64,000 bases of DNA from an uncultured Acidobacteriota bacterium (lineage in GTDB: Bacteria; Acidobacteriota; Polarisedimenticolia; J045): NCBI GenBank assembly GCA_963702425.1, contig CAVPCQ010000021.1, positions 1 to 64,000 of the forward strand. Reading direction: 5' to 3'. The notes beneath the pieces are model-generated. The model made no database searches and had not been told where the DNA came from. It saw only the letters and a list, made by a program, of their open reading frames with translations. Made by a program: the position numbers and the translations under genes. Positions 1 to 64,000 of the stretch are shown here, piece by piece; position 1 is the first letter of the stretch, and every line of letters begins with the position of its first letter.

Positions 1-1
1 G

Positions 2-1460
2 CTGCTCTCCGGCACGCTCGTCTACGGCCTCGGCGGCGTCCTCCAGCGTCTCGTCTCGGTCCTGCTGCTGCCGGTCCTGACCCGCTACCTCGTGCCGGCC
101 GAGTACGGCGTCGTCGGCGTGCTCGACGTGCTGGCGACGAGCCTGGTGGCGATCCTGTCGCTGGGGTTCGGGACCTCGATGACGGTCTCCTACTTCGCCG
201 ACGCCGCCACCGCGCGGCGCGATCGCACCGTCTCGACCGCCTTCTGGATCCTGGCCGGCGCGACGGGCCTGACGCTGGCGCTGGCGCTCCCCTCCGCCGG
301 CCGGATCGCCGCGTTCCTGGTCGACGACGCCGCGGCGGCGCCGCTCGTCACGCTGTCGCTCGTCACCTCGTCCCTCTCCGTGCTGGCGCTCCCCTTCACG
401 CTGCGGCTGCAGTTCGAGCAGCGCGCCGGCCGGCAGACCGCGCTTTCGGTCGCCGCCGCGGTCCTGACCGCGGTCTTCTCCCTGCTCTTCGTCGTCGGGC
501 TCGGCCGCGGCGTGGCCGGGCTGCTCGAAGGGCGCCTCGTCGGGCAGGTCGCCGGTTTCCTGCTCTACGCCGCGACCTTCCCGCCGACGGCGCCTCGCCG
601 GGGCTGGCGCGATCGACGGCGCGGCCGCCGGGGAGCTGCTGCGGCTCGGCCTGCCGATGGTCCCGTCGTTCGCCACCCTCTTCGTGCTGCAGCAGGGCAA
701 CCGCTGGTTCCTCTCGCTCTTCCGCGGGATGGACGCGGTCGGCGTTTTCACCGTCGGCACACAGCTCGGCGCGCTGGTGGCGCTCGCGGTGACGGCCTTC
801 AACATCGCGTGGACTCCCTACTTCATGGGCTTCTCCGAGCGCCGCGACGAGGCGGGTCCCGCGCTCGCCCGCGCCGTCACCTGGTACGTCTTCGTCTTCG
901 GCGCGATGAGCCTGCTGGTCTTCGGCGGCGCGCGGGCGGCCCTGATGATCCTCGCCGGGCCGGGGTACGAGCCCGGCTTCCGCGTCGCCGGCGCGGCTGC
1001 GGCGGCGCAGGCGCTGATCGGCGCCTACTCGCTCTTCACGCCGCCGTCGGTCTTCGCCCGGGAGATCCACTACACCAGCCTGGTCCAGGCCGCGACGCTG
1101 GTCCTGGCGATCACGCTCAACCTGCTGCTGATCCCGCCGTGGGGGATGATCGGCGCCGCGCTGGCGCTGGTCCTCGGCCCCCTGGTGCGGGTGACCTGCC
1201 TCGTCGCCTGGAACCGCTCGCGCGGTGCGCGCTACGTCCGGATCCCGGTCGATCGGCGCCGCGTCCTCGCGTTCCTCGCGGCCGCGACGCCGGCGGCGGT
1301 CCTCCTCACCCTCCCCCGGGCCTGGACGCTGCCTGCCGAGCTGGTTGTCTTCATCGCGACGGCACTCTTCACGGTGGCCCTCGTGCTGGCTTTCTCCACC
1401 CCCGCCGAGCGGGAGGCCTTGCGGCGCCTGCCGACCGATAATCGGAGCCGTGGCGGATGA
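2..1460 (+). CDS. Polysaccharide flippase (Wzx-like); 5' partial, apparent frameshift near 600
   Basis: LLLPVLTRYLVPAEYGVVG and many TM helices in frame 2. Continues in ORF 657..1460 (GNRWFLS..DAVGVF..LNLLLIPPWGMIGAALA). Confidence 0.8.
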
Positions 1461-2645
1461 ACCGCATGGCCATTGAACCCGGCAGCGGCGGCCCCGGAGC
1501 GAGAGTCCTCGTGCTCTCGTTCAGCGACCTCGCGACCGACCCGCGAGTCAACCGCCAGCTCCGGTTCCTCGCGCCGCGCCACCAGGTCACGGCCGCCGGC
1601 TGGGCCGATCCGCGCATCGCCGGCGTCCGCTTCGTCCCGCTCGACCCGCGGCGCAAGCCGCTCCCGAGGCGCCTGCTCGCCGCGGCGCGCCTGCTCGCCG
1701 GCCGCTTCGACGCCTACTACTGGAACCGCAGCGAGGTCGTCGACTGCCGCGAGCGCCTGGCGGAGCCTCGGCGCCGAGGCCGATGTCGTCATCGCCAACG
1801 ACATCGACGCGCTGCCGGTCGCGCTGGCGCTCGCGCCGCGCGCCCGCGTGCTGTTCGACGCCCACGAGTACGCGCCGCTCGAATTCGAGGATCGCCTCTT
1901 CTTCCGCGTCTTCCAGCAGCGCTTCCGCGCCTGGCTGTGCCGGACCTTCATCCCGCGCGCGGCCGCGATGACGACGGTCTGCGAGAGCATCGCCGAGGCC
2001 TACGAGCGCGACACCGGCGTGCGCGCCGAGATCGTCCTGAATGCTCCCGACTACGAACCGCTCGCGCCCTCCGACACCGCGGCGCGCGGCGGAGCGATTC
2101 GCCTCGTCCACCACGGCGCCGCGATCCGCTCGCGCCGGATCGAGGCGATGATCCGCACCCTGCGCCTGCTCGACGCGCGCTTCACACTCGACCTCTACCT
2201 GACCGGCGCCGACCGGGCCTACTTCGACGAGCTGCGCCGCGAGGTCGGCGGCGACGCGCGGGTCCGCTTCAACGACCCGGTCCCGATGCGCGAGCTGCCG
2301 CACGTGCTCAACGCGTACGACGTCGGCCTGTTCCTGCTCGAGCCGACCAACTTCAACTACCGCTTCGCGCTGCCGAACAAGCTGTTCGAGTTCGTGCAGG
2401 CCCGGCTGGCGGTGGCGATCGGACCGTCGCCCGAGATGGCCCGCGTCGTGCACGAGCACGACCTGGGGATCGTGACCGACGACTTCCGGCCCGAATCGAT
2501 GGCCCGCGCCCTCGCGGCCCTCGACGCCGCGACGATCATGCGCTTCAAGGCCAGCGCCGACGCCGCAGCCCGCGCGCTCTCCTCCGACGCCGCGCGCGAA
2601 ACGGTCACGCGGATCGTCGACCGGCTCGCCGCGGAGCGCGCCTGA
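1457..2645 (+). CDS. Glycosyltransferase (GT4-like); apparent frameshift near 1765
   Basis: N-terminal RVLVLSFSDLATDPRVNRQ in ORF 1457. DVVIAND, FDAHE and LPNKLFEFVQA in ORF 1473. Confidence 0.85.
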
Positions 2646-2646
2646 G

Positions 2647-4581
2647 ATGTGCGGGATCGCCGGCCAACTCGCCGCGCCCGGGCGCACCGTCGATGCGGCC
2701 GCGCTGACCGCGGCGTCGGAACTCCTGGCGCACCGCGGGCCGGACGACTTCGCCTACCTCGGTTGGCGCGACGGTCGTCCGCTCCATCCGACCCGTGACC
2801 CGCGCACGCTGGCCGGCGCGGCGGTCGGCCTCGCGCACCGGCGCCTGTCGATCCTCGACCTCTCCCCGGCCGGCCGGCAGCCGATGGTTGCGCACGACGG
2901 GGTGCGGGCGATCGTCTTCAACGGCGAGATCTACAACTACCGCGAGCTGCGCGCCGAGCTGGAGCGCGCCGGGCGGCGCTTCGCGACCGGCACCGACACC
3001 GAGATCCTGCTCGCGGCCTACTCGGCCTGGGGCGACGCGGCCTTCGCGCGCTTCACCGGGATGTTCGCGCTGGCGATCCTCGACCTGCCGGCCCGCGCGC
3101 TGGTGCTGGGCCGCGATCCGTTCGGGATCAAGCCGCTCTACTGGACCCGGCGCGATGGCGGCTTCTCGTTCGCCTCCGAGATCCCCGCGCTGCTGGCGCT
3201 CTCCGGCACGCCGCCGCGCGCCAACCCGGCCCGGCTCTACACCTACCTGCGCTACGGCCTGTCGGACCACGGCGACGCCACCCTCTTCGCCGGGATCGAG
3301 CAGCTTCCCGCGGCGACGCTGCTGCGCGTGCCGCTCGACGACCCCTCGGCCGGCCGCCCGGCGCGCTTCTGGGACCTCCCGGACGGCCCGCCGCTCGCGC
3401 TCTCCTTCGACGACGCGGCGCGCGAGCTGCGCCGCCTGTTCCTCGAGAGCGTCGCGCTCCACCTGCGCTCGGACGTCCCGGTCGGATCGGCTCTTTCCGG
3501 CGGGATCGACTCCTCGTCGATCGTCGCCGCGATCCGCTCGCTCGAAGGGGATGCACTCGACCAGCACGCGGTCAGCTACGTCGCCGACGACCCGGCGCTC
3601 AGCGAGGAGCGCTGGATCGAGCAGGCGGCGCGGGCCGCGCGGGTCACGCTGCACCGGACCTCCCCGCGCGAGGAGGAGCTGGTCGCCGACCTCGAGCGGC
3701 TGATCCGCGTCCAGGGCGAGCCGTTCGGCAGCACCAGCATCTATGCGCAGCACGCCGTCTTCCGCGCCGCGTCCGGGGCCGGGCTGAAGGTGATGCTCGA
3801 CGGCCAGGGGGCCGACGAGATGCTCGCCGGCTACCGCCCGCACCTGGCAGCGCGCGCGGTCTCGCTGCTCGCCGGCGGCCGCCTGCTCGACGCCTGGCGC
3901 TTCGCGCGCGCCGCCGCGCGGCTGCCGGGGGATGCGGCGGCGGCGCTGCGCTCGGGCCTGGCCTTCCACCTGCTGCCGGCTCCGCTGCACGGCCTGGCGC
4001 GCTCCGCCGCCGGCAAGCCGTTCGTCCCGCCCTGGCTCGACGCGCGCGCCTTCCCCGGCGTCGACCTCGCGACCTCGCCGTTCCCGCGGATGGCCGGCCG
4101 CAGCGCCCTGCGCGACCTCCTGCGCGCCCAACTGTTCGAGACCTCGCTCCCGATGCTGCTGCGCTACGAGGACCGCAACTCGATGGCGTTCTCGATCGAG
4201 AGCCGCGTTCCCTTCCTGACGACCGACCTCGCGACCTTCCTGCTGTCGCTTCCGGAGGACTACCTGGTCGCAGCGGACGGCACCTCGAAGGCGGTCTTCC
4301 GCGCCGCGATGCGCGGCCTCGTCCCGGACGCCATCCTGGACCGGCGCGACAAGATCGGGTTCGCCACCCCCGAGCAGGCCTGGCTGACGCGCCTCGCACC
4401 GTGGGTGGACGGCGTGCTGGCGAGCGACACCGCGCGCGCGATCCCGGCGCTCGCGCTTCCCGAAGCGCAGGCCGAGTGGAACGCGGTGCGCGCTGGAGAT
4501 CGGCCGTTCGGCTGGCACATCTGGCGGATCATCAACCTCGTGCGCTGGACGGAGACGTTCGGCGTCGCATACGGCGACTGA
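2647..4581 (+). CDS. asnB: Asparagine synthase (glutamine-hydrolysing) family amidotransferase, probably polysaccharide-modifying
   Basis: MCGIAG N-terminus, HRGPD, FNGEIYNY, LSGGIDSS, LDGQGADE, ESRVPFL; sits inside a glycosyltransferase cluster. Confidence 0.93.
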   Translation: MCGIAGQLAAPGRTVDAAALTAASELLAHRGPDDFAYLGWRDGRPLHPTRDPRTLAGAAVGLAHRRLSILDLSPAGRQPMVAHDGVRAIVFNGEIYNYRELRAELERAGRRFATGTDTEILLAAYSAWGDAAFARFTGMFALAILDLPARALVLGRDPFGIKPLYWTRRDGGFSFASEIPALLALSGTPPRANPARLYTYLRYGLSDHGDATLFAGIEQLPAATLLRVPLDDPSAGRPARFWDLPDGPPLALSFDDAARELRRLFLESVALHLRSDVPVGSALSGGIDSSSIVAAIRSLEGDALDQHAVSYVADDPALSEERWIEQAARAARVTLHRTSPREEELVADLERLIRVQGEPFGSTSIYAQHAVFRAASGAGLKVMLDGQGADEMLAGYRPHLAARAVSLLAGGRLLDAWRFARAAARLPGDAAAALRSGLAFHLLPAPLHGLARSAAGKPFVPPWLDARAFPGVDLATSPFPRMAGRSALRDLLRAQLFETSLPMLLRYEDRNSMAFSIESRVPFLTTDLATFLLSLPEDYLVAADGTSKAVFRAAMRGLVPDAILDRRDKIGFATPEQAWLTRLAPWVDGVLASDTARAIPALALPEAQAEWNAVRAGDRPFGWHIWRIINLVRWTETFGVAYGD

Positions 4582-4585
4582 CGCG

Positions 4586-5962
4586 ATGCCGCGCCGCCTC
4601 CTGCTGCTGAGTTACTACTACCCGCCGACGGCGTCGGTCGGGGGGGTGAGGGCCGCGGGGCTGGCCAAGTACCTGCCGCGTTTCGGCTGGGAGGCGACCG
4701 TCATCACGCCGGCGGTCGCGGGCCGCGCGGGCAGGGAGGCGGGCGATCCCGGCGGGCGTGCTCCCGGCGGGCGCGCGCCGGGCGCGCCGCGCCTGCTCGA
4801 GACCGCCGACCGCGACACCGCGCGGCGCCTGAAACAGCTCTTCGGCCTGCAGCCCGACGCCGCGCTCAAGGACCTCGCCGCCGGCAGCGACGCCGCCCCG
4901 CCCGCCGCGCGCGCTGGACGTTCGGCCGCGATCGAGATGGTCAAGGCGCTCGTCGCCTTCCCCGACGCGCACCGCGCGTGGGCGCGCCTGGCGGCCGAGG
5001 CGGCAGTGGAAGCCGCCGGGCCCGCGGGCGGGCCCACGGGCGGCCGCAACGCCGAGGCGCCTCCGTATCACGCCATCCTCTCCACCTCGCCGCCCCACTC
5101 CGTTCACCTCGGCGCCGCCCGCGCCGCGCGCGCGACCGGCCTTCCCTGGATCGCCGACCTGCGCGACCTCTGGTCGACCGACCGCAACTCCGTCGCGCCG
5201 GCGTGGCGGAGACGGCTCGAAGGGAGCCTGGAGCGGCGGACCTTCGCCACGGCGTCGGCGCTGGTCACGGTCTCGGAGCCGCTCGCCGCGGAGCTGCGCG
5301 CGCTCTACCCCGCGATCCCCGCGCACGCGATCCCCAACGGCTTCGACCCCGAACTGGCCGGTCTCGCCGCCGGACCGTCGAAGGACTTCGTCCTCACGCA
5401 CACCGGGACCTTCTACCAGGGGCGCCGCGACCCCTCGCTGCTGTTCGACGCGCTGGCGTCGCTGCTGGCCGCGGGGAAGCTGCCGCGCGAGCGCGTCAAG
5501 GTCCGGCTGTACGCGCGCCACGAGCCGTGGGTCCTCGCGATGGCCGAGGCCCGCGGCCTCGCCGGCGTGGTCGAGGTCCTCCCGTGGGCCCCGCGCGAGG
5601 AGGCGCTCCGCGCGCAGCAGGAATCGCAGGGGCTGCTGCTGCTGCACTGGGGCGGCGAGCGCGAGGCCGGCGTCTTCACCGGGAAGATCTTCGAGTACCT
5701 CGCGGCGCGCCGGCCGATCCTGCTGATCGGCGGCGGCGAGGGGGTGCTGGCCGACCTGCTGCGCGAGACCGGCGCCGGCGTGCGCGCGACGACGCAGGAA
5801 CAACTGGAAGCCGCGCTGCTCGCCTGGTGGGCCGAGTACACGCGCGACGGCGCCGTCCGCTGGCGCGGCGACGACGCGGCCGTGGACCGCTACTCGCAGG
5901 TCCGGATGGCCGAGCGCTTCGCGAAGGTGCTGGAGGAGGTCGCCGGCCGGAAGTCAGCCTAG
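4586..5962 (+). CDS. Glycosyltransferase family 4
   Basis: LLLSYYYPP, STSPP, WIADLRDLW, IPNGFD, GKIFEYLAARRPIL. Confidence 0.9.
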   Translation: MPRRLLLLSYYYPPTASVGGVRAAGLAKYLPRFGWEATVITPAVAGRAGREAGDPGGRAPGGRAPGAPRLLETADRDTARRLKQLFGLQPDAALKDLAAGSDAAPPAARAGRSAAIEMVKALVAFPDAHRAWARLAAEAAVEAAGPAGGPTGGRNAEAPPYHAILSTSPPHSVHLGAARAARATGLPWIADLRDLWSTDRNSVAPAWRRRLEGSLERRTFATASALVTVSEPLAAELRALYPAIPAHAIPNGFDPELAGLAAGPSKDFVLTHTGTFYQGRRDPSLLFDALASLLAAGKLPRERVKVRLYARHEPWVLAMAEARGLAGVVEVLPWAPREEALRAQQESQGLLLLHWGGEREAGVFTGKIFEYLAARRPILLIGGGEGVLADLLRETGAGVRATTQEQLEAALLAWWAEYTRDGAVRWRGDDAAVDRYSQVRMAERFAKVLEEVAGRKSA

Positions 5963-6022
5963 AGCAGCAGGCGTCGGCGTCGGCATCGGTTCCCGGGCGA
6001 CGGCAGTCGCCCTGCGGTTCCT

Positions 6023-6214
6023 TCAGGGGCTCGAGAGGCCGAGGTGCTCGCTGATGTTCACTCCGTCGGTTGTCGGAACGGCGACGCGAAACGCCGCGCC
6101 GAGTGCCTTGTCGAGGGCAGACAGAACGAGCATCCTACGATGTCCGTGCCCCGCTTCATGCCCCTGTCCCCGGCCGCCATCGCGACCGTGTCGCTGTCCA
6201 GCACCTGAACTCAT
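6023..6214 (-). pseudogene. Possible remnant of a NifB/NifX-family protein
   Basis: RVAVPTTDGVNISEHLG resembles the family N-terminus (KIAxPTxDGxxISxHFG). A His/Gly-rich segment is also present but out of the usual order. Confidence 0.3.
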
Positions 6215-6577
6215 CCCAACCTCCGTCAGTCGGTCCCTGTGGCCGTCTGCCGACGAGCCTCAGCGGCAGCGGCGTCCGACCCGGCGCGGGCTGCCGTGCA
6301 CGGGGTAGCGGGCCTCGGGGCGAGTCCGGATGGCGACCGAGCCTCCGAGCAACTGCGGCGGGCGGCCCTCGCTGATCACCGTGGCGACCGCCCGCCGGGC
6401 CGTCGCGACGTTCCGCCCGGCGGGCGCACGCGACACCCCATGGTGCACCGCGATCCACGCCTGGTGGAGCCCTTCGTCATCGGCGAGGCGAAAAGGTCCG
6501 CAACGGAGACGTGAGTGATAATGAAGGGTTCCGGGGCGCCGCGGGAGTCCGGTGACCACTGAAAGCGGGAGGCGACA

Positions 6578-7081
6578 ATGGGTACACGAGGGCGTGAGAT
6601 CATCGGAATGGACATCGAGCAGCTCCTCGCGCTGCTCAACCAGGCATACGCGAGCGAGTGGCTCGCGTACTACCAGTACTGGCTCGGGGCGAAACTGATC
6701 AAGGGCCCGATGAAGGATGCCGTCGCGGCCGAACTCAGCCTGCACGCGACCGAGGAGCTGAACCACGCGGTCCTGCTGGCGAATCGTATCATCCAGCTCG
6801 GCGGCACCCCCGTCCTCATACCCGAGGGCTGGAGTGCGTTGAGCCCGTGCAAGTACGACGCGCCCGAGGACCCCTATGTAGCCGTGCTGCTCGACCAGAA
6901 CATCGCCGGGGAGCAGTGCGCGATCACGACCTACAAGGGCCTGATGGACGCCACCAAGGACAAGGACATGGTGACCTACAACCTGGCGCTCACCATCCTC
7001 GAGCAGGAGGTCGAACACGAAGAGGACCTGCAGAGCCTTCGGGAAGACCTCGAGCTGATGGTGGAACGAGGGAACAGGTGA
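6578..7081 (+). CDS. Ferritin-like DPS-like protein (DpsL/bacterioferritin-related)
   Basis: AYASEWLAYYQYW, HATEELNHA, RIIQLGG, GEQCAI, EVEHE ferroxidase motifs; GGGAGG RBS. Confidence 0.88.
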   Translation: MGTRGREIIGMDIEQLLALLNQAYASEWLAYYQYWLGAKLIKGPMKDAVAAELSLHATEELNHAVLLANRIIQLGGTPVLIPEGWSALSPCKYDAPEDPYVAVLLDQNIAGEQCAITTYKGLMDATKDKDMVTYNLALTILEQEVEHEEDLQSLREDLELMVERGNR

Positions 7082-7464
7082 GCACACCAAGCGGCGTGCC
7101 TGCAGGGAGAGCCGTCCGCAGGCGTCCCTCGGCCTGCGGCTGAGTGGCGGGCGGTGATGCTGCTGCGCTGGCGCTGATGCGGTGCCGGCCGCAGGGTGCG
7201 TGATGTTGGCGGGAAGGGCCTTACCCGCGGCGACGCTCGCGGAAAGCTTCGCTGACTCGACGCTAACGCGGTACGCCGCCTCCGGTCGCGGCACCGTGGA
7301 TGCGGGCCAGTGCTCTGGCTGCTCCATGAGGGCATCGTCTCGGCACTTGCGCGCCTGCAGGAATCGGGTTCATGCTCGCCTTCTCAGCTGGGACGCACGC
7401 ATCATGGCTCTGGAATGAGCGCGATGAGCGACAATGCGTCGCGAACCCCTGGGAGGAGGTTACC

Positions 7465-7902
7465 GTGACCCGTGCTGCAGTTCTCGCCCTGCTCCTGGTC
7501 CTGTTCATCCCTCTCGCATCGGCGCAGCAGTCTCCGGCGACGTCGCGTGCCGTCTTCATCAATCTGACCAGCGGCACCGAAGACCTCCACGCAGCGAGCA
7601 TGGGGCTCGCTCTCGCAGCCAACGCACTGACGATGGGCCGGCCTGTCATCGTGTTCCTCAACGTCCACGCGGCCAAGTTCGCTGCGGCAGATCTCCCCGC
7701 AAGCGTGAAGTTTGCCGATTTTCCTCCCGTTCGAAAGATGCTCGCGGACCTCCTCGAACACGGCGCCAAGGTCTATGTCTGCCTGCACTGCGCGCACATT
7801 GCGAAGGTACCCAAGGAGAACTTCGCGAAGGGGATGATCGGCTCGGAACACGGCGACCTTCTGAACGCACTCCCGGAGAACGTGGTTTCCTTCTCATACT
7901 GA
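7465..7902 (+). CDS. DsrE-family protein with N-terminal signal peptide
   Basis: GGAGG RBS then GTG; hydrophobic leader ending ASA; VIVFLNVHAA and VYVCLHC motifs. Confidence 0.75.
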   Translation: MTRAAVLALLLVLFIPLASAQQSPATSRAVFINLTSGTEDLHAASMGLALAANALTMGRPVIVFLNVHAAKFAAADLPASVKFADFPPVRKMLADLLEHGAKVYVCLHCAHIAKVPKENFAKGMIGSEHGDLLNALPENVVSFSY

Positions 7903-8027
7903 ATCGGCGTCGGCCGTGCCACCTCGCAAGTGGGCGCACGGTCAGGGATCGGTGCGAACGGCTCGATCAGGCATCCGGCGCCTGAAACCGGGATCCCGGC
8001 CAAGTCGGTCAACTCGTCGAACGCTCG

Positions 8028-9536
8028 CTACCCGCGCGCCCCGTTCCGCAGCCGCAGCTCGCTGTGGTGCCGGCCGTACGCGAAGTAGATCAGGAGCCCG
8101 GCCGCCAGCCAGATGATCAGCCGCCACCAGTTCTCGACCGGCAGCGACATCATCAGCAGCAGGCAGAGCGCGATCCCCAGCACCGGCGTCGCCAGCCCCC
8201 CCGGCGCGCGGAACGGCCGCTCGGCTTCCGGGTGGGTCACCCGCATGATCAGCACCGCGATGCAGACGATCACGAACGCCAGCAGCGTGCCGATGTTGGT
8301 CAGCTCGGCCAGCATCCGCAGCGGCAGGAACCCGCCCAGCAGCGCCACGACGAAGCCGGTCAGGATCGTCGACTTCCACGGCGTCCGGAACCGCTCGTGG
8401 ACCGCCCCGAAGAACTTCTGCGAGATCAGGCCGTCGCGCGCCATCGCCAGCAGGACGCGCGGCTGGCTGAGCATCATCACCAGCAGCACCGAGGTGATCC
8501 CGGCCAGCGCCCCGAGCGCCACCAGGAGCTGCACCCACGGGAGCCCGACCTGCGCGAAGGCGTCGGAGACCGGCGCGTCGATGTTGATCCGGTCGTAGGG
8601 GACCATCCCGGTCAGGACCGCCGCCACCGCGATGTAGAGCACGGTGCAGAGCAGCAGCGAGGCCACGATCCCGATCGGCACGTCCTTCTGCGGCCGCTTC
8701 GCCTCCTCGGCGTGGGTCGAGACCGAGTCGAAGCCGATGTAGGCGAAGAAGATGATCGCCGCGCCCGCCAGCATCCCCAGCGGGTGCCCGCCGGCGTCGG
8801 TCTGGCCCCAGACGGTCTGGCCGAAGAAGCTGAACCCGGCGTACCCGAACGGCGCGAACGGCTTCCAGTTGGCGGGGTTGACGTAGAACGCGCCGACCCC
8901 GATCACGAGGAAGACGATCGCCAGCTTGACGATCACCATCGCGGTGTTGAAGCCGGCGCTCTCGCGGATCCCCTTGACCAGGATGACGGTCACGACCCCG
9001 GCGATGATCATCGCCGGCAGGTCGAACCACGCGCCGGTCGAGACGAAGTGCCCGACCGAGGGGTCGTAGTCGAAGGGGGCGATCGAGAGGACCTTCGGGA
9101 CGTGGATCCCGAAGATCCCGATGAAGTCCTGGAAGTAGTGCGACCAGCCGTGCGAGACCGTGGCCGAGACGACCGTGTACTCCAGCACCAGGTCCCAGCC
9201 GATGATCCAGGCGAACAGCTCGCCCATCGTCGCGTAGGCGTAGGTGTAGGCCGAGCCCGCGACCGGCACCATCGAAGCGAACTCGGCGTAGCAGAGCGCG
9301 GCGAAGATGCAGGCGATCCCCGAGACGACGAACGACAGGATCAGCGCCGGGCCGGCCTTGTCGTGCGCGGCCTGCCCGGTCAGCACGAAGATCCCGGTCC
9401 CGATGATCGCGCCGACCCCGAGCGAGGTCAGCTGCACCGGGCCGAGGACCCGCCGCAGGCGGTTGTCGCCCTTCATCTCGTCGAGCAGCTGCTCGAGCGA
9501 CTTGCGGGCGAAGAGCGGATTTCCCGGCGTGGACAC
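8028..9536 (-). CDS. Amino acid permease (APC superfamily, cationic amino acid transporter-like)
   Basis: LGVGAIIGTGIFV, CYAEFASMVPVAGSAY, FFAYIGFD; GGAGG RBS before GTG at 9536. Confidence 0.93.
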   Translation of the reverse strand: MSTPGNPLFARKSLEQLLDEMKGDNRLRRVLGPVQLTSLGVGAIIGTGIFVLTGQAAHDKAGPALILSFVVSGIACIFAALCYAEFASMVPVAGSAYTYAYATMGELFAWIIGWDLVLEYTVVSATVSHGWSHYFQDFIGIFGIHVPKVLSIAPFDYDPSVGHFVSTGAWFDLPAMIIAGVVTVILVKGIRESAGFNTAMVIVKLAIVFLVIGVGAFYVNPANWKPFAPFGYAGFSFFGQTVWGQTDAGGHPLGMLAGAAIIFFAYIGFDSVSTHAEEAKRPQKDVPIGIVASLLLCTVLYIAVAAVLTGMVPYDRINIDAPVSDAFAQVGLPWVQLLVALGALAGITSVLLVMMLSQPRVLLAMARDGLISQKFFGAVHERFRTPWKSTILTGFVVALLGGFLPLRMLAELTNIGTLLAFVIVCIAVLIMRVTHPEAERPFRAPGGLATPVLGIALCLLLMMSLPVENWWRLIIWLAAGLLIYFAYGRHHSELRLRNGARG

Positions 9537-9665
9537 GCGGCGATCCTCCCAGGGACGGCCGCGCATCTTCGCAGCAAACCGTCCCGTCCGGGAAGGGGGC
9601 CGGCGCGGGGCTCGGCGGCCGGCCGCGCGGTTGCCCTGCCCTCTTCCGGCGCCGACAATGCCTCC

Positions 9666-10208
9666 ATGTCCGCGATGCGCTACGGCGTCTGGTTCCTGCT
9701 CGGTCTGCTTGGCGTTCTGCTCGCGATCCCGCTCGGGATGACGCTGGTCGGGCTGTTCCTGCCCGCGGAATTCACCGCCACGCGCAGCGTCACGCTGCCC
9801 GTCCCGCCGAAAGCGGCTTTTGCGCTGATCGCCGACATTCCCGGCCAGGCGGCCTGGCGCAAGGGGCTCGCGCGGGTCGAGCGCGCCGACGCCTCCGGCG
9901 GCGGCGAGGCGTGGCGCGAGGTCTACCAGGGGGGCCGCTCGATGACGCTCGAGACGAGCGAGAGCGATCCCCCGCGGCGGCTCGTCCGCACCATCGTCGC
10001 CGCCGAGGGTCCCTTCCGCGGCGCGTGGGAGTACACGGTCACGGGCGCCGCCAACGGCGGCAGCGAGCTGACGGTCGTGGAGCGGGGCGAGATCCGGAAC
10101 CCCCTCGTGCGCTTCGCGTCGCGCTACATGTTCGGGCGCGAGGCCTACCTCGACCTCTACCTGCGCGAGGTGCGGGCGCGCCTCACGGAGGCGCCGCCGG
10201 CGCCATGA
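9666..10208 (+). CDS. SRPBCC/polyketide cyclase-like protein with N-terminal TM anchor
   Basis: ATRSVTLPVPP..F..IAD..WRK, PPRRLV, FRGAWEYTV, SELTVVERGE. Confidence 0.7.
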   Translation: MSAMRYGVWFLLGLLGVLLAIPLGMTLVGLFLPAEFTATRSVTLPVPPKAAFALIADIPGQAAWRKGLARVERADASGGGEAWREVYQGGRSMTLETSESDPPRRLVRTIVAAEGPFRGAWEYTVTGAANGGSELTVVERGEIRNPLVRFASRYMFGREAYLDLYLREVRARLTEAPPAP

Positions 10209-12310
10209 TCGCGCTGGCCGCGGCGCTGGCGCTCCTGGCGGCCGCCGCGGCCGGCGAACCGCCCCGCGAGATCCCGGTCGTCGAGCAGGTCGAGGTCCGG
10301 CGCGTCCCCTGGCCGGTGGTCGTCGAGCCGCTGCCCGGTCCCGGCACCGTTCCGGCCGCGGCTGCATCCGCCGCTATGGCCGCGGCCGCCGCGCGCTGCC
10401 GCGCTCTCCGGCCGTCCGACGTCGAGGTCACCGAGGACGGCACGGCCGCACGGGTCGTCGCGATCGACCAGGGAAGCGTGCCGGTCCTCTACGCCGTCGT
10501 CGTCGACACCAGCGGCAGCATGAGCGACTCCCTGCCGGCGATCGGCGACGCCCTGGCCGGCTTCGCCCGCTCGCTGGCGCCGCACGAGCAGGCGCTCTTC
10601 GCCTCGCTGGACGACGACTTCGTGCTGCTCGCCCCGCCGGCCGGGGACCACGCGGAGCTCGAGGCCGCGGCGCACCGCCTGCGCTACGGCACGAACACGC
10701 TGCTGCGCGAGTCGCTCCACGACCTGCTCCTGTACCTGGAGTCCCGGCCCGGCCGGAAGGTGCTCTTCCTCGTCAGCGACGGCGGCGATTCCCGGGCGGT
10801 CAAGCAGGTCGCCTGGGAGCGGGTTTCGAACGCGGCGGCGGCGATCCCCGACCTCTCGGTCTTCGTCGTCGGCGTCGCGGCGCGAAGCTCGTGGCAGTAC
10901 ACCCTGGGGCTGCGCGAGATCGCGACGGCGAGCGGCGGCCTCTACCACGAGGTCGGCGACGGCGACGACGTCGCCGAGGCGCTGGAGAGCCTCAGGGAGC
11001 GGATCGCGAGCGAGGCGACGGTGGTCTACGAACCGCCCGCCGGCGCGGCGCGGGCCGGGCAGAACCCTGCCGGTCAGGCCGCCGCGGCCTCGGCCGGCGC
11101 GGCCCGGGCCGGGCAGAGCCCGTCCGGTCAGGCCGCCGCGACGGCCCGCGCGCGACGGGTCCGCGTGCGCGCCGCGGACGGCCTGCCGTGCCGCCTGGAG
11201 CCCGCGCGCAGCTCGCGCGCGCTCTACTCCGCCGGGGCGCGCGACGTCGCGCGGCAGGCGGTGCGCTGGGAGATCGGCGCCGGGCCCGCGCCGGAGTGCG
11301 CGCTCGCGCTCGGACCGGGGCGCTGGCTGGAGTTCGCGGCGGTCGAGAACGTCGTCGACCCCGGCCCGCTCCACGACCCGTCGCGCTGGCGCGGGGAGCG
11401 TCGGCTGGTGACGCGTGAAACGCTGGCGCCGTCGACCGCGGCGCGCCCCCTCGGGCTGTACCTCGCGCCGCCCGAGACGCTCTTGCGCGAGACGCCGCGC
11501 CGGGCCGACGAGATCCTCTGGGCGCTCACGACCGGGGGCGGCGTCGATTGCCTCGTGCGACCGAACGGCGGCGGCTTCGGGCCGCTCGTCGCCCACGGGC
11601 GGACCTTCCTCGACGCCCGCCCCGAGCTGGCGCGCCGCACCGCGGAGAGCGACCCGGCCTGGGACCGGTTCGCCCGCGCGGCAGTCCCGGCCGCGGCCTC
11701 GCTCGACGACGCCCGCACGGAAGCGCTCGCCGCGTGGCTCGGCGACGTCCCGGCCCGCGAGCTGCTGCTCGCGCTGGAGGCCCGGGGCGCCGACGCGCTG
11801 CTTCATGGCCGGGCGGAAGCAGCCGCGCGCCTCGAGACCGCCTGGCCGCGACTGCTCGATGCCTTCGGCACCGCGACCTCCGCCGGCGTCGTCGCCCTGC
11901 TGGTCCCGGCGCTCGCTCCGGGGCGCGACGCGGTCGGCTACTGGCGCGTCGCGCTACCGCGGCCGCAGCTCGTCGGCCCCGCGCCGGAGCCGACGCCACG
12001 CGCTCCGCTCGCGCTGGCGGCGGCGCGCTGGATCGCGGGGCAGCCGGCGGTCCGAAGCGCACTGCCCGAGGGCTGGACCGTCGAGTCCGCGACCCAGGCG
12101 CCGGATGGCACCGGAGCGACGCTCGTGCTGAAAGGGCCGGCCGGCGGCCGGCTGGCGCTCGACGCCCGCTTCGCAACCACGACGCGGTTCGAGCCGCGCT
12201 GCGTCGCCGTGCGCGCGGAACCGGTGATGGACGCGCGCGCCGCGGAAGCGGCCCGCGCCGTGGACGCGGCGCTCGCGCGCGCCGGCCGGGTCTGCCGCGG
12301 ACCGGAGTGA
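10205..12310 (+). CDS. Secreted VWA-domain protein (VWFA-related acidobacterial type) with unknown C-terminal half
   Basis: Signal peptide; DVEVTEDG; MIDAS VVDTSGSMS; RKVLFLVSDGGDS; IATASGG. Confidence 0.75.
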   Translation: MIALAAALALLAAAAAGEPPREIPVVEQVEVRRVPWPVVVEPLPGPGTVPAAAASAAMAAAAARCRALRPSDVEVTEDGTAARVVAIDQGSVPVLYAVVVDTSGSMSDSLPAIGDALAGFARSLAPHEQALFASLDDDFVLLAPPAGDHAELEAAAHRLRYGTNTLLRESLHDLLLYLESRPGRKVLFLVSDGGDSRAVKQVAWERVSNAAAAIPDLSVFVVGVAARSSWQYTLGLREIATASGGLYHEVGDGDDVAEALESLRERIASEATVVYEPPAGAARAGQNPAGQAAAASAGAARAGQSPSGQAAATARARRVRVRAADGLPCRLEPARSSRALYSAGARDVARQAVRWEIGAGPAPECALALGPGRWLEFAAVENVVDPGPLHDPSRWRGERRLVTRETLAPSTAARPLGLYLAPPETLLRETPRRADEILWALTTGGGVDCLVRPNGGGFGPLVAHGRTFLDARPELARRTAESDPAWDRFARAAVPAAASLDDARTEALAAWLGDVPARELLLALEARGADALLHGRAEAAARLETAWPRLLDAFGTATSAGVVALLVPALAPGRDAVGYWRVALPRPQLVGPAPEPTPRAPLALAAARWIAGQPAVRSALPEGWTVESATQAPDGTGATLVLKGPAGGRLALDARFATTTRFEPRCVAVRAEPVMDARAAEAARAVDAALARAGRVCRGPE
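11039..11140 (+). repeat. In-frame 54-bp imperfect tandem duplication
   Basis: AGAARAGQNPAGQAAA / AGAARAGQSPSGQAAA; units start at 11039 and 11093. Confidence 0.85.
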
Positions 12311-12315
12311 AGAAT

Positions 12316-12351
12316 CCGGGGAGGGGTCGTCTGCCCACGACCCCTCCCCGG
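12316..12351. terminator. 15-bp perfect inverted repeat between convergent genes, probable terminator
   Basis: ccggggaggggtcgt-ctgccc-acgacccctccccgg just after the VWA stop; no U-tract. Confidence 0.6.
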
Positions 12352-12490
12352 CTGGAGACGCCGCGGGCGGAGGTCCGCGGCGACGAAGAACGCTTCGCGA
12401 CGTGGGTCGCGGACGCATCGGGCGATCCTGCTGCCGCCGGGTGGCGACCGTGTCAACGTCGCGTGAAGATCCGGTGACGGTCCCCCGCGA

Positions 12491-13858
12491 TCAGCCCTTC
12501 GACCGGACCAGCCGCTCCACCTGCTCGAGATAGCGTGCGACATCCTCGGAGGGCTTGATCTCCTGGGCGCGGCGCAGCAGCGGCAGCGCCTCCTGGTACT
12601 TGCCCTGGCCGACCAGCACCTGGGCCTGGCGCAGCTTCGCCGAAGCTTCGTACTGCTCCAGGTTCGCGGCGCGCTCGAAATAGACCAGCGCCCTCTCCGG
12701 CTCGCCGTAGCGCGCGTAGTGCTGCCCCAGCAGCATCAGCGCATCGCCGTCGAGCGGGTTCTTCGCCACGACCTCCTCGAGAATCGCGACCGCCTCTCCG
12801 CCGTTCCCCTCCGCGACCGCGATCCGCGCCTCGAGCTTCAGCAGCTTCTGGGCGTCCTCTTCCGGGAGGCGCCCGAAATAGATGCTGCGCACGTTGGCCG
12901 ACAGTTCGCGGGCCTCGTTCATCCCGCCGCGGCCGGCCAGCACCTCGACGTTGCGGACCGCCCGGGCCGGGGACTGTCCGGGGTCGACCTGGACGGCCCG
13001 GCCGTAGGCGCGCGCGGCGAGGTCCAGCCGGCCCTCGTTGAGGTAGAGGTCGCCCATCAGGTTCAGCGTGTCGGGGGTCGCCTTGCCCATCCGCTCGACC
13101 ATCTCGAGGTTCTCGGCGGCGCGCAGCGGCTCCTTCATGCCGAGGTAGGCGTTGGCCTGCAGCAGCCAGAACTCCGGCCGGTCCGGCGAGCGCTCGATCA
13201 GCACCCGGAGCAGGGCAGCGGCTTCCTCGTACTTCTCCTGCTTGACCACGCTGCGCGCGAGACCCAGCCGCCAGTCGGTATTCTGCGGGTCGAGCAGCAG
13301 CGCGTTGCGGTACGCCATCTCGGCGGCGAGATAGTCGCCCTTGGAGGTGAACGCGTAACCGAGCAGACCGTAACTGATCGCATCGCCGCCGCCGAGCTCG
13401 ATCATCCTGGTGAACGACCGGATCGCGTCGTCGTTCTTCCCCAGGCGGATCTGCGTCAGGCCCAGGTTCTTCCAGGCGCGGCGGAAGCTGGGGAACTTCT
13501 GGACGGCCGCGCCGTAACGCGCGGCGGCCTCGTCGACCTGGTCCTGCTGGAACGCCATGTTCCCCAGGATGTACTCGAAGAGCGCGCTCGAGTCGGGCTT
13601 GGCCGCGGCGGTTTCGAGTTCCTTCTTCGCCGCCGCCGGGTCGCTCGACATCAGCGGGTAGACCTTCTCCAGCAGCGTACGCTCGTCCGGGCCGAGCTTG
13701 GGCTCGATGTCGGGGTGGATGCCGTAGGTCCCGACGAATGCCTTCTTGAACTCCGGATCGGACCAGATCCGGTCGATCTCGTCGGTCGCTTGCGCGAGAG
13801 CCCCCGGCACCGCCGCCAGCAGCAGCAGCGCCGCCATCATGATCGTCTTCATCTCCAC
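12491..13858 (-). CDS. Periplasmic TPR protein (TtpD-like member of the TonB locus)
   Basis: Signal peptide (ALAQA), multiple TPR units, directly downstream of tonB. Confidence 0.85.
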   Translation of the reverse strand: MEMKTIMMAALLLLAAVPGALAQATDEIDRIWSDPEFKKAFVGTYGIHPDIEPKLGPDERTLLEKVYPLMSSDPAAAKKELETAAAKPDSSALFEYILGNMAFQQDQVDEAAARYGAAVQKFPSFRRAWKNLGLTQIRLGKNDDAIRSFTRMIELGGGDAISYGLLGYAFTSKGDYLAAEMAYRNALLLDPQNTDWRLGLARSVVKQEKYEEAAALLRVLIERSPDRPEFWLLQANAYLGMKEPLRAAENLEMVERMGKATPDTLNLMGDLYLNEGRLDLAARAYGRAVQVDPGQSPARAVRNVEVLAGRGGMNEARELSANVRSIYFGRLPEEDAQKLLKLEARIAVAEGNGGEAVAILEEVVAKNPLDGDALMLLGQHYARYGEPERALVYFERAANLEQYEASAKLRQAQVLVGQGKYQEALPLLRRAQEIKPSEDVARYLEQVERLVRSKG

Positions 13859-13861
13859 ACC

Positions 13862-14608
13862 TCAGCCCGACAGCGCGAAGCGGATCGGGACGCGAACCTT
13901 GCTGGGGACCTTCTCGCCGCCGCGGACCGCGGGATCGAACTTCCACTGCCGGACCGCCTCGAGCGCCGGCCGCTCGAATGCGGGATGGGTCGACTTCTCC
14001 ACCTTCGGGTTCACGACCCGGCCGTCCTGGTCGACGACGAAGAGCATGTAGACCGTCCCCTCGACCTTCTTCTGCCGGAGCTCGAACGGGTAGACCGGTG
14101 CGGTCTGGAAGATCGGCCGCGCGCGCTGGTCGAGTTCCCCGACGTCGAAGGCGGCCGAGAGGTCGTCGCCGCCGTCGCCCGCCCCGGCCGACCCCGTCCC
14201 GCCGATCCGGCCGCCGGAGGCGAGGCTCACGCCCGACGCGAAGTCCCCGCTCCCCGCGGCACCCGGATCGAGCGCGCTCTCGAGCGCGGAGAGGCTCAGT
14301 GCGTCGAGCCGCGCGACCTCGTCGGTCGGAGACGCGTCGGGCTGATCCGGCACCGCGTCCACGAGCTCGCGCATGTCGGGCGGCTTCTCGTCCGGCGCCT
14401 GGACCTCCTCGATCTCGCGCTTCTCCTCCTCCGCCTTCTTCTCGTCCTTGGGCTGCTCTTCCGCCTGCTCCTCCGAGAAGAGCTCGACCTCGCGCACCGG
14501 CGCGCGCGCGGCCGCCTCCTCGTCGGTGAAGAAGAAGACCCCCCCGAAGAGCAGGATCAGGCCATGGATGGCGAGCGCCGCCAGCAGCGCCAGGGCGATA
14601 CCGCGCAC
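13862..14608 (-). CDS. tonB: TonB energy transducer
   Basis: TM helix with His (LAIHG), charged linker, C-terminal PVYP..EGTV..FVVDQDGRV..AVRQWKFDPA. Confidence 0.9.
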   Translation of the reverse strand: MRGIALALLAALAIHGLILLFGGVFFFTDEEAAARAPVREVELFSEEQAEEQPKDEKKAEEEKREIEEVQAPDEKPPDMRELVDAVPDQPDASPTDEVARLDALSLSALESALDPGAAGSGDFASGVSLASGGRIGGTGSAGAGDGGDDLSAAFDVGELDQRARPIFQTAPVYPFELRQKKVEGTVYMLFVVDQDGRVVNPKVEKSTHPAFERPALEAVRQWKFDPAVRGGEKVPSKVRVPIRFALSG

Positions 14609-14612
14609 GGGG

Positions 14613-15038
14613 CTACTTCTCGTCGGTGGAGATGCCGACCTTGGTGATCCCGGCGCGCCGCGCCTCGTCGAGCACCGCAACCACCGCCTTGAAGTCCGCC
14701 CCCGCGTCGGCGCTGACGACGACCCGCGGGTCCTTGGTCGAGCCCTTGTAGGTCTGCAGCTTGTACGGGAGCTGCGCCGCCGTGACCTTCTCCTTGTTGA
14801 AGAAGAGCTCCCCCTTCTCGTTCACGGAGAGGGTCACGGTCCGGTCCATCTCCTGCTGGTCACCCATCGACTGCGCCGTGCTGGCGGACGGAAGCGCCAC
14901 CTGCACGCCCTGGTTCTTCGTCATCGAGAGCGACACCATGATGAAGGTCGCCAGCAGGAAGAAGATGATGTCGATCAGCGGAATGATCTCGATCCGCGCC
15001 GACTTCCTGCCACCCCGTGCACCCGCTCCGAGTCCCAT
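14613..15038 (-). CDS. exbD: Biopolymer transporter ExbD
   Basis: IEIIPLIDIIFFLLATF, VSADAGA, VLDEARRAG. Confidence 0.92.
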   Translation of the reverse strand: MGLGAGARGGRKSARIEIIPLIDIIFFLLATFIMVSLSMTKNQGVQVALPSASTAQSMGDQQEMDRTVTLSVNEKGELFFNKEKVTAAQLPYKLQTYKGSTKDPRVVVSADAGADFKAVVAVLDEARRAGITKVGISTDEK

Positions 15039-15046
15039 CGCTCACC

Positions 15047-16483
15047 TCACGCCGCACTCTCGGCGATGGCGACCGCTTCCACGACGCCCCGCTCCGGGTG
15101 TGCAAGGAGCTCGAGCTGCGCCGACGACGCCTCGAGCTCGTGCCTGGCTTCCTCGATCCGGTTGTTGAGGTAGTTGTACGGAACGAGACACGTGATCGCG
15201 ATCACCAGGCCGAACGCCGTCGCGATCAGCGCCTCGGCGATGCCGCCGGTGATCGCGCCCGGGGACGACAGCTCGCCGCCGATCAGCGAGAAAGAGTGCA
15301 TCATCCCCGTGACGGTCCCGAGCAGGCCCAGCAGCGGCGCGATCGTGATCGCGGTGTCGAGGACGCCGATGCCCCGCCGGAACCGCTTCAGTTCCTTGCT
15401 CTGCGCGTAGACCAGGGCGTTCCCCAGCGACTTCTCGCGGTGCTCGAGGGCGTAGGCCAGGGTTCGCGGGACGTAGTAGCTGGATTTCCGGCCGATCTCG
15501 ATCGCGCGGTCCATGTCGTGATCGGCGACCGCACTCATCAGGCTCTGCACCGCCCGCAGGTCGCGCTTGCTGGTCTCGCTGATGATGAAGAAGACGCGCT
15601 CCAGCACCACCGCCAGTGCGAGAATCGAGACCAGCAGGAGCGGCCACATGATCGGCCCGCCCTTCCTGAAGATCTCGATCAGGCTCCACTTCTCGACCAG
15701 CTCCTTGAGCGCGCCGCCGCGGGAGGGATCGAACGGGAAGACGCCTTTCCCGGTATCGACGAGGGCCCGGATCGAGGGGACGAAGGAGGCCTCGAGCGGC
15801 CGGACGGCGGGGTGCGTCGTGCCGGCCTGGGCCAGCGCCAGCCCGGCATCCTTCCCGTCGCGCGACGCGAACAGGGCGATCGGCCCGAGCAGGGCGAAGG
15901 TCCCGTCGACCAGTTCCCCCTTCGGATCGACCGCGCTCCCCGGGAAGCGGGTGCCGCCGATGCTCTCCTCGAGCCGCTTCACCGACCGATCGACGAGCGT
16001 GAGCTGCCGCTCGAATCGCTGATCGGCCGTCAGGTCCTTGTCACCCGGCGCGTCCTTCGCGGCTGCGATGAACGGTGCGTAGAGGTCCGCTTCTCCGACC
16101 GACAGACGCGTCCCGAAATTGGTCGCGTACTCGTCGAGCAGGTTCGAGACGTAGCCGATCTCGTCCTGGCGCAGCTTCAGCTCGGTCTGCGACTTCTGCG
16201 CATCGAGGCTGCCGGTGTCGACGCTGCGCAGGGTGTCGTCGTTCGCCCGGCGGAGCTGGACCAGCTTCTGCTCGCGCGCCTCGAGCTCCTTCGCGAGCGG
16301 GATCTTCTCCGCCGCGATCCGCTCGCGCAGTTGCGACAACTCGGCGAGCGCGGCGTCCAGCTCCTTCTGGGAGCTCGCTGCCGCACGATCGAGCGCGTCG
16401 CTGCCCGGGGCCTGGGCCCAGGCTGCGGGCGCGGCCAGCACGAGCAGGAGGGCCGGGACGGTCTTGATGCGTGGAGTGAACAC
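15047..16483 (-). CDS. Large MotA/TolQ/ExbB protein with periplasmic coiled coil (TtpC-like)
   Basis: Signal peptide, coiled coil, DPSRG, GGPIMWP, APLLGLLGTVTGM, GIAEALIATAFGL. Confidence 0.88.
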   Translation of the reverse strand: MFTPRIKTVPALLLVLAAPAAWAQAPGSDALDRAAASSQKELDAALAELSQLRERIAAEKIPLAKELEAREQKLVQLRRANDDTLRSVDTGSLDAQKSQTELKLRQDEIGYVSNLLDEYATNFGTRLSVGEADLYAPFIAAAKDAPGDKDLTADQRFERQLTLVDRSVKRLEESIGGTRFPGSAVDPKGELVDGTFALLGPIALFASRDGKDAGLALAQAGTTHPAVRPLEASFVPSIRALVDTGKGVFPFDPSRGGALKELVEKWSLIEIFRKGGPIMWPLLLVSILALAVVLERVFFIISETSKRDLRAVQSLMSAVADHDMDRAIEIGRKSSYYVPRTLAYALEHREKSLGNALVYAQSKELKRFRRGIGVLDTAITIAPLLGLLGTVTGMMHSFSLIGGELSSPGAITGGIAEALIATAFGLVIAITCLVPYNYLNNRIEEARHELEASSAQLELLAHPERGVVEAVAIAESAA

Positions 16484-16494
16484 GGCTGCGCTCC

Positions 16495-17271
16495 TCACCG
16501 GATGGTCGCCGGGAGCGACACGAACTGCGGCTTCGTCTTGTTCTCGAGGATCTGGATCACCTGTGCGATCTTCGGCGCCAGGTCGTTGTCGGGCGTCCAC
16601 TGCCACCCTTCCGGCCCCGGGTAGCCCACGCCCGCTTCGCCGCTCGCGCTGACGAAGTAGGCCTGTGCGAGGCCCACGTAGACCGTCTTGACCTCGGACG
16701 GCTTGCCGTCGGAGAGCGGTCGGATCTCGGTCGCCAGCGTGATCTCGCTACCGATCCGGTTGATCTCGTTCAGCACTCCCAGGACGTTCTGGTAGCGCTC
16801 GGCGAGCGAGACCCTGGTCGAGGCCGCGTCCTCCGGGATGCGGCGGTAGAGGGGGTCGACCTTCTCGCGCGTGGCGGCCGGCAGCACCTTGTAGAGCGCG
16901 CGCACCTTGCCTTCGAGCCCGGTGACGCGCTCGGCGAGGCTCGCCTGGGTTCCGGTGAGCTGGCTCCTCCCGCTGTCGACCTCGGCGCGACGGGTCTGGG
17001 CCTCACCCAGCGCCTGGCGGGACTCGTTCAGCTTCTCCTGCTGCGCCGCGACCTCCTTGTCGAGCAGCTCGATGCGCGAAGTCAGGATCTCCTGCTCCTG
17101 CTGCCAGGCCTTGCGCTCCTTGAAGATCAGCTCCTCCGTGGCGACCCACTTCCCCAGGATCGACTTCGTCTGGTCGATCCCGTCCGAGGTCGACTGCGCC
17201 TGCTGCGCGGAGATGGTCGAGCCCGTCAGCAGGGCGGCTGCCAGGAGCAGGGCTACGCGTGGACGGTTCAC
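16495..17271 (-). CDS. DUF3450-like periplasmic coiled-coil protein (TtpB-like)
   Basis: Signal peptide, coiled coil, SLAERYQNVL, VYVGLAQAYF..GWQW; lies upstream of the large ExbB. Confidence 0.75.
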   Translation of the reverse strand: MNRPRVALLLAAALLTGSTISAQQAQSTSDGIDQTKSILGKWVATEELIFKERKAWQQEQEILTSRIELLDKEVAAQQEKLNESRQALGEAQTRRAEVDSGRSQLTGTQASLAERVTGLEGKVRALYKVLPAATREKVDPLYRRIPEDAASTRVSLAERYQNVLGVLNEINRIGSEITLATEIRPLSDGKPSEVKTVYVGLAQAYFVSASGEAGVGYPGPEGWQWTPDNDLAPKIAQVIQILENKTKPQFVSLPATIR

Positions 17272-17377
17272 GGTCGGGTCCTCTCGATGGTCTTCGGGTT
17301 GCTTTGGCCGTGCGACAGCGCGGGGCGCTGGGCAGACGCACGGCGATAAAGAGTATCGGGCACACTGTGGCGTCCAT

Positions 17378-17404
17378 TCGACAGCGATGTGACGATCGCG
17401 TCAC
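17378..17404 (-). promoter_or_regulatory. Possible secondary Pho-box-like site or GTGAC-N6-GTCAC palindrome upstream of the DUF3450-exbB-exbD-tonB block
   Basis: Minus strand GTCAC-N6-GTCGA at 11-bp spacing, plus the inverted repeat gtgac-gatcgc-gtcac. Confidence 0.35.
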
Positions 17405-17428
17405 GATCGCGCGGGCACCGCCCGGGGG

Positions 17429-20400
17429 TCACCACGTGTACCCCAGCGAGGCACTGTAGGTGCGTGCCGTCGGCCGCTCCGCCTTGATGGCGGTGATCCC
17501 CCCGGGCGTCTCGTAGAGCGACAGGCGGTCGGGAGCCAGCAGGTTGCCCGCCTTGAGCCCGAACGACGCCCCCTCGCCGAACTCCTGGCTGAAGGTCACG
17601 TCGAGGCTGCTGAAGGGCTCCTCGTAGACGTCGGGAATCCCGTCCTCGACCCCGCGGGCGGCTCCGGTCAGCAGCGTCCTCCCGATGCGATTGAAGAAGA
17701 TGCCGACCGTCGTCCCCGAGTCCGGGTTGTCGTAGGTCGCGTTGACGTTCACGAGGTACGCCGGCTGCCCCTGGAGCGGCCGGGTCGCCTGCGCCAGCCC
17801 GAGCGTCTCGAGCGACTTCTGTTCCGACGCCGGTACGTCGACCGAGGAGTGGAGCCAGCTCGCGTTCAGCCCGAACGCGAAGCCCGACAGCGCGTCCCAC
17901 AGGCCGGCCATCGCGACCCGCCCCTCGACCTCGATCCCCTTGACCGATCCGGCGGGGTAGTTGACCGGCTGGACAAAGGCGCGGTTGGCGACACCGAAGC
18001 TGATGTACTCGATCGGGTCGGTCAGCGTCTTGAAGAAGACGCTCGCCGCAAGGACGTCGCCCGGGTTCGGAAACCACTCCCAGCGCAGGTCATAGTTCTC
18101 GATCGAGGATATCTGAAGATCCGGGTTTCCGATGAACTCATCACCCGAGAGGAACTCCTCCGTCGCAACCGGAGCAAGTTCGCGAAAGGTCGGCCGCGCG
18201 AGGGTCTGCGCGTACGAGGCGCGGAGGTTCATTCCCGTCGCGAGCTCGTAGACCAGCGCCAGCGCAGGCAGGAGGCGGTCGTCGTCGAGATCGGCTTGGG
18301 CCTGGTCGTCGGGGACCCGGATCAGCGCCCGTTCGCCGCTGGGCTGGACCTCGATCACCTCGACCGTACCCAGCGTCGGGTTGAAGGGCACGATCTCGAT
18401 CGTGGTGCTCTCCTGCCGCGCTCCGCCGATCAGCTTCACGGCCCGGGCCAGCGGCACGGTCGCCATCGCGTACCCGGCAAAGATGTTCTGAAGACCGTCG
18501 TAGTCGACGTCGGTCCCGAGCGGCAGCAACGACCAGATCAGCTGGTTCGGCGCCGGCGCGCACGGCGGGGCCGACACCTCGCAGCGATTGGGAGCGAGCC
18601 CGATCCGGTCCGGTTCCATGAACACGTCGGTCCAGAGCTGCCCGGGGTAGGCTGGGATGAACGACGAGTACGAGCGGTTGACGTCGACCGCCGGACCGGA
18701 GCCGACCTGCCTCGAGTAGCGGAAGGTGAACGACCGCTGGGTATAGGTGCGGTCCGAGCTCTCGCCGTAAAGGCCCAGCTTGATGTTGCCGTCGACGCCG
18801 GCGCTCACGAACGGAAGGACCGCGTTGACCGATCCCTGCCAGTTCGTCTCGTTGATGTCCCGGAAGATGCGGCGCGTGTTCTGCACCTCGCTGCTGTTGT
18901 TCGGGAAGGCCCCGGCGCCCGAGTTCGGATCGAAGATGTTGCGGAAGAACCGGACGTCGGGTTCCTCCTGCCGGGTATAGTTCCAGGACAGGACCCAGTC
19001 CAGCTCCAGGCCGGGAACGATCGCGTCGTCCTTCTTGCCGAACATCTCCGGGAACTCGTCGCTGCCGGACAGCTGCGCCGAGAGGACGCTCCGCTGGGTA
19101 TAGGTCAGGCTCTGGTTCTGAACGATGACCTCGCCGCGCGGCTGGTACTGGAAGCGGGCGTCGTCGAGCGCTCCCTGGTTCCCGGCCAGGCGCAGCGAGT
19201 AGGAGTGGTCCTCGTTCGGGACCCAGGCGATGCTGCCGAGCGCCCCGATCAGGACCTCCTCGGTCCCCCGGTTGTCGTTCCACTCGCTCGTCAGCTGGAT
19301 CTCGTCGCCGACGTTGTTGACTCCACCCGAGTTGAACTGGCCATCCGAGTAGAAGTAGTTCTTGCGCGAGTAGGTGATCGCGCCGATCAGTCCCAACGTG
19401 TCCTCGGCGCCGATTCCGAACCGGTTCCCCCCCTGGAGCGAGAAGCCGAAGTTCGGGCCGACCTCCTCCTGGCTCACTCCCATGACCGGCACGAACGAGC
19501 GCGTCAGCTCGTTGTAGTAATCGGCCGCCTCGACCTGTTCGGGGGTGGGATTGAGGCTGGCGCGGGGGAACGGCGGCGCCTTGGTATCGGCGATCGCAGG
19601 CAGCGAGCGCGAGCTCCCGGCAAAGCCGCTGAAGGGAACGCCGCCGTCGCGATAGGTCAGGAAGTCGGGGTTGCCGGTGGCCAGCGAGTTGTACTCGAGA
19701 CTCGTGGAGAACGACGCCGTGGGACCCTCGGGGATGTCCTTGGTCTTGATGTCGATGCCGCCTCCGGTGAAGTCACCCTGCAGGTCCGGCATGAAGGTCT
19801 TGGTGACCACCACGCTTTCGATCGTGCCGGTCGGGAAGAGGTCGACCTGAACGGCGCGGCGGCGCGGGTCGGCGCTCGGCACGCGCACGCCGTTCAGCGT
19901 CACTCCGGTATACCGGTCGGAGAGCCCGCGGACGGTCGCGTACTTGCCGTCGACGACCGAGGCCCCGACCACCATCTTCAGCGCGTCCCCGACGTCGCTC
20001 GCCCCCGCCTGCTTGATCATGTCGGCCGAGATCGAGTCCTGAACCGTGACGGCCGCGGCGCGGATCTCCAGCAGCTGCATCTCCGGGTTGTCGAGGAAGT
20101 CCCCGCCGCTGACGACCAGTTCGTCGAGTTCGACGATCTCGGTCGCCAGTTCGACGCGGAGGTCGGTGACGCGCCCCGCGGAGACGGTCACGCCGTTCTC
20201 GAGCTCGCGCTCGAAACCCTCCTTCGAGAACGACAGCGTATAGCTCCCGGCCGGAACGCGATCGATCGTGAACACGCCGTCCTTCGTCGTCAGCGACGCG
20301 AGACCCAGCTCGACGATCGTCACGCGGGCCCCCGGCAGCGGCACGCCGAAGTCCTTGTCGTACACCGAGCCGCGGATCGTCCCCGAGGTGATGTCCGCAC

Positions 20401-20500
20401 CCTGCCCGCGCACGGGGCCGCCCGCAGCGGCGAGCGTGGCGAGGACGAGGAGCACGAACAGCGACGCGCGGGCGCGTCGGGGATGGTCCGGGTGGCTCAC
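17429..20500 (-). CDS. TonB-dependent receptor with N-terminal carboxypeptidase-regulatory-like domain
   Basis: Signal peptide; GTIRGSVYD..LPGARV; LDELVVSG; plug VRGLSDRY..LNG; ARPTFRELAP, GNPDL; C-terminal W. Confidence 0.93.
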   Translation of the reverse strand: MSHPDHPRRARASLFVLLVLATLAAAGGPVRGQGADITSGTIRGSVYDKDFGVPLPGARVTIVELGLASLTTKDGVFTIDRVPAGSYTLSFSKEGFERELENGVTVSAGRVTDLRVELATEIVELDELVVSGGDFLDNPEMQLLEIRAAAVTVQDSISADMIKQAGASDVGDALKMVVGASVVDGKYATVRGLSDRYTGVTLNGVRVPSADPRRRAVQVDLFPTGTIESVVVTKTFMPDLQGDFTGGGIDIKTKDIPEGPTASFSTSLEYNSLATGNPDFLTYRDGGVPFSGFAGSSRSLPAIADTKAPPFPRASLNPTPEQVEAADYYNELTRSFVPVMGVSQEEVGPNFGFSLQGGNRFGIGAEDTLGLIGAITYSRKNYFYSDGQFNSGGVNNVGDEIQLTSEWNDNRGTEEVLIGALGSIAWVPNEDHSYSLRLAGNQGALDDARFQYQPRGEVIVQNQSLTYTQRSVLSAQLSGSDEFPEMFGKKDDAIVPGLELDWVLSWNYTRQEEPDVRFFRNIFDPNSGAGAFPNNSSEVQNTRRIFRDINETNWQGSVNAVLPFVSAGVDGNIKLGLYGESSDRTYTQRSFTFRYSRQVGSGPAVDVNRSYSSFIPAYPGQLWTDVFMEPDRIGLAPNRCEVSAPPCAPAPNQLIWSLLPLGTDVDYDGLQNIFAGYAMATVPLARAVKLIGGARQESTTIEIVPFNPTLGTVEVIEVQPSGERALIRVPDDQAQADLDDDRLLPALALVYELATGMNLRASYAQTLARPTFRELAPVATEEFLSGDEFIGNPDLQISSIENYDLRWEWFPNPGDVLAASVFFKTLTDPIEYISFGVANRAFVQPVNYPAGSVKGIEVEGRVAMAGLWDALSGFAFGLNASWLHSSVDVPASEQKSLETLGLAQATRPLQGQPAYLVNVNATYDNPDSGTTVGIFFNRIGRTLLTGAARGVEDGIPDVYEEPFSSLDVTFSQEFGEGASFGLKAGNLLAPDRLSLYETPGGITAIKAERPTARTYSASLGYTW

Positions 20501-21690
20501 CAGGGGTCCTTCAGGCCAGCGTACAGCGCGTCGAGCCGCGCGCGCGTCGCCGGGGTCATCGGCACCGCCTCGCGCCCGATCGAGCGGCAGATCTCGACCA
20601 CCGCCAGCGCGCGCGGCCGCGCATTCTCGAGGGCCTCGGCCCGCGTGAGCGCGCGATCGTACAGCCGCGCGGCGTCGGCCGGATCCCCGGCCACCCAGTA
20701 GCCGGCCGCGAGGTCCGCGTCGATCGCCGGCTGCTCGATGTTCATCGCCACTTCGGCGGCCTTTTCCCCCTCCGCCAGCAGCTTCCCGGCCCGCGCCGGA
20801 TCCCCGGCCCGTGCCCAGCCGCGCGCGATCTCCGCGAGCAGCGGCCCCTTGACCGGCAGCGCTTGGGCGGACTGCGCCCCGGCGAGCCGCTCCGCCGATT
20901 CCAGGACCGGGCGCGCGTCGATTGGCCGGCCGATCGCAGCGTATTCCTTGGCGACAGCGAGCAGCGCCTCCATCCGGCGCCAGCCCGGGATCGCGGCAGC
21001 GGCGGCCTGGGCCGCACGGAGCGCCTTCAGTCGCTGTTCGGCGCTCAGCTTGGGTGCCTGCGCGACGTCCACGTATCCGCGCGCGCGCCACCACGCGATG
21101 TCTTCATCCTTCTCGGGTGCGAGGGCGTCGAGCCGGGCCATCGCCCCGTCGAAGTCGCCGGCGCTGGCGAGCGCCGACGCCGCGATGGAAACCGGCCGGC
21201 CGAGATACTGGCGGTCGGTCGGCGCGAGCAACGCGCTCATCCTGTCCGCGGCCGCCAGGTCGCCGAGCACCGCGTACCCCGCGCCGATGTGCGATGCGAT
21301 CCGCGGGTTCTGCCATCCGGTCACCGTCTGGCGGTACGCTTCGGCCTTGGCGAGCACGACCCGGGCTTCGTCTACCCGCCCGGCGCGCGCCAGCAGGATC
21401 GCCGTCTCGGCGTACACGACGCCGCGGCGCCAGCCATCGACCAGGTCGGCGCGCTTCAGCGCCTCGTCGGGCGAGACGTAGTAGCCGTACTCGAGGACGA
21501 CCGCCTCCTGCGCGGCGGACTTATCCTTCGGGTCGATGTCGAGGCGCGACGCGAACCGGAACGCGCAGTCGAATCCGGCGGCTGCCGCTGGATTCGGCGC
21601 CGCGTTAGGAGTCGGGCTCCCGGCACGCCCCGGCGCGAATAGCGAGAGCGCGAGGAGGAAACTCCCCGCGCGGATCGAGAACGTCCTCAT
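20497..21690 (-). CDS. Secreted all-alpha (TPR-like) hypothetical protein
   Basis: Signal peptide, repeated amphipathic helices; stop overlaps the receptor start (GTGA). Confidence 0.7.
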   Translation of the reverse strand: MRTFSIRAGSFLLALSLFAPGRAGSPTPNAAPNPAAAAGFDCAFRFASRLDIDPKDKSAAQEAVVLEYGYYVSPDEALKRADLVDGWRRGVVYAETAILLARAGRVDEARVVLAKAEAYRQTVTGWQNPRIASHIGAGYAVLGDLAAADRMSALLAPTDRQYLGRPVSIAASALASAGDFDGAMARLDALAPEKDEDIAWWRARGYVDVAQAPKLSAEQRLKALRAAQAAAAAIPGWRRMEALLAVAKEYAAIGRPIDARPVLESAERLAGAQSAQALPVKGPLLAEIARGWARAGDPARAGKLLAEGEKAAEVAMNIEQPAIDADLAAGYWVAGDPADAARLYDRALTRAEALENARPRALAVVEICRSIGREAVPMTPATRARLDALYAGLKDPW

Positions 21691-21726
21691 GAGATCGAAA
21701 ACCCTCCGCTGGGATGTTCGACGAAC

Positions 21727-21766
21727 GAGAAAGGCGGGCCGCCGGGGGCAGATCCCGGCGGCCCGC
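21727..21766 (-). terminator. Intrinsic terminator-like hairpin after the large repeat protein
   Basis: 13-bp stem gcgggccgccggg / cccggcggcccgc followed on the minus strand by CTTTCTC. Confidence 0.65.
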
Positions 21767-21778
21767 TGGATCGATCGA

Positions 21779-24700
21779 TCAGGGACAGCTCGTGCCCGTG
21801 CGCTCCACGCCCGCCGAGGAGAAGCCGAGCGTTCCCACGCCGCACGCGTTCCGCGCGCGGACGAGATAGAAGAACGCCGCCCCGGGTGCCGGAGCCTGTG
21901 TGGTGAGGACGAACGTCGTGCCCGCTTCGTTCTTGGCCAGGCACGTCCCGCTGTTGAAGGCCGTCGCGCCGCCGGCGCGCAGCAGATCGTAGCCGCTGAT
22001 CGTCTCGCCGGTGAGCGGGGCCCAGGCGGCAAGTGTCCGGCTGGGGAAGAACAGGCCGTTCACCTCCTGCGGCGTGACGTTCGGATCGTTGATCGGGTCG
22101 CAGGTCGGGAAATAGCCGAGACGCGACAGCGAGGACCAGCCCGTCGCCCAGTTCGTGCCGGGCGAGAAGGCGCCCTGGTAGGTGGCCGCCGAGAAGAACG
22201 CGCCTCCGACCGAGGAGTCGCGCGAGCTGGTGGCGATCGCGCTGCCGCCCTTGGGCCGCGGGTCGATCTTGATCACCGGATCCGGCTTGTCCGTCGCCGC
22301 CGTACCGCGAGTCAGAAGGTTGATCGGCACCGGGCTGGCGCAGGCCAGGTACTGGTTCTGGAGCGCGGAGGTGGTGAAGACGCCCGGGTCGTAGTAGGCC
22401 TTGGCCGCGTCGCAGCCGTAGGTCGCGCCCTGGTCCGCCGTCCCGTTCGGGATCGTGCTGCCGTTCCCGAAGCACCAGAAGGTGTTGTTCTTCAGCTCCA
22501 GCTGGAAGTCCGACGTCGGATCGAAGTAGTAGGTGCCCCAGCCCGCCCCGATCGGCGCCGGCGCGGCGGAGTTGTACGCCGTGCTGGCCCGCTGGCCGCT
22601 GGTGTTGTTGCCCGTCGGCGTGCCGGACGGCAGCGTGCCGCCCTCGATGCACATCGTCGCGCCGCCGAAGTCACCGAAGAAGCTGTTGTAGTAGCGGCCG
22701 CCGCCGTTGTCCCGCCAGTGCAGCGCCGTGTTCGTCAGCTTCGCCGTGTAGCTCGCCTTCGAGCCGAGACCGATGTAGGTCATGTTGTAGAGCGTCGGGA
22801 TCGAGAAGGGCTGCGAGCTGTCCCCGGTGTTGCCCCCGTCCTGCTCCGCACCCTTGTCCGACTTGTACGCGTTGTCGTCCTTCGCCAGGCCCTGCAGGAC
22901 CAGCCCGAACTGGAACTTCCCGCGCCAGCCCTCGTCGAAGTCCACCCCGTCGTCGCCGCCGTTGGTGCCGACGAAGTACTTGACCTCGGGAGCGCCGCCG
23001 AAGATCTCGACCAGGTCGTCGTTGGTCTGGTAGACCTCGAGGTGGTCGAGGTCGGTCGAGCGCCCGACGGCACCCAGCGTGATCCCGTTGATCTCGTTGT
23101 TGGCCGACAGGTTGAAGCCGCCGTAGCGGACCGAGACGTAGGACATCGAGCCGCTGTCGTCGTCGTCGCAGACCTTGCCGTACGGGGTCGGGTAGGCGGC
23201 GGCGCAGTTGCCGTAGAGCCCGAGGCCGCCGGCCGCGGTCAGCCCCTCGATCTGGATCTCCTTCGTCGGGTCCGGCCCGGCCGTCGTGTTGTTCGCCACG
23301 TAGCCCCGCCCGAGCAGGATCACCCCGCCCCAGTTGCCGGACAGGAACGCGGCGTTGGCGAGGTTGTCGTAGGGGTCGGTCCCCGGCTGCAGGCCGACGT
23401 TGTCGTCGTCGAGGTCGGTGAAGACGATCGGCTTGGCCGGCGTACCCAGTGCACGGATCTTGGACCCGCGGGAGATGACGAGCGTTCCCGGATCGACCGC
23501 GCCGGGCGTCGATTCCGGCTCACCGCGGATCACCGTCCCCGGCTCGATCGTCAGCGTCGCGCCACTCGTGACGTAGACCACCTGCTTGAGGATGTACTCG
23601 TTCTCCTGGGTCCACGTCGTGCTGGTCGAGATGTCGGCCGCCACGTCAACCAGCTGCTTGGCGGGGAAGTAGCCGAGGCGTGAGAGCGTGGTCCAGCCCG
23701 TCGCCCAGTTGTCGTTGGGGCCGAACGCGCCGCGATAGGAGACCTGCTCAAAGAAGCCGTCGTTCGGCGGGAGGCGGTCGGTCGTGAGCAGCGGGCTCCC
23801 CGCGGCCGGCCGCGGGTCGATCTTGATCACCGGGTCCGGCTTGTCGGAGGCCGCGACGCCGCGGGTCAGCTGGCGGATGGGCAGTGTCGCGTTGCAGTCC
23901 AGGTACTGGTTCTGCAGCGCCGCGTTCGTGAAGACGCCCGGGTCGTAGTAGGCCTTGGCCGCGTCGCAGCCGTAGGTCGCGCCCTGGTCCGCCGTCCCGT
24001 TCGGGATCGTGCTGCCGTTCCCGAAGCACCAGAAGGTGTTGTTCTTCAGCTCCAGCTGGAAGTCCGACGTCGGATCGAAGTAGTAGGTGCCCCAGCCCGC
24101 CCCGATCGGCGCCGGCGCGGCGGAGTTGTACGCCGTGCTGGCCCGCTGGCCGCTGGTGTTGTTGCCCGTCGGCGTGCCGGACGGCAGCGTGCCGCCCTCG
24201 ATGCACATCGTCGCGCCGCCGAAGTCACCGAAGAAGCTGTTGTAGTAGCGGCCACCGCCGTTGTCCCGCCAGTGCAGCGCCGTGTTCGTCAGCTTCGCCG
24301 TGTAGCTCGCCTTCGAGCCGAGACCGATGTAGGTCATGTTGTAGAGCGTCGGGATCGAGAAGGGCTGCGAGCTGTCCCCGGTGTTGCCCCCGTCCTGCTC
24401 CGCACCCTTGTCCGACTTGTACGCGTTGTCGTCCTTCGCCAGGCCCTGCAGGACCAGCCCGAACTGGAACTTCCCGCGCCAGCCCTCGTCGAAGTCCACC
24501 CCGTCGTCGCCGCCGTTGGTGCCGACGAAGTACTTGACGTTCGCCGCGCCGCCGAAGATCTCGACCAGGTCGTCATTGGTCTGGTAGACCTCGAGGTGGT
24601 CGAGGTCGGTCGAGCGCCCGACGGCGCCCAGCGTGATCCCGTTGATCTCGTTGTTGGCCGACAGGTTGAAGCCGCCGTAGCGGACCGAGACGTAGGACAT

Positions 24701-25291
24701 CGAGCCGCTGTCGTCGTCGTCGCAGACCTTGCCGTACGGGGACGGGTAGGCGGCGGCGCAGTTGCCGTAGAGCCCGAGGCCGCCGGCCGCGGTCAGCCCC
24801 TCGATCTGGATCTCCTTCGTCGGGTCCGGGCCGGCCGTCGTGTTGTTCGCCACGTAGCCCCGCCCGAGCAGGATCACCCCGCCCCAGTTGCCGGACAGGA
24901 ACGCAGCGTTGGCGAGGTTGTTGTAGGGGTTGGTCCCCGGATTGGCGCCGATGTTGTCGTCGTCGAGGTCGGTGAAGACGATCGGCTTGCCCGGCGTACC
25001 GAGCGCACGGATCTTGGAGCCGCGGGAGATGACGAGCGTCCCCGGATCGACCGCGCCGGGCGTTGATTCCGGCTCGCCGCGGATCACCGTCCCCGGCTCG
25101 ATCGTCAGCGTCGCGCCGTTCGTGACGTAGATGACCTTGGTCAGGATGTAGGTGTTGTTGGCCGTCCATGTCGTGCTGACCGAGATGTCGGCGGTCACGT
25201 TGACGTCGACCGCCAGGACCGGGGCGATCGTCGCGGCGAACAGTCCGGCCACCAAGGCCGCGCTCGCCAGGATCCTCTCTGTCTTCCTCAT
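21779..25291 (-). CDS. 1170-aa secreted protein: two near-identical ~518-aa predicted beta-helix-like domains plus the shared C-terminal domain
   Basis: GGAGAG RBS, ATG at 25291, signal peptide (VLA). Each unit has GATLTIEPGT, GTPxKPIVFT, WGGVILLG, DDSGSMSYV, NEINGITLGAVG, DDGVDFDEG. Confidence 0.85.
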   Translation of the reverse strand: MRKTERILASAALVAGLFAATIAPVLAVDVNVTADISVSTTWTANNTYILTKVIYVTNGATLTIEPGTVIRGEPESTPGAVDPGTLVISRGSKIRALGTPGKPIVFTDLDDDNIGANPGTNPYNNLANAAFLSGNWGGVILLGRGYVANNTTAGPDPTKEIQIEGLTAAGGLGLYGNCAAAYPSPYGKVCDDDDSGSMSYVSVRYGGFNLSANNEINGITLGAVGRSTDLDHLEVYQTNDDLVEIFGGAANVKYFVGTNGGDDGVDFDEGWRGKFQFGLVLQGLAKDDNAYKSDKGAEQDGGNTGDSSQPFSIPTLYNMTYIGLGSKASYTAKLTNTALHWRDNGGGRYYNSFFGDFGGATMCIEGGTLPSGTPTGNNTSGQRASTAYNSAAPAPIGAGWGTYYFDPTSDFQLELKNNTFWCFGNGSTIPNGTADQGATYGCDAAKAYYDPGVFTNAALQNQYLDCNATLPIRQLTRGVAASDKPDPVIKIDPRPAAGSPLLTTDRLPPNDGFFEQVSYRGAFGPNDNWATGWTTLSRLGYFPAKQLVDVAADISTSTTWTQENEYILKQVVYVTSGATLTIEPGTVIRGEPESTPGAVDPGTLVISRGSKIRALGTPAKPIVFTDLDDDNVGLQPGTDPYDNLANAAFLSGNWGGVILLGRGYVANNTTAGPDPTKEIQIEGLTAAGGLGLYGNCAAAYPTPYGKVCDDDDSGSMSYVSVRYGGFNLSANNEINGITLGAVGRSTDLDHLEVYQTNDDLVEIFGGAPEVKYFVGTNGGDDGVDFDEGWRGKFQFGLVLQGLAKDDNAYKSDKGAEQDGGNTGDSSQPFSIPTLYNMTYIGLGSKASYTAKLTNTALHWRDNGGGRYYNSFFGDFGGATMCIEGGTLPSGTPTGNNTSGQRASTAYNSAAPAPIGAGWGTYYFDPTSDFQLELKNNTFWCFGNGSTIPNGTADQGATYGCDAAKAYYDPGVFTTSALQNQYLACASPVPINLLTRGTAATDKPDPVIKIDPRPKGGSAIATSSRDSSVGGAFFSAATYQGAFSPGTNWATGWSSLSRLGYFPTCDPINDPNVTPQEVNGLFFPSRTLAAWAPLTGETISGYDLLRAGGATAFNSGTCLAKNEAGTTFVLTTQAPAPGAAFFYLVRARNACGVGTLGFSSAGVERTGTSCP
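22106..25200 (-). repeat. Intragenic tandem duplication, period 1554 bp
   Basis: gagatgtcgg at 23628 and 25182; ggtcgtagta at 22387 and 23941; the core is nearly identical in DNA. Confidence 0.95.
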
Positions 25292-25341
25292 GGCGTCTCT
25301 CCGGGTGGGCACACACTTGCTGGGCATTGCGACCGGATGGG

Positions 25342-25450
25342 ATGCTACGGGGGTCCTGTGACGGGCCTGTGACGAGCGCGGATCGGCGCTGCAAAATCCG
25401 CGGTCGAATCGCGTGACGAAGGAGTGACGGTCCTGTGACCGCGACGTGAC
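25342..25450 (-). promoter_or_regulatory. Pho-box-like (OmpR/PhoB family) array of six GTCAC half-sites in 11-bp phase, with a -10 element
   Basis: gtgac on + at 25358, 25369, 25413, 25424, 25435 and 25446; TAGCAT on - exactly 10 bp after the last half-site. Confidence 0.75.
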
Positions 25451-25458
25451 GCGGACAC

Positions 25459-26499
25459 TCAGCCGCGTCGCGAGAGAACCTGGAGCGCGGTTGCTCGCAC
25501 CGCGTCGTCTTCGTCCGCGTCCTCGGCGAGTTCCGCCGCGACGGAGAGAACCTCCCGGTCCCCCGCGTTCGCCCCCGCGATCAGCGCGTTGCGGACCAGC
25601 CCCGCGCGCTTCGGCCGGGCCAGTGGCGTCCCGCGGAACGCCGCGCGGAACGCCGCGACATCCATCCGCGCGACCCCTTCCAGCGTCAGCTTCGCGTACC
25701 GCGGGTCGGCCTGGAACTCCGGCGCGGCGTCGGGCAGGACGCGCCGGTTCCAGGGACAGACCTCCTGGCAGACGTCGCAGCCGAACAGCCAGTCCCCCAT
25801 CGCCACCGCCAGCCCGCCCTCGATCGGCCCGCGGTGCTCGATCGTCAGGTACGAGGTGCAGCGGTTGGAGTCGACGACGTAGGGCTCGGGGATCGCGCCG
25901 GTGGGGCAGGCGTCGAGACACGCCGTGCAGCTGCCACAGCGGTCGAGCGCGGCCGGCGTCGAGAGCGGCAGGTCGAGCGCCGTGAGCACGACGCCGATCA
26001 CGGTCCACGAGTTCCCCTCGGGACCGATCAGGCACGTGTTGCGCCCGATCCAGCCGAGTCCGGCGCGCACCGCCAGCTCGCGCTCGAGCAGCGCGCTGGT
26101 GTCGACCAGCACCGCGCGCCGGAACGGCGCGCCGTGGAGCGCCTCGACCCGCGCCGCCCAATCCACGAGCCACGCGGTCAGCGTGTCGTGGTAGTCGCGC
26201 CCCCGCGCGTAGCGCGCCACGTGCCGCGCGATCCCGCCGAGCGTCTGCCGGTCGCGCGGCGGGGCGAGGTAGCTCGCCACCCCGACCAGCGCGCTCTTCG
26301 CCCACGGCCAGCGGCGGTGCAGGTCCTTGCGCGTCTCGGCCGTCGTCTCGAGCCAGCGCATCCCGGCGTGGGCCCCGCGCGCCAGCCAGGCGTCGAGCGC
26401 CGCGGCCTGCGCGCTGGGAACGCACGGCGCGACCCCGCAGGCGCTGAAGCCGACGGCTTTCCCGGCAGCGGTGAGGTCGGCGAGGTCGAAAGTCGGCAC
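25459..26499 (-). CDS. queG: tRNA epoxyqueuosine(34) reductase
   Basis: ARYARGRDYH, VDTSALLERELA..AGLGWIGRN, CGSCTACLDACPTGA, CTSYLTIE, FGCDVCQEVCPWN. Confidence 0.95.
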   Translation of the reverse strand: MPTFDLADLTAAGKAVGFSACGVAPCVPSAQAAALDAWLARGAHAGMRWLETTAETRKDLHRRWPWAKSALVGVASYLAPPRDRQTLGGIARHVARYARGRDYHDTLTAWLVDWAARVEALHGAPFRRAVLVDTSALLERELAVRAGLGWIGRNTCLIGPEGNSWTVIGVVLTALDLPLSTPAALDRCGSCTACLDACPTGAIPEPYVVDSNRCTSYLTIEHRGPIEGGLAVAMGDWLFGCDVCQEVCPWNRRVLPDAAPEFQADPRYAKLTLEGVARMDVAAFRAAFRGTPLARPKRAGLVRNALIAGANAGDREVLSVAAELAEDADEDDAVRATALQVLSRRG

Positions 26500-26528
26500 G
26501 GGCGCTCGAAAGCGGGGATAATCGTTCC

Positions 26529-28004
26529 ATGCACATCGTACACGTCTCCCCCGAGATGGCCCCGTTCGCGAAGGTCGGCGGCCTCGGCGACGTCGTCGGC
26601 TCGCTCCCGCCGGCGCAGGCCCGCGACGGCCACCAGGTCACGGTCGCGCTGCCGGCCTACCAGAAGGTCCTCTCGCAGCTTGGCCTCGACCCGAAGGCCG
26701 GCCGGCCGGTCGGCTACCGGATCGACGGGCGAGAGGTCCTGGGGACGGTGCAGGAGACCTGGCACCAGGGGGTCCGCCTGCTGCTGGTCGGCCGCCCCGA
26801 GTACTTCGACCGCCCCGGGATCTACGGCGACGCGGCGGGCTCGTACTGGGACAACGGCGAGCGTTTCGGCTGGTTCTGCGGCGCGACGCTGTCGGCGCTG
26901 CGCGACATTCCCCCGGCCGCCGACGTGATCCTGGCGCACGACTGGCCGGCCGCGCTGGTCCCGCTCTTCCTGCGCGCGCACGGCTATCCCGACGATCCGC
27001 TCGAGCAGACCGCCTCCGCGATGGTGCTGCACAACGTCGCCCACCAGGGGATCTTCCCCGGCGACCTCGCGGCGCGGTTCGCGATCCCGCCGCTCTACGG
27101 CGGCGAGGACGGGATCGAGGCGCTCGGCGCGCTGAGCTTCCTCAAGACCGGTGTCTCGCTGGCGACGGTGGTGATCACCGTCTCGCCGACCTACGCAAAG
27201 GAGATCCTCTGGCCCGGCTACGGCGAGGGGCTCGAGGAGCTGCTGCTGTCGCGCGGCGACGATCTCCACGGGATCCTCAACGGGCTCGACGTCGAGGCCT
27301 GGAACCCGGCCACCGACACCGCGCTGCCGCGCCCGTTCAGCGCGGCCGACCTGTCCGGCAAGGCCGACTCGAAGCGCGCGCTGCAGCAGGAGCTCGGCCT
27401 GCGCGTCGACGCGGCCCTGCCGGTCTTCGGGATGGTCAGCCGGATCGATCCCCAGAAGGGGGTCGATCTCGTCGAGCAGGTCGCGCCGTTCCTGGTCGAG
27501 CGGCAGGCCCAGGTCGTCGTGCTCGGCACCGGCCAGCGGCGGCTGATCGAGCCGTTGCTCGGCCTGGCGTCGCTGTGGCGCCAGTCGGTGGCGATCGTCG
27601 AGCGCTTCGACGAGGCGCTCGCCCACCGGATCTACGGCGGCTCCGACTACTTCCTGATGCCCTCGCGCTTCGAGCCCTGCGGCCTGGGGCAGATGGTCGC
27701 GCTGCGCTACGGGGCGCTGCCGATCGTGCGCCGTACGGGGGGCCTGGCCGACACCGTCTCCGACCTCGACGAGCACCCCGCGTCGGGCACCGGTTTCGTC
27801 TTCGAGCACGCCGACGTCTCCGGCCTGTCGTGGGCCTGCGAGCGCGCGCTGCGGCTGTTCGCGGAGGGGCCGCGCGCGATCGACCGGGTGCGCCGCCGCG
27901 GGATGGAGCAGGACTTTTCCTGGGACCACTCCGCACGGATCTACGACCACGTGCTGGAGCGCGCGGCGCTGCGCGAGAAGCGGCGCGTGCTGCTCGAGTA
28001 CTGA
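26529..28004 (+). CDS. glgA: Glycogen synthase
   Basis: EMAPFAKVGGLGDV, AHDW, TVSPTYAKEI, GILNGLD, MPSRFEPCGLGQM. Confidence 0.95.
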   Translation: MHIVHVSPEMAPFAKVGGLGDVVGSLPPAQARDGHQVTVALPAYQKVLSQLGLDPKAGRPVGYRIDGREVLGTVQETWHQGVRLLLVGRPEYFDRPGIYGDAAGSYWDNGERFGWFCGATLSALRDIPPAADVILAHDWPAALVPLFLRAHGYPDDPLEQTASAMVLHNVAHQGIFPGDLAARFAIPPLYGGEDGIEALGALSFLKTGVSLATVVITVSPTYAKEILWPGYGEGLEELLLSRGDDLHGILNGLDVEAWNPATDTALPRPFSAADLSGKADSKRALQQELGLRVDAALPVFGMVSRIDPQKGVDLVEQVAPFLVERQAQVVVLGTGQRRLIEPLLGLASLWRQSVAIVERFDEALAHRIYGGSDYFLMPSRFEPCGLGQMVALRYGALPIVRRTGGLADTVSDLDEHPASGTGFVFEHADVSGLSWACERALRLFAEGPRAIDRVRRRGMEQDFSWDHSARIYDHVLERAALREKRRVLLEY

Positions 28005-28011
28005 GGGGCGG

Positions 28012-28908
28012 TTGACGCACCGCTTCCGCGGCGAGGGGGCGCTTCCGCGGCTCTTTGTCCTGGGCGCGGCGCTGTTGTTCTCGACCGGCGGCGCGGTGAT
28101 CAAGGCCACGACGCTGACGCCGTGGCAGGTCGCGGGCGGGCGCTCCGGCGTCGCCACGCTGGCCCTCGCGCTGATGCTGCCGGCGGCCCGGCGCAGCCTC
28201 TCCTGGCGGACAATCCCGGTCGCGCTGGCCTACGCCGCGACGCTGCTCTCCTTCGCGATCGCCAACAAGCTGACGACCTCCGCGGCGACGATCTACCTGC
28301 AGTCGACCGGGCCGTTCTACCTGCTGCTGCTCTCGCCGCTGCTGCTCGGCGAGCGGATCCGGCGCCACGACCTGTGGTTCCTGGCGGCGCTCGCGGGCGG
28401 CATGGCGCTGCTCTTCGCCGGCAACCCGCCGGCACAGGCGACGGCACCGAACCCGGCGCTGGGCAACCTGCTGGCCGCGGCCTCCGGCCTGTTCTTCGCG
28501 CTGACGATCGCCGGGCTGCGCTGGCTCGCGCGCGACGAACGGCCGGGGGAGGCGCGCGGCGCCGGCGCGGCGCTCTGCGGCAACGCGCTCGCGTTCCTCG
28601 TCACGCTGCCGATGGCGCTCCCGGTGGCACACGTCACGGCCGGGGACGCCGTCGCCGTCGTCTACCTGGGGACCTTCCAGATCGCCCTCGCCTACGTCCT
28701 GCTCACCCAGGCCCTGCGCCGCGTGCCGGCCTTCGAAGCCTCGCTGCTGCTGCTGCTCGAGCCGACGCTCAACCCGCTGTGGTCGTGGCTGATGCACGGC
28801 GAGGACCCCGGCCGCTGGGCCCTCGCGGGGGGCGCGGTGATCATCGGCGCGACGCTCGCGCACTCCTGGTGGGCGAGCTACTTGCGACCGGTTTGCACAA
28901 AGGACTAA
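28012..28908 (+). CDS. DMT/EamA family transporter
   Basis: About 10 TM helices; LLGERI, YLGTFQIALAY, EASLLLLLEP. Confidence 0.88.
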   Translation: MTHRFRGEGALPRLFVLGAALLFSTGGAVIKATTLTPWQVAGGRSGVATLALALMLPAARRSLSWRTIPVALAYAATLLSFAIANKLTTSAATIYLQSTGPFYLLLLSPLLLGERIRRHDLWFLAALAGGMALLFAGNPPAQATAPNPALGNLLAAASGLFFALTIAGLRWLARDERPGEARGAGAALCGNALAFLVTLPMALPVAHVTAGDAVAVVYLGTFQIALAYVLLTQALRRVPAFEASLLLLLEPTLNPLWSWLMHGEDPGRWALAGGAVIIGATLAHSWWASYLRPVCTKD

Positions 28909-28921
28909 TTCTCAGTATGAT
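28893..28921 (+). promoter_or_regulatory. Sigma70-type promoter of feoAB with a possible overlapping Fur-like site
   Basis: TTGCAC-N17-TATGAT; the AT-rich spacer reads TGAGAATTAGT on the minus strand. Confidence 0.6.
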
Positions 28922-28967
28922 TCCCCCTGCTGGCGACCCCTCCCTGCCGGCTCCAGGACCTCCCCCG

Positions 28968-29195
28968 ATGCTGTCCAACCTCGAGCAGGCCGAACTCCGC
29001 CTCCCGGTGCGTGTTTCCGGCATCGACGGGGGTCACGAGGTGCGCGCGCGCCTGGCGACGATGGGGCTGCTCCCGGGGGTCATCCTCTCCGTGCTGAACC
29101 GCGGCCCGCTCGGCGGCCCCCTGCTGGTGGAGATCGCCGGCTCGCGGATCGCGCTCGGGCGCGGCGTGGCGAGGAAGGTCCTCGTCGAGCCGTGA
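28968..29195 (+). CDS. feoA: Ferrous iron transport protein A
   Basis: RLATMGLLPG..GPLLVEIAGSRIALGRGVARKVLV; overlaps the feoB start. Confidence 0.9.
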   Translation: MLSNLEQAELRLPVRVSGIDGGHEVRARLATMGLLPGVILSVLNRGPLGGPLLVEIAGSRIALGRGVARKVLVEP

Positions 29196-31111
29196 GACTC
29201 GCCCTGGTCGGCCAGCCCAACTGCGGCAAGAGTACCGTCTTCAACGCCGTCGCCGGCTACAAGTCCGCCACCGCCAACTTTCCCGGCTCGACCGTCACCT
29301 ACACCGTCAGCAAGGTGCTGGTCGAAGGGCGCGAGGTCGAGGTCGCGGACCTGCCCGGCACCTACTCGCTCACCGGCCACGACGACGCCGAGCGCGAGGC
29401 GCTGTCCTACCTGGCGACCGGCGAGCCGTCGGTCCTGATCAACATCGTCGACGCCAGCCGCCTCGGGCGCTCGCTCGAGCTGACCCTTCAGCTGCTCGAG
29501 CTCCGCCTGCCGGTGGTGATCGCGCTGAACATGATGGACGAAGCGCAGCGCAAGGGGATCGAGGTCGACGCGGCCGCGCTCTCGCGGGAGCTCGGCGTCC
29601 CGGTCGTGGCCACGGTGGCCCGGCGCGGCCTGGGCCTGGTCGAGCTGTTCGAAGCGGCGCTCGGCGCCGCGACGCGCGGCGCGGCGCCGCGCTCGCCCCG
29701 CTACAGCCGCGAGGTCGAGCGCGCGATCCACGAGGTCGAAGCGGTGCTGGGCGGGGTGCGCTTCCCCTCGCGCGTCCCGCCGCGCCTGGCCGCGATCAAG
29801 CTGCTCGAGCGCGACGTCCGGCTGACCGGCGAGCTGGCCGGGCAGGCGCCGGCGCTGGCGGGCAAGGTCGACGCCGAGGCGCGGCGCCTCGAGGAGCAGC
29901 ACGGCTGGACGTCGGATCAAGTCGTCTGCGGCGAGCGGCACACCGTCGCCCACGCGATCGAGGAGAAGGTCGCGCGTACCCGCCACGCCCACGTCGGCTG
30001 GCGCGAGCGGGCCGACGCGGTGCTGATGCACCCGCTGTTCGGGCTGCCCGTGATGATCGCGATCATGGGGGCCTTCTTCTGGCTCGTCTTCGGCGCGGGG
30101 AAGTACCTCGAGGCGCCGCTGCTGGCGGCTTTCGACAAGCTCGGCGCGTGGGCCGGAACGATGCTCCCGCCCGACTCCGCCGCGGGCGCGATCCTGCAGG
30201 GCACGATCCTCGGGATCTCCGGCGGGCTCGGGATCGTGCTGCCCTACCTGGTGCCGTTCCTGGTCGGCCTGGCCGCGCTGGAGGACAGCGGCTACCTGCC
30301 GCGCATGGCCTACCTGCTCGACGGCGTGATGCACCGGCTCGGCCTGCACGGCAAGTCGGTGGTCCCGCTGATGCTCGGCTACGGCTGCTCGGTCCCGGCG
30401 GTGATGGCCACGCGGATCCTGGAATCGCCGCGCGACCGCCGCGTCACCGCGACGCTGGCGATCCTGATCCCCTGCTCCGCGCGCAGCACCGTGATCCTCG
30501 GCCTGGTCGGCGCCCAGCTGGGCGCGCTGGCGGCGATCGTGATCTACCTCGTCAACCTCGCCGTGACCGCCGGCCTGGCGGTGGTGCTGGAGCGCAAGAC
30601 CGCCGGCCTCTCGCCGGGCCTGATCCTCGAGGTCCCGGACCTGCGCGCACCGTCGCTGCAGACCGTCTTCAGCCGGGCCTGGATCGCGATCCGCGAGTTC
30701 CTGGCGATCGCCTGGCCGATGCTCATCGCCTCCTCGATCGTGCTGTCGCTGCTGCAGATCAGCGGGCTCGAGGCGCTGATCAACCGCGGCCTCTCGCCGC
30801 TCACGGTCACGCTGCTCGGCCTGCCGCTGGCGGTCGGCGTGACGATCGTCTTCGGGGTGCTGCGCAAGGAGCTGTCGCTGATGATGCTCATGCAGGCGCT
30901 CGGAACGACCGCGGTGGCGACCGTGATGACCCCGGCGCAGATGATCTCCTTCGCGCTGTTCGTCGTCTTCTACGTCCCGTGCGTCGCGACGCTGGCGGTG
31001 CTCTGGCGCGAACTGGGCTGGAAGGAGACCGCCTGGATCAGCGGGATGACGGTCGTGCTGGCGACCGCCGTCGCGGTGGCGGGGCGGTTCGCGGCGGGTG
31101 CGTTCTACTAG
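29192..31111 (+). CDS. feoB: Ferrous iron transport protein B
   Basis: GQPNCGKST, NFPGSTV, DLPGTYSL, NMMD, LEDSGYLPR, GYGCSVPA, YVPCVAT. Confidence 0.96.
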   Translation: MRLALVGQPNCGKSTVFNAVAGYKSATANFPGSTVTYTVSKVLVEGREVEVADLPGTYSLTGHDDAEREALSYLATGEPSVLINIVDASRLGRSLELTLQLLELRLPVVIALNMMDEAQRKGIEVDAAALSRELGVPVVATVARRGLGLVELFEAALGAATRGAAPRSPRYSREVERAIHEVEAVLGGVRFPSRVPPRLAAIKLLERDVRLTGELAGQAPALAGKVDAEARRLEEQHGWTSDQVVCGERHTVAHAIEEKVARTRHAHVGWRERADAVLMHPLFGLPVMIAIMGAFFWLVFGAGKYLEAPLLAAFDKLGAWAGTMLPPDSAAGAILQGTILGISGGLGIVLPYLVPFLVGLAALEDSGYLPRMAYLLDGVMHRLGLHGKSVVPLMLGYGCSVPAVMATRILESPRDRRVTATLAILIPCSARSTVILGLVGAQLGALAAIVIYLVNLAVTAGLAVVLERKTAGLSPGLILEVPDLRAPSLQTVFSRAWIAIREFLAIAWPMLIASSIVLSLLQISGLEALINRGLSPLTVTLLGLPLAVGVTIVFGVLRKELSLMMLMQALGTTAVATVMTPAQMISFALFVVFYVPCVATLAVLWRELGWKETAWISGMTVVLATAVAVAGRFAAGAFY

Positions 31112-31129
31112 ACCGCGCGCGGCGCGCCG

Positions 31130-33568
31130 TCACCGGCCGTAATGCCCCCACGCGCTCTCGCCGCGCGGGCTGACACCGGTGACGAGGTACATCAGCAGCG
31201 GCGCGCTGGCCCCGTCCTCGAACACGGTGTCGGTGCGGTTCGGGTCCGACGCGCTGACGTCCGAGAAGGACGCCGCCGAGGCCGGGTCGGTGCCGCGGTA
31301 GACCCGGTAGGACGTGAGACCGGGGTAAGGCCACCAGTCGAGCACGACGTCCCCCCCGTGCCGCGTCACCGCGCGCAGGCGCATCTCCGGCGGCCTGGAT
31401 TCGAACGGCCGGCCGCAGACCTCGACCGACCAGTTGTTGAGCGTGCCCGAGTTCGCCGGCACGGCGTCGGTCACCTTCAGCGTCCACGTCCCTTGCGACC
31501 CCTCGCCGTTGAAGCGCGCCAGCGGCTCGGCCGGCGCGATCTGCGCGTCGTACCAGCCGACGATGTTGCTCCCCGAGCCCCCGGTCCGGTTGTGCAGCGC
31601 GACCGGCGTCCCCGCCGGCGAGATCGCGCTGACGGCGAGATCGCCCTTGTACGAGTGCGTGACGTTGACGTAGACGTTGACCTCGTCGAGCTCGACCTGG
31701 TTCGTGACGCTGATGCTCGAGGTGCGGGTGCTGCGGTCCGGGACGGGGATCGCGCCACCCGTCGAGTTGAACGTCGTGCAGGCCCGCGACCCGACCGGGA
31801 CGAAGAACGGGTCGGAGGTGCCGGTCTTCGACGAGGCCGTCCACTTGACCACGAAGCCGGCCTTGCTCCCCGTCGGGGCACTCGAGGCGAGCGACACCGA
31901 GTAGTGCGGCGGCTGCGACTGGGCGCTGGCGCCGACCGCGATCGCCGGGTAGGTCGCCGAGCTGCGGGGCACGGTCGCGGTCCAGCCGATCGGCTGCAGG
32001 ATCCCCGAGACGTTCGACGCGTACGCGCCCAGGTTGCGCAGGACGACCGCCATGTCGGTCGTCTCCCCCGGGTCGAGCACGCCGTTGCCGCCCGTGCCAT
32101 CCAGAATGGTGTAGCTCGTCGGCTGCAGGTCGACCGTCGTCGGCTGCATGGCGACGTCGCGCCGGGCCGCCGGTCCTCCGACCGGGACGACCACTTCGCG
32201 CAGGATCTCGGTCACGTGCCCGGAGGCGGACAGTTCCAGCGTGTAGGTTCCGGGCAGCACCAGCCGGTGGTAGTCCCCGACCTCCGGGTCGCCGTAGCTG
32301 TTGGCCGCGTTGCCGACGACCTTGACCGTCGCCTTCAGCGGCGCGCCGGTCGTCCCATCGGTCACAACCCCCCGTACCCCGTCCTGCACCCGCTCCAGGT
32401 AGGCCAGCATCGCCTCCCGGTTCTCTTCCCAGTAGCTCGGCAGTGACGAGGCGGCCGGCCACTTGGTGCCGATCTCCATCGTGATGTCCCACGTCCCGCG
32501 CCAGACGTAGTTCCAGTCCTGCATCCCGCCGCGGACGACGTACCAGTCGGCCCCGTTGCAGATCCCGTTGAAGAAGGAGCTGTCCGAGTTGTTGGCGAAC
32601 AGGCTCGGGTTCCGGTCAGCGTAGGTCCGCGCCAGCGAGACGAACGGCACGTCGTCCGGGCAGGCGCTGTAGACCGACGAGCCGCTCGCCGTGCCGTCGT
32701 AGGGGTAGTTCGCAATCAGCTCGCCGCCGTGGAAGTTGGCCGAGATGTTGACCGAGTGCGCGAAGCCCCAGTTCATCACCGCCTGGACCTCGAGCGGGCG
32801 CCCGGCCGGGCTGTCGACCGGATCGGTGAACTGGTCCGGGAAGCTGCGGTTGAGGTCATAGCCGTTGGCGTTGTAGCGCTGCCCCAGCTCGGTGCCGTCG
32901 GGGTTCATCGACGGCAGGATCCAGATCTCCGTCTCGTCCACCATCCGCTTGATCCGCGGATCGGTCGCGTAGTTGTCGACCAGCAGGTTGATCAGGCCGA
33001 TGCACAGCTCCTTGCCGACGACCTCGTCACCGTGGATCGCAGCGATGTAGCGGGCCGCCGGCTCATCCTCCGCCACGCCCGGGTTGTCGGAGACCTTCAT
33101 GATCCACAGCTCGCGCCCCTGCACCGACAGGCCGGCGCTGTAAAGCCGCACCAGGTCCGGGTGCGCCGCCGCGATCTGCTGCAGTTCCGAGGTCAGCGTG
33201 GCGTAGGTGTGGTACGAGGGCGGGATCGAGTCCGGCGCGGCCGGCGCGAGCGGGGCCTTGGCGGCGCGCTCGCGCTCCCACTGCAGGTGCGCCTCGTCGG
33301 CGACCTGCTCGACGTCGAACCCCAGCTCGCGCAGCTTCACCAGCTCCTTCTCGACCAGGTAGGCGCGCGCGCGGTCGAAGCGCACGCCGTCGACGTCGAT
33401 GTCCAGCTCCAGGAGCAGTCGGAGGTCCTCGACCCGGTCGCGCAGGCGGATCTCGACCGGGAAGACGGGGCCCGGCTCGCCCCGGCCGGCGGCGAGGCCG
33501 GCCGGCAGGGATCCGAGGAGCACGAGCAGCGCAACCAGGGCGAGGAGCGTCGTCTTCAAGGTCTTCAA
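31130..33568 (-). CDS. Secreted M14 zinc carboxypeptidase (N/E subfamily-like) with P-domain and the shared C-terminal domain
   Basis: IHGDE, MNPDG, RYNANGYDLNRSFP, NFHGG..ANYPYD, GGMQDWNY; P-domain THSYKGDL..GTWTLKVTD. Confidence 0.9.
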   Translation of the reverse strand: MKTLKTTLLALVALLVLLGSLPAGLAAGRGEPGPVFPVEIRLRDRVEDLRLLLELDIDVDGVRFDRARAYLVEKELVKLRELGFDVEQVADEAHLQWERERAAKAPLAPAAPDSIPPSYHTYATLTSELQQIAAAHPDLVRLYSAGLSVQGRELWIMKVSDNPGVAEDEPAARYIAAIHGDEVVGKELCIGLINLLVDNYATDPRIKRMVDETEIWILPSMNPDGTELGQRYNANGYDLNRSFPDQFTDPVDSPAGRPLEVQAVMNWGFAHSVNISANFHGGELIANYPYDGTASGSSVYSACPDDVPFVSLARTYADRNPSLFANNSDSSFFNGICNGADWYVVRGGMQDWNYVWRGTWDITMEIGTKWPAASSLPSYWEENREAMLAYLERVQDGVRGVVTDGTTGAPLKATVKVVGNAANSYGDPEVGDYHRLVLPGTYTLELSASGHVTEILREVVVPVGGPAARRDVAMQPTTVDLQPTSYTILDGTGGNGVLDPGETTDMAVVLRNLGAYASNVSGILQPIGWTATVPRSSATYPAIAVGASAQSQPPHYSVSLASSAPTGSKAGFVVKWTASSKTGTSDPFFVPVGSRACTTFNSTGGAIPVPDRSTRTSSISVTNQVELDEVNVYVNVTHSYKGDLAVSAISPAGTPVALHNRTGGSGSNIVGWYDAQIAPAEPLARFNGEGSQGTWTLKVTDAVPANSGTLNNWSVEVCGRPFESRPPEMRLRAVTRHGGDVVLDWWPYPGLTSYRVYRGTDPASAASFSDVSASDPNRTDTVFEDGASAPLLMYLVTGVSPRGESAWGHYGR

Positions 33569-33606
33569 GCCATCCTCCGCGGCGGACCTCAGGGACAATC
33601 CCTATC

Positions 33607-36600
33607 TTACGGGCAGACGCCCGAGCTGTTCTGGTTCCGCGGCCCCGTGGTCGCGTTACCGGCAGGCCCTTCGCCGCCGGCGTTCGCCGCGCGCACCAGG
33701 TACCAGTGCAGCCCGCCCGCCGGCGGCGCCTCCAGCAGCACCGGACCGGTGAACGGATCGGTCGTCGTCAGCCGCAGGCAGGAGTCGTTGGCCGCCGTGA
33801 CCAGCGCCGGCAGGTCGGCCCCGATGCCGCGGTAGAGCCGGTACGAGGTCGCGCCGGCGATCGGCTCCCACTGCTGGGCGGTCTTCCCGATCCAGGCCTG
33901 CTGGACCGGCTCGGCCGTCGGCGGGGCCGACAGGCAGTCGTTGCAGGCGTAGCCGGAACCGGTCGTCAGCTCGAGCGACCAGCCCGTGATCGTCCCGGTG
34001 TCGCTGCCCGCGGAGTCGACGGCCTTCAGCGTCCAGGTGCCGTTGGCCGCGATCCCGCTCAGCCCGCTCAGCGGGGCGTCCGGGATGAAGGAGCCGGTGA
34101 AGGGGGCGGTCCCGCTGGCGATCGGCGTCGTCGCCGCGTCGTCGAAGACCGTCTCGACGAAGTTGTCGCCGGACGAGCCGCGACGGTTCGAGAGCGCGAT
34201 CGGGACACCGTTGGGCCCGATCAGCGTGAGGGTCAGGTCGCCGTCATAGGTGTGCGTGATGTTGACCTTGACCTTCACCTTCTGGACCGGGTTCGTGTCG
34301 GTGACGACGATCGTGCTGCTCGCGCCGGTCGGATCGCTGTCCGGGATCGGCTTCGGAATGTCGATCGACGGGTAGGTGGTCGTGGCGTACGCCAGCGCAC
34401 CGACCTTCACCGTGAAGGGGCTGCTGAACGTCCCCTGGCTGGTCCGGACCGTCAGGACAAAGGCGATGTCGCTGCCGCACGGCACGCCCAGGCCCGCGAT
34501 GAAGCCGAAGTGGGGGACGACACTCGCCGCGGTCGCGTTGACCGCGAGATTCGGGTAGGTGGCGACCGCGCGCGTGACGTAGACATCCGGCGTGGTCGTG
34601 GTCAGCGTCGCCGAGACGCCCGCCAGGTCGATCGCGCCGTTGTTGCGGATCACGACCGGCAGCGTGACGTCGTCGCCGCGGTCGACGATTCCGTTGCCGT
34701 TGCCGGGGCCGCCCGCGGCGCAGGTATCGGCTGCCACGGAGAACGACTGGTAGACGGCCGACGGCCCGCAGACCCGCGGCTCGTAGGTGAACTGCAGGCT
34801 CCAGTCCTGGATCGTGCCCGAGTCGCCGGAGGCCGAGTCGACCACCTTCAGCTTCCAGGCGCCGCTCGCGACCTTGCCATTCACCGCGCTCAGCGGGTTC
34901 TCGGGGCGGTACGAGCCGCTGAACGGGGCCGTACCGCTGGCGATCGCCGTCGCGGCCGCGTCGTCGAAGATCGTGCCGGTGTAGTTGTCGCCGGACGAGC
35001 CGCGCCGGTTCGACAGGGCGATCGTCGTCCCGTCGGGGGCGACCAGGCTCAGCGAGTTGTCGCCATCGTAGGTGTGGGTGATGTTCACGACGACGTTCAG
35101 GTCGACGATCTTGTCGAGGTCGGCCACGTTGATCGTGCTCGTCGCGCCCGTCGCGTTGTTGTCCGGGATGGCGAGCGGCGTGTCCGTGCTGGTGTACGTG
35201 GCGTTCGTGTTCTGCAGGGTCGTGAAGAGGTAGTAGTTGCCGCCGTTGGTGTCCACCGTCGCGTTGCCGTGCGCGTCCACCGACTCGACCGCGTAGTAGT
35301 AGTTCGAGCAGGCGGCGAGCCCGGTCAGGGCCACGGCGTGACCGGTGACGAGGGCGCCGGCCGAGGTCGTCAGCCCCGGCGGGATCGCCGGCCCGTAGTG
35401 CACCACGCTGGTCGCCGCGTCGTCCGTCAGCCATTGGACCACCGCGCTGTTCCCCGTGACGCCCGACGCGAAGACGTTCGAGATCACCGGTGCATCGCAG
35501 TCGGTGCCGGCGGTGGTGCTGACCGGGACGTTGAAGTTCCCCTGGCCGTCGTCGGCGTCGAGGTAGGTGACCGTCAGCGTGTCCGCGTTCACGACGGAGA
35601 CGACGCCGTCGCCCGGGGAGGCCGGTGCGGCTGTCAGGGTGACCGTCCCCTGGAACCAGGTGTCGCGCGGCGCGGCGAGCCGCGTCAGGGTCACGCTCTC
35701 GCCGATCGTGTCGGTCTCGGAGGTCGCGGCGACCGTCAGCGTCGGCCCGGCGACGTTGGTGTCCTTGACGGTGATCGTTGCGCTGCCGGTGCAGCTATAG
35801 ACGTCGGCGTCCAGGCCGAGCTGCGCCCCGCAGGGCGCCGGCGGAAAGAGCAGCGTCAGGGACCAGTTGTCGATCGTCCCGGTATCGCTGCTCGCGTTGT
35901 CCACGACCTTCAGAGTCCAGTCGCCGTAGGACGCGATGCCGTTGAGGACGGCGAGCGGGCTTTCCGGCCGGAACGAGCCGGTGAACGGCGCCGTGCCCGC
36001 GGAGATCGCGGTCGCCGCGTCGTCGTCGAAGGCCGTGGCCAGGTAGTTATCGCCGGACGAGCCGCGCTTGGTCGAGAGCGGCACCGTGCGCCCGTCGGGC
36101 GCAATCAGCGTGAGGGCGATGTCACCGTCGAACGAGTGGGTGATGTTGACCGTCACGACGATCTTCGACACGTACTCGAAATACGGGACGTTGATCGTGG
36201 CGGTCGCGCCCGCCGCGCTGTTGTCGGGGATCGGCACGGCCGGACCGGCATACGGGTAGGTCGGGTTGGTGTTCGTGCCGGTGCGGAAGCTGTAATACGC
36301 GCCGCCGTTGGTGTCGGTCGTCGGGTTGCCGGCCGGGTCCGTCGACGTCACCGAGTAGTAGTAGGTCGTGCACGGGAGCAGGCCGGCCAGGTTGACGAGG
36401 TGGTTCACGGTCACGACGGCGCTCGATGCCGACCCCGCGACGGGCGGTGAGACGGTGTCGTACGTCACGGAAGCGGTCGACAGCTCGTCCGTGGTCCAGA
36501 CGACCTGGGCCGAGTTCCCGGTCACGTTCTGCGTCGCGACGGCCGAGATCATCGGGCCGGCGCAGTCGATCAGCGCAGTCGTCGTCACCGGCACGTTCAC

Positions 36601-38310
36601 GCCGCCGTTGCCGTCGTCCTCGTCGATGTAGAGCACGGTCACGACGTCGCCCGGGCGCACCGAAAGGTGCCCGTCGCCGTTGACCGGCGCGCCCGGGGTC
36701 ACCGGGAAGGTCCCGGTGAAGAAGCCGGACCCCGGCTCGGTGGCCGTCAGCACGACCGTCTCGGGCGCGGTCTCGGTGTTCGACGTGACGGTGACCGCCT
36801 GCGTCTCGTAGCCGCGCAGGTTGTCGTCGCGCAGCGTGATCAGGATCGTGTCGGTGCAGGCGTAGGTGGCGCTGTCGAGCGAGATCGACCCGGTCGGGTT
36901 GAAGGCGCAGACCACGCCGGCGACGCCGTCCATCGTCAACTGGCCGGTGACGTTCGGGTCCAGCCAGTCCGACAGACGGCTCGCGCTGGTGCCGCCACCG
37001 ATCCACGAGGCGTCGACCTTGCCGTACTCGTCGTAGGTGATGCTGGTGCACGACGCCGTGCCGCCGTGAAGCTGGCCGATGATGTGGTGGTTCTGGTCGA
37101 AGAGCGGCGAGCCGGAGGATCCGGGCTCGGTCGTCCCCTGCTCGTACTCCCCGATGCGCCAGTGGTTGGGGCCCCAGTTGCTGCCGTTCGTGGCCGGGTC
37201 GTCATCGTAGGCGATCTTCTTCACGTCGCCCCGCGGGTGGTGGATGACGGTGCTCTCGTTCGGGGGGGTCGTGCCGCGGTTCCAGCCGTTGTAGTAGGCG
37301 TTCCACGCCTCGAGCGGGCTGCCGTTCATCTGCAGCAGGGTGAAGTCGCTGCTGGCGTAGTTTGCCAGGACGGTCGCGCCGCTGACGGTCTGGGTGCTTG
37401 GAGGCGGCGGGTTGCCGCTCCCGCACGCCGAACGCTCGAAGTTGAACCCGAACACGGTGCTCGTGCCGGCATTGCAGTGGGCGGCGGTCAGGACGTAGGG
37501 CCGGCAGTCGTTGGCGGTCGTGTTGATCAGCGAGCCGGAGCAGAAGCCCTCGCCGCCGCTCAGCAGGATCACCGCGCCGCGCTTCTCGTTCTGCCAGTTT
37601 GCGCCGAGCGGACAGGCGACGTCGATGTTGCAGGAGCCGGAGTCGCCGATCCCCTTCTCGCCGGCCTTGGCCCGGCCGATCGTGCCGAACGGCAGGTAGC
37701 CGTGCGACACGGCGCCCAGGTGCAGCCGGGGCGCGACCCCCGCGAGCTTCGCGGGCCAGACCAGCTCGACGACGAGCTGGTCACCCTCGATCGGCGGCGT
37801 CCAGAGCTCGCCGTGGGGCCGGACGTCGGCGGCGGTGTACGAGCGCGGGCTCTTCAGCGCCGGGTCGTAGACGAAGAGGGTCGCCCCGTCCTCGATCCGG
37901 AACTCGTCGAAGCCCAGGACGATCCACAGCGCGTCGGCGGAGCGGACCGAGAGGCGCCAGATCCGGCCGCCGTCCTTCAGGTCCTCCCAGGTGCCGCTGC
38001 TCGCGGGCGAGAGGTCGGTCGCCATCCGGTAGCCGATCCGCAGCGGCGTCCCGAGCTTCCCGTCGCGGGTCGCGTCCTCCCGCAGCAGCTTCGGGACGTC
38101 GACCGGCGGCGACGTCCATGCGGCCACCTCGCCCAGGGGCTTGAGGCCTTCGCGCGCCGGCGAAACCGGCATCGCGGACCCGTCCGCGAGCGCGACGACC
38201 TGCAAGGCCGCCGACGCGAGCAGCGCGAGCAGTCCGGCGGCGGCACGGGACGGGCGGATCAGGCGGGACGGACGGACGGAGCGGGAACCTGGAGCCTGCC
38301 TGCGTGTCAT
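33607..38310 (-). CDS. Secreted lysyl endopeptidase-like serine protease with Fn3-like domains, three P-domains and the shared C-terminal domain
   Basis: CSGSLIN, LTAAHC, DFTLL, TEPGSSGSPLF, GQLHGG..DEYGK..RLSDWLDP; three ITH(S/T)xDGD..GxWxLKxVD units. Confidence 0.9.
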   Translation of the reverse strand: MTRRQAPGSRSVRPSRLIRPSRAAAGLLALLASAALQVVALADGSAMPVSPAREGLKPLGEVAAWTSPPVDVPKLLREDATRDGKLGTPLRIGYRMATDLSPASSGTWEDLKDGGRIWRLSVRSADALWIVLGFDEFRIEDGATLFVYDPALKSPRSYTAADVRPHGELWTPPIEGDQLVVELVWPAKLAGVAPRLHLGAVSHGYLPFGTIGRAKAGEKGIGDSGSCNIDVACPLGANWQNEKRGAVILLSGGEGFCSGSLINTTANDCRPYVLTAAHCNAGTSTVFGFNFERSACGSGNPPPPSTQTVSGATVLANYASSDFTLLQMNGSPLEAWNAYYNGWNRGTTPPNESTVIHHPRGDVKKIAYDDDPATNGSNWGPNHWRIGEYEQGTTEPGSSGSPLFDQNHHIIGQLHGGTASCTSITYDEYGKVDASWIGGGTSASRLSDWLDPNVTGQLTMDGVAGVVCAFNPTGSISLDSATYACTDTILITLRDDNLRGYETQAVTVTSNTETAPETVVLTATEPGSGFFTGTFPVTPGAPVNGDGHLSVRPGDVVTVLYIDEDDGNGGVNVPVTTTALIDCAGPMISAVATQNVTGNSAQVVWTTDELSTASVTYDTVSPPVAGSASSAVVTVNHLVNLAGLLPCTTYYYSVTSTDPAGNPTTDTNGGAYYSFRTGTNTNPTYPYAGPAVPIPDNSAAGATATINVPYFEYVSKIVVTVNITHSFDGDIALTLIAPDGRTVPLSTKRGSSGDNYLATAFDDDAATAISAGTAPFTGSFRPESPLAVLNGIASYGDWTLKVVDNASSDTGTIDNWSLTLLFPPAPCGAQLGLDADVYSCTGSATITVKDTNVAGPTLTVAATSETDTIGESVTLTRLAAPRDTWFQGTVTLTAAPASPGDGVVSVVNADTLTVTYLDADDGQGNFNVPVSTTAGTDCDAPVISNVFASGVTGNSAVVQWLTDDAATSVVHYGPAIPPGLTTSAGALVTGHAVALTGLAACSNYYYAVESVDAHGNATVDTNGGNYYLFTTLQNTNATYTSTDTPLAIPDNNATGATSTINVADLDKIVDLNVVVNITHTYDGDNSLSLVAPDGTTIALSNRRGSSGDNYTGTIFDDAAATAIASGTAPFSGSYRPENPLSAVNGKVASGAWKLKVVDSASGDSGTIQDWSLQFTYEPRVCGPSAVYQSFSVAADTCAAGGPGNGNGIVDRGDDVTLPVVIRNNGAIDLAGVSATLTTTTPDVYVTRAVATYPNLAVNATAASVVPHFGFIAGLGVPCGSDIAFVLTVRTSQGTFSSPFTVKVGALAYATTTYPSIDIPKPIPDSDPTGASSTIVVTDTNPVQKVKVKVNITHTYDGDLTLTLIGPNGVPIALSNRRGSSGDNFVETVFDDAATTPIASGTAPFTGSFIPDAPLSGLSGIAANGTWTLKAVDSAGSDTGTITGWSLELTTGSGYACNDCLSAPPTAEPVQQAWIGKTAQQWEPIAGATSYRLYRGIGADLPALVTAANDSCLRLTTTDPFTGPVLLEAPPAGGLHWYLVRAANAGGEGPAGNATTGPRNQNSSGVCP

Positions 38311-38508
38311 GAGCGCCCCTCTCACTGGACGAAACCCCACACTTCACCCGCGACGGAGCCGCGAGCCCAAAACTCCGGTGAAAGGTCCGGTTCCTGGCGC
38401 GTCGCGGCAAGGCAGAATCTGGCGGGGTCGCGCGGCCCGATCGGGCGCGGTGTCTTACCCGCGTAACGCGCGAGGTGCCTCCCCCTGTCCCCTATACTCC
38501 GCCCCGCC

Positions 38509-39981
38509 ATGGACACCCCCCGCAGCGAGGCCCGGCGCCGCCGGATCGAGGCCAGCCTGGACTGGCTCGCGCGCTACGACGCGATCGTCGACGACCCGGC
38601 CGCCTTTCGCGCCGCGCTCGAGCCTCCCACGCCGGTCGACCTGCTCGTCCACCCCGGACGCACGACGCCTGCGGAACTCGGCAAGGCACTCACCGCGCGC
38701 GGCCTCACCGTCGAGACCCTCGACTGGGCCCCGCACCACCTGCGCGTCGGCCCCGGCGAGGCGCCGCTGCCCGGCGCCGGCACGCTGCCCGAGGTGGTCT
38801 TCGGCTTCGCCCTCCCGCAGGGCGCGTCGAGCGCGACCGCGGCGCAGGCGCTCGCGCCGCGCGCCGGCGAGATCGTCGCCGACCTCTGCGCCGCGCCGGG
38901 CGGCAAGACCGCGCTGCTCGCGCTGCTCGCCGGCGACCGCGCGCGGATCGTCGCCGGCGACCCGTCGGCCGATCGCTGCGGCCTGCTCGTCACCAACCTC
39001 GCGCGGCTGGCGCTGACGGGGCCGCTGGTCGTGAAGCAGGACGCGGCGGCGATGCCCGCCGCGGCGCCGTTCGACGCGATCCTGCTCGACGCGCCGTGCA
39101 CCGGCGAGGGGACCTTCCGCCTCGCTTCCCCGCGCTACGAGCCGCGCGGCGAGAGCGGCTTCGGCCCGGCGTGCGCGCTGCAACGGCGGCTGCTCCACCG
39201 CGCGCTCGACCTGCTCGCGCCCGGCGGGCGGCTGGTCTACGCCACCTGCTCGTACGCGCCGGAGGAGAACGAGGAGGTCCTCGCCGCCGCACTTGCCGCG
39301 CGCGACGACGTGGCGCTGGCACCGCTGCCGGCCGGGACGCCGGGGCTCCCCGGCCTCGCCGCCTGGGGCGACCGGCGCTTTCCCGCGGAGATGGCGCACG
39401 CGCGTCGGCTCTTCCCGCACCACACCGGCTCGTGGGGCTTCTTCCTGGCGAAGCTGGAGAAGCGCGCCAGCGACGGCGGCGGCTCGATCGGCTCGCTCCT
39501 CGCGCCCAACGCGAAGGCCGCCGACGCGCCCCCCACCGACGACCCCGGAGCCCGCGCCGAACTCGCCGCCTTCCTTGCCGACCGCTTCGGCGTCGACACC
39601 GACTCCGCCCTCGCCGAGCACCTCGTCACCGCCCGCGGCCGCGACCTCTGGCTCCTCTCGCGTCCCGCTGCCCTCGCCGGCCACGACGTCGATCTGTCCG
39701 CGCTCTCCGTCGTCGCCCCCGGGATGCGCGCGCTGCACCGCACCAACACCGGTCCGCGCGCGACCAACAGCCTGCTGCGCTGGCTCGGCCCGCGGATCAC
39801 GCAGCGCGTCGCGGAGCTGGACGGCGAGACCGCGCGGCGGCTACTGGCATGTGGACCGCTCCCCTGCCTCGATCAATCACTGCGCGGCGCGGTCGCCGTG
39901 CGGGTGGACGGGGTCGTCGTCGGCGCGGGACACGTCAGGGACGGGATGCTCCAGTTCGAGATCCCCGCGGCCTGGCGCTGA
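38509..39981 (+). CDS. RsmB/NOP2-family RNA m5C methyltransferase (RsmF-like)
   Basis: DLCAAPGGKT, ILLDAPCTGEG, LVYATCS..EENE. Confidence 0.88.
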   Translation: MDTPRSEARRRRIEASLDWLARYDAIVDDPAAFRAALEPPTPVDLLVHPGRTTPAELGKALTARGLTVETLDWAPHHLRVGPGEAPLPGAGTLPEVVFGFALPQGASSATAAQALAPRAGEIVADLCAAPGGKTALLALLAGDRARIVAGDPSADRCGLLVTNLARLALTGPLVVKQDAAAMPAAAPFDAILLDAPCTGEGTFRLASPRYEPRGESGFGPACALQRRLLHRALDLLAPGGRLVYATCSYAPEENEEVLAAALAARDDVALAPLPAGTPGLPGLAAWGDRRFPAEMAHARRLFPHHTGSWGFFLAKLEKRASDGGGSIGSLLAPNAKAADAPPTDDPGARAELAAFLADRFGVDTDSALAEHLVTARGRDLWLLSRPAALAGHDVDLSALSVVAPGMRALHRTNTGPRATNSLLRWLGPRITQRVAELDGETARRLLACGPLPCLDQSLRGAVAVRVDGVVVGAGHVRDGMLQFEIPAAWR

Positions 39982-41137
39982 GGTCCGACGCGATCGCCCG
40001 CGCCGCCACCGCCCCGAACTGCGCCGCCGCGCGCACCGGCCCGGAGCGCGCCGCGGCGCGGCGAAAGGCCCACGACAGCACCGTGCCCGGCGGCGTCGTG
40101 CGTTCGTCGGCCGGCCGCGGCTCCAGCGTCAGCGCGCCGCCGGAGCAGCTCACGACGCAGACCCCGCAGCCGATGCAGCGCTCTCCGTTCACCGCGTAGC
40201 CGCTGTCACCCTCGACGATCGCGCCGGTCGGGCAGCGTCCCGCGGCGCAGGTCCCGCATAGCAGGCAGTCGTCGCCGGTGATCTCCGCGACCCAGTTGCT
40301 CCGCACCAGGAAGTTCGGCGCCTCGAACTCGTTCAGCCCGCGCAGGAAGCCGCAGCAACAGGGACAGCAGTTGCAGAGGAACATCGGCCCCTTCTGCACG
40401 TTGAAGGTGCAGTGGACCAGCCCCTCCTCCTCGAACCGGTCGAGCAGCGCCAGCGCCTCCTCGCGCGCGATCCGCCGGCCCCACGACGGGAAGTCCTGCA
40501 GCCCCTCGGGATCGGGCGAGATCGCAAGGCACGTCTCCGAGGTGTGGCTGCACGGCGACCCCAGCGCCGCCCTCTCCTTGCGGCAGATGCAGTCCATCAC
40601 GCGGAACGACGCGCCGTCATCGATGATCGCGCGCACGCGCTCGTAGCGCAGCACGGCAGGCGGGGCGTCGATGTGCACGCCGACCGGAACGACCCGCGCC
40701 ATCGCCGGGCGGTGTCCGCCGAGCTCCTTCATCAGGGCCGGTATGTACTCCTCGAACAGCTCCGCCAACTCGCGGTCGATCCGCGGCAGCTGGAACTCGT
40801 AGATCCCGATCACGAACGGAAGCAGCGAGTAGCGCGTCTCGCGCGCCGCTTCGCCCGCCGCCGCGTCGCCGGGCCCGCCGCCCCGCCGGACCGCGAAGAT
40901 CTGACCCTTCGCCGCCATCTCATCCAGCTGGTCCCGCATCGCATCGGCCGGCCGACCCAGCCGCCGCGCGATCGCCTCGACGCGCTCGGGAACCGGCAGC
41001 AGCGACGCCGCGACCGCGGCCTCGTCGGGGGAGAAGAGCCGCTCGAGGATCCTCAGCTCGACGCCCGACGCGGTCGCAGGGTAGCCATTGGGGAGCGCAT
41101 CGAGCGCGGCCGCGAGCTTCCGGTAGGCATCGCTCAT
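39935..41137 (-). CDS. 4Fe-4S dicluster-domain protein
   Basis: LPNGYP, CICRK, CNCCPCCC, CLLCGTC..RCPTGA, CIGCGVCVVSC. Confidence 0.85.
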   Translation of the reverse strand: MSDAYRKLAAALDALPNGYPATASGVELRILERLFSPDEAAVAASLLPVPERVEAIARRLGRPADAMRDQLDEMAAKGQIFAVRRGGGPGDAAAGEAARETRYSLLPFVIGIYEFQLPRIDRELAELFEEYIPALMKELGGHRPAMARVVPVGVHIDAPPAVLRYERVRAIIDDGASFRVMDCICRKERAALGSPCSHTSETCLAISPDPEGLQDFPSWGRRIAREEALALLDRFEEEGLVHCTFNVQKGPMFLCNCCPCCCGFLRGLNEFEAPNFLVRSNWVAEITGDDCLLCGTCAAGRCPTGAIVEGDSGYAVNGERCIGCGVCVVSCSGGALTLEPRPADERTTPPGTVLSWAFRRAAARSGPVRAAAQFGAVAARAIASDLSARPRGSRTGASRP

Positions 41138-41269
41138 TGCCGCCTCCGGGCACACGGTACCACCGGCAAGGGTTCCGGGGTGGTCCGCGGCGGTTCGAGT
41201 TCGCGTCCGCCGCAGTTCGTATTCGCGCCTGCGCCCGGCGCCCGCGATCCGGGCCCTACATTCGACGTG

Positions 41270-43159
41270 ATGAGACTCGTCGCCCGCATCGCGCCGTTCG
41301 CCCGCATCGCCCGGGAGTTCGCCCTGGCGGGCGTCCTGCTCGCGGTCGCGGTCGCAGCCGCGGGCGGGACCGCGCCGGTCCGCGCGGCCGTCCAGCCCCC
41401 CGTCCTGAAATGGCAGAAGGGTGGCTGCTTCTCGAGCTGGTGCGAGACCGGCTGGTACTCGTCGCCCGCCGTCGCCGACCTCGACCGCGACGGCACGCCG
41501 GAGGTGATCGCTTCCGCCTACTCGATCGTCGCCCTCGACGGCCGCACCGGCGCGCTGGAGTGGCGGATCAGCTCGGGCCACGACCGCTCCCAGCCCGGCG
41601 CGTCGAACGTCGGCCGGACCTGGCCGGGGATCGTCGCTGCCGACCTCGACGGCGACGGCAGCGTCGAGATCGCCGCTGCGCACTCCGGCGGCTGGGTCTC
41701 GGTCTACGACGCGCAGGGCTACTTCAAGGCCGGCTGGCCGCGCCAGCCGACGACCTCCGAGCTGCGCGGCCTCGCCGTCCACGACCTCGATGGAGACGGC
41801 CGGCTGGAGGTGATCGTCACCGCGGCGATCGGCTCGCAGACCAACACGTGGATCTACAGCGCCGGGGGCGTGCTGCGCGCCGGCTGGCCGCAGCTCGCGA
41901 GCGGTGCGCCGGGCTACGCCTGGGGCGTCTACAACGCCAACGCCGCCGCCGGCGACCTGGACGGCGACGGCACCGGCGAGATCGTCGTCCCCTCCGATGT
42001 CCACTACCTCTGCGCCTACGAGGCCAACGGCCAGCCGATCCCGGCCAGCACCGTCTTCGGTGCCGGAAAAGTCTGGGGCCAGGTGGGCGTGTGGGAGAGC
42101 CAGGTCCCCGAGCTGCGCGGATGGGGCGCCTGCGACGGCGTGCGCGCCGAGAGCTACCGCACCAACTTCGCCGACGGCGCGGCGGTGCTGGCGGACCTCG
42201 ACGGCGACGGCACGCTCGAGGTCGTCGTCACCGGCAACACCTACGACTGCTCGCGCGATCCGTACCTCAGCCGCTACCACGGCGTGCACCTTTTCAACCG
42301 CGACCGCAGCCGCTACAACAAGGCGGGCCGCGACTGGCGCTCGCCCCCGGTCGACACCGGCGCGCCGATAGCGGAGGACTACAACACGATCGAGTCGGCC
42401 GAGCCGAACCCTGCCGTCGCCGACCTCGACGGCGACGGGACGAAGGAGATCGTCTACAGCGCGTACGACGGCCGCGTGCACGCCTTCTGGCTGGACAAGA
42501 CCGAGCACGGGAGCTGGCCCTACGCGATCTACCGCACAGCGGACGGCTTCTTCCGCTTCGCTTCCGAGCCGGCGATCGCCGACCTCGACGCCGACGGCAA
42601 GGCCGAGGTGATCGTCGCCTCCTGGACGCAGAAGGGGAGCAACGCCTACGGCCGGCTCACGATCCTCTCGTGGGACGGCAAGCTGCTGCAGCAGGTCGAC
42701 CTCCCCGCGCCGTTCGGCGGCGGCGACTGGAACGGCGCGCTGGCCGGCCCGACGCTGGCCAACCTCGACGGCGACGCGGACCTCGAGGTGGTGCTCAACA
42801 CGGCGCACAGCGGCCTCGTCGCCTACGACCTGCCCGGCACGGCCGGCGCGCGCGTGCTGTGGGGCTCCGGGCGCGGCGGGTTCCTGCGCGGCGGGGCCTG
42901 CGCGCAGCCGCGGCCGGCCGAGATCCGCGACTCGCTGCACGTCACGCGGAGCGGCACGGCCGACATCCGCCTCGCGTGGGGCGCGGCGGCGGGCGCGATC
43001 AGCTACCGCGCGTACCGCTCGACTTCGGCGCAGATGAGCGGCGCGACGCGGATCGGCGAGACGGCGGCGCTCGTCCTGCTCGATCTCGGCGCGCAGCGGG
43101 ACGGCGTCCGGGCGGTCTTCTACCAGGTGCGCGGCGCCAACGGGTGCGGGGTGGAGTAG
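41270..43159 (+). CDS. Secreted FG-GAP/VCBS-repeat protein with a shortened shared C-terminal domain
   Basis: Signal peptide; eight DLDxDG..E(V/I) repeats; ends FYQVRGANGCGVE. Confidence 0.88.
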   Translation: MRLVARIAPFARIAREFALAGVLLAVAVAAAGGTAPVRAAVQPPVLKWQKGGCFSSWCETGWYSSPAVADLDRDGTPEVIASAYSIVALDGRTGALEWRISSGHDRSQPGASNVGRTWPGIVAADLDGDGSVEIAAAHSGGWVSVYDAQGYFKAGWPRQPTTSELRGLAVHDLDGDGRLEVIVTAAIGSQTNTWIYSAGGVLRAGWPQLASGAPGYAWGVYNANAAAGDLDGDGTGEIVVPSDVHYLCAYEANGQPIPASTVFGAGKVWGQVGVWESQVPELRGWGACDGVRAESYRTNFADGAAVLADLDGDGTLEVVVTGNTYDCSRDPYLSRYHGVHLFNRDRSRYNKAGRDWRSPPVDTGAPIAEDYNTIESAEPNPAVADLDGDGTKEIVYSAYDGRVHAFWLDKTEHGSWPYAIYRTADGFFRFASEPAIADLDADGKAEVIVASWTQKGSNAYGRLTILSWDGKLLQQVDLPAPFGGGDWNGALAGPTLANLDGDADLEVVLNTAHSGLVAYDLPGTAGARVLWGSGRGGFLRGGACAQPRPAEIRDSLHVTRSGTADIRLAWGAAAGAISYRAYRSTSAQMSGATRIGETAALVLLDLGAQRDGVRAVFYQVRGANGCGVE

Positions 43160-43906
43160 GGCCGGGCGTCTTGTGCCAGCGGCTCTTGGCGGCTCTGTCG
43201 ACGCTCAACTGAATCGGTCTCCGGGATCCCCGGGGCGGCTTACCTCTCCGCCTCCGACCGATTCACGCGAATCGGCAGGTGTACACTCCGCGCGTTCGGA
43301 TCCGCCTGCCCGTGCAGCGAAGCGTCGAGGAAGGAGCCGCCATGAGTGAACAGGGGCCGCCGCCCATCCCGCCCATTCCACCCACTCCGCCTCCGCCCGC
43401 CCCAGACCCGAGCAACCGTACGATCATGTTGATCCTGGCCTACCTCGGGCCGCTCGCACTGGTTCCGTTGCTCACGGAGAAGGACGACCGCGAGGTGCAA
43501 TGGCACGCGAAACACGGCCTGGTGCAGCTCGCTGCGTTCCTGATCGCCTTTGTCGCGCTGAGCGTCCTCAGCTCGATCGGCATCCTCTGCGTCTTCGCGA
43601 TCTTCATCCCGTTCATCGGGCTGGCCTGGATGATCGTCACCATCGTGTCGATCGTGACGGCGCTGAACGGGCAGCGGTTCATCATCCCGGGGATCTCGCA
43701 GTTCGCCGACAGGTTCTGAGCCGGGATCGCCACCGCTCGCGCCGGACCCCGCATCCACGGACGCAGAGTGGCCTGTCGATCGGCGGCCGCGCCGCGGTGC
43801 GACGCCGCTCCTGGAGTATCCCTGAAGCTGTCGTGAGCGTGCCCTACCGCGACTGCGTCGCCCGCTTCTACGACATCGTCTACGCGCGGGTGCGGGGTGG
43901 AGTAGG
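43141..43906 (+). repeat. 20-bp exact direct repeat flanking the DUF4870-like gene
   Basis: cgggtgcggggtggagtagg at 43141-43160 and 43887-43906. Confidence 0.85.
43342..43719 (+). CDS. DUF4870-like small membrane protein
   Basis: AAGGAG RBS; Pro-rich N-terminus; ILAYLG..EVQWHAKHGL; NGQRFIIPGI. Confidence 0.8.
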   Translation: MSEQGPPPIPPIPPTPPPPAPDPSNRTIMLILAYLGPLALVPLLTEKDDREVQWHAKHGLVQLAAFLIAFVALSVLSSIGILCVFAIFIPFIGLAWMIVTIVSIVTALNGQRFIIPGISQFADRF

Positions 43907-43914
43907 CGCCCGGC

Positions 43915-43930
43915 GGCCCCTTCGGGGGCC
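43915..43930. terminator. Short C(UUCG)G hairpin
   Basis: ggcccc-ttcg-ggggcc. Confidence 0.35.
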
Positions 43931-43990
43931 CCCTTCGCCCGGCGCGGCGGCTCGGGGTAGCCTTCCCGTTCCCGCGGAGGCTTCCCCACC

Positions 43991-45496
43991 GTGTTCCCCC
44001 TGGGCCCGAGGTCAGTCGTCGCCGCGCTCGCCCTGCTCGCCGCCACCTGCGCCGGGTGCCGCGCGGATGCGCCCGGAGCGCCGGCCCCGGCAGCACCCGA
44101 GCCGCCCGACATGCCGGCCGCGGCCCCCCTGCCCGCCCGCGTCCAGGACGCCGCGACCCGCATCATCGAGGCTGCGCGCAAGGACGAGGTCTCCTACCGC
44201 CGCCTGCAGGAGTTGTGCGACCGGATCGGCCACCGCTCGGCCGGGACCCCGTCCTACGACCGCGCCGCGGCCTGGGCAGTCGAGCAGCTCCGGGCCTTCG
44301 GGATGTCCAACCCGCGCCTGGAGAACGTCCCGATCAACCGCTGGGTCCGCGGCCGCGAGTCGCTGACGCTGCTGACGCCGGGCGGCCCGCGCCCGATCCC
44401 GATGCTCGGGCTGGGCAAGAGCGTCGGCACGCCGCCGGAAGGGATCGCCGGCGAGGTCGTCGTGGTCCGCGACTTCGACGAGCTGGAGCGCGTCAAGGAC
44501 ACGGTCAAGGGGAAGATCGTCCTCTACAACTTCCCGATGAGGGAGCAGGGCGACGGGTTCGGCGGCTACGGCGAGGCCGTCGCCTACCGCACCGGTGGCG
44601 CCAGCCGCGCCGCGCAGCACGGGGCGATCGCCGCGCTGGTGCGCTCGGTGACGACGCGCAGCATGCGCACGCCGCACACCGGCATGATGAGCTACCAGGA
44701 CGATGTCCCGAGGATCCCCGCCGCCGCGATCCCGATCGAGGACGCGATCATGTTTCAGCGGCTCTTCGACCGCGGCGACAAGCCGACCGTCCGGCTCTTC
44801 ATGGAGGCGAAGAACCTCCCCGACGGCCCCAGCCCGAACGTCCTGGCCGAGCTGCCGGGGCGCGAGAAGCCGGAGGAGATCGTCGTCATCGGCGCACACC
44901 TCGACTCGTGGGACGTCGGTTGCGGCGCGCACGATGACGGCGCGGGGGTGACGATGGCGATCGACGCCGCGCGCCTGCTCGGGGAGCTGGGGCTCACCCC
45001 GCGGCGGACCGTGCGGGTCGTGCTCTTCACCAACGAAGAGCGCGGCGTCGACGGCGGCCGCGGTTACGCCGAGCTGCACCGCGCCGAGGCCGGCCGCCAC
45101 TTCGCCGCCTTCGAGACCGACAGCGGCGGCTTCCGCCCCAATCGCATCGGCGTCGGCGCGACCGATGACGCCGTCGCGATGGTCCAGCGCTATGCGCCGC
45201 TGTTCGAGACGCTCGGCCCGGTCGAAATCCGGAAGGGTGGGGGCGGCGCCGACATCTCCTTCCTCGGGAAGGACGGCGTCCCGCAGCTCGGCCTGGGGAC
45301 GGAGAGCGGGCACTACTTCGACTACCACCACAGCGACGCCGACACGGTCGACAAGGTCGACCCGAACGACTACCGCGAGTCGCTCGCCGCGTTCACGCTG
45401 ATGACTTACGTGCTGGCCGAGATGGACGAGACGCTGCCGCGCACGCCGCCGCCCGCGCCCGCACCGCCGCCGCCCGCGCCGGGAGGCGGCCGGTGA
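43991..45496 (+). CDS. M28 metallopeptidase (carboxypeptidase Q-like), probable lipoprotein
   Basis: GAHLDSWD, GAHDDGAG, FTNEE, ETDSG, YHHSDAD; PA domain; Cys-containing signal. Confidence 0.9.
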   Translation: MFPLGPRSVVAALALLAATCAGCRADAPGAPAPAAPEPPDMPAAAPLPARVQDAATRIIEAARKDEVSYRRLQELCDRIGHRSAGTPSYDRAAAWAVEQLRAFGMSNPRLENVPINRWVRGRESLTLLTPGGPRPIPMLGLGKSVGTPPEGIAGEVVVVRDFDELERVKDTVKGKIVLYNFPMREQGDGFGGYGEAVAYRTGGASRAAQHGAIAALVRSVTTRSMRTPHTGMMSYQDDVPRIPAAAIPIEDAIMFQRLFDRGDKPTVRLFMEAKNLPDGPSPNVLAELPGREKPEEIVVIGAHLDSWDVGCGAHDDGAGVTMAIDAARLLGELGLTPRRTVRVVLFTNEERGVDGGRGYAELHRAEAGRHFAAFETDSGGFRPNRIGVGATDDAVAMVQRYAPLFETLGPVEIRKGGGGADISFLGKDGVPQLGLGTESGHYFDYHHSDADTVDKVDPNDYRESLAAFTLMTYVLAEMDETLPRTPPPAPAPPPPAPGGGR

Positions 45497-46515
45497 GCCA
45501 CGCGCTGAGTGCCGTATCCGCCGGTCCGCGCGCCGTATCCGCCGGCCCGCGCAGCGCCGCCGCCGCGCTCGCCGCCGCGCTCGCCGCCGCCCTCCTCCTG
45601 CTCGCCCCCGCCTGCACCCCGCACGAGCACACGACCGGCCCGCGCGCCGTTTCCCCCGAGGCCCCGCTGCGCGTCGCGGTCACGATCCGCCCTCTCGAGA
45701 TGATCGTGCGCGAGCTGGTCGACCCGGCCGACGCGGCGCTGGTCCGGATCGATACGCTCATCCCTGTCGAGTCGACCCCGCACGGCTTCGACCCGCCTCC
45801 GGCGCAGGTCGCGGCGCTCGAGAAGTCCGACCTCGCGGTCTCAGTCGGCTACGGGCTCGACACCTGGGCCGAGAAGGTCCGCACCGGCCGCCCGCTCGTC
45901 GTCTTCGCGTCGCTCGAATCGACGCTGGACGGCACGGCAGCCCCCGCGGACGGCATGCCGCCCCACGCCCACCCGACGCACCACCCGGCCGCCGACCCGC
46001 ACCTGTGGCTCGACCCGTCGCTGGTCGCGCCGCTGGCCCGGGCAGTGACGGCGGCACTGAAGGCGCAACTCGCGCCGGGCGCGGAGAGCGCGGCGCTGGC
46101 GGCGCGGCTCGACACGCGGCTGGCCCGCTTCCTCGACGTCGTGGCGCGCACGGACGAGCTGACCCGCACGACGCTGGCGCCATACCAGGGGCGGGGCGTC
46201 GTCACTTTCCACGACTCGCTCCACCGCTACGCCGACCGCTACGGCCTGGTCATCGCGGCGGTGCTCAAACCGATCGAGGGGGTCGAGCCCGCCCCGGCCG
46301 ACCTGCGCCAGACGATCGACGAGGTCAAAGACCACGGGATCACGACCCTCTTCGTCGAGCCGGAGTACCCGACCACCGCGGCCGAGCGCGTGGCCGACCA
46401 GTCGGGGGTGCGGTTGATGTCGATCGACACGCTCGGCCTGCACGCAAACGACTGGCCGCAGATGATGGAGGTCCTGGCGCGGACGCTGGCCGAGGGGATC
46501 GGTGACCAGCCCTGA
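45493..46515 (+). CDS. Zn/Mn ABC transporter substrate-binding lipoprotein (ZnuA/TroA family)
   Basis: Lipobox-like APAC, TPHGFD, His loop, DPHLWLDP, VTFHDS. Confidence 0.9.
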   Translation: MSHALSAVSAGPRAVSAGPRSAAAALAAALAAALLLLAPACTPHEHTTGPRAVSPEAPLRVAVTIRPLEMIVRELVDPADAALVRIDTLIPVESTPHGFDPPPAQVAALEKSDLAVSVGYGLDTWAEKVRTGRPLVVFASLESTLDGTAAPADGMPPHAHPTHHPAADPHLWLDPSLVAPLARAVTAALKAQLAPGAESAALAARLDTRLARFLDVVARTDELTRTTLAPYQGRGVVTFHDSLHRYADRYGLVIAAVLKPIEGVEPAPADLRQTIDEVKDHGITTLFVEPEYPTTAAERVADQSGVRLMSIDTLGLHANDWPQMMEVLARTLAEGIGDQP

Positions 46516-47302
46516 GGGCGCGCCGCTCGCGGCGCTTCCCGCCGCGAAGCCGGCCGTCGCCCTGGCCGGCGCGAGCTACACCTACCCGCGCGGACAAGTC
46601 GCCCTGGAAGACGTCCACCTCGACGTGCCGCCGGGCACGCGGCTCGGAATCTTCGGCCCGAACGGCGGCGGCAAGTCGACGCTGCTGCGGCTCGTGCTCG
46701 GGCTGCTGTCGCCCCAGGAGGGGCGCGTCGAGGTCTTCGGGCGCCCGCCGCACGACGCGGTCCGCGACGGCCTCGTCGGCTACGTCGCGCAGCGCCAGGC
46801 CGCGGAGCTGCGCGCGCCCCTGTCGGTCCGGCAGGTCGTGGCGATGACGGCGGCCCACGGCGTCCCCGCCTGGGCCCCGCTGTCGCGCGCCGCCACCGAG
46901 CGCGTGGAACGCGTGATGGAACTCGCCGGCGTCGCCGACCTGGCCGATCGGCCGATCGGGGCGCTCTCCGGCGGCCAGCAGCAGCGCGTCTTCATCGCGC
47001 GCGCACTGGCCGGCGCGCCGCGCCTGCTGCTGCTCGACGAGCCGACGGTAGGGATCGACCGCTCCGGGCGCGAGCGCTTCGCCGGGTTGCTCTCCGCCGC
47101 CCGCGCGGAGCTTGGCGTCACGCTGCTGCTCGTCACCCACAACCTCCAACTGATCGCGGCGACGTGCGATCGGATCGCCGTGCTGGCGCGCACGCTCCAC
47201 TACCACGACACGCCGGGCGGCCTGACGCCCGAGGTCCTGACCGAGGTCTTCCGCCACGACATCGCGCACGACTGGTCCGAGGACACGGGAGGCGACGGGT
47301 GA
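46502..47302 (+). CDS. Metal ABC transporter ATPase (ZnuC-like)
   Basis: GPNGGGKST, LSGGQQQR, LLLDEP, VTH. Confidence 0.92.
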   Translation: MTSPEGAPLAALPAAKPAVALAGASYTYPRGQVALEDVHLDVPPGTRLGIFGPNGGGKSTLLRLVLGLLSPQEGRVEVFGRPPHDAVRDGLVGYVAQRQAAELRAPLSVRQVVAMTAAHGVPAWAPLSRAATERVERVMELAGVADLADRPIGALSGGQQQRVFIARALAGAPRLLLLDEPTVGIDRSGRERFAGLLSAARAELGVTLLLVTHNLQLIAATCDRIAVLARTLHYHDTPGGLTPEVLTEVFRHDIAHDWSEDTGGDG

Positions 47303-48189
47303 TCGCGGCGCTCAAGACGCTCGAGTACCTGTCGTTCGATTTCGCGCGGCAGGGGCTGGTGACGGCGCTCGCCGTCGCGACGGCCTCGGCGGCGCTCTCG
47401 TACTTCGTCGTGATCCGCCGGCTGTCGTTCGTCGCCCAGGGGGTGAGCCACGCGGCCTTCGGCGGCCTCGGGATCGCGGCGATCCTGGGGCTGTCGGCGC
47501 TGGCCGGGGACGCGGTCGTCTTCGCCTTCTGCGTCGCCTCGGCGCTGGCGATCGGCGTGCTCGCCGCCTCGCGCACGACGCGCGAGGACGCGGCGATCGG
47601 GATCGTGCTGGTGGCGGCGATGGCGGCCGGAATCCTGCTGCTCTCGCTGCGCCAGAGCCTGCTGCGATTCGACTGGTACCGCGACTGGCTGGGCTCCGCG
47701 GCCGGGCCGGTGAGCTGGGAGGCGATCCTGTTCGGCTCGGTCCAGACCGCGGGACCGAGCGGCGTCGTCGCGTCGGTGGCCGCGGCAGCGGTCGTCGTCG
47801 GGCTCCTGGCGTGGCACCGCCGCGCGCTGATCTTCTACACCTTCGACGAGCTGGCGGCCGAAGCGGCCGGGATCCCGACCGCCCGGATGCGGGCGCTGCT
47901 GATGGTGCTGTTGGCGCTCGTGATCGTGGTCGGGATGCGGCTGGTCGGCGTCGTGCTGATCTCGGCGCTGCTCGTCCTTCCCGGCGCAACCGCGCTCCAC
48001 CTGACGCGCCGCCTCGCGCCGGCGTTCGCGCTGTCCTGGGCCGCCGCCGTCATTGGCGTCCTCGGCGGCCTGGTCTTCTCGTTCGAGTTCGACGCGCTGC
48101 GGCTGCCTTCGGGTCCGTGCATCGTGCTGGTGCTGGTGCTCGAGTTCGCGCTGGCGGCGCTGGTCTCGCGCGCACGCCGTCACGCGTAG
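47299..48189 (+). CDS. Metal ABC transporter permease (ZnuB-like)
   Basis: GVSHAAFGG, ILFGS, TFDELAA, VGVVLISALLVLPG. Confidence 0.92.
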   Translation: MIAALKTLEYLSFDFARQGLVTALAVATASAALSYFVVIRRLSFVAQGVSHAAFGGLGIAAILGLSALAGDAVVFAFCVASALAIGVLAASRTTREDAAIGIVLVAAMAAGILLLSLRQSLLRFDWYRDWLGSAAGPVSWEAILFGSVQTAGPSGVVASVAAAAVVVGLLAWHRRALIFYTFDELAAEAAGIPTARMRALLMVLLALVIVVGMRLVGVVLISALLVLPGATALHLTRRLAPAFALSWAAAVIGVLGGLVFSFEFDALRLPSGPCIVLVLVLEFALAALVSRARRHA

Positions 48190-48590
48190 ACGAATTCCAC
48201 ATCGACCACCGTGTCCGGTCCCAGCGACGCCTTGACCGGGCACCCCAGCGCCGCGGCCTCCAGCACCGGCCGCGCCGCCGCCGGCACGCCCGGGGGCATC
48301 GTAATCGTGACGGAGAGGCGCGCGATGTGACGCCGCGGGACCGCCGACATCTCCTTGATGACCTCGGCCCGCGTCCCCTCGATCGCCCAGCCGCGCGCCC
48401 GCGCCGCGATCCCCATGATCGTCACCATGCAGGTGATCATCGCGGTCCCGACCAGGTCGGTCGGCGAGAAGTGACGCCCCTGGCCCTGGTTGTCGGTCGG
48501 CGCGTCGGTGAGCATCGCGTCGCCCGACGGGCCGTGGACCGCGCGGCAGATCAGATCCCCTTCATAGATCGCTTCGACGCGAACACTCAT
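48180..48590 (-). CDS. OsmC-family protein
   Basis: TDAPTDNQGQGRHFSPTDL..TC, CPVKASL. Confidence 0.9.
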   Translation of the reverse strand: MSVRVEAIYEGDLICRAVHGPSGDAMLTDAPTDNQGQGRHFSPTDLVGTAMITCMVTIMGIAARARGWAIEGTRAEVIKEMSAVPRRHIARLSVTITMPPGVPAAARPVLEAAALGCPVKASLGPDTVVDVEFVYA

Positions 48591-48621
48591 GGAACCCTCC
48601 GATCGCCGGGAATTTCGGCGA

Positions 48622-48646
48622 TCTGTTTCGACACGGTCGCAACAGA
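48622..48646. promoter_or_regulatory. Inverted repeat (candidate operator) in the divergent OsmC/cytochrome intergenic region
   Basis: tctgtttcgac-acg-gtcgcaacaga; 11-bp arms with one mismatch. Confidence 0.4.
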
Positions 48647-48728
48647 CGATTCCTGTGACATTACGCAAGCCGATGCGGTGCAACGGGCGCACTCTAGCCG
48701 AGCCCGGTCCCTTTCCGTGGAGGCGATC

Positions 48729-51242
48729 ATGTCCCAAGTCCCGCTCCGCCGCGCTCGGCATTCCGCCGGCCCGTCCCTGCTCGCCGTCCTGTCGATCCTG
48801 GCACTCGCACTCCTGCTCCCCCACGCGTCGGCAGGGCCGGGCGGCACCGGCTACACGCTCGTCGGCTGGAACGACCTCGGCATGCACTGCATGGACGCCG
48901 ACTTCTCCGTCTTCTCGATCCTGCCGCCGTTCAACACGATCCACGCGCAGCTGATCGACGCGCGAGGGAACCTGGTCGTCAACCCGGGCGGGATCACGAT
49001 CACCTACCAGGCGGTGGCCGACCCGCAGGGCTCGTTCAACTCGACCTCGAAGGACAAGACCAACTTCTGGCAGTACGTGAAGCCGATCTACGGCGCCGAC
49101 CTCGCGGTCGACCACGGACTCGCGGGCCAGGCGATGCCGGGCCTCTCGAACACTCCCCAACCGATGTCGTTCGACGCGGTGCAGGCCTGGTTCTCGGCGG
49201 TCGGGATCCCGATCACGCCCACCGACGACCATGGCACGAAGAACGCCTACCCGATGATGCGGCTCACCGCGCGCGACGCGTCGGGGGCGGTGCTGGCCAC
49301 GACCGACATCGTGCTGCCGGTGTCGGACGAGATGGACTGCCGAGCCTGTCACGGCTCGAACAGCAACGGGGACGCGCGGCCGCGCGGCGGCTGGGTCAAC
49401 AACCCGGACCCGCAGATCGACTACCGCCTCAACATCCTGTTGCTGCACGACGACCGGCGCGACAACCGGACCAAGTACGAGCAGACGCTGACGGCGGCGG
49501 GCTACAACACGGGCGGCCTCTACGCAACCGCGCACGACGACGGCCATCCGATCCTCTGCGCGGCCTGTCACCCCTCGAACGCGCTGCCGGGGAGCGGGCA
49601 GGCCGGGATGCCGCAGCTGACGCACTCGGTCCATTCCATCCACGACAACGTCCAGGACCCGCTGACGGGCATGACGCTGGGCCAGAGCGCCAACCGCTCG
49701 GCCTGCTACCGCTGCCACCCCGGCTCGGCGACCCGCTGCCTGCGAGGCGCGATGGGCGCCTCCGTCGCCGCCGACGGCACGATGGCGATGCAGTGCCAGA
49801 GCTGCCACGGCACGATGAGCGAGGTCGGCTCGACCGCCCGCACGGGCTGGCTCGATCAGCCCGCCTGCCAGAACTGCCACAGCGGCGACGCGATGGCCAA
49901 CGCCGGGCAGATCCGGTACACGACCGCGTTCCTGCCGAACGGCACGCGCCGCCAGCCCGCGAACCAGCGGTTCGCCACCAACCCGAACGTCCCCGCTCCG
50001 GGCTTCGATCTCTACCGCTTCTCCTACGGGCACGGCGGGGTGGCCTGCGAGGCGTGCCACGGCTCGACGCACGCCGAGTATCCGGCCGCCCACGGCAACG
50101 ACAACGTGCAGAGCGTCAAGCTGCAGGGGAATGTGGGTGTCCTGTCGGACTGCCGGACGTGCCACAACCGCAACCCGGGCACGGTGACGGGCGGCCCGCA
50201 CGGCATGCACCCGGTCGGGCAGTCGTGGGTCGGGGATCACCCCGACGCCGCGGAGGACGGCGGGGCGGGACGCTGCAAGGCCTGCCACGGCAGCGACTAC
50301 AAGGGGACCGTCCTTTCGCTCGCGCTCGGCGACCGCCAGCTCAGCTCGGACTTCGGCAAGCGCAACTTCTGGCGCGGCTTCCGGATCTCCTGCTACGCCT
50401 GCCACAACGGACCGGATTCCGAGAGCGCGACGAACAACCGTGCTCCCACGGTCAGCGACGTGACGGTGACGGTCACGCCAGGCACGCCGCGCACCGTCGC
50501 GTTGAGCGGCACGGACAAGGACAAGAACCAGACCCTGACCTTCCGCGTGATCACCCAGCCGCAGCACGCGAGCGTCGGCATCACCGGGACCACGGCGACG
50601 ATCTTCCCCGACGCCGGCTATCTGGGGAACGACAGCTTCACCTTCGCCGCCTGGGACGGCCTGACCGACTCGAATCTCGGCACGGCCACGCTGACCGTCA
50701 GCGGGCAGGGCTGCCGGCTGACGTGCGCGGCGACCGTCCCGGCCGGCGCCGGCGAGGGTGCGAGCGTCTCCTTCCAAGGGAACGCGACCGCCAACGGCTG
50801 CACCGCGGCGCCCCAGTACGCGTGGGCCTTCGGCGACGGCCAGAACGGCACCGGCTCGCTGATCCAGCACGCCTATCCCCTGTCCGGCAGCTACGCCTGG
50901 ACGATGACCGCCAGCGCCGACGGGACCTCCTGCAACAGCTCCGGCTCGATCACGGTCGCGGGCGCGCCGCCGGCGATCACGAAGATCAGCAAGTCGGGAG
51001 GCAACTCCTTCAAGCTCGCCGTGACCGGCACCAACTTCCACAGCCGGTTGGCGGTCACGATCGCCGGCCAGCTCTGGACCGACGTCAAGTGGAAAAGCGC
51101 GACCTCGATCACCCTGAAGGGCGGCAAGGCTCTCAAGGCCCTGTTCCCCAAGAAGACCTGGGTGCCGGTGGCGATCACCAACCTCGACGACGGGCTCTCG
51201 GACACCGTGCAGTACAACGTGTCAACGAATAAGATCCAGTGA
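48729..51242 (+). CDS. Secreted nonaheme c-type cytochrome with Ig-like/PKD domains and a Lys-rich C-terminal domain
   Basis: Signal peptide; 9 CxxCH (CRACH, CAACH, CYRCH, CQSCH, CQNCH, CEACH, CRTCH, CKACH, CYACH); PKD YAWAFGDG. Confidence 0.9.
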   Translation: MSQVPLRRARHSAGPSLLAVLSILALALLLPHASAGPGGTGYTLVGWNDLGMHCMDADFSVFSILPPFNTIHAQLIDARGNLVVNPGGITITYQAVADPQGSFNSTSKDKTNFWQYVKPIYGADLAVDHGLAGQAMPGLSNTPQPMSFDAVQAWFSAVGIPITPTDDHGTKNAYPMMRLTARDASGAVLATTDIVLPVSDEMDCRACHGSNSNGDARPRGGWVNNPDPQIDYRLNILLLHDDRRDNRTKYEQTLTAAGYNTGGLYATAHDDGHPILCAACHPSNALPGSGQAGMPQLTHSVHSIHDNVQDPLTGMTLGQSANRSACYRCHPGSATRCLRGAMGASVAADGTMAMQCQSCHGTMSEVGSTARTGWLDQPACQNCHSGDAMANAGQIRYTTAFLPNGTRRQPANQRFATNPNVPAPGFDLYRFSYGHGGVACEACHGSTHAEYPAAHGNDNVQSVKLQGNVGVLSDCRTCHNRNPGTVTGGPHGMHPVGQSWVGDHPDAAEDGGAGRCKACHGSDYKGTVLSLALGDRQLSSDFGKRNFWRGFRISCYACHNGPDSESATNNRAPTVSDVTVTVTPGTPRTVALSGTDKDKNQTLTFRVITQPQHASVGITGTTATIFPDAGYLGNDSFTFAAWDGLTDSNLGTATLTVSGQGCRLTCAATVPAGAGEGASVSFQGNATANGCTAAPQYAWAFGDGQNGTGSLIQHAYPLSGSYAWTMTASADGTSCNSSGSITVAGAPPAITKISKSGGNSFKLAVTGTNFHSRLAVTIAGQLWTDVKWKSATSITLKGGKALKALFPKKTWVPVAITNLDDGLSDTVQYNVSTNKIQ

Positions 51243-51309
51243 GGCGTGGCGCGTCGCTCGGGGCGGTCTACGCCCCGAGCGACGCCACCGCCGCCGGCTG
51301 GAGGCGTGC

Positions 51310-51771
51310 GTGAAGATCCTCGTCGCTCCCCTCGTCCTACTCGTCGGCCTCGGGCTGCTCGGCGCCGGTGGCTGTGCCTCCGGTCCGGAGGCCCGCCGCA
51401 CGGTGACGGCCCCCGGCGCCCCCGCCGCGATCGGCCCCTACTCCCACGCCGTCGAGGCCGACGACACGCTCTGGGTCTCGGGCCAGGTCGGGATCGACCC
51501 GGCGACCGGTCAGATGGTCCCCGGCGGGATCGAGGCCGAGACCCGGCAGGTCCTGAAGAACCTCGAGGCGGTGCTGAAGGCGGCCGGCTACACGGTGCGC
51601 GATGTCGTCCAGGCCCAGGTCTTCCTGGCCGACATGAACGACTTCGCCGCGATGAACGCGATCTACGCGGAGACCTTCAAGAGCGAGCCGCCCGCACGCG
51701 CCACGGTGCAGGTCGCGCGGCTGCCGAGGGACGCGCGGATCGAGATCGCGTGCGTGGCGGTGAAGCGCTGA
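51310..51771 (+). CDS. RidA/YjgF-family protein with lipoprotein-like signal
   Basis: APAAIGPYSHA, VSGQVG, DFAAMNAIY, PARATVQV, IEI; leader LGLLGAGGC. Confidence 0.88.
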   Translation: MKILVAPLVLLVGLGLLGAGGCASGPEARRTVTAPGAPAAIGPYSHAVEADDTLWVSGQVGIDPATGQMVPGGIEAETRQVLKNLEAVLKAAGYTVRDVVQAQVFLADMNDFAAMNAIYAETFKSEPPARATVQVARLPRDARIEIACVAVKR

Positions 51772-51899
51772 CGGGGGCCATCCCGCTGCGGCGGGTCGCG
51801 GAGGTCCGGGTCCGGCGTTGTGCCCCGGCCGCGAAGGAATCTTAAGTCATTCATAATAAATGAGATGCGGCCTCATTGAGGCTCCGCGAAAGATCGGCC

Positions 51900-51941
51900 T
51901 TGCCTCCAGAAGAAATAGTGATATAGTCCTCTATGTCACTA
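51900..51941 (+). promoter_or_regulatory. Promoter with overlapping palindromic operator (likely GntR/YtrA site)
   Basis: TTGCCT-N16-TATAGT; tagtgatatag-tcct-ctatgtcacta inverted repeat at 51916-51941. Confidence 0.65.
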
Positions 51942-51957
51942 GATCTTCGAGGCCGCC

Positions 51958-52749
51958 ATGACGCTCGCCCCCGTGCCCTCCCGCCCGCTCCCGCCGATCG
52001 AGCCCGGCGCCGTCCCCTCGCTGCGCGAGGTGCGTCTCGCCCGCCGCGTCCAGGCCCGGCTCTTCCCGCAACACGCCGTGACGGAAGGCTCGCTCGAGGC
52101 GGCGGGGTTCTCGCGCCCCGCGGCCGGCGTCGGCGGCGACTTCTTCGACTTCCTGCCGATCGCGCCGGGACGGATCGCGCTCGCGATCGGCGACGCGTGC
52201 GGCAAGGGGCTGCCCGCGGCGCTGATCGTCACCGCGCTGCAGTCCGCGTTGCGCAGCCACTACGCGCTGCCGGCCGGGGACCTCGCCGCGCGGGTCCGCG
52301 CGCTCAACCGCCTGCTCTTCGAGCTGACGGAGCCCGAGCACTACGCGACGCTCTTCCTCTGCGAGTACGACGACGCGTCGGGGCAACTGCGCTACGCCAA
52401 CTGCGGCCACCCCACGCCGCTGGTCGTCCGGCACGACGGCGCCGTCCTGCGGCTGGACTCGACCGGCGTCCCGCTCGGCCTCTTCCCGTCGTGGCGGGGC
52501 GACACGGATACCGCCGTGCTCGCGCCCGGCGACGCCCTGCTTCTGGTCACGGACGGGATCTCGGAACGGATCGACGCGACCGGTGCGTTCGTGAGCGAGA
52601 GCCGGCTGATCGACGCCTTCCGCGCGGGACGGGGCCGCGCGATCGACCTGCTCGTGCGCGAGCTGGTCGACGGGATGCCGGGCGCCGGCGGGGCCTTCCC
52701 GTGCGACGACGCGACCGTCGTCGTCGCACGGCGGCGCGCGGCGCGGTGA
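51958..52749 (+). CDS. Stand-alone PP2C/SpoIIE (RsbU-like) phosphatase
   Basis: VGGDFFDF, IGDACGKG, YANCGH, TDGISE, DDATVV. Confidence 0.9.
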   Translation: MTLAPVPSRPLPPIEPGAVPSLREVRLARRVQARLFPQHAVTEGSLEAAGFSRPAAGVGGDFFDFLPIAPGRIALAIGDACGKGLPAALIVTALQSALRSHYALPAGDLAARVRALNRLLFELTEPEHYATLFLCEYDDASGQLRYANCGHPTPLVVRHDGAVLRLDSTGVPLGLFPSWRGDTDTAVLAPGDALLLVTDGISERIDATGAFVSESRLIDAFRAGRGRAIDLLVRELVDGMPGAGGAFPCDDATVVVARRRAAR

Positions 52750-52756
52750 GGTCGCG

Positions 52757-53140
52757 ATGCTGATCCACGTCCAGCCGGGCGACGAGCTGCCGATCTACCG
52801 CCAGATCGTGCGGCAGGTCCTGGACGCGATCGCCGGCGGGCGGCTCGCGCCCGGGGAGCGGATGCCGTCGCACCGCGAGCTGGCGGCGCAACTGGTGATC
52901 GCGCCGCTGACGGTCAAGAAGGCCTACGACGAGCTGGAGCGGGACGGTCTGATCGAGACGCAGCGCGGGCGCGGAACCTTCGTCAGCGAGCGCGCCGCGC
53001 CGCCCGCCGATCCGGCCGAGAACCGCGAGCGTCTGCGCGATGCCGCCGAGCGCCTGCTCTCGCAGGCCGCGCTCTGCTGCGTCCCGCTCGGCGACGTGAT
53101 GAATCTGCTCGAGGAGATCGAGCGGGAGAAGAGACCATGA
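52757..53140 (+). CDS. GntR-family regulator (YtrA subfamily)
   Basis: PIYRQI, MPSHRELA, TVKKAYDELE, RGRGTFV; short C-terminus. Confidence 0.92.
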   Translation: MLIHVQPGDELPIYRQIVRQVLDAIAGGRLAPGERMPSHRELAAQLVIAPLTVKKAYDELERDGLIETQRGRGTFVSERAAPPADPAENRERLRDAAERLLSQAALCCVPLGDVMNLLEEIEREKRP

Positions 53141-54032
53141 GCGCCCTCCGATTTCGAAGACGTGCACCGCGCCTACCGGCGCGGGCAGGACGTGCTGGCC
53201 GGCGTGAGCTTCGCGGTCGAGCCGGGACAGGTCGTCGGGCTGATCGGCGAGAACGGGGCCGGCAAGACGACCCTGATCCGGATCGCGATGGGGATGCTGG
53301 TCGCCCAGCGCGGGCGGGTGCGGGTCTTCGGGCTCGACCCGCGCGAGCGGCCGGTCGAGGTCAAGCGCCGGATCGGCTACGTGGCCGAGGACCAGATCCT
53401 CCCGCCGTACCTGACCGTCGGCGAGGTGATCGCGCTGCACCGCTCGCTCTTCCCGACCTGGGACGACCGCTCGGCCCGCGTCCTGGCCGAGCGCTTCCAG
53501 GTCGACCCCGCGGTCGAAGGTGCGGACGCTCTCGCGGGGACAGGCCCGCCGCGTCGCGCTGCTGTGCGCCGTCGCGCACCGTCCCGAGCTGCTGCTGCTC
53601 GACGAGCCGGCGAGCGGGCTCGATCCCGCGGCGCGGCGCGAGTTCCTCGAGACCTCGATCGAGCTGCTCAACGAGGCCGGGACGACGATCCTGTTCTCCT
53701 CGCACTACATGACCGACGTCGAGCGGATGGCCGACCGGATCGTCATGCTGCACGGCGGCCGGGTCCTGATCGACGAGGGGCTGGACGAGCTGCGCGAGGG
53801 GTTCGCGCTGGCGCTGGTGCCGCGCACGCCGGGCGTCACCCGCGAGCAGCTGCTGGCGCTGCCGGGTTGCGTCGGGGTCCGCGAGCGCGCCGACGCGCTG
53901 CACGCGATCTTCCACCTCGACCCGCGCCGCGCGGAGGAGCAGCTGGCCCGGGACCTGGCCGGCTCCGGCGCGCAGTGCCGGTCGATCGCGCTCGAGGACA
54001 TGTTCGTCGAGCTGGTCGGGGGGCAGCCATGA
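53137..54032 (+). CDS. ABC transporter ATPase (YtrB-like); two apparent frameshifts near 53153 and 53515
   Basis: GENGAGKTT in ORF 53162; LSRGQ, LLLDEP and SSH in ORF 53520. Confidence 0.85.
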
Positions 54033-55453
54033 ACCTGCGCCTGGTGCGGAACGACGCGGCCTTCCGCGCGAGCCCGGCGTGGGCCCTGCTCGCCGGGCTC
54101 AACGCGGGGGTCGTCTCGGGCCTGATCGTGATGGCGGCCCTGGGCCGCGCGGCCAGCCCGCCGGTCGGCGTGATCGCCCTCGCGATCTGGCTCTCGGTCG
54201 GGGTCTACCTGGTCGCCGGACCGGTCACGACCCGCGCCACCGAGCACGAGCTGGCGCTCCCGCTCTCGGGCCGCCGGCTCTGGCTCCACCACGCGCTCGC
54301 CGTCCTGGTCGGCTGCCTCCTGATCGTGGCCGTGGGCGCGATCCTGCTCGGGCTGCTCGCGGCGGTCGCGGCGCTTCGGGGGCCCGCGCGGCTCTCGGTC
54401 GCTGCGCCGACGGCGCTCGCGGCCGCGGCGTCGCTGCTGGCGGTGGCCCTGATCGAGGCGGCCGCGCGGGGCGAGGCCGAGCTGGCGGGGCGGTGGCAGC
54501 ACCGTGCGTGGCGCGTCGCCGTGGTGCTGGCGATCGCGGTCGCGGTCGTCTCTGCCGGGCGCGCGCCCTGGGTGGCCGCGCTCGGCCTGCTCGCGCTGGC
54601 CGCGCTCTGCGGGGCCTTCGCCCTGCGCGGCGTGCCGCCGGCGCTCGAACTCGTACCGCGCGCCACGGTCGCCGCGCCGCGGCGGGACGCGCGCGCGGGG
54701 AGGGACGCGTCCTCCGACCGGACGGCGACGCACCAGCGGGCGCGGCTCGCGCCGCTCCTCTTCCGGTGGCTGCCGCACTTCTCGCGCTACGGCTGGCTCG
54801 TCTTCGCCGCGCTCCTCGGCTTCCTGTTCGCGGGCGGCGCCGGCGCGCTGTCGGAAGACCCCGACCTCGCGGGGATGCGCCTGTTCTACCTCTACCTCGT
54901 CGCGTACATGCTGATGTCGACCAACGGCCCGCTGCTGCGGCCGCTGCGCTTCGTCGATCCGCTGCCGCTGCCGCGCGGGCGGGTGTTCGCGCGGTTGTTC
55001 GCGCCGCCCCTGGTCGGGATCGCGGCCGGAATGGCCGCCGGGTCGGCGGTCCAGACGGTCCCGTTCGGGGTGCTGGCGCTCGAACTCGCGCTGGTCGTGA
55101 CGCTGTGGCTGCTCGCGCTCGCCGCGCTGCTGACGGCCTACCGCCCCGGGGTGCCGGGCGCGGTCCGGCAGGCGCTGTACTGGGGCCCGCTCGCCCTGTT
55201 CCTGATCATCCCGATGCGCAGCCTGATCCTGGGGGTGAGCCGGCGCACGCGCCCGTTCGCGCTCGAGGCCCGCCTGGAGGTCTCCGCCGCCGAACTGATG
55301 AAGTCCCCTGCCGGCGCGCTCGCGCTGGGGCTGGGCGCGGCGGCGCTCGTCGCGTTCGCCGCGTGGCTGGCGCTGCGCCAGTTCCGCCGGATGGAGATCC
55401 CCGTGCGCTCGGTGCGCTACGAGCTGGTGGAGTGGGCGTGCGAGGACCGCTGA
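54029..55453 (+). CDS. Multi-TM membrane protein, probable ABC permease
   Basis: ATG overlaps the ATPase stop; about 12 hydrophobic segments. Confidence 0.7.
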   Translation: MNLRLVRNDAAFRASPAWALLAGLNAGVVSGLIVMAALGRAASPPVGVIALAIWLSVGVYLVAGPVTTRATEHELALPLSGRRLWLHHALAVLVGCLLIVAVGAILLGLLAAVAALRGPARLSVAAPTALAAAASLLAVALIEAAARGEAELAGRWQHRAWRVAVVLAIAVAVVSAGRAPWVAALGLLALAALCGAFALRGVPPALELVPRATVAAPRRDARAGRDASSDRTATHQRARLAPLLFRWLPHFSRYGWLVFAALLGFLFAGGAGALSEDPDLAGMRLFYLYLVAYMLMSTNGPLLRPLRFVDPLPLPRGRVFARLFAPPLVGIAAGMAAGSAVQTVPFGVLALELALVVTLWLLALAALLTAYRPGVPGAVRQALYWGPLALFLIIPMRSLILGVSRRTRPFALEARLEVSAAELMKSPAGALALGLGAAALVAFAAWLALRQFRRMEIPVRSVRYELVEWACEDR

Positions 55454-55492
55454 GGCGAAGCGGATCGGGGGCCGGCCGCGCCGCAGGCGTCG

Positions 55493-56608
55493 CTATCTCG
55501 TCGCCCGCGTGGCTGCGGCGGTCCGGCGAACGAAGTCCCTGATCGCGCGCTGCATCACGGCGACGTCTTCTCCCTCGGCGCCGTGCCGGGAATGCGGCAG
55601 CATCAGGAGCGACTTCTGCGGCGCCGGAGTGGCGATCGCGTCGAGGATCGCCTGGCCGACCTCGGGCGGGGCGACCAGGTCCTTCTCCCCGTAGACGAGC
55701 AGGGTGGGAATCGCCAGCCTCGGGACCGTATCGCGCAGGTCGCTCGAGGTGACCACCCGGAGCATGAACCGCTCGGCCCGCACCGTCCTACGGTGGTTGA
55801 GGTAGTACGCCCAGCCATTGAAGGGCGAGAACACGGAGGCCCGGAACGCGGACCAGATCCGCTCCAGCAAGCTCGTGGAGACGCCCATCGCCCGCCCCAC
55901 GTACTCGTCGTGCCGGCCGGCATCGCGCAGCGTGACAAGCGCCGGGGTCGCCCGGTAGAACTCGAGCGCCTCGCCCCACGTGGGCACGTCGATCCCGGTA
56001 GCGATCCTCTCCTCGGCGTGCCGGACGATCCTGGGCCTCGCGGCCTGGTACGCGAGGTCCTGCTCGTGGTTCCCCTTGTAGCCGATGTAGCCGGCGATGC
56101 CGGCCTGGTTCTCCCGCCAGCTGGCCACGTGGGTCAGGTAGCTCATGGCGACGGCGTGGCCCCAGCTCTGGCCGATCAGGAAGAGGTGCTCGACGTGGTG
56201 TCGCCTCCGCAGCTCGCGGACGACCAGCGCAAGGTCCTCGCCGAAGTCCTCGGGCAGGCTCTCGTCGGGATCCGCCGGGCCGCGCGACATGCCCGAATGA
56301 CGCTGGTCCCAGTAGACGACGGAGAAGTCGGACTCGAGGAACTGCAGAGGCGACGGATGATCGAACCGGCCGTCGGCCGGGCTGACCTCGAGGATGGACT
56401 CGAGCGTGCCGCTGCTGCCGGGGCCGCCGTGGACGAAGACGACGAAGACGCGGGACGCCGTGTTCCCCCGGACCCAGACCGGTATCCGGGCCCCCTGGCG
56501 GTCGACCCAGAAGTACTCCTTCGGCCAGGCCTTGATCACGGTCGAGCCGAGGATGACCGCCACGAGCAGGAGGCTTGCAGCGAGCAGGCCGGAGAGAGTT
56601 CGCTTCAT
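55493..56608 (-). CDS. Alpha/beta hydrolase (proline iminopeptidase-like), N-terminally anchored
   Basis: HGGPG, YWDQR..G, GQSWG nucleophile elbow, YGEKD, SRHG. Confidence 0.87.
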   Translation of the reverse strand: MKRTLSGLLAASLLLVAVILGSTVIKAWPKEYFWVDRQGARIPVWVRGNTASRVFVVFVHGGPGSSGTLESILEVSPADGRFDHPSPLQFLESDFSVVYWDQRHSGMSRGPADPDESLPEDFGEDLALVVRELRRRHHVEHLFLIGQSWGHAVAMSYLTHVASWRENQAGIAGYIGYKGNHEQDLAYQAARPRIVRHAEERIATGIDVPTWGEALEFYRATPALVTLRDAGRHDEYVGRAMGVSTSLLERIWSAFRASVFSPFNGWAYYLNHRRTVRAERFMLRVVTSSDLRDTVPRLAIPTLLVYGEKDLVAPPEVGQAILDAIATPAPQKSLLMLPHSRHGAEGEDVAVMQRAIRDFVRRTAAATRATR

Positions 56609-56896
56609 CGGAAACGCCCCCGGTGTCGGTCAGCGGCGCGTCGCCTCGCCCGCGCGCGCCGGACGATGGAGCAAGGGTAACACCGGGCGCTCGGCGGACG
56701 GACAGCCGCGCGGAGGTCCGTTCCCGCGTTGACGGCGGCGCCGGTTCCGGAGAGCGATCCCGGGGCCTGACCCTCGGTGACCTGCACCCGCGACCTCGGC
56801 GCGCGGAGGCTCGCCGTGCCGCCGGGCCCCTCGCGCAGTATTCGCTCGCCGCGGCCGGGGAAGGCCGTAGACTGGCCTCTCGCCGCGGAGGCTCCT

Positions 56897-59800
56897 TGCG
56901 CGACGCCCGTTCCGCGACTCCCGGTTCGCGCTGCCACGCGCCGCGATCGCCCTGCTCGCTGCGGCCATCCTGGCGGCCGCGGTGGCCCCGCCGCGTCCTC
57001 GCCCACCGCCTGCCGCTGCGCGTCTACACCGTCGCCGACGGCCTGGCGCGCGACAGCGTGCGCTGCATCGTCGAGGACTCGCGCGGCTTCCTCTGGTTCT
57101 GCACCGACGAGGGGCTGTCGCGCTTCGACGGGAGCGAGTTCCGCAACTACGACGAGAACGGACGGCCTGGCCGGCCCCTCGGTGCGCGCCGTGCTGGAGC
57201 AGGACGACGGGACCTACTGGGTGGGAACCAACGCCGGCCTGTTCCGCTTCGATCCGCGCCCGCGGCCCGGCCGGCCGCTGTTCGAGCGCGTCCCGCTGCC
57301 GACCGATCCGCCGCGCGCCGGTGCCCGGCGAGCCACCGCCCGACCGTTCGACCGAGGTCCTGGCGATCGTTCTCCACCGCGACCCCGCGGGCCGCCTGTG
57401 GGTCGGCTCGACGCGCGGCGCCGCGTATCTCGAGCGCGATGCGTCCGGCGCGTGGCGCGCGACGCCGGTCGCGTTCGTCGACGAGCGCGGCGCGCCGCTC
57501 GAGGTCGTCGTGCGCGGCTTCGCCGACGACGGGAACGGCGCGGTCTGGATCGGCACGCGCTGGTGGGGCGTGTTCCACGCGACCCCGCCGGGCGCCGGAG
57601 AGGCCGTCGACGAGCGCCCGTCTCGCCAAGCGCTGGATCACGCACGACGAGATGGGCGGCGACGTGCGCGCGCTGCTCCGCGACCGCGCCGGCCGCCTCT
57701 GGGCCGCCTCGGTCAGCGGCCTGATCGAGCTGCGTCCCGACGAGGCGACGGGGCGGCTGCGCCGCGGAGCGGTCTATGCCCGCGAGGACGGCCTGCCCGA
57801 CAGCTCGGTCCAGGCGCTGGTCGAGACGGCGGACGGGCGGCTGCTGCTCGCCACCGACGCCGGCGCCGCGATCGTCGAGCGCGCCGGCGAGCCGGGCGCG
57901 CGCGTCACCGCGATCGACCGCGCCGATGGCCTGCCGCCCGGGATCCAGGCCTCGGTCGCCGAGGACTCCGCCGGCAATCTCTGGGTCGGCTCGGCCGGCG
58001 CCGGGCTCGCGCGGATCGCGCCGCGCGGCCTCTCGACCTACGACGCCGCGGACGGCCTGGCGCTCGAGCGCAGCGTCGGGGCGCTGCTCGACGCCGACGG
58101 GCGGCCCTGCTTCGTCACGCGTTCGGCGGCCCTGCGCGTGATCGTGAGCTGCTTCGACGGCGAGCGGTTCGAGTCGGTGCAGGCGCCGTTCCCGCGCGGG
58201 GTCCTCGAACTGGGCTGGGGCGTCGTCCGCCCGGTGATCGCGACCGAGCGCGGCTGGTGGTTCGCGACGGAGCGCGGTGTCGCGCACTTCCCGGGCGACG
58301 GGCGGCTGCGCTCGCTCGCCGCATCGGGGCCGCCGCGGCTCCTCGGGATGGAGGACGGCCTGCCCGGCCGCGACGTCGTCGCGCTCTTCGAGGCGCGCGA
58401 CGGCACGATCTGGGCCTCGGCGGGGATCGAGACCCCCGGGGCGAGCACGCTCAACTACCTTCCCCCCGGCGCCAACCGCTTCGTCAACGTCCCCGCGCAG
58501 GAGGCGATCCCCGACGGCTTCGCGCTCGATTTCGCCGAGGACCGCGACGGCCGGCTCTGGGTCGCCTTCACCGGACGCCTGGTCCGCGGCCGGCAGGGTC
58601 GATTCGAGCAGGTGGCGGACGAGGAGGCCCTCGGCCTGCTCCCCGAGCTGCTGCACGCCGACTCCACGGGGCGCCTGTGGGTGCTGGGAACGGGCGGCGT
58701 CGTGCGCCTGGACGATCCGGCGGCGGAGAAGCCCGGCTGGACGCACCTCGGACCGGGCCAGGGGCTCGCCAGCATCGACGTCGGCTGCGCGACGACCGAC
58801 GCGCGCGGCCGCCTCGCGATCGGCACCGCGCGCGGCGTCGACATCCTCGATCCGGCGAGCGGCCGGCTCCGCCACCTCGGGCGCGACGACGGCCTGGCCG
58901 GCAACCAGGTCCGGCACTGCCTGACCGATCCGCAGGGGAACGTCTGGTTCGCCGTCGACGGCGCCGTGTCGCGGCTGCCGCCGGGAGACGATCCCCCGCC
59001 GCGGCCGCCGCGGCTCCTCGTCGGCGCGGTCCGCGTCGCCGGCTCACCGTGGCCGATCTCCGAGCTGGGCCAGCCGGTCGTCGACGAGGTCGTCCTGCGG
59101 CCGGGCCAGCGGCAGCTGGCGATCGACCTGATCGGCTTCGGCTCGGCGTCGGGCGGTCCGCCGCGCTTCCAGCACCGCCTGCTCGGCGTCCGGCGACGAC
59201 GCCTGGAGCGCGCCGCAGCGCGAACGGACCGTCTCGCTGGCCGGCCTCGCGCCCGGCCGCTACCGCTTCGAGGCGCGCGCCGTCGACGGCGCGCGGCAGG
59301 TCAGCGCGGAGACGGTCGCCGTCGCGCGTGCGCGTGCTCGCCCCGTTCTGGCAGCGGCCGTGGTTCTGGGCCGCGCTCGCGCTCGCCGGCCGCGGGCGCG
59401 CTGGCGCTGTGGTGTGCGCGCGCGGGCCCGCCGCGCGCTGCAGCTCGAGCGGCTGCGCACGCGGATCGCGATGGACCTGCACGACGAGCTGGGCTCGGGC
59501 CTGGGCGGGATCGGGATCATGTCGGCGCTGCTCGGCGAGGAGAGCCTGCCGGCCGACGAGCGGCACGGCCTCGCACAGCGCGTCGTCGCGACGGCGAACG
59601 AGCTGGGGTTCGCGCTGACCGACATCGTCTGGGCGCTGCGGCCCGGCAACACGCGCCTCGAGCGGCTGGCGTACTTCCTGGCCGAGCGCGGCGGGCGGCT
59701 GTTCGCGGGGGGCGGGGCGCGCTTCGAGACCGCTTTCCCGGAGCGCTTTCCGGACCTGGAGTTGACGCTGGCGGCCCAGCACGCGGTGCAGCGCGTCGGC

Positions 59801-60136
59801 CTCGAGGCGCTGCACAACGCGGCGAAGTACGCCGAGGCGTCGCGCGTGACGCTGTCGCTCGCGCCGGCGGCGGGCGGGCGCTGGACGCTGGCGGTCGAGG
59901 ACGACGGGGTCGGGATCGCCGCACCCGGGCTGCTCGCCGCGGCGGACGAGGACGACGCCGCGCCGCACGGCCACGGCCTGCCCGGGATGCGGCGTCGGGC
60001 CGCGGAGATCGGCGCGGAGCTGGCGATCGGGCCGGGCGCGGGCGGGCGCGGGACCCGCGTCGCGCTGACCTTCGACCCGGCGCGGCCGACCCGCATGATC
60101 ATGCGGTCGACCGGCCGGCCGCTGGAAGGAGAATGA
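56897..60136 (+). CDS. Sensor histidine kinase with periplasmic two-component beta-propeller and Y_Y_Y-like domain; several apparent frameshifts, start uncertain
   Basis: YTVADGL..EDSRGFLWFCT repeats; RIAMDLHDELGSGL H-box; EALHNAAKYA, VEDDGVG, GHGL. Confidence 0.8.
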
Positions 60137-60828
60137 CCGCCGTGAGCCTGCGCGTCGCGATCTTCGAGGACGATCCCGGCTACCGCGAGGGGCTGGCGGC
60201 GCTGCTGCGCTTCGCGCCCGGCTTCGAGCTGGTCGGCGTCTACGGGGCCGCCGCGTCCGCGGTCCGGGCGGCGGAGCAGGCCGCGGAGCGCGGCGAGCCG
60301 TGCCCGTGGGAACTGGTCCTCTCGGACATCGAGATGCCCGGGATGAGCGGGATCGAGGCCTGCCGCCGGCTCAAGGAGGCCTACCCCGGCCTGCCGGTGA
60401 TCGTGCTGACCGTCTTCGAGGAGCCGGCGACGATCCTCGACGCGATCCGGGCCGGCGCGGACGGCTACCTGCTCAAGCGCAGCACCGCGCCCGAGCTGCT
60501 GGCCGGGCTGCGCGCGATCGCGGGGGGCGGCTCGCCGCTGACGGCGGGCGTCGCGCGCTCGGTGCTGGAGCTGCTGCGGCAGGGCGAGGGCGGCGGCGCG
60601 ACGACCGGACCGGCATCGACCACCGCCCCGCAGCGCCTCGAGCTGGGCGAGCGCGAGCAGGAGGTCCTGCGCGGCCTGGTCCGCGGCGGGACCTACGCCC
60701 AGATCGCCGACGAGATGGGGATCAGCCTCGACACCGTCCGCGGCCACATCCGCTCGATCTACCGCAAGCTCCAGGTCAACAGCGCGAAGGCCGCGGTCTC
60801 GCGCGCGGTCCGCGAGCGGCTGGTCTGA
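60133..60828 (+). CDS. NarL/LuxR-family response regulator
   Basis: FEDD, LSDIEMPG, GADGYLLK, REQEVL..IADEMGISLDTVRGHIRSIYRKL. Confidence 0.93.
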   Translation: MTAVSLRVAIFEDDPGYREGLAALLRFAPGFELVGVYGAAASAVRAAEQAAERGEPCPWELVLSDIEMPGMSGIEACRRLKEAYPGLPVIVLTVFEEPATILDAIRAGADGYLLKRSTAPELLAGLRAIAGGGSPLTAGVARSVLELLRQGEGGGATTGPASTTAPQRLELGEREQEVLRGLVRGGTYAQIADEMGISLDTVRGHIRSIYRKLQVNSAKAAVSRAVRERLV

Positions 60829-60938
60829 GCAGGTCCCGCGCGGCCGGCTAACTGCCGCTTTCGCAGACCCGCATCTTCATGCCGGTGCCGCCGCGCTCCG
60901 CGACGGGACACTCCTCCCGTCTCGTGGAGGAGCCTCGG

Positions 60939-61491
60939 ATGCGCCCGGTCGTCGTTGCCGTCCTGCTCGCAGGTGCCGCTCTCGCCGGCGGTACCGGCCC
61001 TCGCCCAGCAAAGCGCCAGCTACAAGCTGACCGAGAGCGCCGTCAACGCCGGCGGCCGCCCCGTCAACGGCGCGGGCGCCTCGTCCGCCAGCTACCGCGT
61101 CAGCTTCGACGCGATCGGCGACGCGGTCGCCGGCGGGGCGCCGTCGAGTGCCTCGTACCGGCTGGGCTCGGGTTTCGTGTCCTGGTTCCCGCCCCCGGGT
61201 GAGGCCAAGGGGCTGCGCTTTTCCGACCGGACCACGCTGCGCTGGGACCCGGAGCCGTCGGTCGGCACCTACAACCTGTATCGCGACTTCGTCTCCGCCC
61301 TTGCCGGCGGCGGGACGGGCACCTGTTTCGTGAATGGTGTCTCCACCGAGCAGGCGTCCGACGCGGGGAGTCCCGGCGCCGGCAAGGGCTTCTTCTACCT
61401 CGTCACCGCGAAGAACCGGCTTGCCGAGGAAGGGACCAAGGGGAAACGCAGCAGCGGCACTGAGCGCCCGAACGCGGCGCCGTGCCCGTGA
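60939..61491 (+). CDS. Small secreted protein: SASY-repeat N-domain plus the shared C-terminal domain; apparent frameshift near 60985
   Basis: GGAGG RBS and ATG at 60939; signal peptide split across frames; SASY x3; ends FFYLVTAKN..GTERPNAAPCP. Confidence 0.75.
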
Positions 61492-61505
61492 GAGAGGACT
61501 CCGCC

Positions 61506-63621
61506 ATGAGGATCGCCCGCCCGCTCCGCACTTCGCCCGCCGCGCTCGCGGCGCTGCTGGTCGGCGCGCTGACCGCTCCCGCCGCGCGACGCCGCCGCTC
61601 CCCCGCCGCTCGTCAACTACCAGGGCGTGTTGCGCGACGCCGCGGACAAGCCGCGCAGCGGCTCGTTCGACATGGTCTTCCGGTTCTTCAGCGCGGCTTC
61701 GGCCGGGGACGAGATCCTGGTCGACTCGCGCCTCGCCGCGAACGCGCTGGCGGTGACGGTCGGCAACGGGCTGTTCAGCGTGCAGCTCGGGGGCGGCGTG
61801 GTCGGCGACGGCTCGGGACCGGGCACCTACACCTCGCTGGCCGACGTCTTCCGCGACTACGCCGCGGTCTGGCTGCAGCTCGAGGTCGGGCCGGCGGGCG
61901 GGGCGCGAGAGACGCTCAACCCGCGCGTGCGGATCGTCGCCGCGGCCTACGCGATGAACGCGAGCACGGCGCAGAGCGCGCTCGACGCCGCGAACCTGGG
62001 CGGGCGCGCGCCGTCGGCCTTCCTCGACACCTCGTCGACGTTCCAGACGAAGTCCGGCGGGCTGAAGGCGCAGGAGGCATCCACCAACACGGCGGGGATC
62101 TTCGCGAACTCCGGCTCCGGTGTGAGCCTGGCGACGGCCTTCTCCGGGTTGCTGGCGAGCGGTCCTGTCACGGGCGGCGAGTTCTACAACGACTCGAGCG
62201 GGAGCTTCGCCCTCCTGAGCAACGGCAACGACGGCGTCGTCGGCCGCGGCCAGTGGGGCGGCTGCGAGACCTGCGGCGCGGGAGGCGTCTTCTCGTCGGG
62301 GACACTCTACTCCGGCCAGGCGTCGCTCTCCGTCGGGGACACGGGGCTCGTCGCCTCGGGTGACTTCGCGGCCGGGATCTTCCGCGAGAGCGATTCCGGC
62401 GCGAGTGCTTACCTCGGCTACAACAGCACCGGCGTCGCCGGCTTCGCCGTCAATCCGGGCGAGAATCCCGCCTACTTCGAGGACTCGTCCTCCGGACTGA
62501 CCTGGGCCGCGGTCGGCCAGGCCGGCTTCAAGATCAAGGGGACCGGCGGCGTCAGCTTCGTGCAGAACCACCCGTTCGACCCGACGGCGGAGATCGTATA
62601 CACGGCGCCCGAGGGGGACGAGGCCGCCGTCTACACCCGCGGTTCGGCGCGGCTCGTGAACGGCGAGGCGCGCGTGCCGCTGGGCGAGACGTTCCGGCTG
62701 GTCGCCAACCCGGACATCGGGCTGACGGCGCACGTTACGCCGCGCGGCGCGTGGGCCGACCTCTACGTCGCCTCGGTGACGACGGAGGAACTGGTCGTCC
62801 GCAGCCGCGACGGCCAGACGCCCGACGCGGCGTTCGACTACGCTGTCTGGGGCCTGCGGATCGGCTTCGAGGAGCGCCCCGCGATCCGCCCTAAGGAGCG
62901 CAACGCGCCGCTCCCGAGCCGCGCCCCGGACGAGGCGCTCTTCGCGGCGCGCCCCGATCTGCGCGCGACGACTCCGCTGGCGCGGTTCGCGGCGATGCGA
63001 GACGACGGCGCGGTGGCCGGCGCGCGGCCGCTGGACCTCGACGCGCTCGCGTGCGCTCGCCGCGGCGATCGACGCGGCCTCGCCACCGGAGTTCGCGCCG
63101 GCCGCTCCGCGCGCGGGGCGCGTCACCACGGCCGACTCGCCGCCCGCGTCGACCGGGCGCGACCGCGGCGGGACCGGTGCCGCGATGAAGCCGGGCCCGA
63201 TGTCGCAACCCGGCCCCTCGAGCCCACCACGCTCCCCGCCTCCCTGCCCGGCGCGCTTCCCGCTCCGATCGCCGAGCGGGTCGAGGTCGGCGACGTCCTC
63301 GCCGCCGATCCGCTGCGCCCGGGGACGCTGGTCCGCTCCGGTGCGGGGCTCGAGGCCACCGTCGCCGGGATCGTCGCCGGCGCGCCAGGCTCCGTTTTCG
63401 ACGGTGAGGCGCCGCTGGCCTTCGCCGGCACGATCGTGTCCGTCAAGGCCGACGCGACCGCGCAGCCGATCGCCGCGGGCGACCTGCTCGTCGCGTCGCC
63501 GCTGCCGGGCCACGCGATGCGGGCCCCGGACGGTCCCGCCGCGGGAACCGTCGTGGCGAAGGCGCTCGAGTCGCTCCCCGCAGGGACCCGCATGATCCGC
63601 GCCCTCGTGATGTCGCGCTGA
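61506..63621 (+). CDS. Secreted fibre-like protein (NYQG N-domain, Gly-rich shaft, chaperone-like C-terminus); apparent frameshifts near 61590 and 63050-63180
   Basis: PPLVNYQGVLRD..MVFRFF; AAAYAMNA; VQNHPFDP..EGDEAAVYTRG; VKADAT..GDLLVAS..GHAM..AKALE. Confidence 0.7.
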
Positions 63622-63647
63622 CCAGGAACCGCCTCGGAGGAATTACG

Positions 63648-64000
63648 ATGCGTCCCACGATCTCTATCTCGCCGAAGCGCCTCGAACGAACGCTCCTCTT
63701 CGCCCTGTTCACTGTCGCGGCGCCGCTCGGACCGGCGGCCCTCGCCGGTGACGGCACCGTCACGGTCCGCGCCCTCGAGGCCCACATCGCGAAGGAGGGC
63801 AACGACGACATGTTCGGGCCGCAGCAGGACTTCTACGTCTGCAGCGACTTCGAGCAGCAGGGAATGCTGGTCACCAACCCGGAGATCGGCAACCACGACC
63901 ACGCGAGCTGGCCCAATCCCATCCCGCGGATCAAGGTCGTGCCGGGAAAGAATCAGCGGTTCTTCGACATCTACTTCGAGCTCTGGGACGACGACGACAC
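63648..64000 (+). CDS. Secreted hypothetical protein, 3' partial
   Basis: GGAGG RBS, ATG, signal peptide ending ALA; open to the window end (..ELWDDD). Confidence 0.7.
   Translation, partial: MRPTISISPKRLERTLLFALFTVAAPLGPAALAGDGTVTVRALEAHIAKEGNDDMFGPQQDFYVCSDFEQQGMLVTNPEIGNHDHASWPNPIPRIKVVPGKNQRFFDIYFELWDDDD

Follow-up and report, generated by a model that had tools for sequence, protein, structure and literature searches.

Terminal domains of five secreted proteins

The window analysed here comprises 64,000 nucleotides of an uncultured Acidobacteriota bacterium of the class Polarisedimenticolia (contig CAVPCQ010000021.1, positions 1 to 64,000) and encodes five proteins in which a reading of the sequence alone had noticed a shared terminal domain. 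We recovered the five proteins and their tails at the positions it had given, and the tails align across about 90 residues with P, E, W, Y, R, Y and V invariant. The five are not uniform, and the three tails in which an internal cysteine and a terminal Cys-Pro had been seen make up the full type. The first of these (21779..22081, minus strand; translation and HMM) ends a two-repeat secreted protein whose gene (~21779-25327, minus strand) leads a TonB-dependent receptor operon as its first gene; the HMM match covers residues 1540-1621 of the 1625-residue frame with 66.7 bits, 3 residues before the stop, and this tail is row 1 of alignment A2 as well as the sequence used for folding. The second (33607..33909, minus strand) ends a trypsin-like peptidase with three P_proprotein domains (gene ~33607-38325, minus strand; translation and Pfam), where the HMM matched residues 1488-1572 of 1578 and a Pfam scan detected the cargo and no family on the tail. 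The third (61189..61491, plus strand) ends a small protein with SASY[KR]L repeats (frame 60955-61491) and is the top-scoring copy of the genome (86.6 bits with the iterated HMM) and also the best A2 match in its own genome.

The small protein has a signal-peptide-like start (MRPVVVAVLLAGAALA..., 60939..60990, plus strand, ATG at 60939), which according to three-frame translation sits in another reading frame than the body; in its paralogues the signal peptides are in frame. The earlier claim that all five proteins carry a signal peptide can therefore be upheld for four of them in frame. Relatives of the small protein were found at 12 named MAG loci, 11 of which end in CP followed by the stop codon. 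A conserved neighbour of 664 residues (61627..63621, plus strand), for which a Pfam scan gave no family, adjoins the relative in 6 of the 12 loci, and paralogous cassettes of the two genes occur elsewhere in the genome.

The other two tails are short variants that stop just past strand F, without the C-terminal extension, and the staple and terminal Pro are absent from both. One (31130..31420, minus strand) ends in WGHYGR, lacks the Cys staple and belongs to an M14 carboxypeptidase with a P_proprotein domain (gene 31130-33598, minus strand; translation and Pfam; HMM match at residues 749-820 of 823), orthologues of which, about 800 residues long, are present in Acidobacteriota and Polarisedimenticolaceae MAGs. 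The second (42887..43159, plus strand) ends in NGCGVE, has a cysteine immediately ahead of strand A and closes an FG-GAP repeat protein (gene ~41180-43159, plus strand; translation and Pfam FG-GAP_3; HMM match at residues 900-963 of 965).

Genome-wide census and cargo

The genome (5.1 Mb, 91% complete) was searched as 40,447 stop-to-stop frames. A first HMM, made from only the five tails, found 88 domains in 78 of these frames at E<=1e-3, with non-seed members reaching E 1e-23, and the final HMM gave 135 copies in 114 open frames. In 103 of the 114 carrier frames a copy ends no more than 20 residues before the stop codon; 65 of these 103 terminal copies end exactly in Cys-Pro and at least 80 in Pro, across subtypes (CP, GP, LP, TP, AP). 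Conversely, the domain was present in 48 of 59 crude genes ending in CP. Internal or N-terminal copies only were found in 11 of the 114 frames, and internal copies, which lie among TSP_3 (thrombospondin-type-3) repeats, account for 32 of the 135; in 14 of the 32 the mid-domain cysteine and that of the tail are both kept. The strictly C-terminal placement that had been anticipated thus stands as a strong bias and not as a rule, and by these frames and copies the domain, unlike the T9SS CTD, is not always the last one of its protein.

This distribution bears on whether the domain is a true C-terminal sorting signal, i.e. a folded domain read in the periplasm by a putative outer-membrane translocon or sortase-like enzyme, which we regard as possible but somewhat improbable. 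It would direct secretion or covalent surface attachment and, with the same limited likelihood, might then be removed, as is the T9SS CTD in Bacteroidota. The extreme-end copies and the exact Cys-Pro stop argue for such a signal, as does the observation that canonical Pfam fn3 matches of the same genome are never terminal (0/10). The internal and N-terminal copies with both cysteines, together with the diversity of tail subtypes, some of them short and lacking Cys-Pro, argue against it.

Clustering of 96 cargo parts gave 49 clusters, 42 of them singletons, with tail subtype a on 22 clusters, b on 9 and c on 8. The cargo families assigned by Pfam include Trypsin_2, Peptidase_S8, Peptidase_M14, GH10, GH39, GH44 and GDSL lipase, and further Kelch, BNR, FG-GAP, Beta_helix, VWA and Cohesin. 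Since unrelated cargo clusters stand under common tail subtypes, domain shuffling rather than gene duplication is indicated, which would also suit a sorting signal. Signal-peptide-like starts were scored in 57 of 96 carriers versus 166 of 600 background proteins by a crude script, the start being not fixable in 28 of the 96 frames, and 11 more were recognised by eye. For the Sec signals expected on nearly all carriers, this crude estimate shows an enrichment. The domain is a common terminal module of exported proteins and presumably resides outside the cytoplasm.

Fold and cysteine pattern

An AF2 model of the tail reached a pLDDT of 78.5. In Foldseek every listed match was an Fn3 domain or an Fn3-containing protein (TM about 0.5, E 6e-3 to 0.25), and the top 25 rows of VIA-align were all Fn3 domains or Fn3-bearing receptors, the best with Z 6.9 and an rmsd of 2.7 over 72 residues; these Z values are middling, and the Fn3 call leans on the consistency of the matches and not on one strong match. 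Among solved structures the A2 profile matched 3mpc (an Fn3-like protein of C. thermocellum, E 2.1e-5), 5g56 (E 4.9e-4) and 1k85 (E 0.011). At E<=1e-3 the same profile matched 21,678 representative proteins, headed by tandem Fn3 arrays that Pfam likewise calls fn3 arrays (e.g. P0006, fn3 E 2e-162). Pfam fn3 (PF00041) itself gave 0 matches on 25 tails even at E<=1 and none on the tails of the five window proteins and 53 representative carriers, and NCBIfam assigned no family to the five proteins (E<=0.01) or the 25 tails (E<=1). As judged by profile and model, the tail is a divergent bacterial member of the Fn3 superfamily with an added C-terminal extension, and its predicted fold, the seven-stranded Fn3-type beta-sandwich, is not new.

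It had been considered from the outset that the tails might turn out to be ordinary Fn3 domains that also occur internally. The cross-matches with Fn3 arrays, the predicted fold and the internal copies agree with this, whereas the terminal bias of the tails does not. In its extreme form this would make the domain an ordinary spacer with no common role, an abundant local variant whose terminal position is a by-product of gene assembly. The fold and profile links do lead to ordinary bacterial Fn3 modules, in the case of the profile across thousands of representative proteins headed by tandem arrays. However, there is nothing left to space where a protein ends, and the terminal bias (103/114 versus 0/10), the exact Cys-Pro stop and the conservation across classes point to selection on terminal position, so that we consider this explanation very improbable.

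The cysteines co-occur: among the 103 terminal copies 80 have both the mid-domain and the tail cysteine, 18 have neither and 5 are discordant (Fisher p 2e-15, a value overstated as kin are not independent). This lends statistical support to the disulfide between the internal cysteine and the terminal CP that had been suggested from the window alone. A disulfide from the mid-domain cysteine to the penultimate one probably fastens the extension to the sandwich; in the AF2 model pLDDT drops to about 70 over the final 20 residues. Since 14 of the 32 internal copies have the paired cysteines intact, neither the fold nor the cysteine pair needs a free C-terminus.

A disulfide-locked Fn3 domain ending in Pro could also act as a purely structural cap that has no partner, stabilising multidomain exoproteins and blocking C-terminal trimming in a protease-rich setting. 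A C-terminal Pro is poorly handled by most carboxypeptidases, and the Pro ends found whatever the subtype, the joint occurrence of the two cysteines and the proteolytic repertoire of the organism, which itself secretes M14 carboxypeptidases and many endopeptidases and has M14, S8 and trypsin-like enzymes among the carriers, fit this role. We nevertheless find it unlikely, because it explains neither the internal copies that keep both cysteines, nor the conservation of distinct extension subtypes across classes, nor a whole 90-residue domain where a short capped tail would do, and because the tail of the M14 enzyme itself ends in Arg.

Phyletic range and search for a machinery

The 41 relatives searched all have the domain, in numbers that range from tens to over 100 matches in a genome. 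In a sample of the phylum it was found in 19 of 81 genomes, only 11 of which had six or more matches, and the named relatives are Acidobacteriota, Polarisedimenticolia or Polarisedimenticolaceae MAGs. Dozens of matches and a restriction to the lineage had both been foreseen; genomes indeed carry from dozens to more than 100, and the expansion is confined to part of one phylum. In five genomes outside the class a terminal copy was found in 29 of the 30 best loci and a CP end in 20 of 31 terminal copies, and distinct extension subtypes are conserved across classes. In this lineage about 100 unrelated genes per genome for Sec-exported proteins carry the domain, shuffled onto their 3' ends. For a sorting signal, the numbers per genome, the lineage-restricted expansion and the terminal habit kept in other classes and at the named MAG loci are all favourable.

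A machinery that could read such a signal was sought in the 91%-complete genome. A six-frame search with Por_Secre_tail, and searches with SprA_N (PF14349), Slam (SlipAM) and exosortase models, gave no matches, negatives that are weak for three of the four models, on which the control genomes were silent too (Por_Secre_tail and SprA_N among them). Exosortase and a cohesin-tailed secretin were considered as partners and rejected, as the distribution of neither tracks the domain-rich genomes, which also counts against a sorting signal. Cohesin-like matches number only 4 in the genome, in three frames, none of which is a multi-cohesin scaffold. Of the proposal that the domain is a tag for an uncharacterised export or anchoring pathway, the common terminal module of exported proteins stands, while no machinery was found and the two phyletic leads failed.

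It is conceivable, though we would not expect it, that the domain labels proteins for a sorting or surface-attachment system, so far undescribed, in diderm Acidobacteriota, namely Polarisedimenticolia and a few allied classes. The label would then be unrelated to the T9SS CTD and the Slam cargo domain though working alike, about 2-3% of the proteome would be marked for outer-membrane passage or fixation, and the subtypes could match different receptors. In that case a major phylum with few cultured members would have a secretion or anchoring route not known before.

Proposed role of the domain

Tentatively, we prefer to read the domain as a common module for retention or assembly outside the cytoplasm, with capping of the C-terminus as a second function. 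Carriers would be exported by Sec, and the domain would fold and become oxidised outside the cytoplasm. As a common uncleaved terminal module it could then hold enzymes and adhesin-like proteins on a putative envelope or matrix ligand, comparable to a dockerin or SLH module, and the Cys-Pro end may also guard the C-terminus from carboxypeptidases. The binding partner and the protective role are what we infer here. The internal copies with both cysteines among TSP_3 repeats suggest a module rather than a signal. Nevertheless, the roughly 90% terminal bias and the exact Cys-Pro stop exceed the needs of an ordinary binding module and fit a recognised C-terminal signal equally well, and since the subtypes differ mostly in the extension, a single common ligand is not obvious.

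According to PMC8528874, marine sediments commonly harbour Polarisedimenticolia and their relatives among the Acidobacteriota, and these bacteria are presumed to feed on proteins and polymers. An unannotated module on about 100 exported proteins per genome is a ready marker of the exoproteome of these bacteria and a starting point in the search for what retains or sorts its carriers. Even on a modest reading a family model is deserved, the carriers being now annotated by cargo alone.

Comparison with known systems

The domain resembles the T9SS CTDs of Bacteroidota (type A, TIGR04183/Por_Secre_tail; type B, CHU_C), which are likewise single terminal beta-sandwiches of about 80-100 residues on unrelated Sec-exported proteins, with tens to more than 100 carriers per genome and a lineage-restricted expansion. 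It differs in having no NCBIfam match, in its internal copies and in its Fn3 fold matches; no CTD structure was among the fold matches listed, and a likeness is still conceivable. The best profile and fold matches are Fn3 modules from bacterial glycoside hydrolases and proteins of the cellulosome (3mpc, 5g56 CtXyl5A and 1k85 chitinase A1), and the Trp of strand B and the Tyr motifs of strands C and F, which we take to be canonical Fn3 core positions, look common to both. Those modules, however, are internal linkers, whereas the Acidobacteriota domain is terminal, is missed by Pfam fn3 and bears a Cys-stapled extension ending in Cys-Pro. PPC (pre-peptidase C-terminal, PF04151) domains likewise form a beta-sandwich at the C-terminus of hydrolases that Gram-negative bacteria secrete, but no tail had a Pfam match, and the cargo seen here is far wider than peptidases.

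In its distribution the domain resembles the type I dockerin, one small, mostly C-terminal module on dozens of unrelated exoenzymes per genome. The dockerin is a Ca-binding helical pair in contrast to the beta-sandwich seen here, with no dockerin signature or Pfam family of any kind on the tails scanned (25 tails, 53 carriers), and unlike the setting of the cellulosome the organism studied here has an outer membrane, as indicated by its TonB-dependent receptor genes. A dockerin-like distribution is the pattern given by a common assembly or retention module.

Five carriers of a shared terminal domain

Translation of the window agreed with the sequence-only reading in that five proteins (carriers) share a terminal domain of about 90 residues (the tail), and the five tails could be aligned with P, E, W, Y, R, Y and V invariant. 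The carriers are a trypsin-like protein (33607-38340, minus strand), with a Trypsin-like domain and three P_proprotein domains in Pfam, a carboxypeptidase (31130-33598, minus strand; Peptidase_M14, CarboxypepD_reg, P_proprotein), an FG-GAP protein (41270-43159, plus strand; FG-GAP repeats), and a two-repeat protein (about 21779-25327, minus strand) and a small protein (60955-61491, plus strand), both without a Pfam family. Pfam placed no family on any of the five tails and NCBIfam gave nothing relevant for the five proteins. Three of the tails are of the full type, with a mid-domain cysteine and a ...Cys-Pro end, and those of the carboxypeptidase (...WGHYGR) and the FG-GAP protein (...NGCGVE) end shortly past strand F. 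The carrier genes are dispersed among unrelated genes, save that of the two-repeat carrier, which heads a TonB-dependent receptor operon (13862-25327, minus strand) and is followed by genes for a TPR protein, the receptor, DUF3450, ExbB, ExbD and TonB; by analogy, this order recalls a surface capture protein ahead of its importer. Since the window encodes the receptor together with ExbB, ExbD and TonB, the cell has an outer membrane. The public record of the two-repeat carrier (21779-25327, minus strand; database protein P0279) lists a precomputed Pfam match, PF28492.1, which probably describes its cargo repeat and not the tail, because other tail carriers do not list it. Another gene of the window (48678-51242, plus strand) specifies a multihaem MtrC/MtrF-like cytochrome in fusion with Big_9 and PKD domains; this protein is without the terminal domain.

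Signal peptides had been claimed for all five carriers, and four have them in frame. In the small carrier (60939-61491, plus strand) the signal peptide, which starts at the ATG at 60939 (MRPVVVAVLLAGAALA...), is out of frame with the body (frame from 60955), the result of a frameshift or else of an error in assembly; its paralogues have signal peptides in frame. The small carrier, which has SASY repeats, forms a conserved pair (60955-63621, plus strand) with a protein of 660-900 residues and of no known family, whose ends are conserved (N-terminal INYQGVL..., C-terminal ...VAKALE...). Paralogous pairs are found within the genome at C1:8196-10912, C17:135354-138613 and C19:62106-64138, and the two genes are adjacent, in either order, in 6 of 12 loci of relatives (L111, L112, L114-L117). 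For the 664-residue neighbour, PHROGs returned one weak match, to an unknown family, and the sequence search gave no solved relative.

The family in the genome

To follow the suggestion that an HMM be built from the five tails, we screened all 40,447 stop-to-stop frames of at least 60 residues in the assembly (5.10 Mb, 42 contigs, 91% complete, 5.85% contaminated; the window is C21:1-64000). The search yielded 88 domains in 78 frames (E<=1e-3) and, after four more rounds, was stable at 135 domains in 114 frames. Separate contigs share some identical open frames (C1/C25, C13/C14, C3/C41), so that per-genome copy counts are slightly inflated; these duplicates fit the 5.85% figure for contamination or duplication. 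The sequence-only reading had named strictly C-terminal matches as what would support it, and most carriers conform: in 103 of the 114 frames no more than 20 residues separate the last copy from the stop, and the other 11 have internal or N-terminal copies only. An exact Cys-Pro end was found in 65 of the 103 terminal copies and a final proline in at least 80 (CP 65, GP 7, LP 3, TP 3, AP 2). Among 31,207 frames of at least 80 residues 131 end in CP, 65 of which carry the terminal domain, and in a crude set of 3,774 genes the domain accounts for 48 of 59 CP-ending products; the remaining 11 include several that appear to be more divergent members of the family.

The carriers are exported proteins of many kinds. 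A crude script found signal-peptide-like starts in 57 of 96 carrier frames and 166 of 600 coding-like background frames, and a second script in 57 of 96 and 182 of 600, all of these being lower bounds since both versions overlook obvious cases: of the 39 carriers missed, 11 have an obvious signal by eye and for 28 no definite start could be assigned. With the tail removed, single-linkage BLAST sorted 96 cargo parts into 49 clusters, 42 of them singletons, and each tail subtype spans many clusters (22 for a, 9 for b and 8 for c). It follows that shuffling onto unrelated genes, and not duplication of whole genes alone, has spread the tail. Pfam analysis of 53 representative carriers, with every cluster outside the window represented at least once, identified peptidases (Trypsin_2, and Peptidase_S8 three times), glycoside hydrolases (GH10, GH39, GH44), other enzymes (GDSL lipase, Beta-lactamase, GSDH), repeat or adhesin-like domains (Kelch, BNR, PD40, Beta_helix, VWA, Cohesin) and domains of unknown function (DUF362, DUF7034/7035); 27 of the 53 matched no family at E<=1e-6, and in all 53 not one tail was matched. 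TSP_3 repeats (75 matches in the genome) and MopE-like cysteine motifs are frequent just ahead of the tail. One 434-residue carrier (C21:103386-104687, locus L035) combines two cohesin-like domains, a MopE-like cysteine motif and the terminal domain. The M14 carboxypeptidase carrier has at least 120 orthologues, those listed being uniform in length and lineage and named Acidobacteriota or Candidatus Polarisedimenticolaceae.

An Fn3-like core with a conserved cysteine pair

For comparison with known folds we used A2, an alignment of the five window tails and 20 tails from other contigs, in which W20, C47, P64, Y72, G86 and C99 are nearly invariant. The proposed Fn3-like fold was supported by structure prediction and by profile searches. 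The AF2 model had a mean pLDDT of 78.5 (about 70 over the last 20 residues); all PDB matches listed by Foldseek were Fn3 domains or Fn3-containing proteins (E 6e-3 to 0.25, TM about 0.5), and VIA-align against 48,161 chains also placed Fn3 domains first, the best, middling, match being the CtXyl5A Fn3 (Z 6.9, rmsd 2.7 over 72 residues) and the second 3mpc. By sequence, the A2 profile matched 3mpc (E 2.1e-5), 5g56 (4.9e-4) and the chitinase A1 Fn3 (0.011). Against 1.84 billion representative proteins it gave 21,678 matches (E<=1e-3), the top ones with 10-43 tandem stretches fitting profile positions of about 8-90; the tandem arrays checked (P0006, P0008, P0060, P0123) are Pfam fn3 proteins. Because the fold matches, the profile matches to solved Fn3 domains and the fn3 arrays agree, the core of the tail is an Fn3-superfamily domain, even though Pfam fn3 matched none of the 25 A2 tails at E<=1 and no relevant NCBIfam model matched them.

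The tail might be an ordinary Fn3 spacer, an interpretation that the fold and profile links to ordinary Fn3 modules and the tandem arrays would favour. Yet the terminal bias is strong: canonical Pfam fn3 has ten matches in the genome, none of them terminal and each at least 102 residues from the stop, as against the 103 of 114 tail frames, and we regard a plain spacer as quite improbable. What is particular to the tail is its extension, its paired cysteines and its terminal habit.

To score the cysteines, all copies were aligned to the model and examined for a cysteine near column 36 and a tail cysteine past the FG loop. Of the 103 copies that are terminal, 80 have both, 18 neither and only 5 are discordant (Fisher p 2e-15, a value that overstates the association because the copies are kin). 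A second candidate pair, a cysteine before strand A and one in the FG loop, showed no association among the scored copies. The co-occurrence gives statistical support to the disulfide proposed earlier; from sequence we infer the bond itself, which would join the mid-domain cysteine to the tail cysteine. Both cysteines are also present in 14 of the 32 internal copies of the genome, which are directly followed by DxDxDG-type TSP_3 repeats, and full-length profile matches including this staple are internal in the TSP_3-repeat proteins P0046, P0051 and P0071. A free C-terminus is thus not required for the fold or for the paired cysteines. In one frame of 1,674 residues that begins with a signal peptide (C30:45155-50176, locus L074), four copies lie within a very long TSP_3 array, after which come about 340 residues that belong to no known family; the product looks like an extracellular-matrix protein.

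Phyletic range

The A2 profile matched in all 41 relatives searched, which come from one class (29 genera, 13 families), and gave 7 to at least 124 matches in each (matches are not copy numbers); the tally includes the unpublished genome G034 and would stand without it. Of 81 genomes sampled evenly from the phylum (E<=1e-5), 62 had no match, 8 had one to four and 11 had six or more (domain-rich genomes): the genome of the window, five others of its class, and G042, G043, G060, G061 and G106. The five last named lie outside the class; in 29 of their 30 best loci a terminal copy is present, with no more than 14 residues left before the stop, and 20 of 31 terminal copies end in CP. The tail of the small carrier found 12 loci in named genome records, 11 titled as Acidobacteria, Acidobacteriota or Polarisedimenticolia MAGs and one (L122) as a Dongiaceae MAG, a hint that the domain may also be present outside the phylum; in 11 of the 12 the frame ends ...CP and then stops. 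The nearest ESM Atlas clusters are unnamed and Acidobacteriota, and a profile search of longer proteins (16 matches, crowded by long proteins) was of little use for range. The suggested lineage restriction was supported to the extent that, among the genomes searched, sampled within Acidobacteriota, the expansion is limited to part of that phylum.

Export machinery and the role of the tail

We searched for machinery that might act on the tail. Exosortase_EpsH had no match in the genome, with one named control genome positive, and Secretin had two, with six named control genomes positive. Exosortase was found in 20 of the 81 sampled genomes (one of the 81 is the unpublished G062), namely 2 of the 11 domain-rich and 18 of the 70 others; replacement of an exosortase/PEP-CTERM system by the tail was rejected because there is no anticorrelation with domain-rich genomes. 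One secretin (C37:277118-279670; L109:11119-13671) combines a lipobox-like start and an N-terminal TPR region with a long Pro/Ala linker and, at its C-terminus, a cohesin-like domain. The operon around it is T2SS/MSHA-like and also contains T2SS-F, a T2SS-E ATPase with MshEN, a PilM-like gene and a pseudopilin. The cohesin-like end of this secretin occurs in 34 of the 81 genomes, mostly in frames of about 750-970 residues (7 of 11 domain-rich, 27 of 70 others). As a docking site for the tail this secretin was rejected, since its cohesin-like end does not follow the domain-rich set: G042, G060, G061 and G106 gave no match to it.

The tail family is thus large, conserved and Fn3-like with a conserved cysteine pair, and it is overwhelmingly C-terminal and shuffled onto unrelated exported proteins. 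The sequence-only reading took the tail for a tag of an uncharacterised export or anchoring pathway; the shared terminal module on exported proteins stands, but no machinery was found for it and internal copies exist. Because copies with both cysteines also work internally, because binding and spacer modules make up the superfamily and because no machinery appears, we place first, tentatively, a shared retention or assembly module: the tail would stay uncleaved on the exported carriers and act for them in common, and its Cys-Pro end may be protective. A true sorting signal ranks second and seems to us somewhat unlikely; the terminal bias and the exact end exceed what a binding module needs, but the 14 internal copies with both cysteines and the negative machinery searches speak against it. 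Less likely again is that the tail is an end cap without a partner.

The family is unannotated in Pfam and NCBIfam, the libraries searched, and a full-text literature search found no description of it. The portion of PMC8528874 consulted, on Polarisedimenticolia, mentions secreted peptidases and no C-terminal domain. As to the T9SS, with whose CTD the tail had been compared, the genome gave no match to Por_Secre_tail or SprA_N, nor was SlipAM matched; all three are weak negatives as the named control genomes were silent too. The tail may mark a new sorting or anchoring route, a possibility that can be tested.
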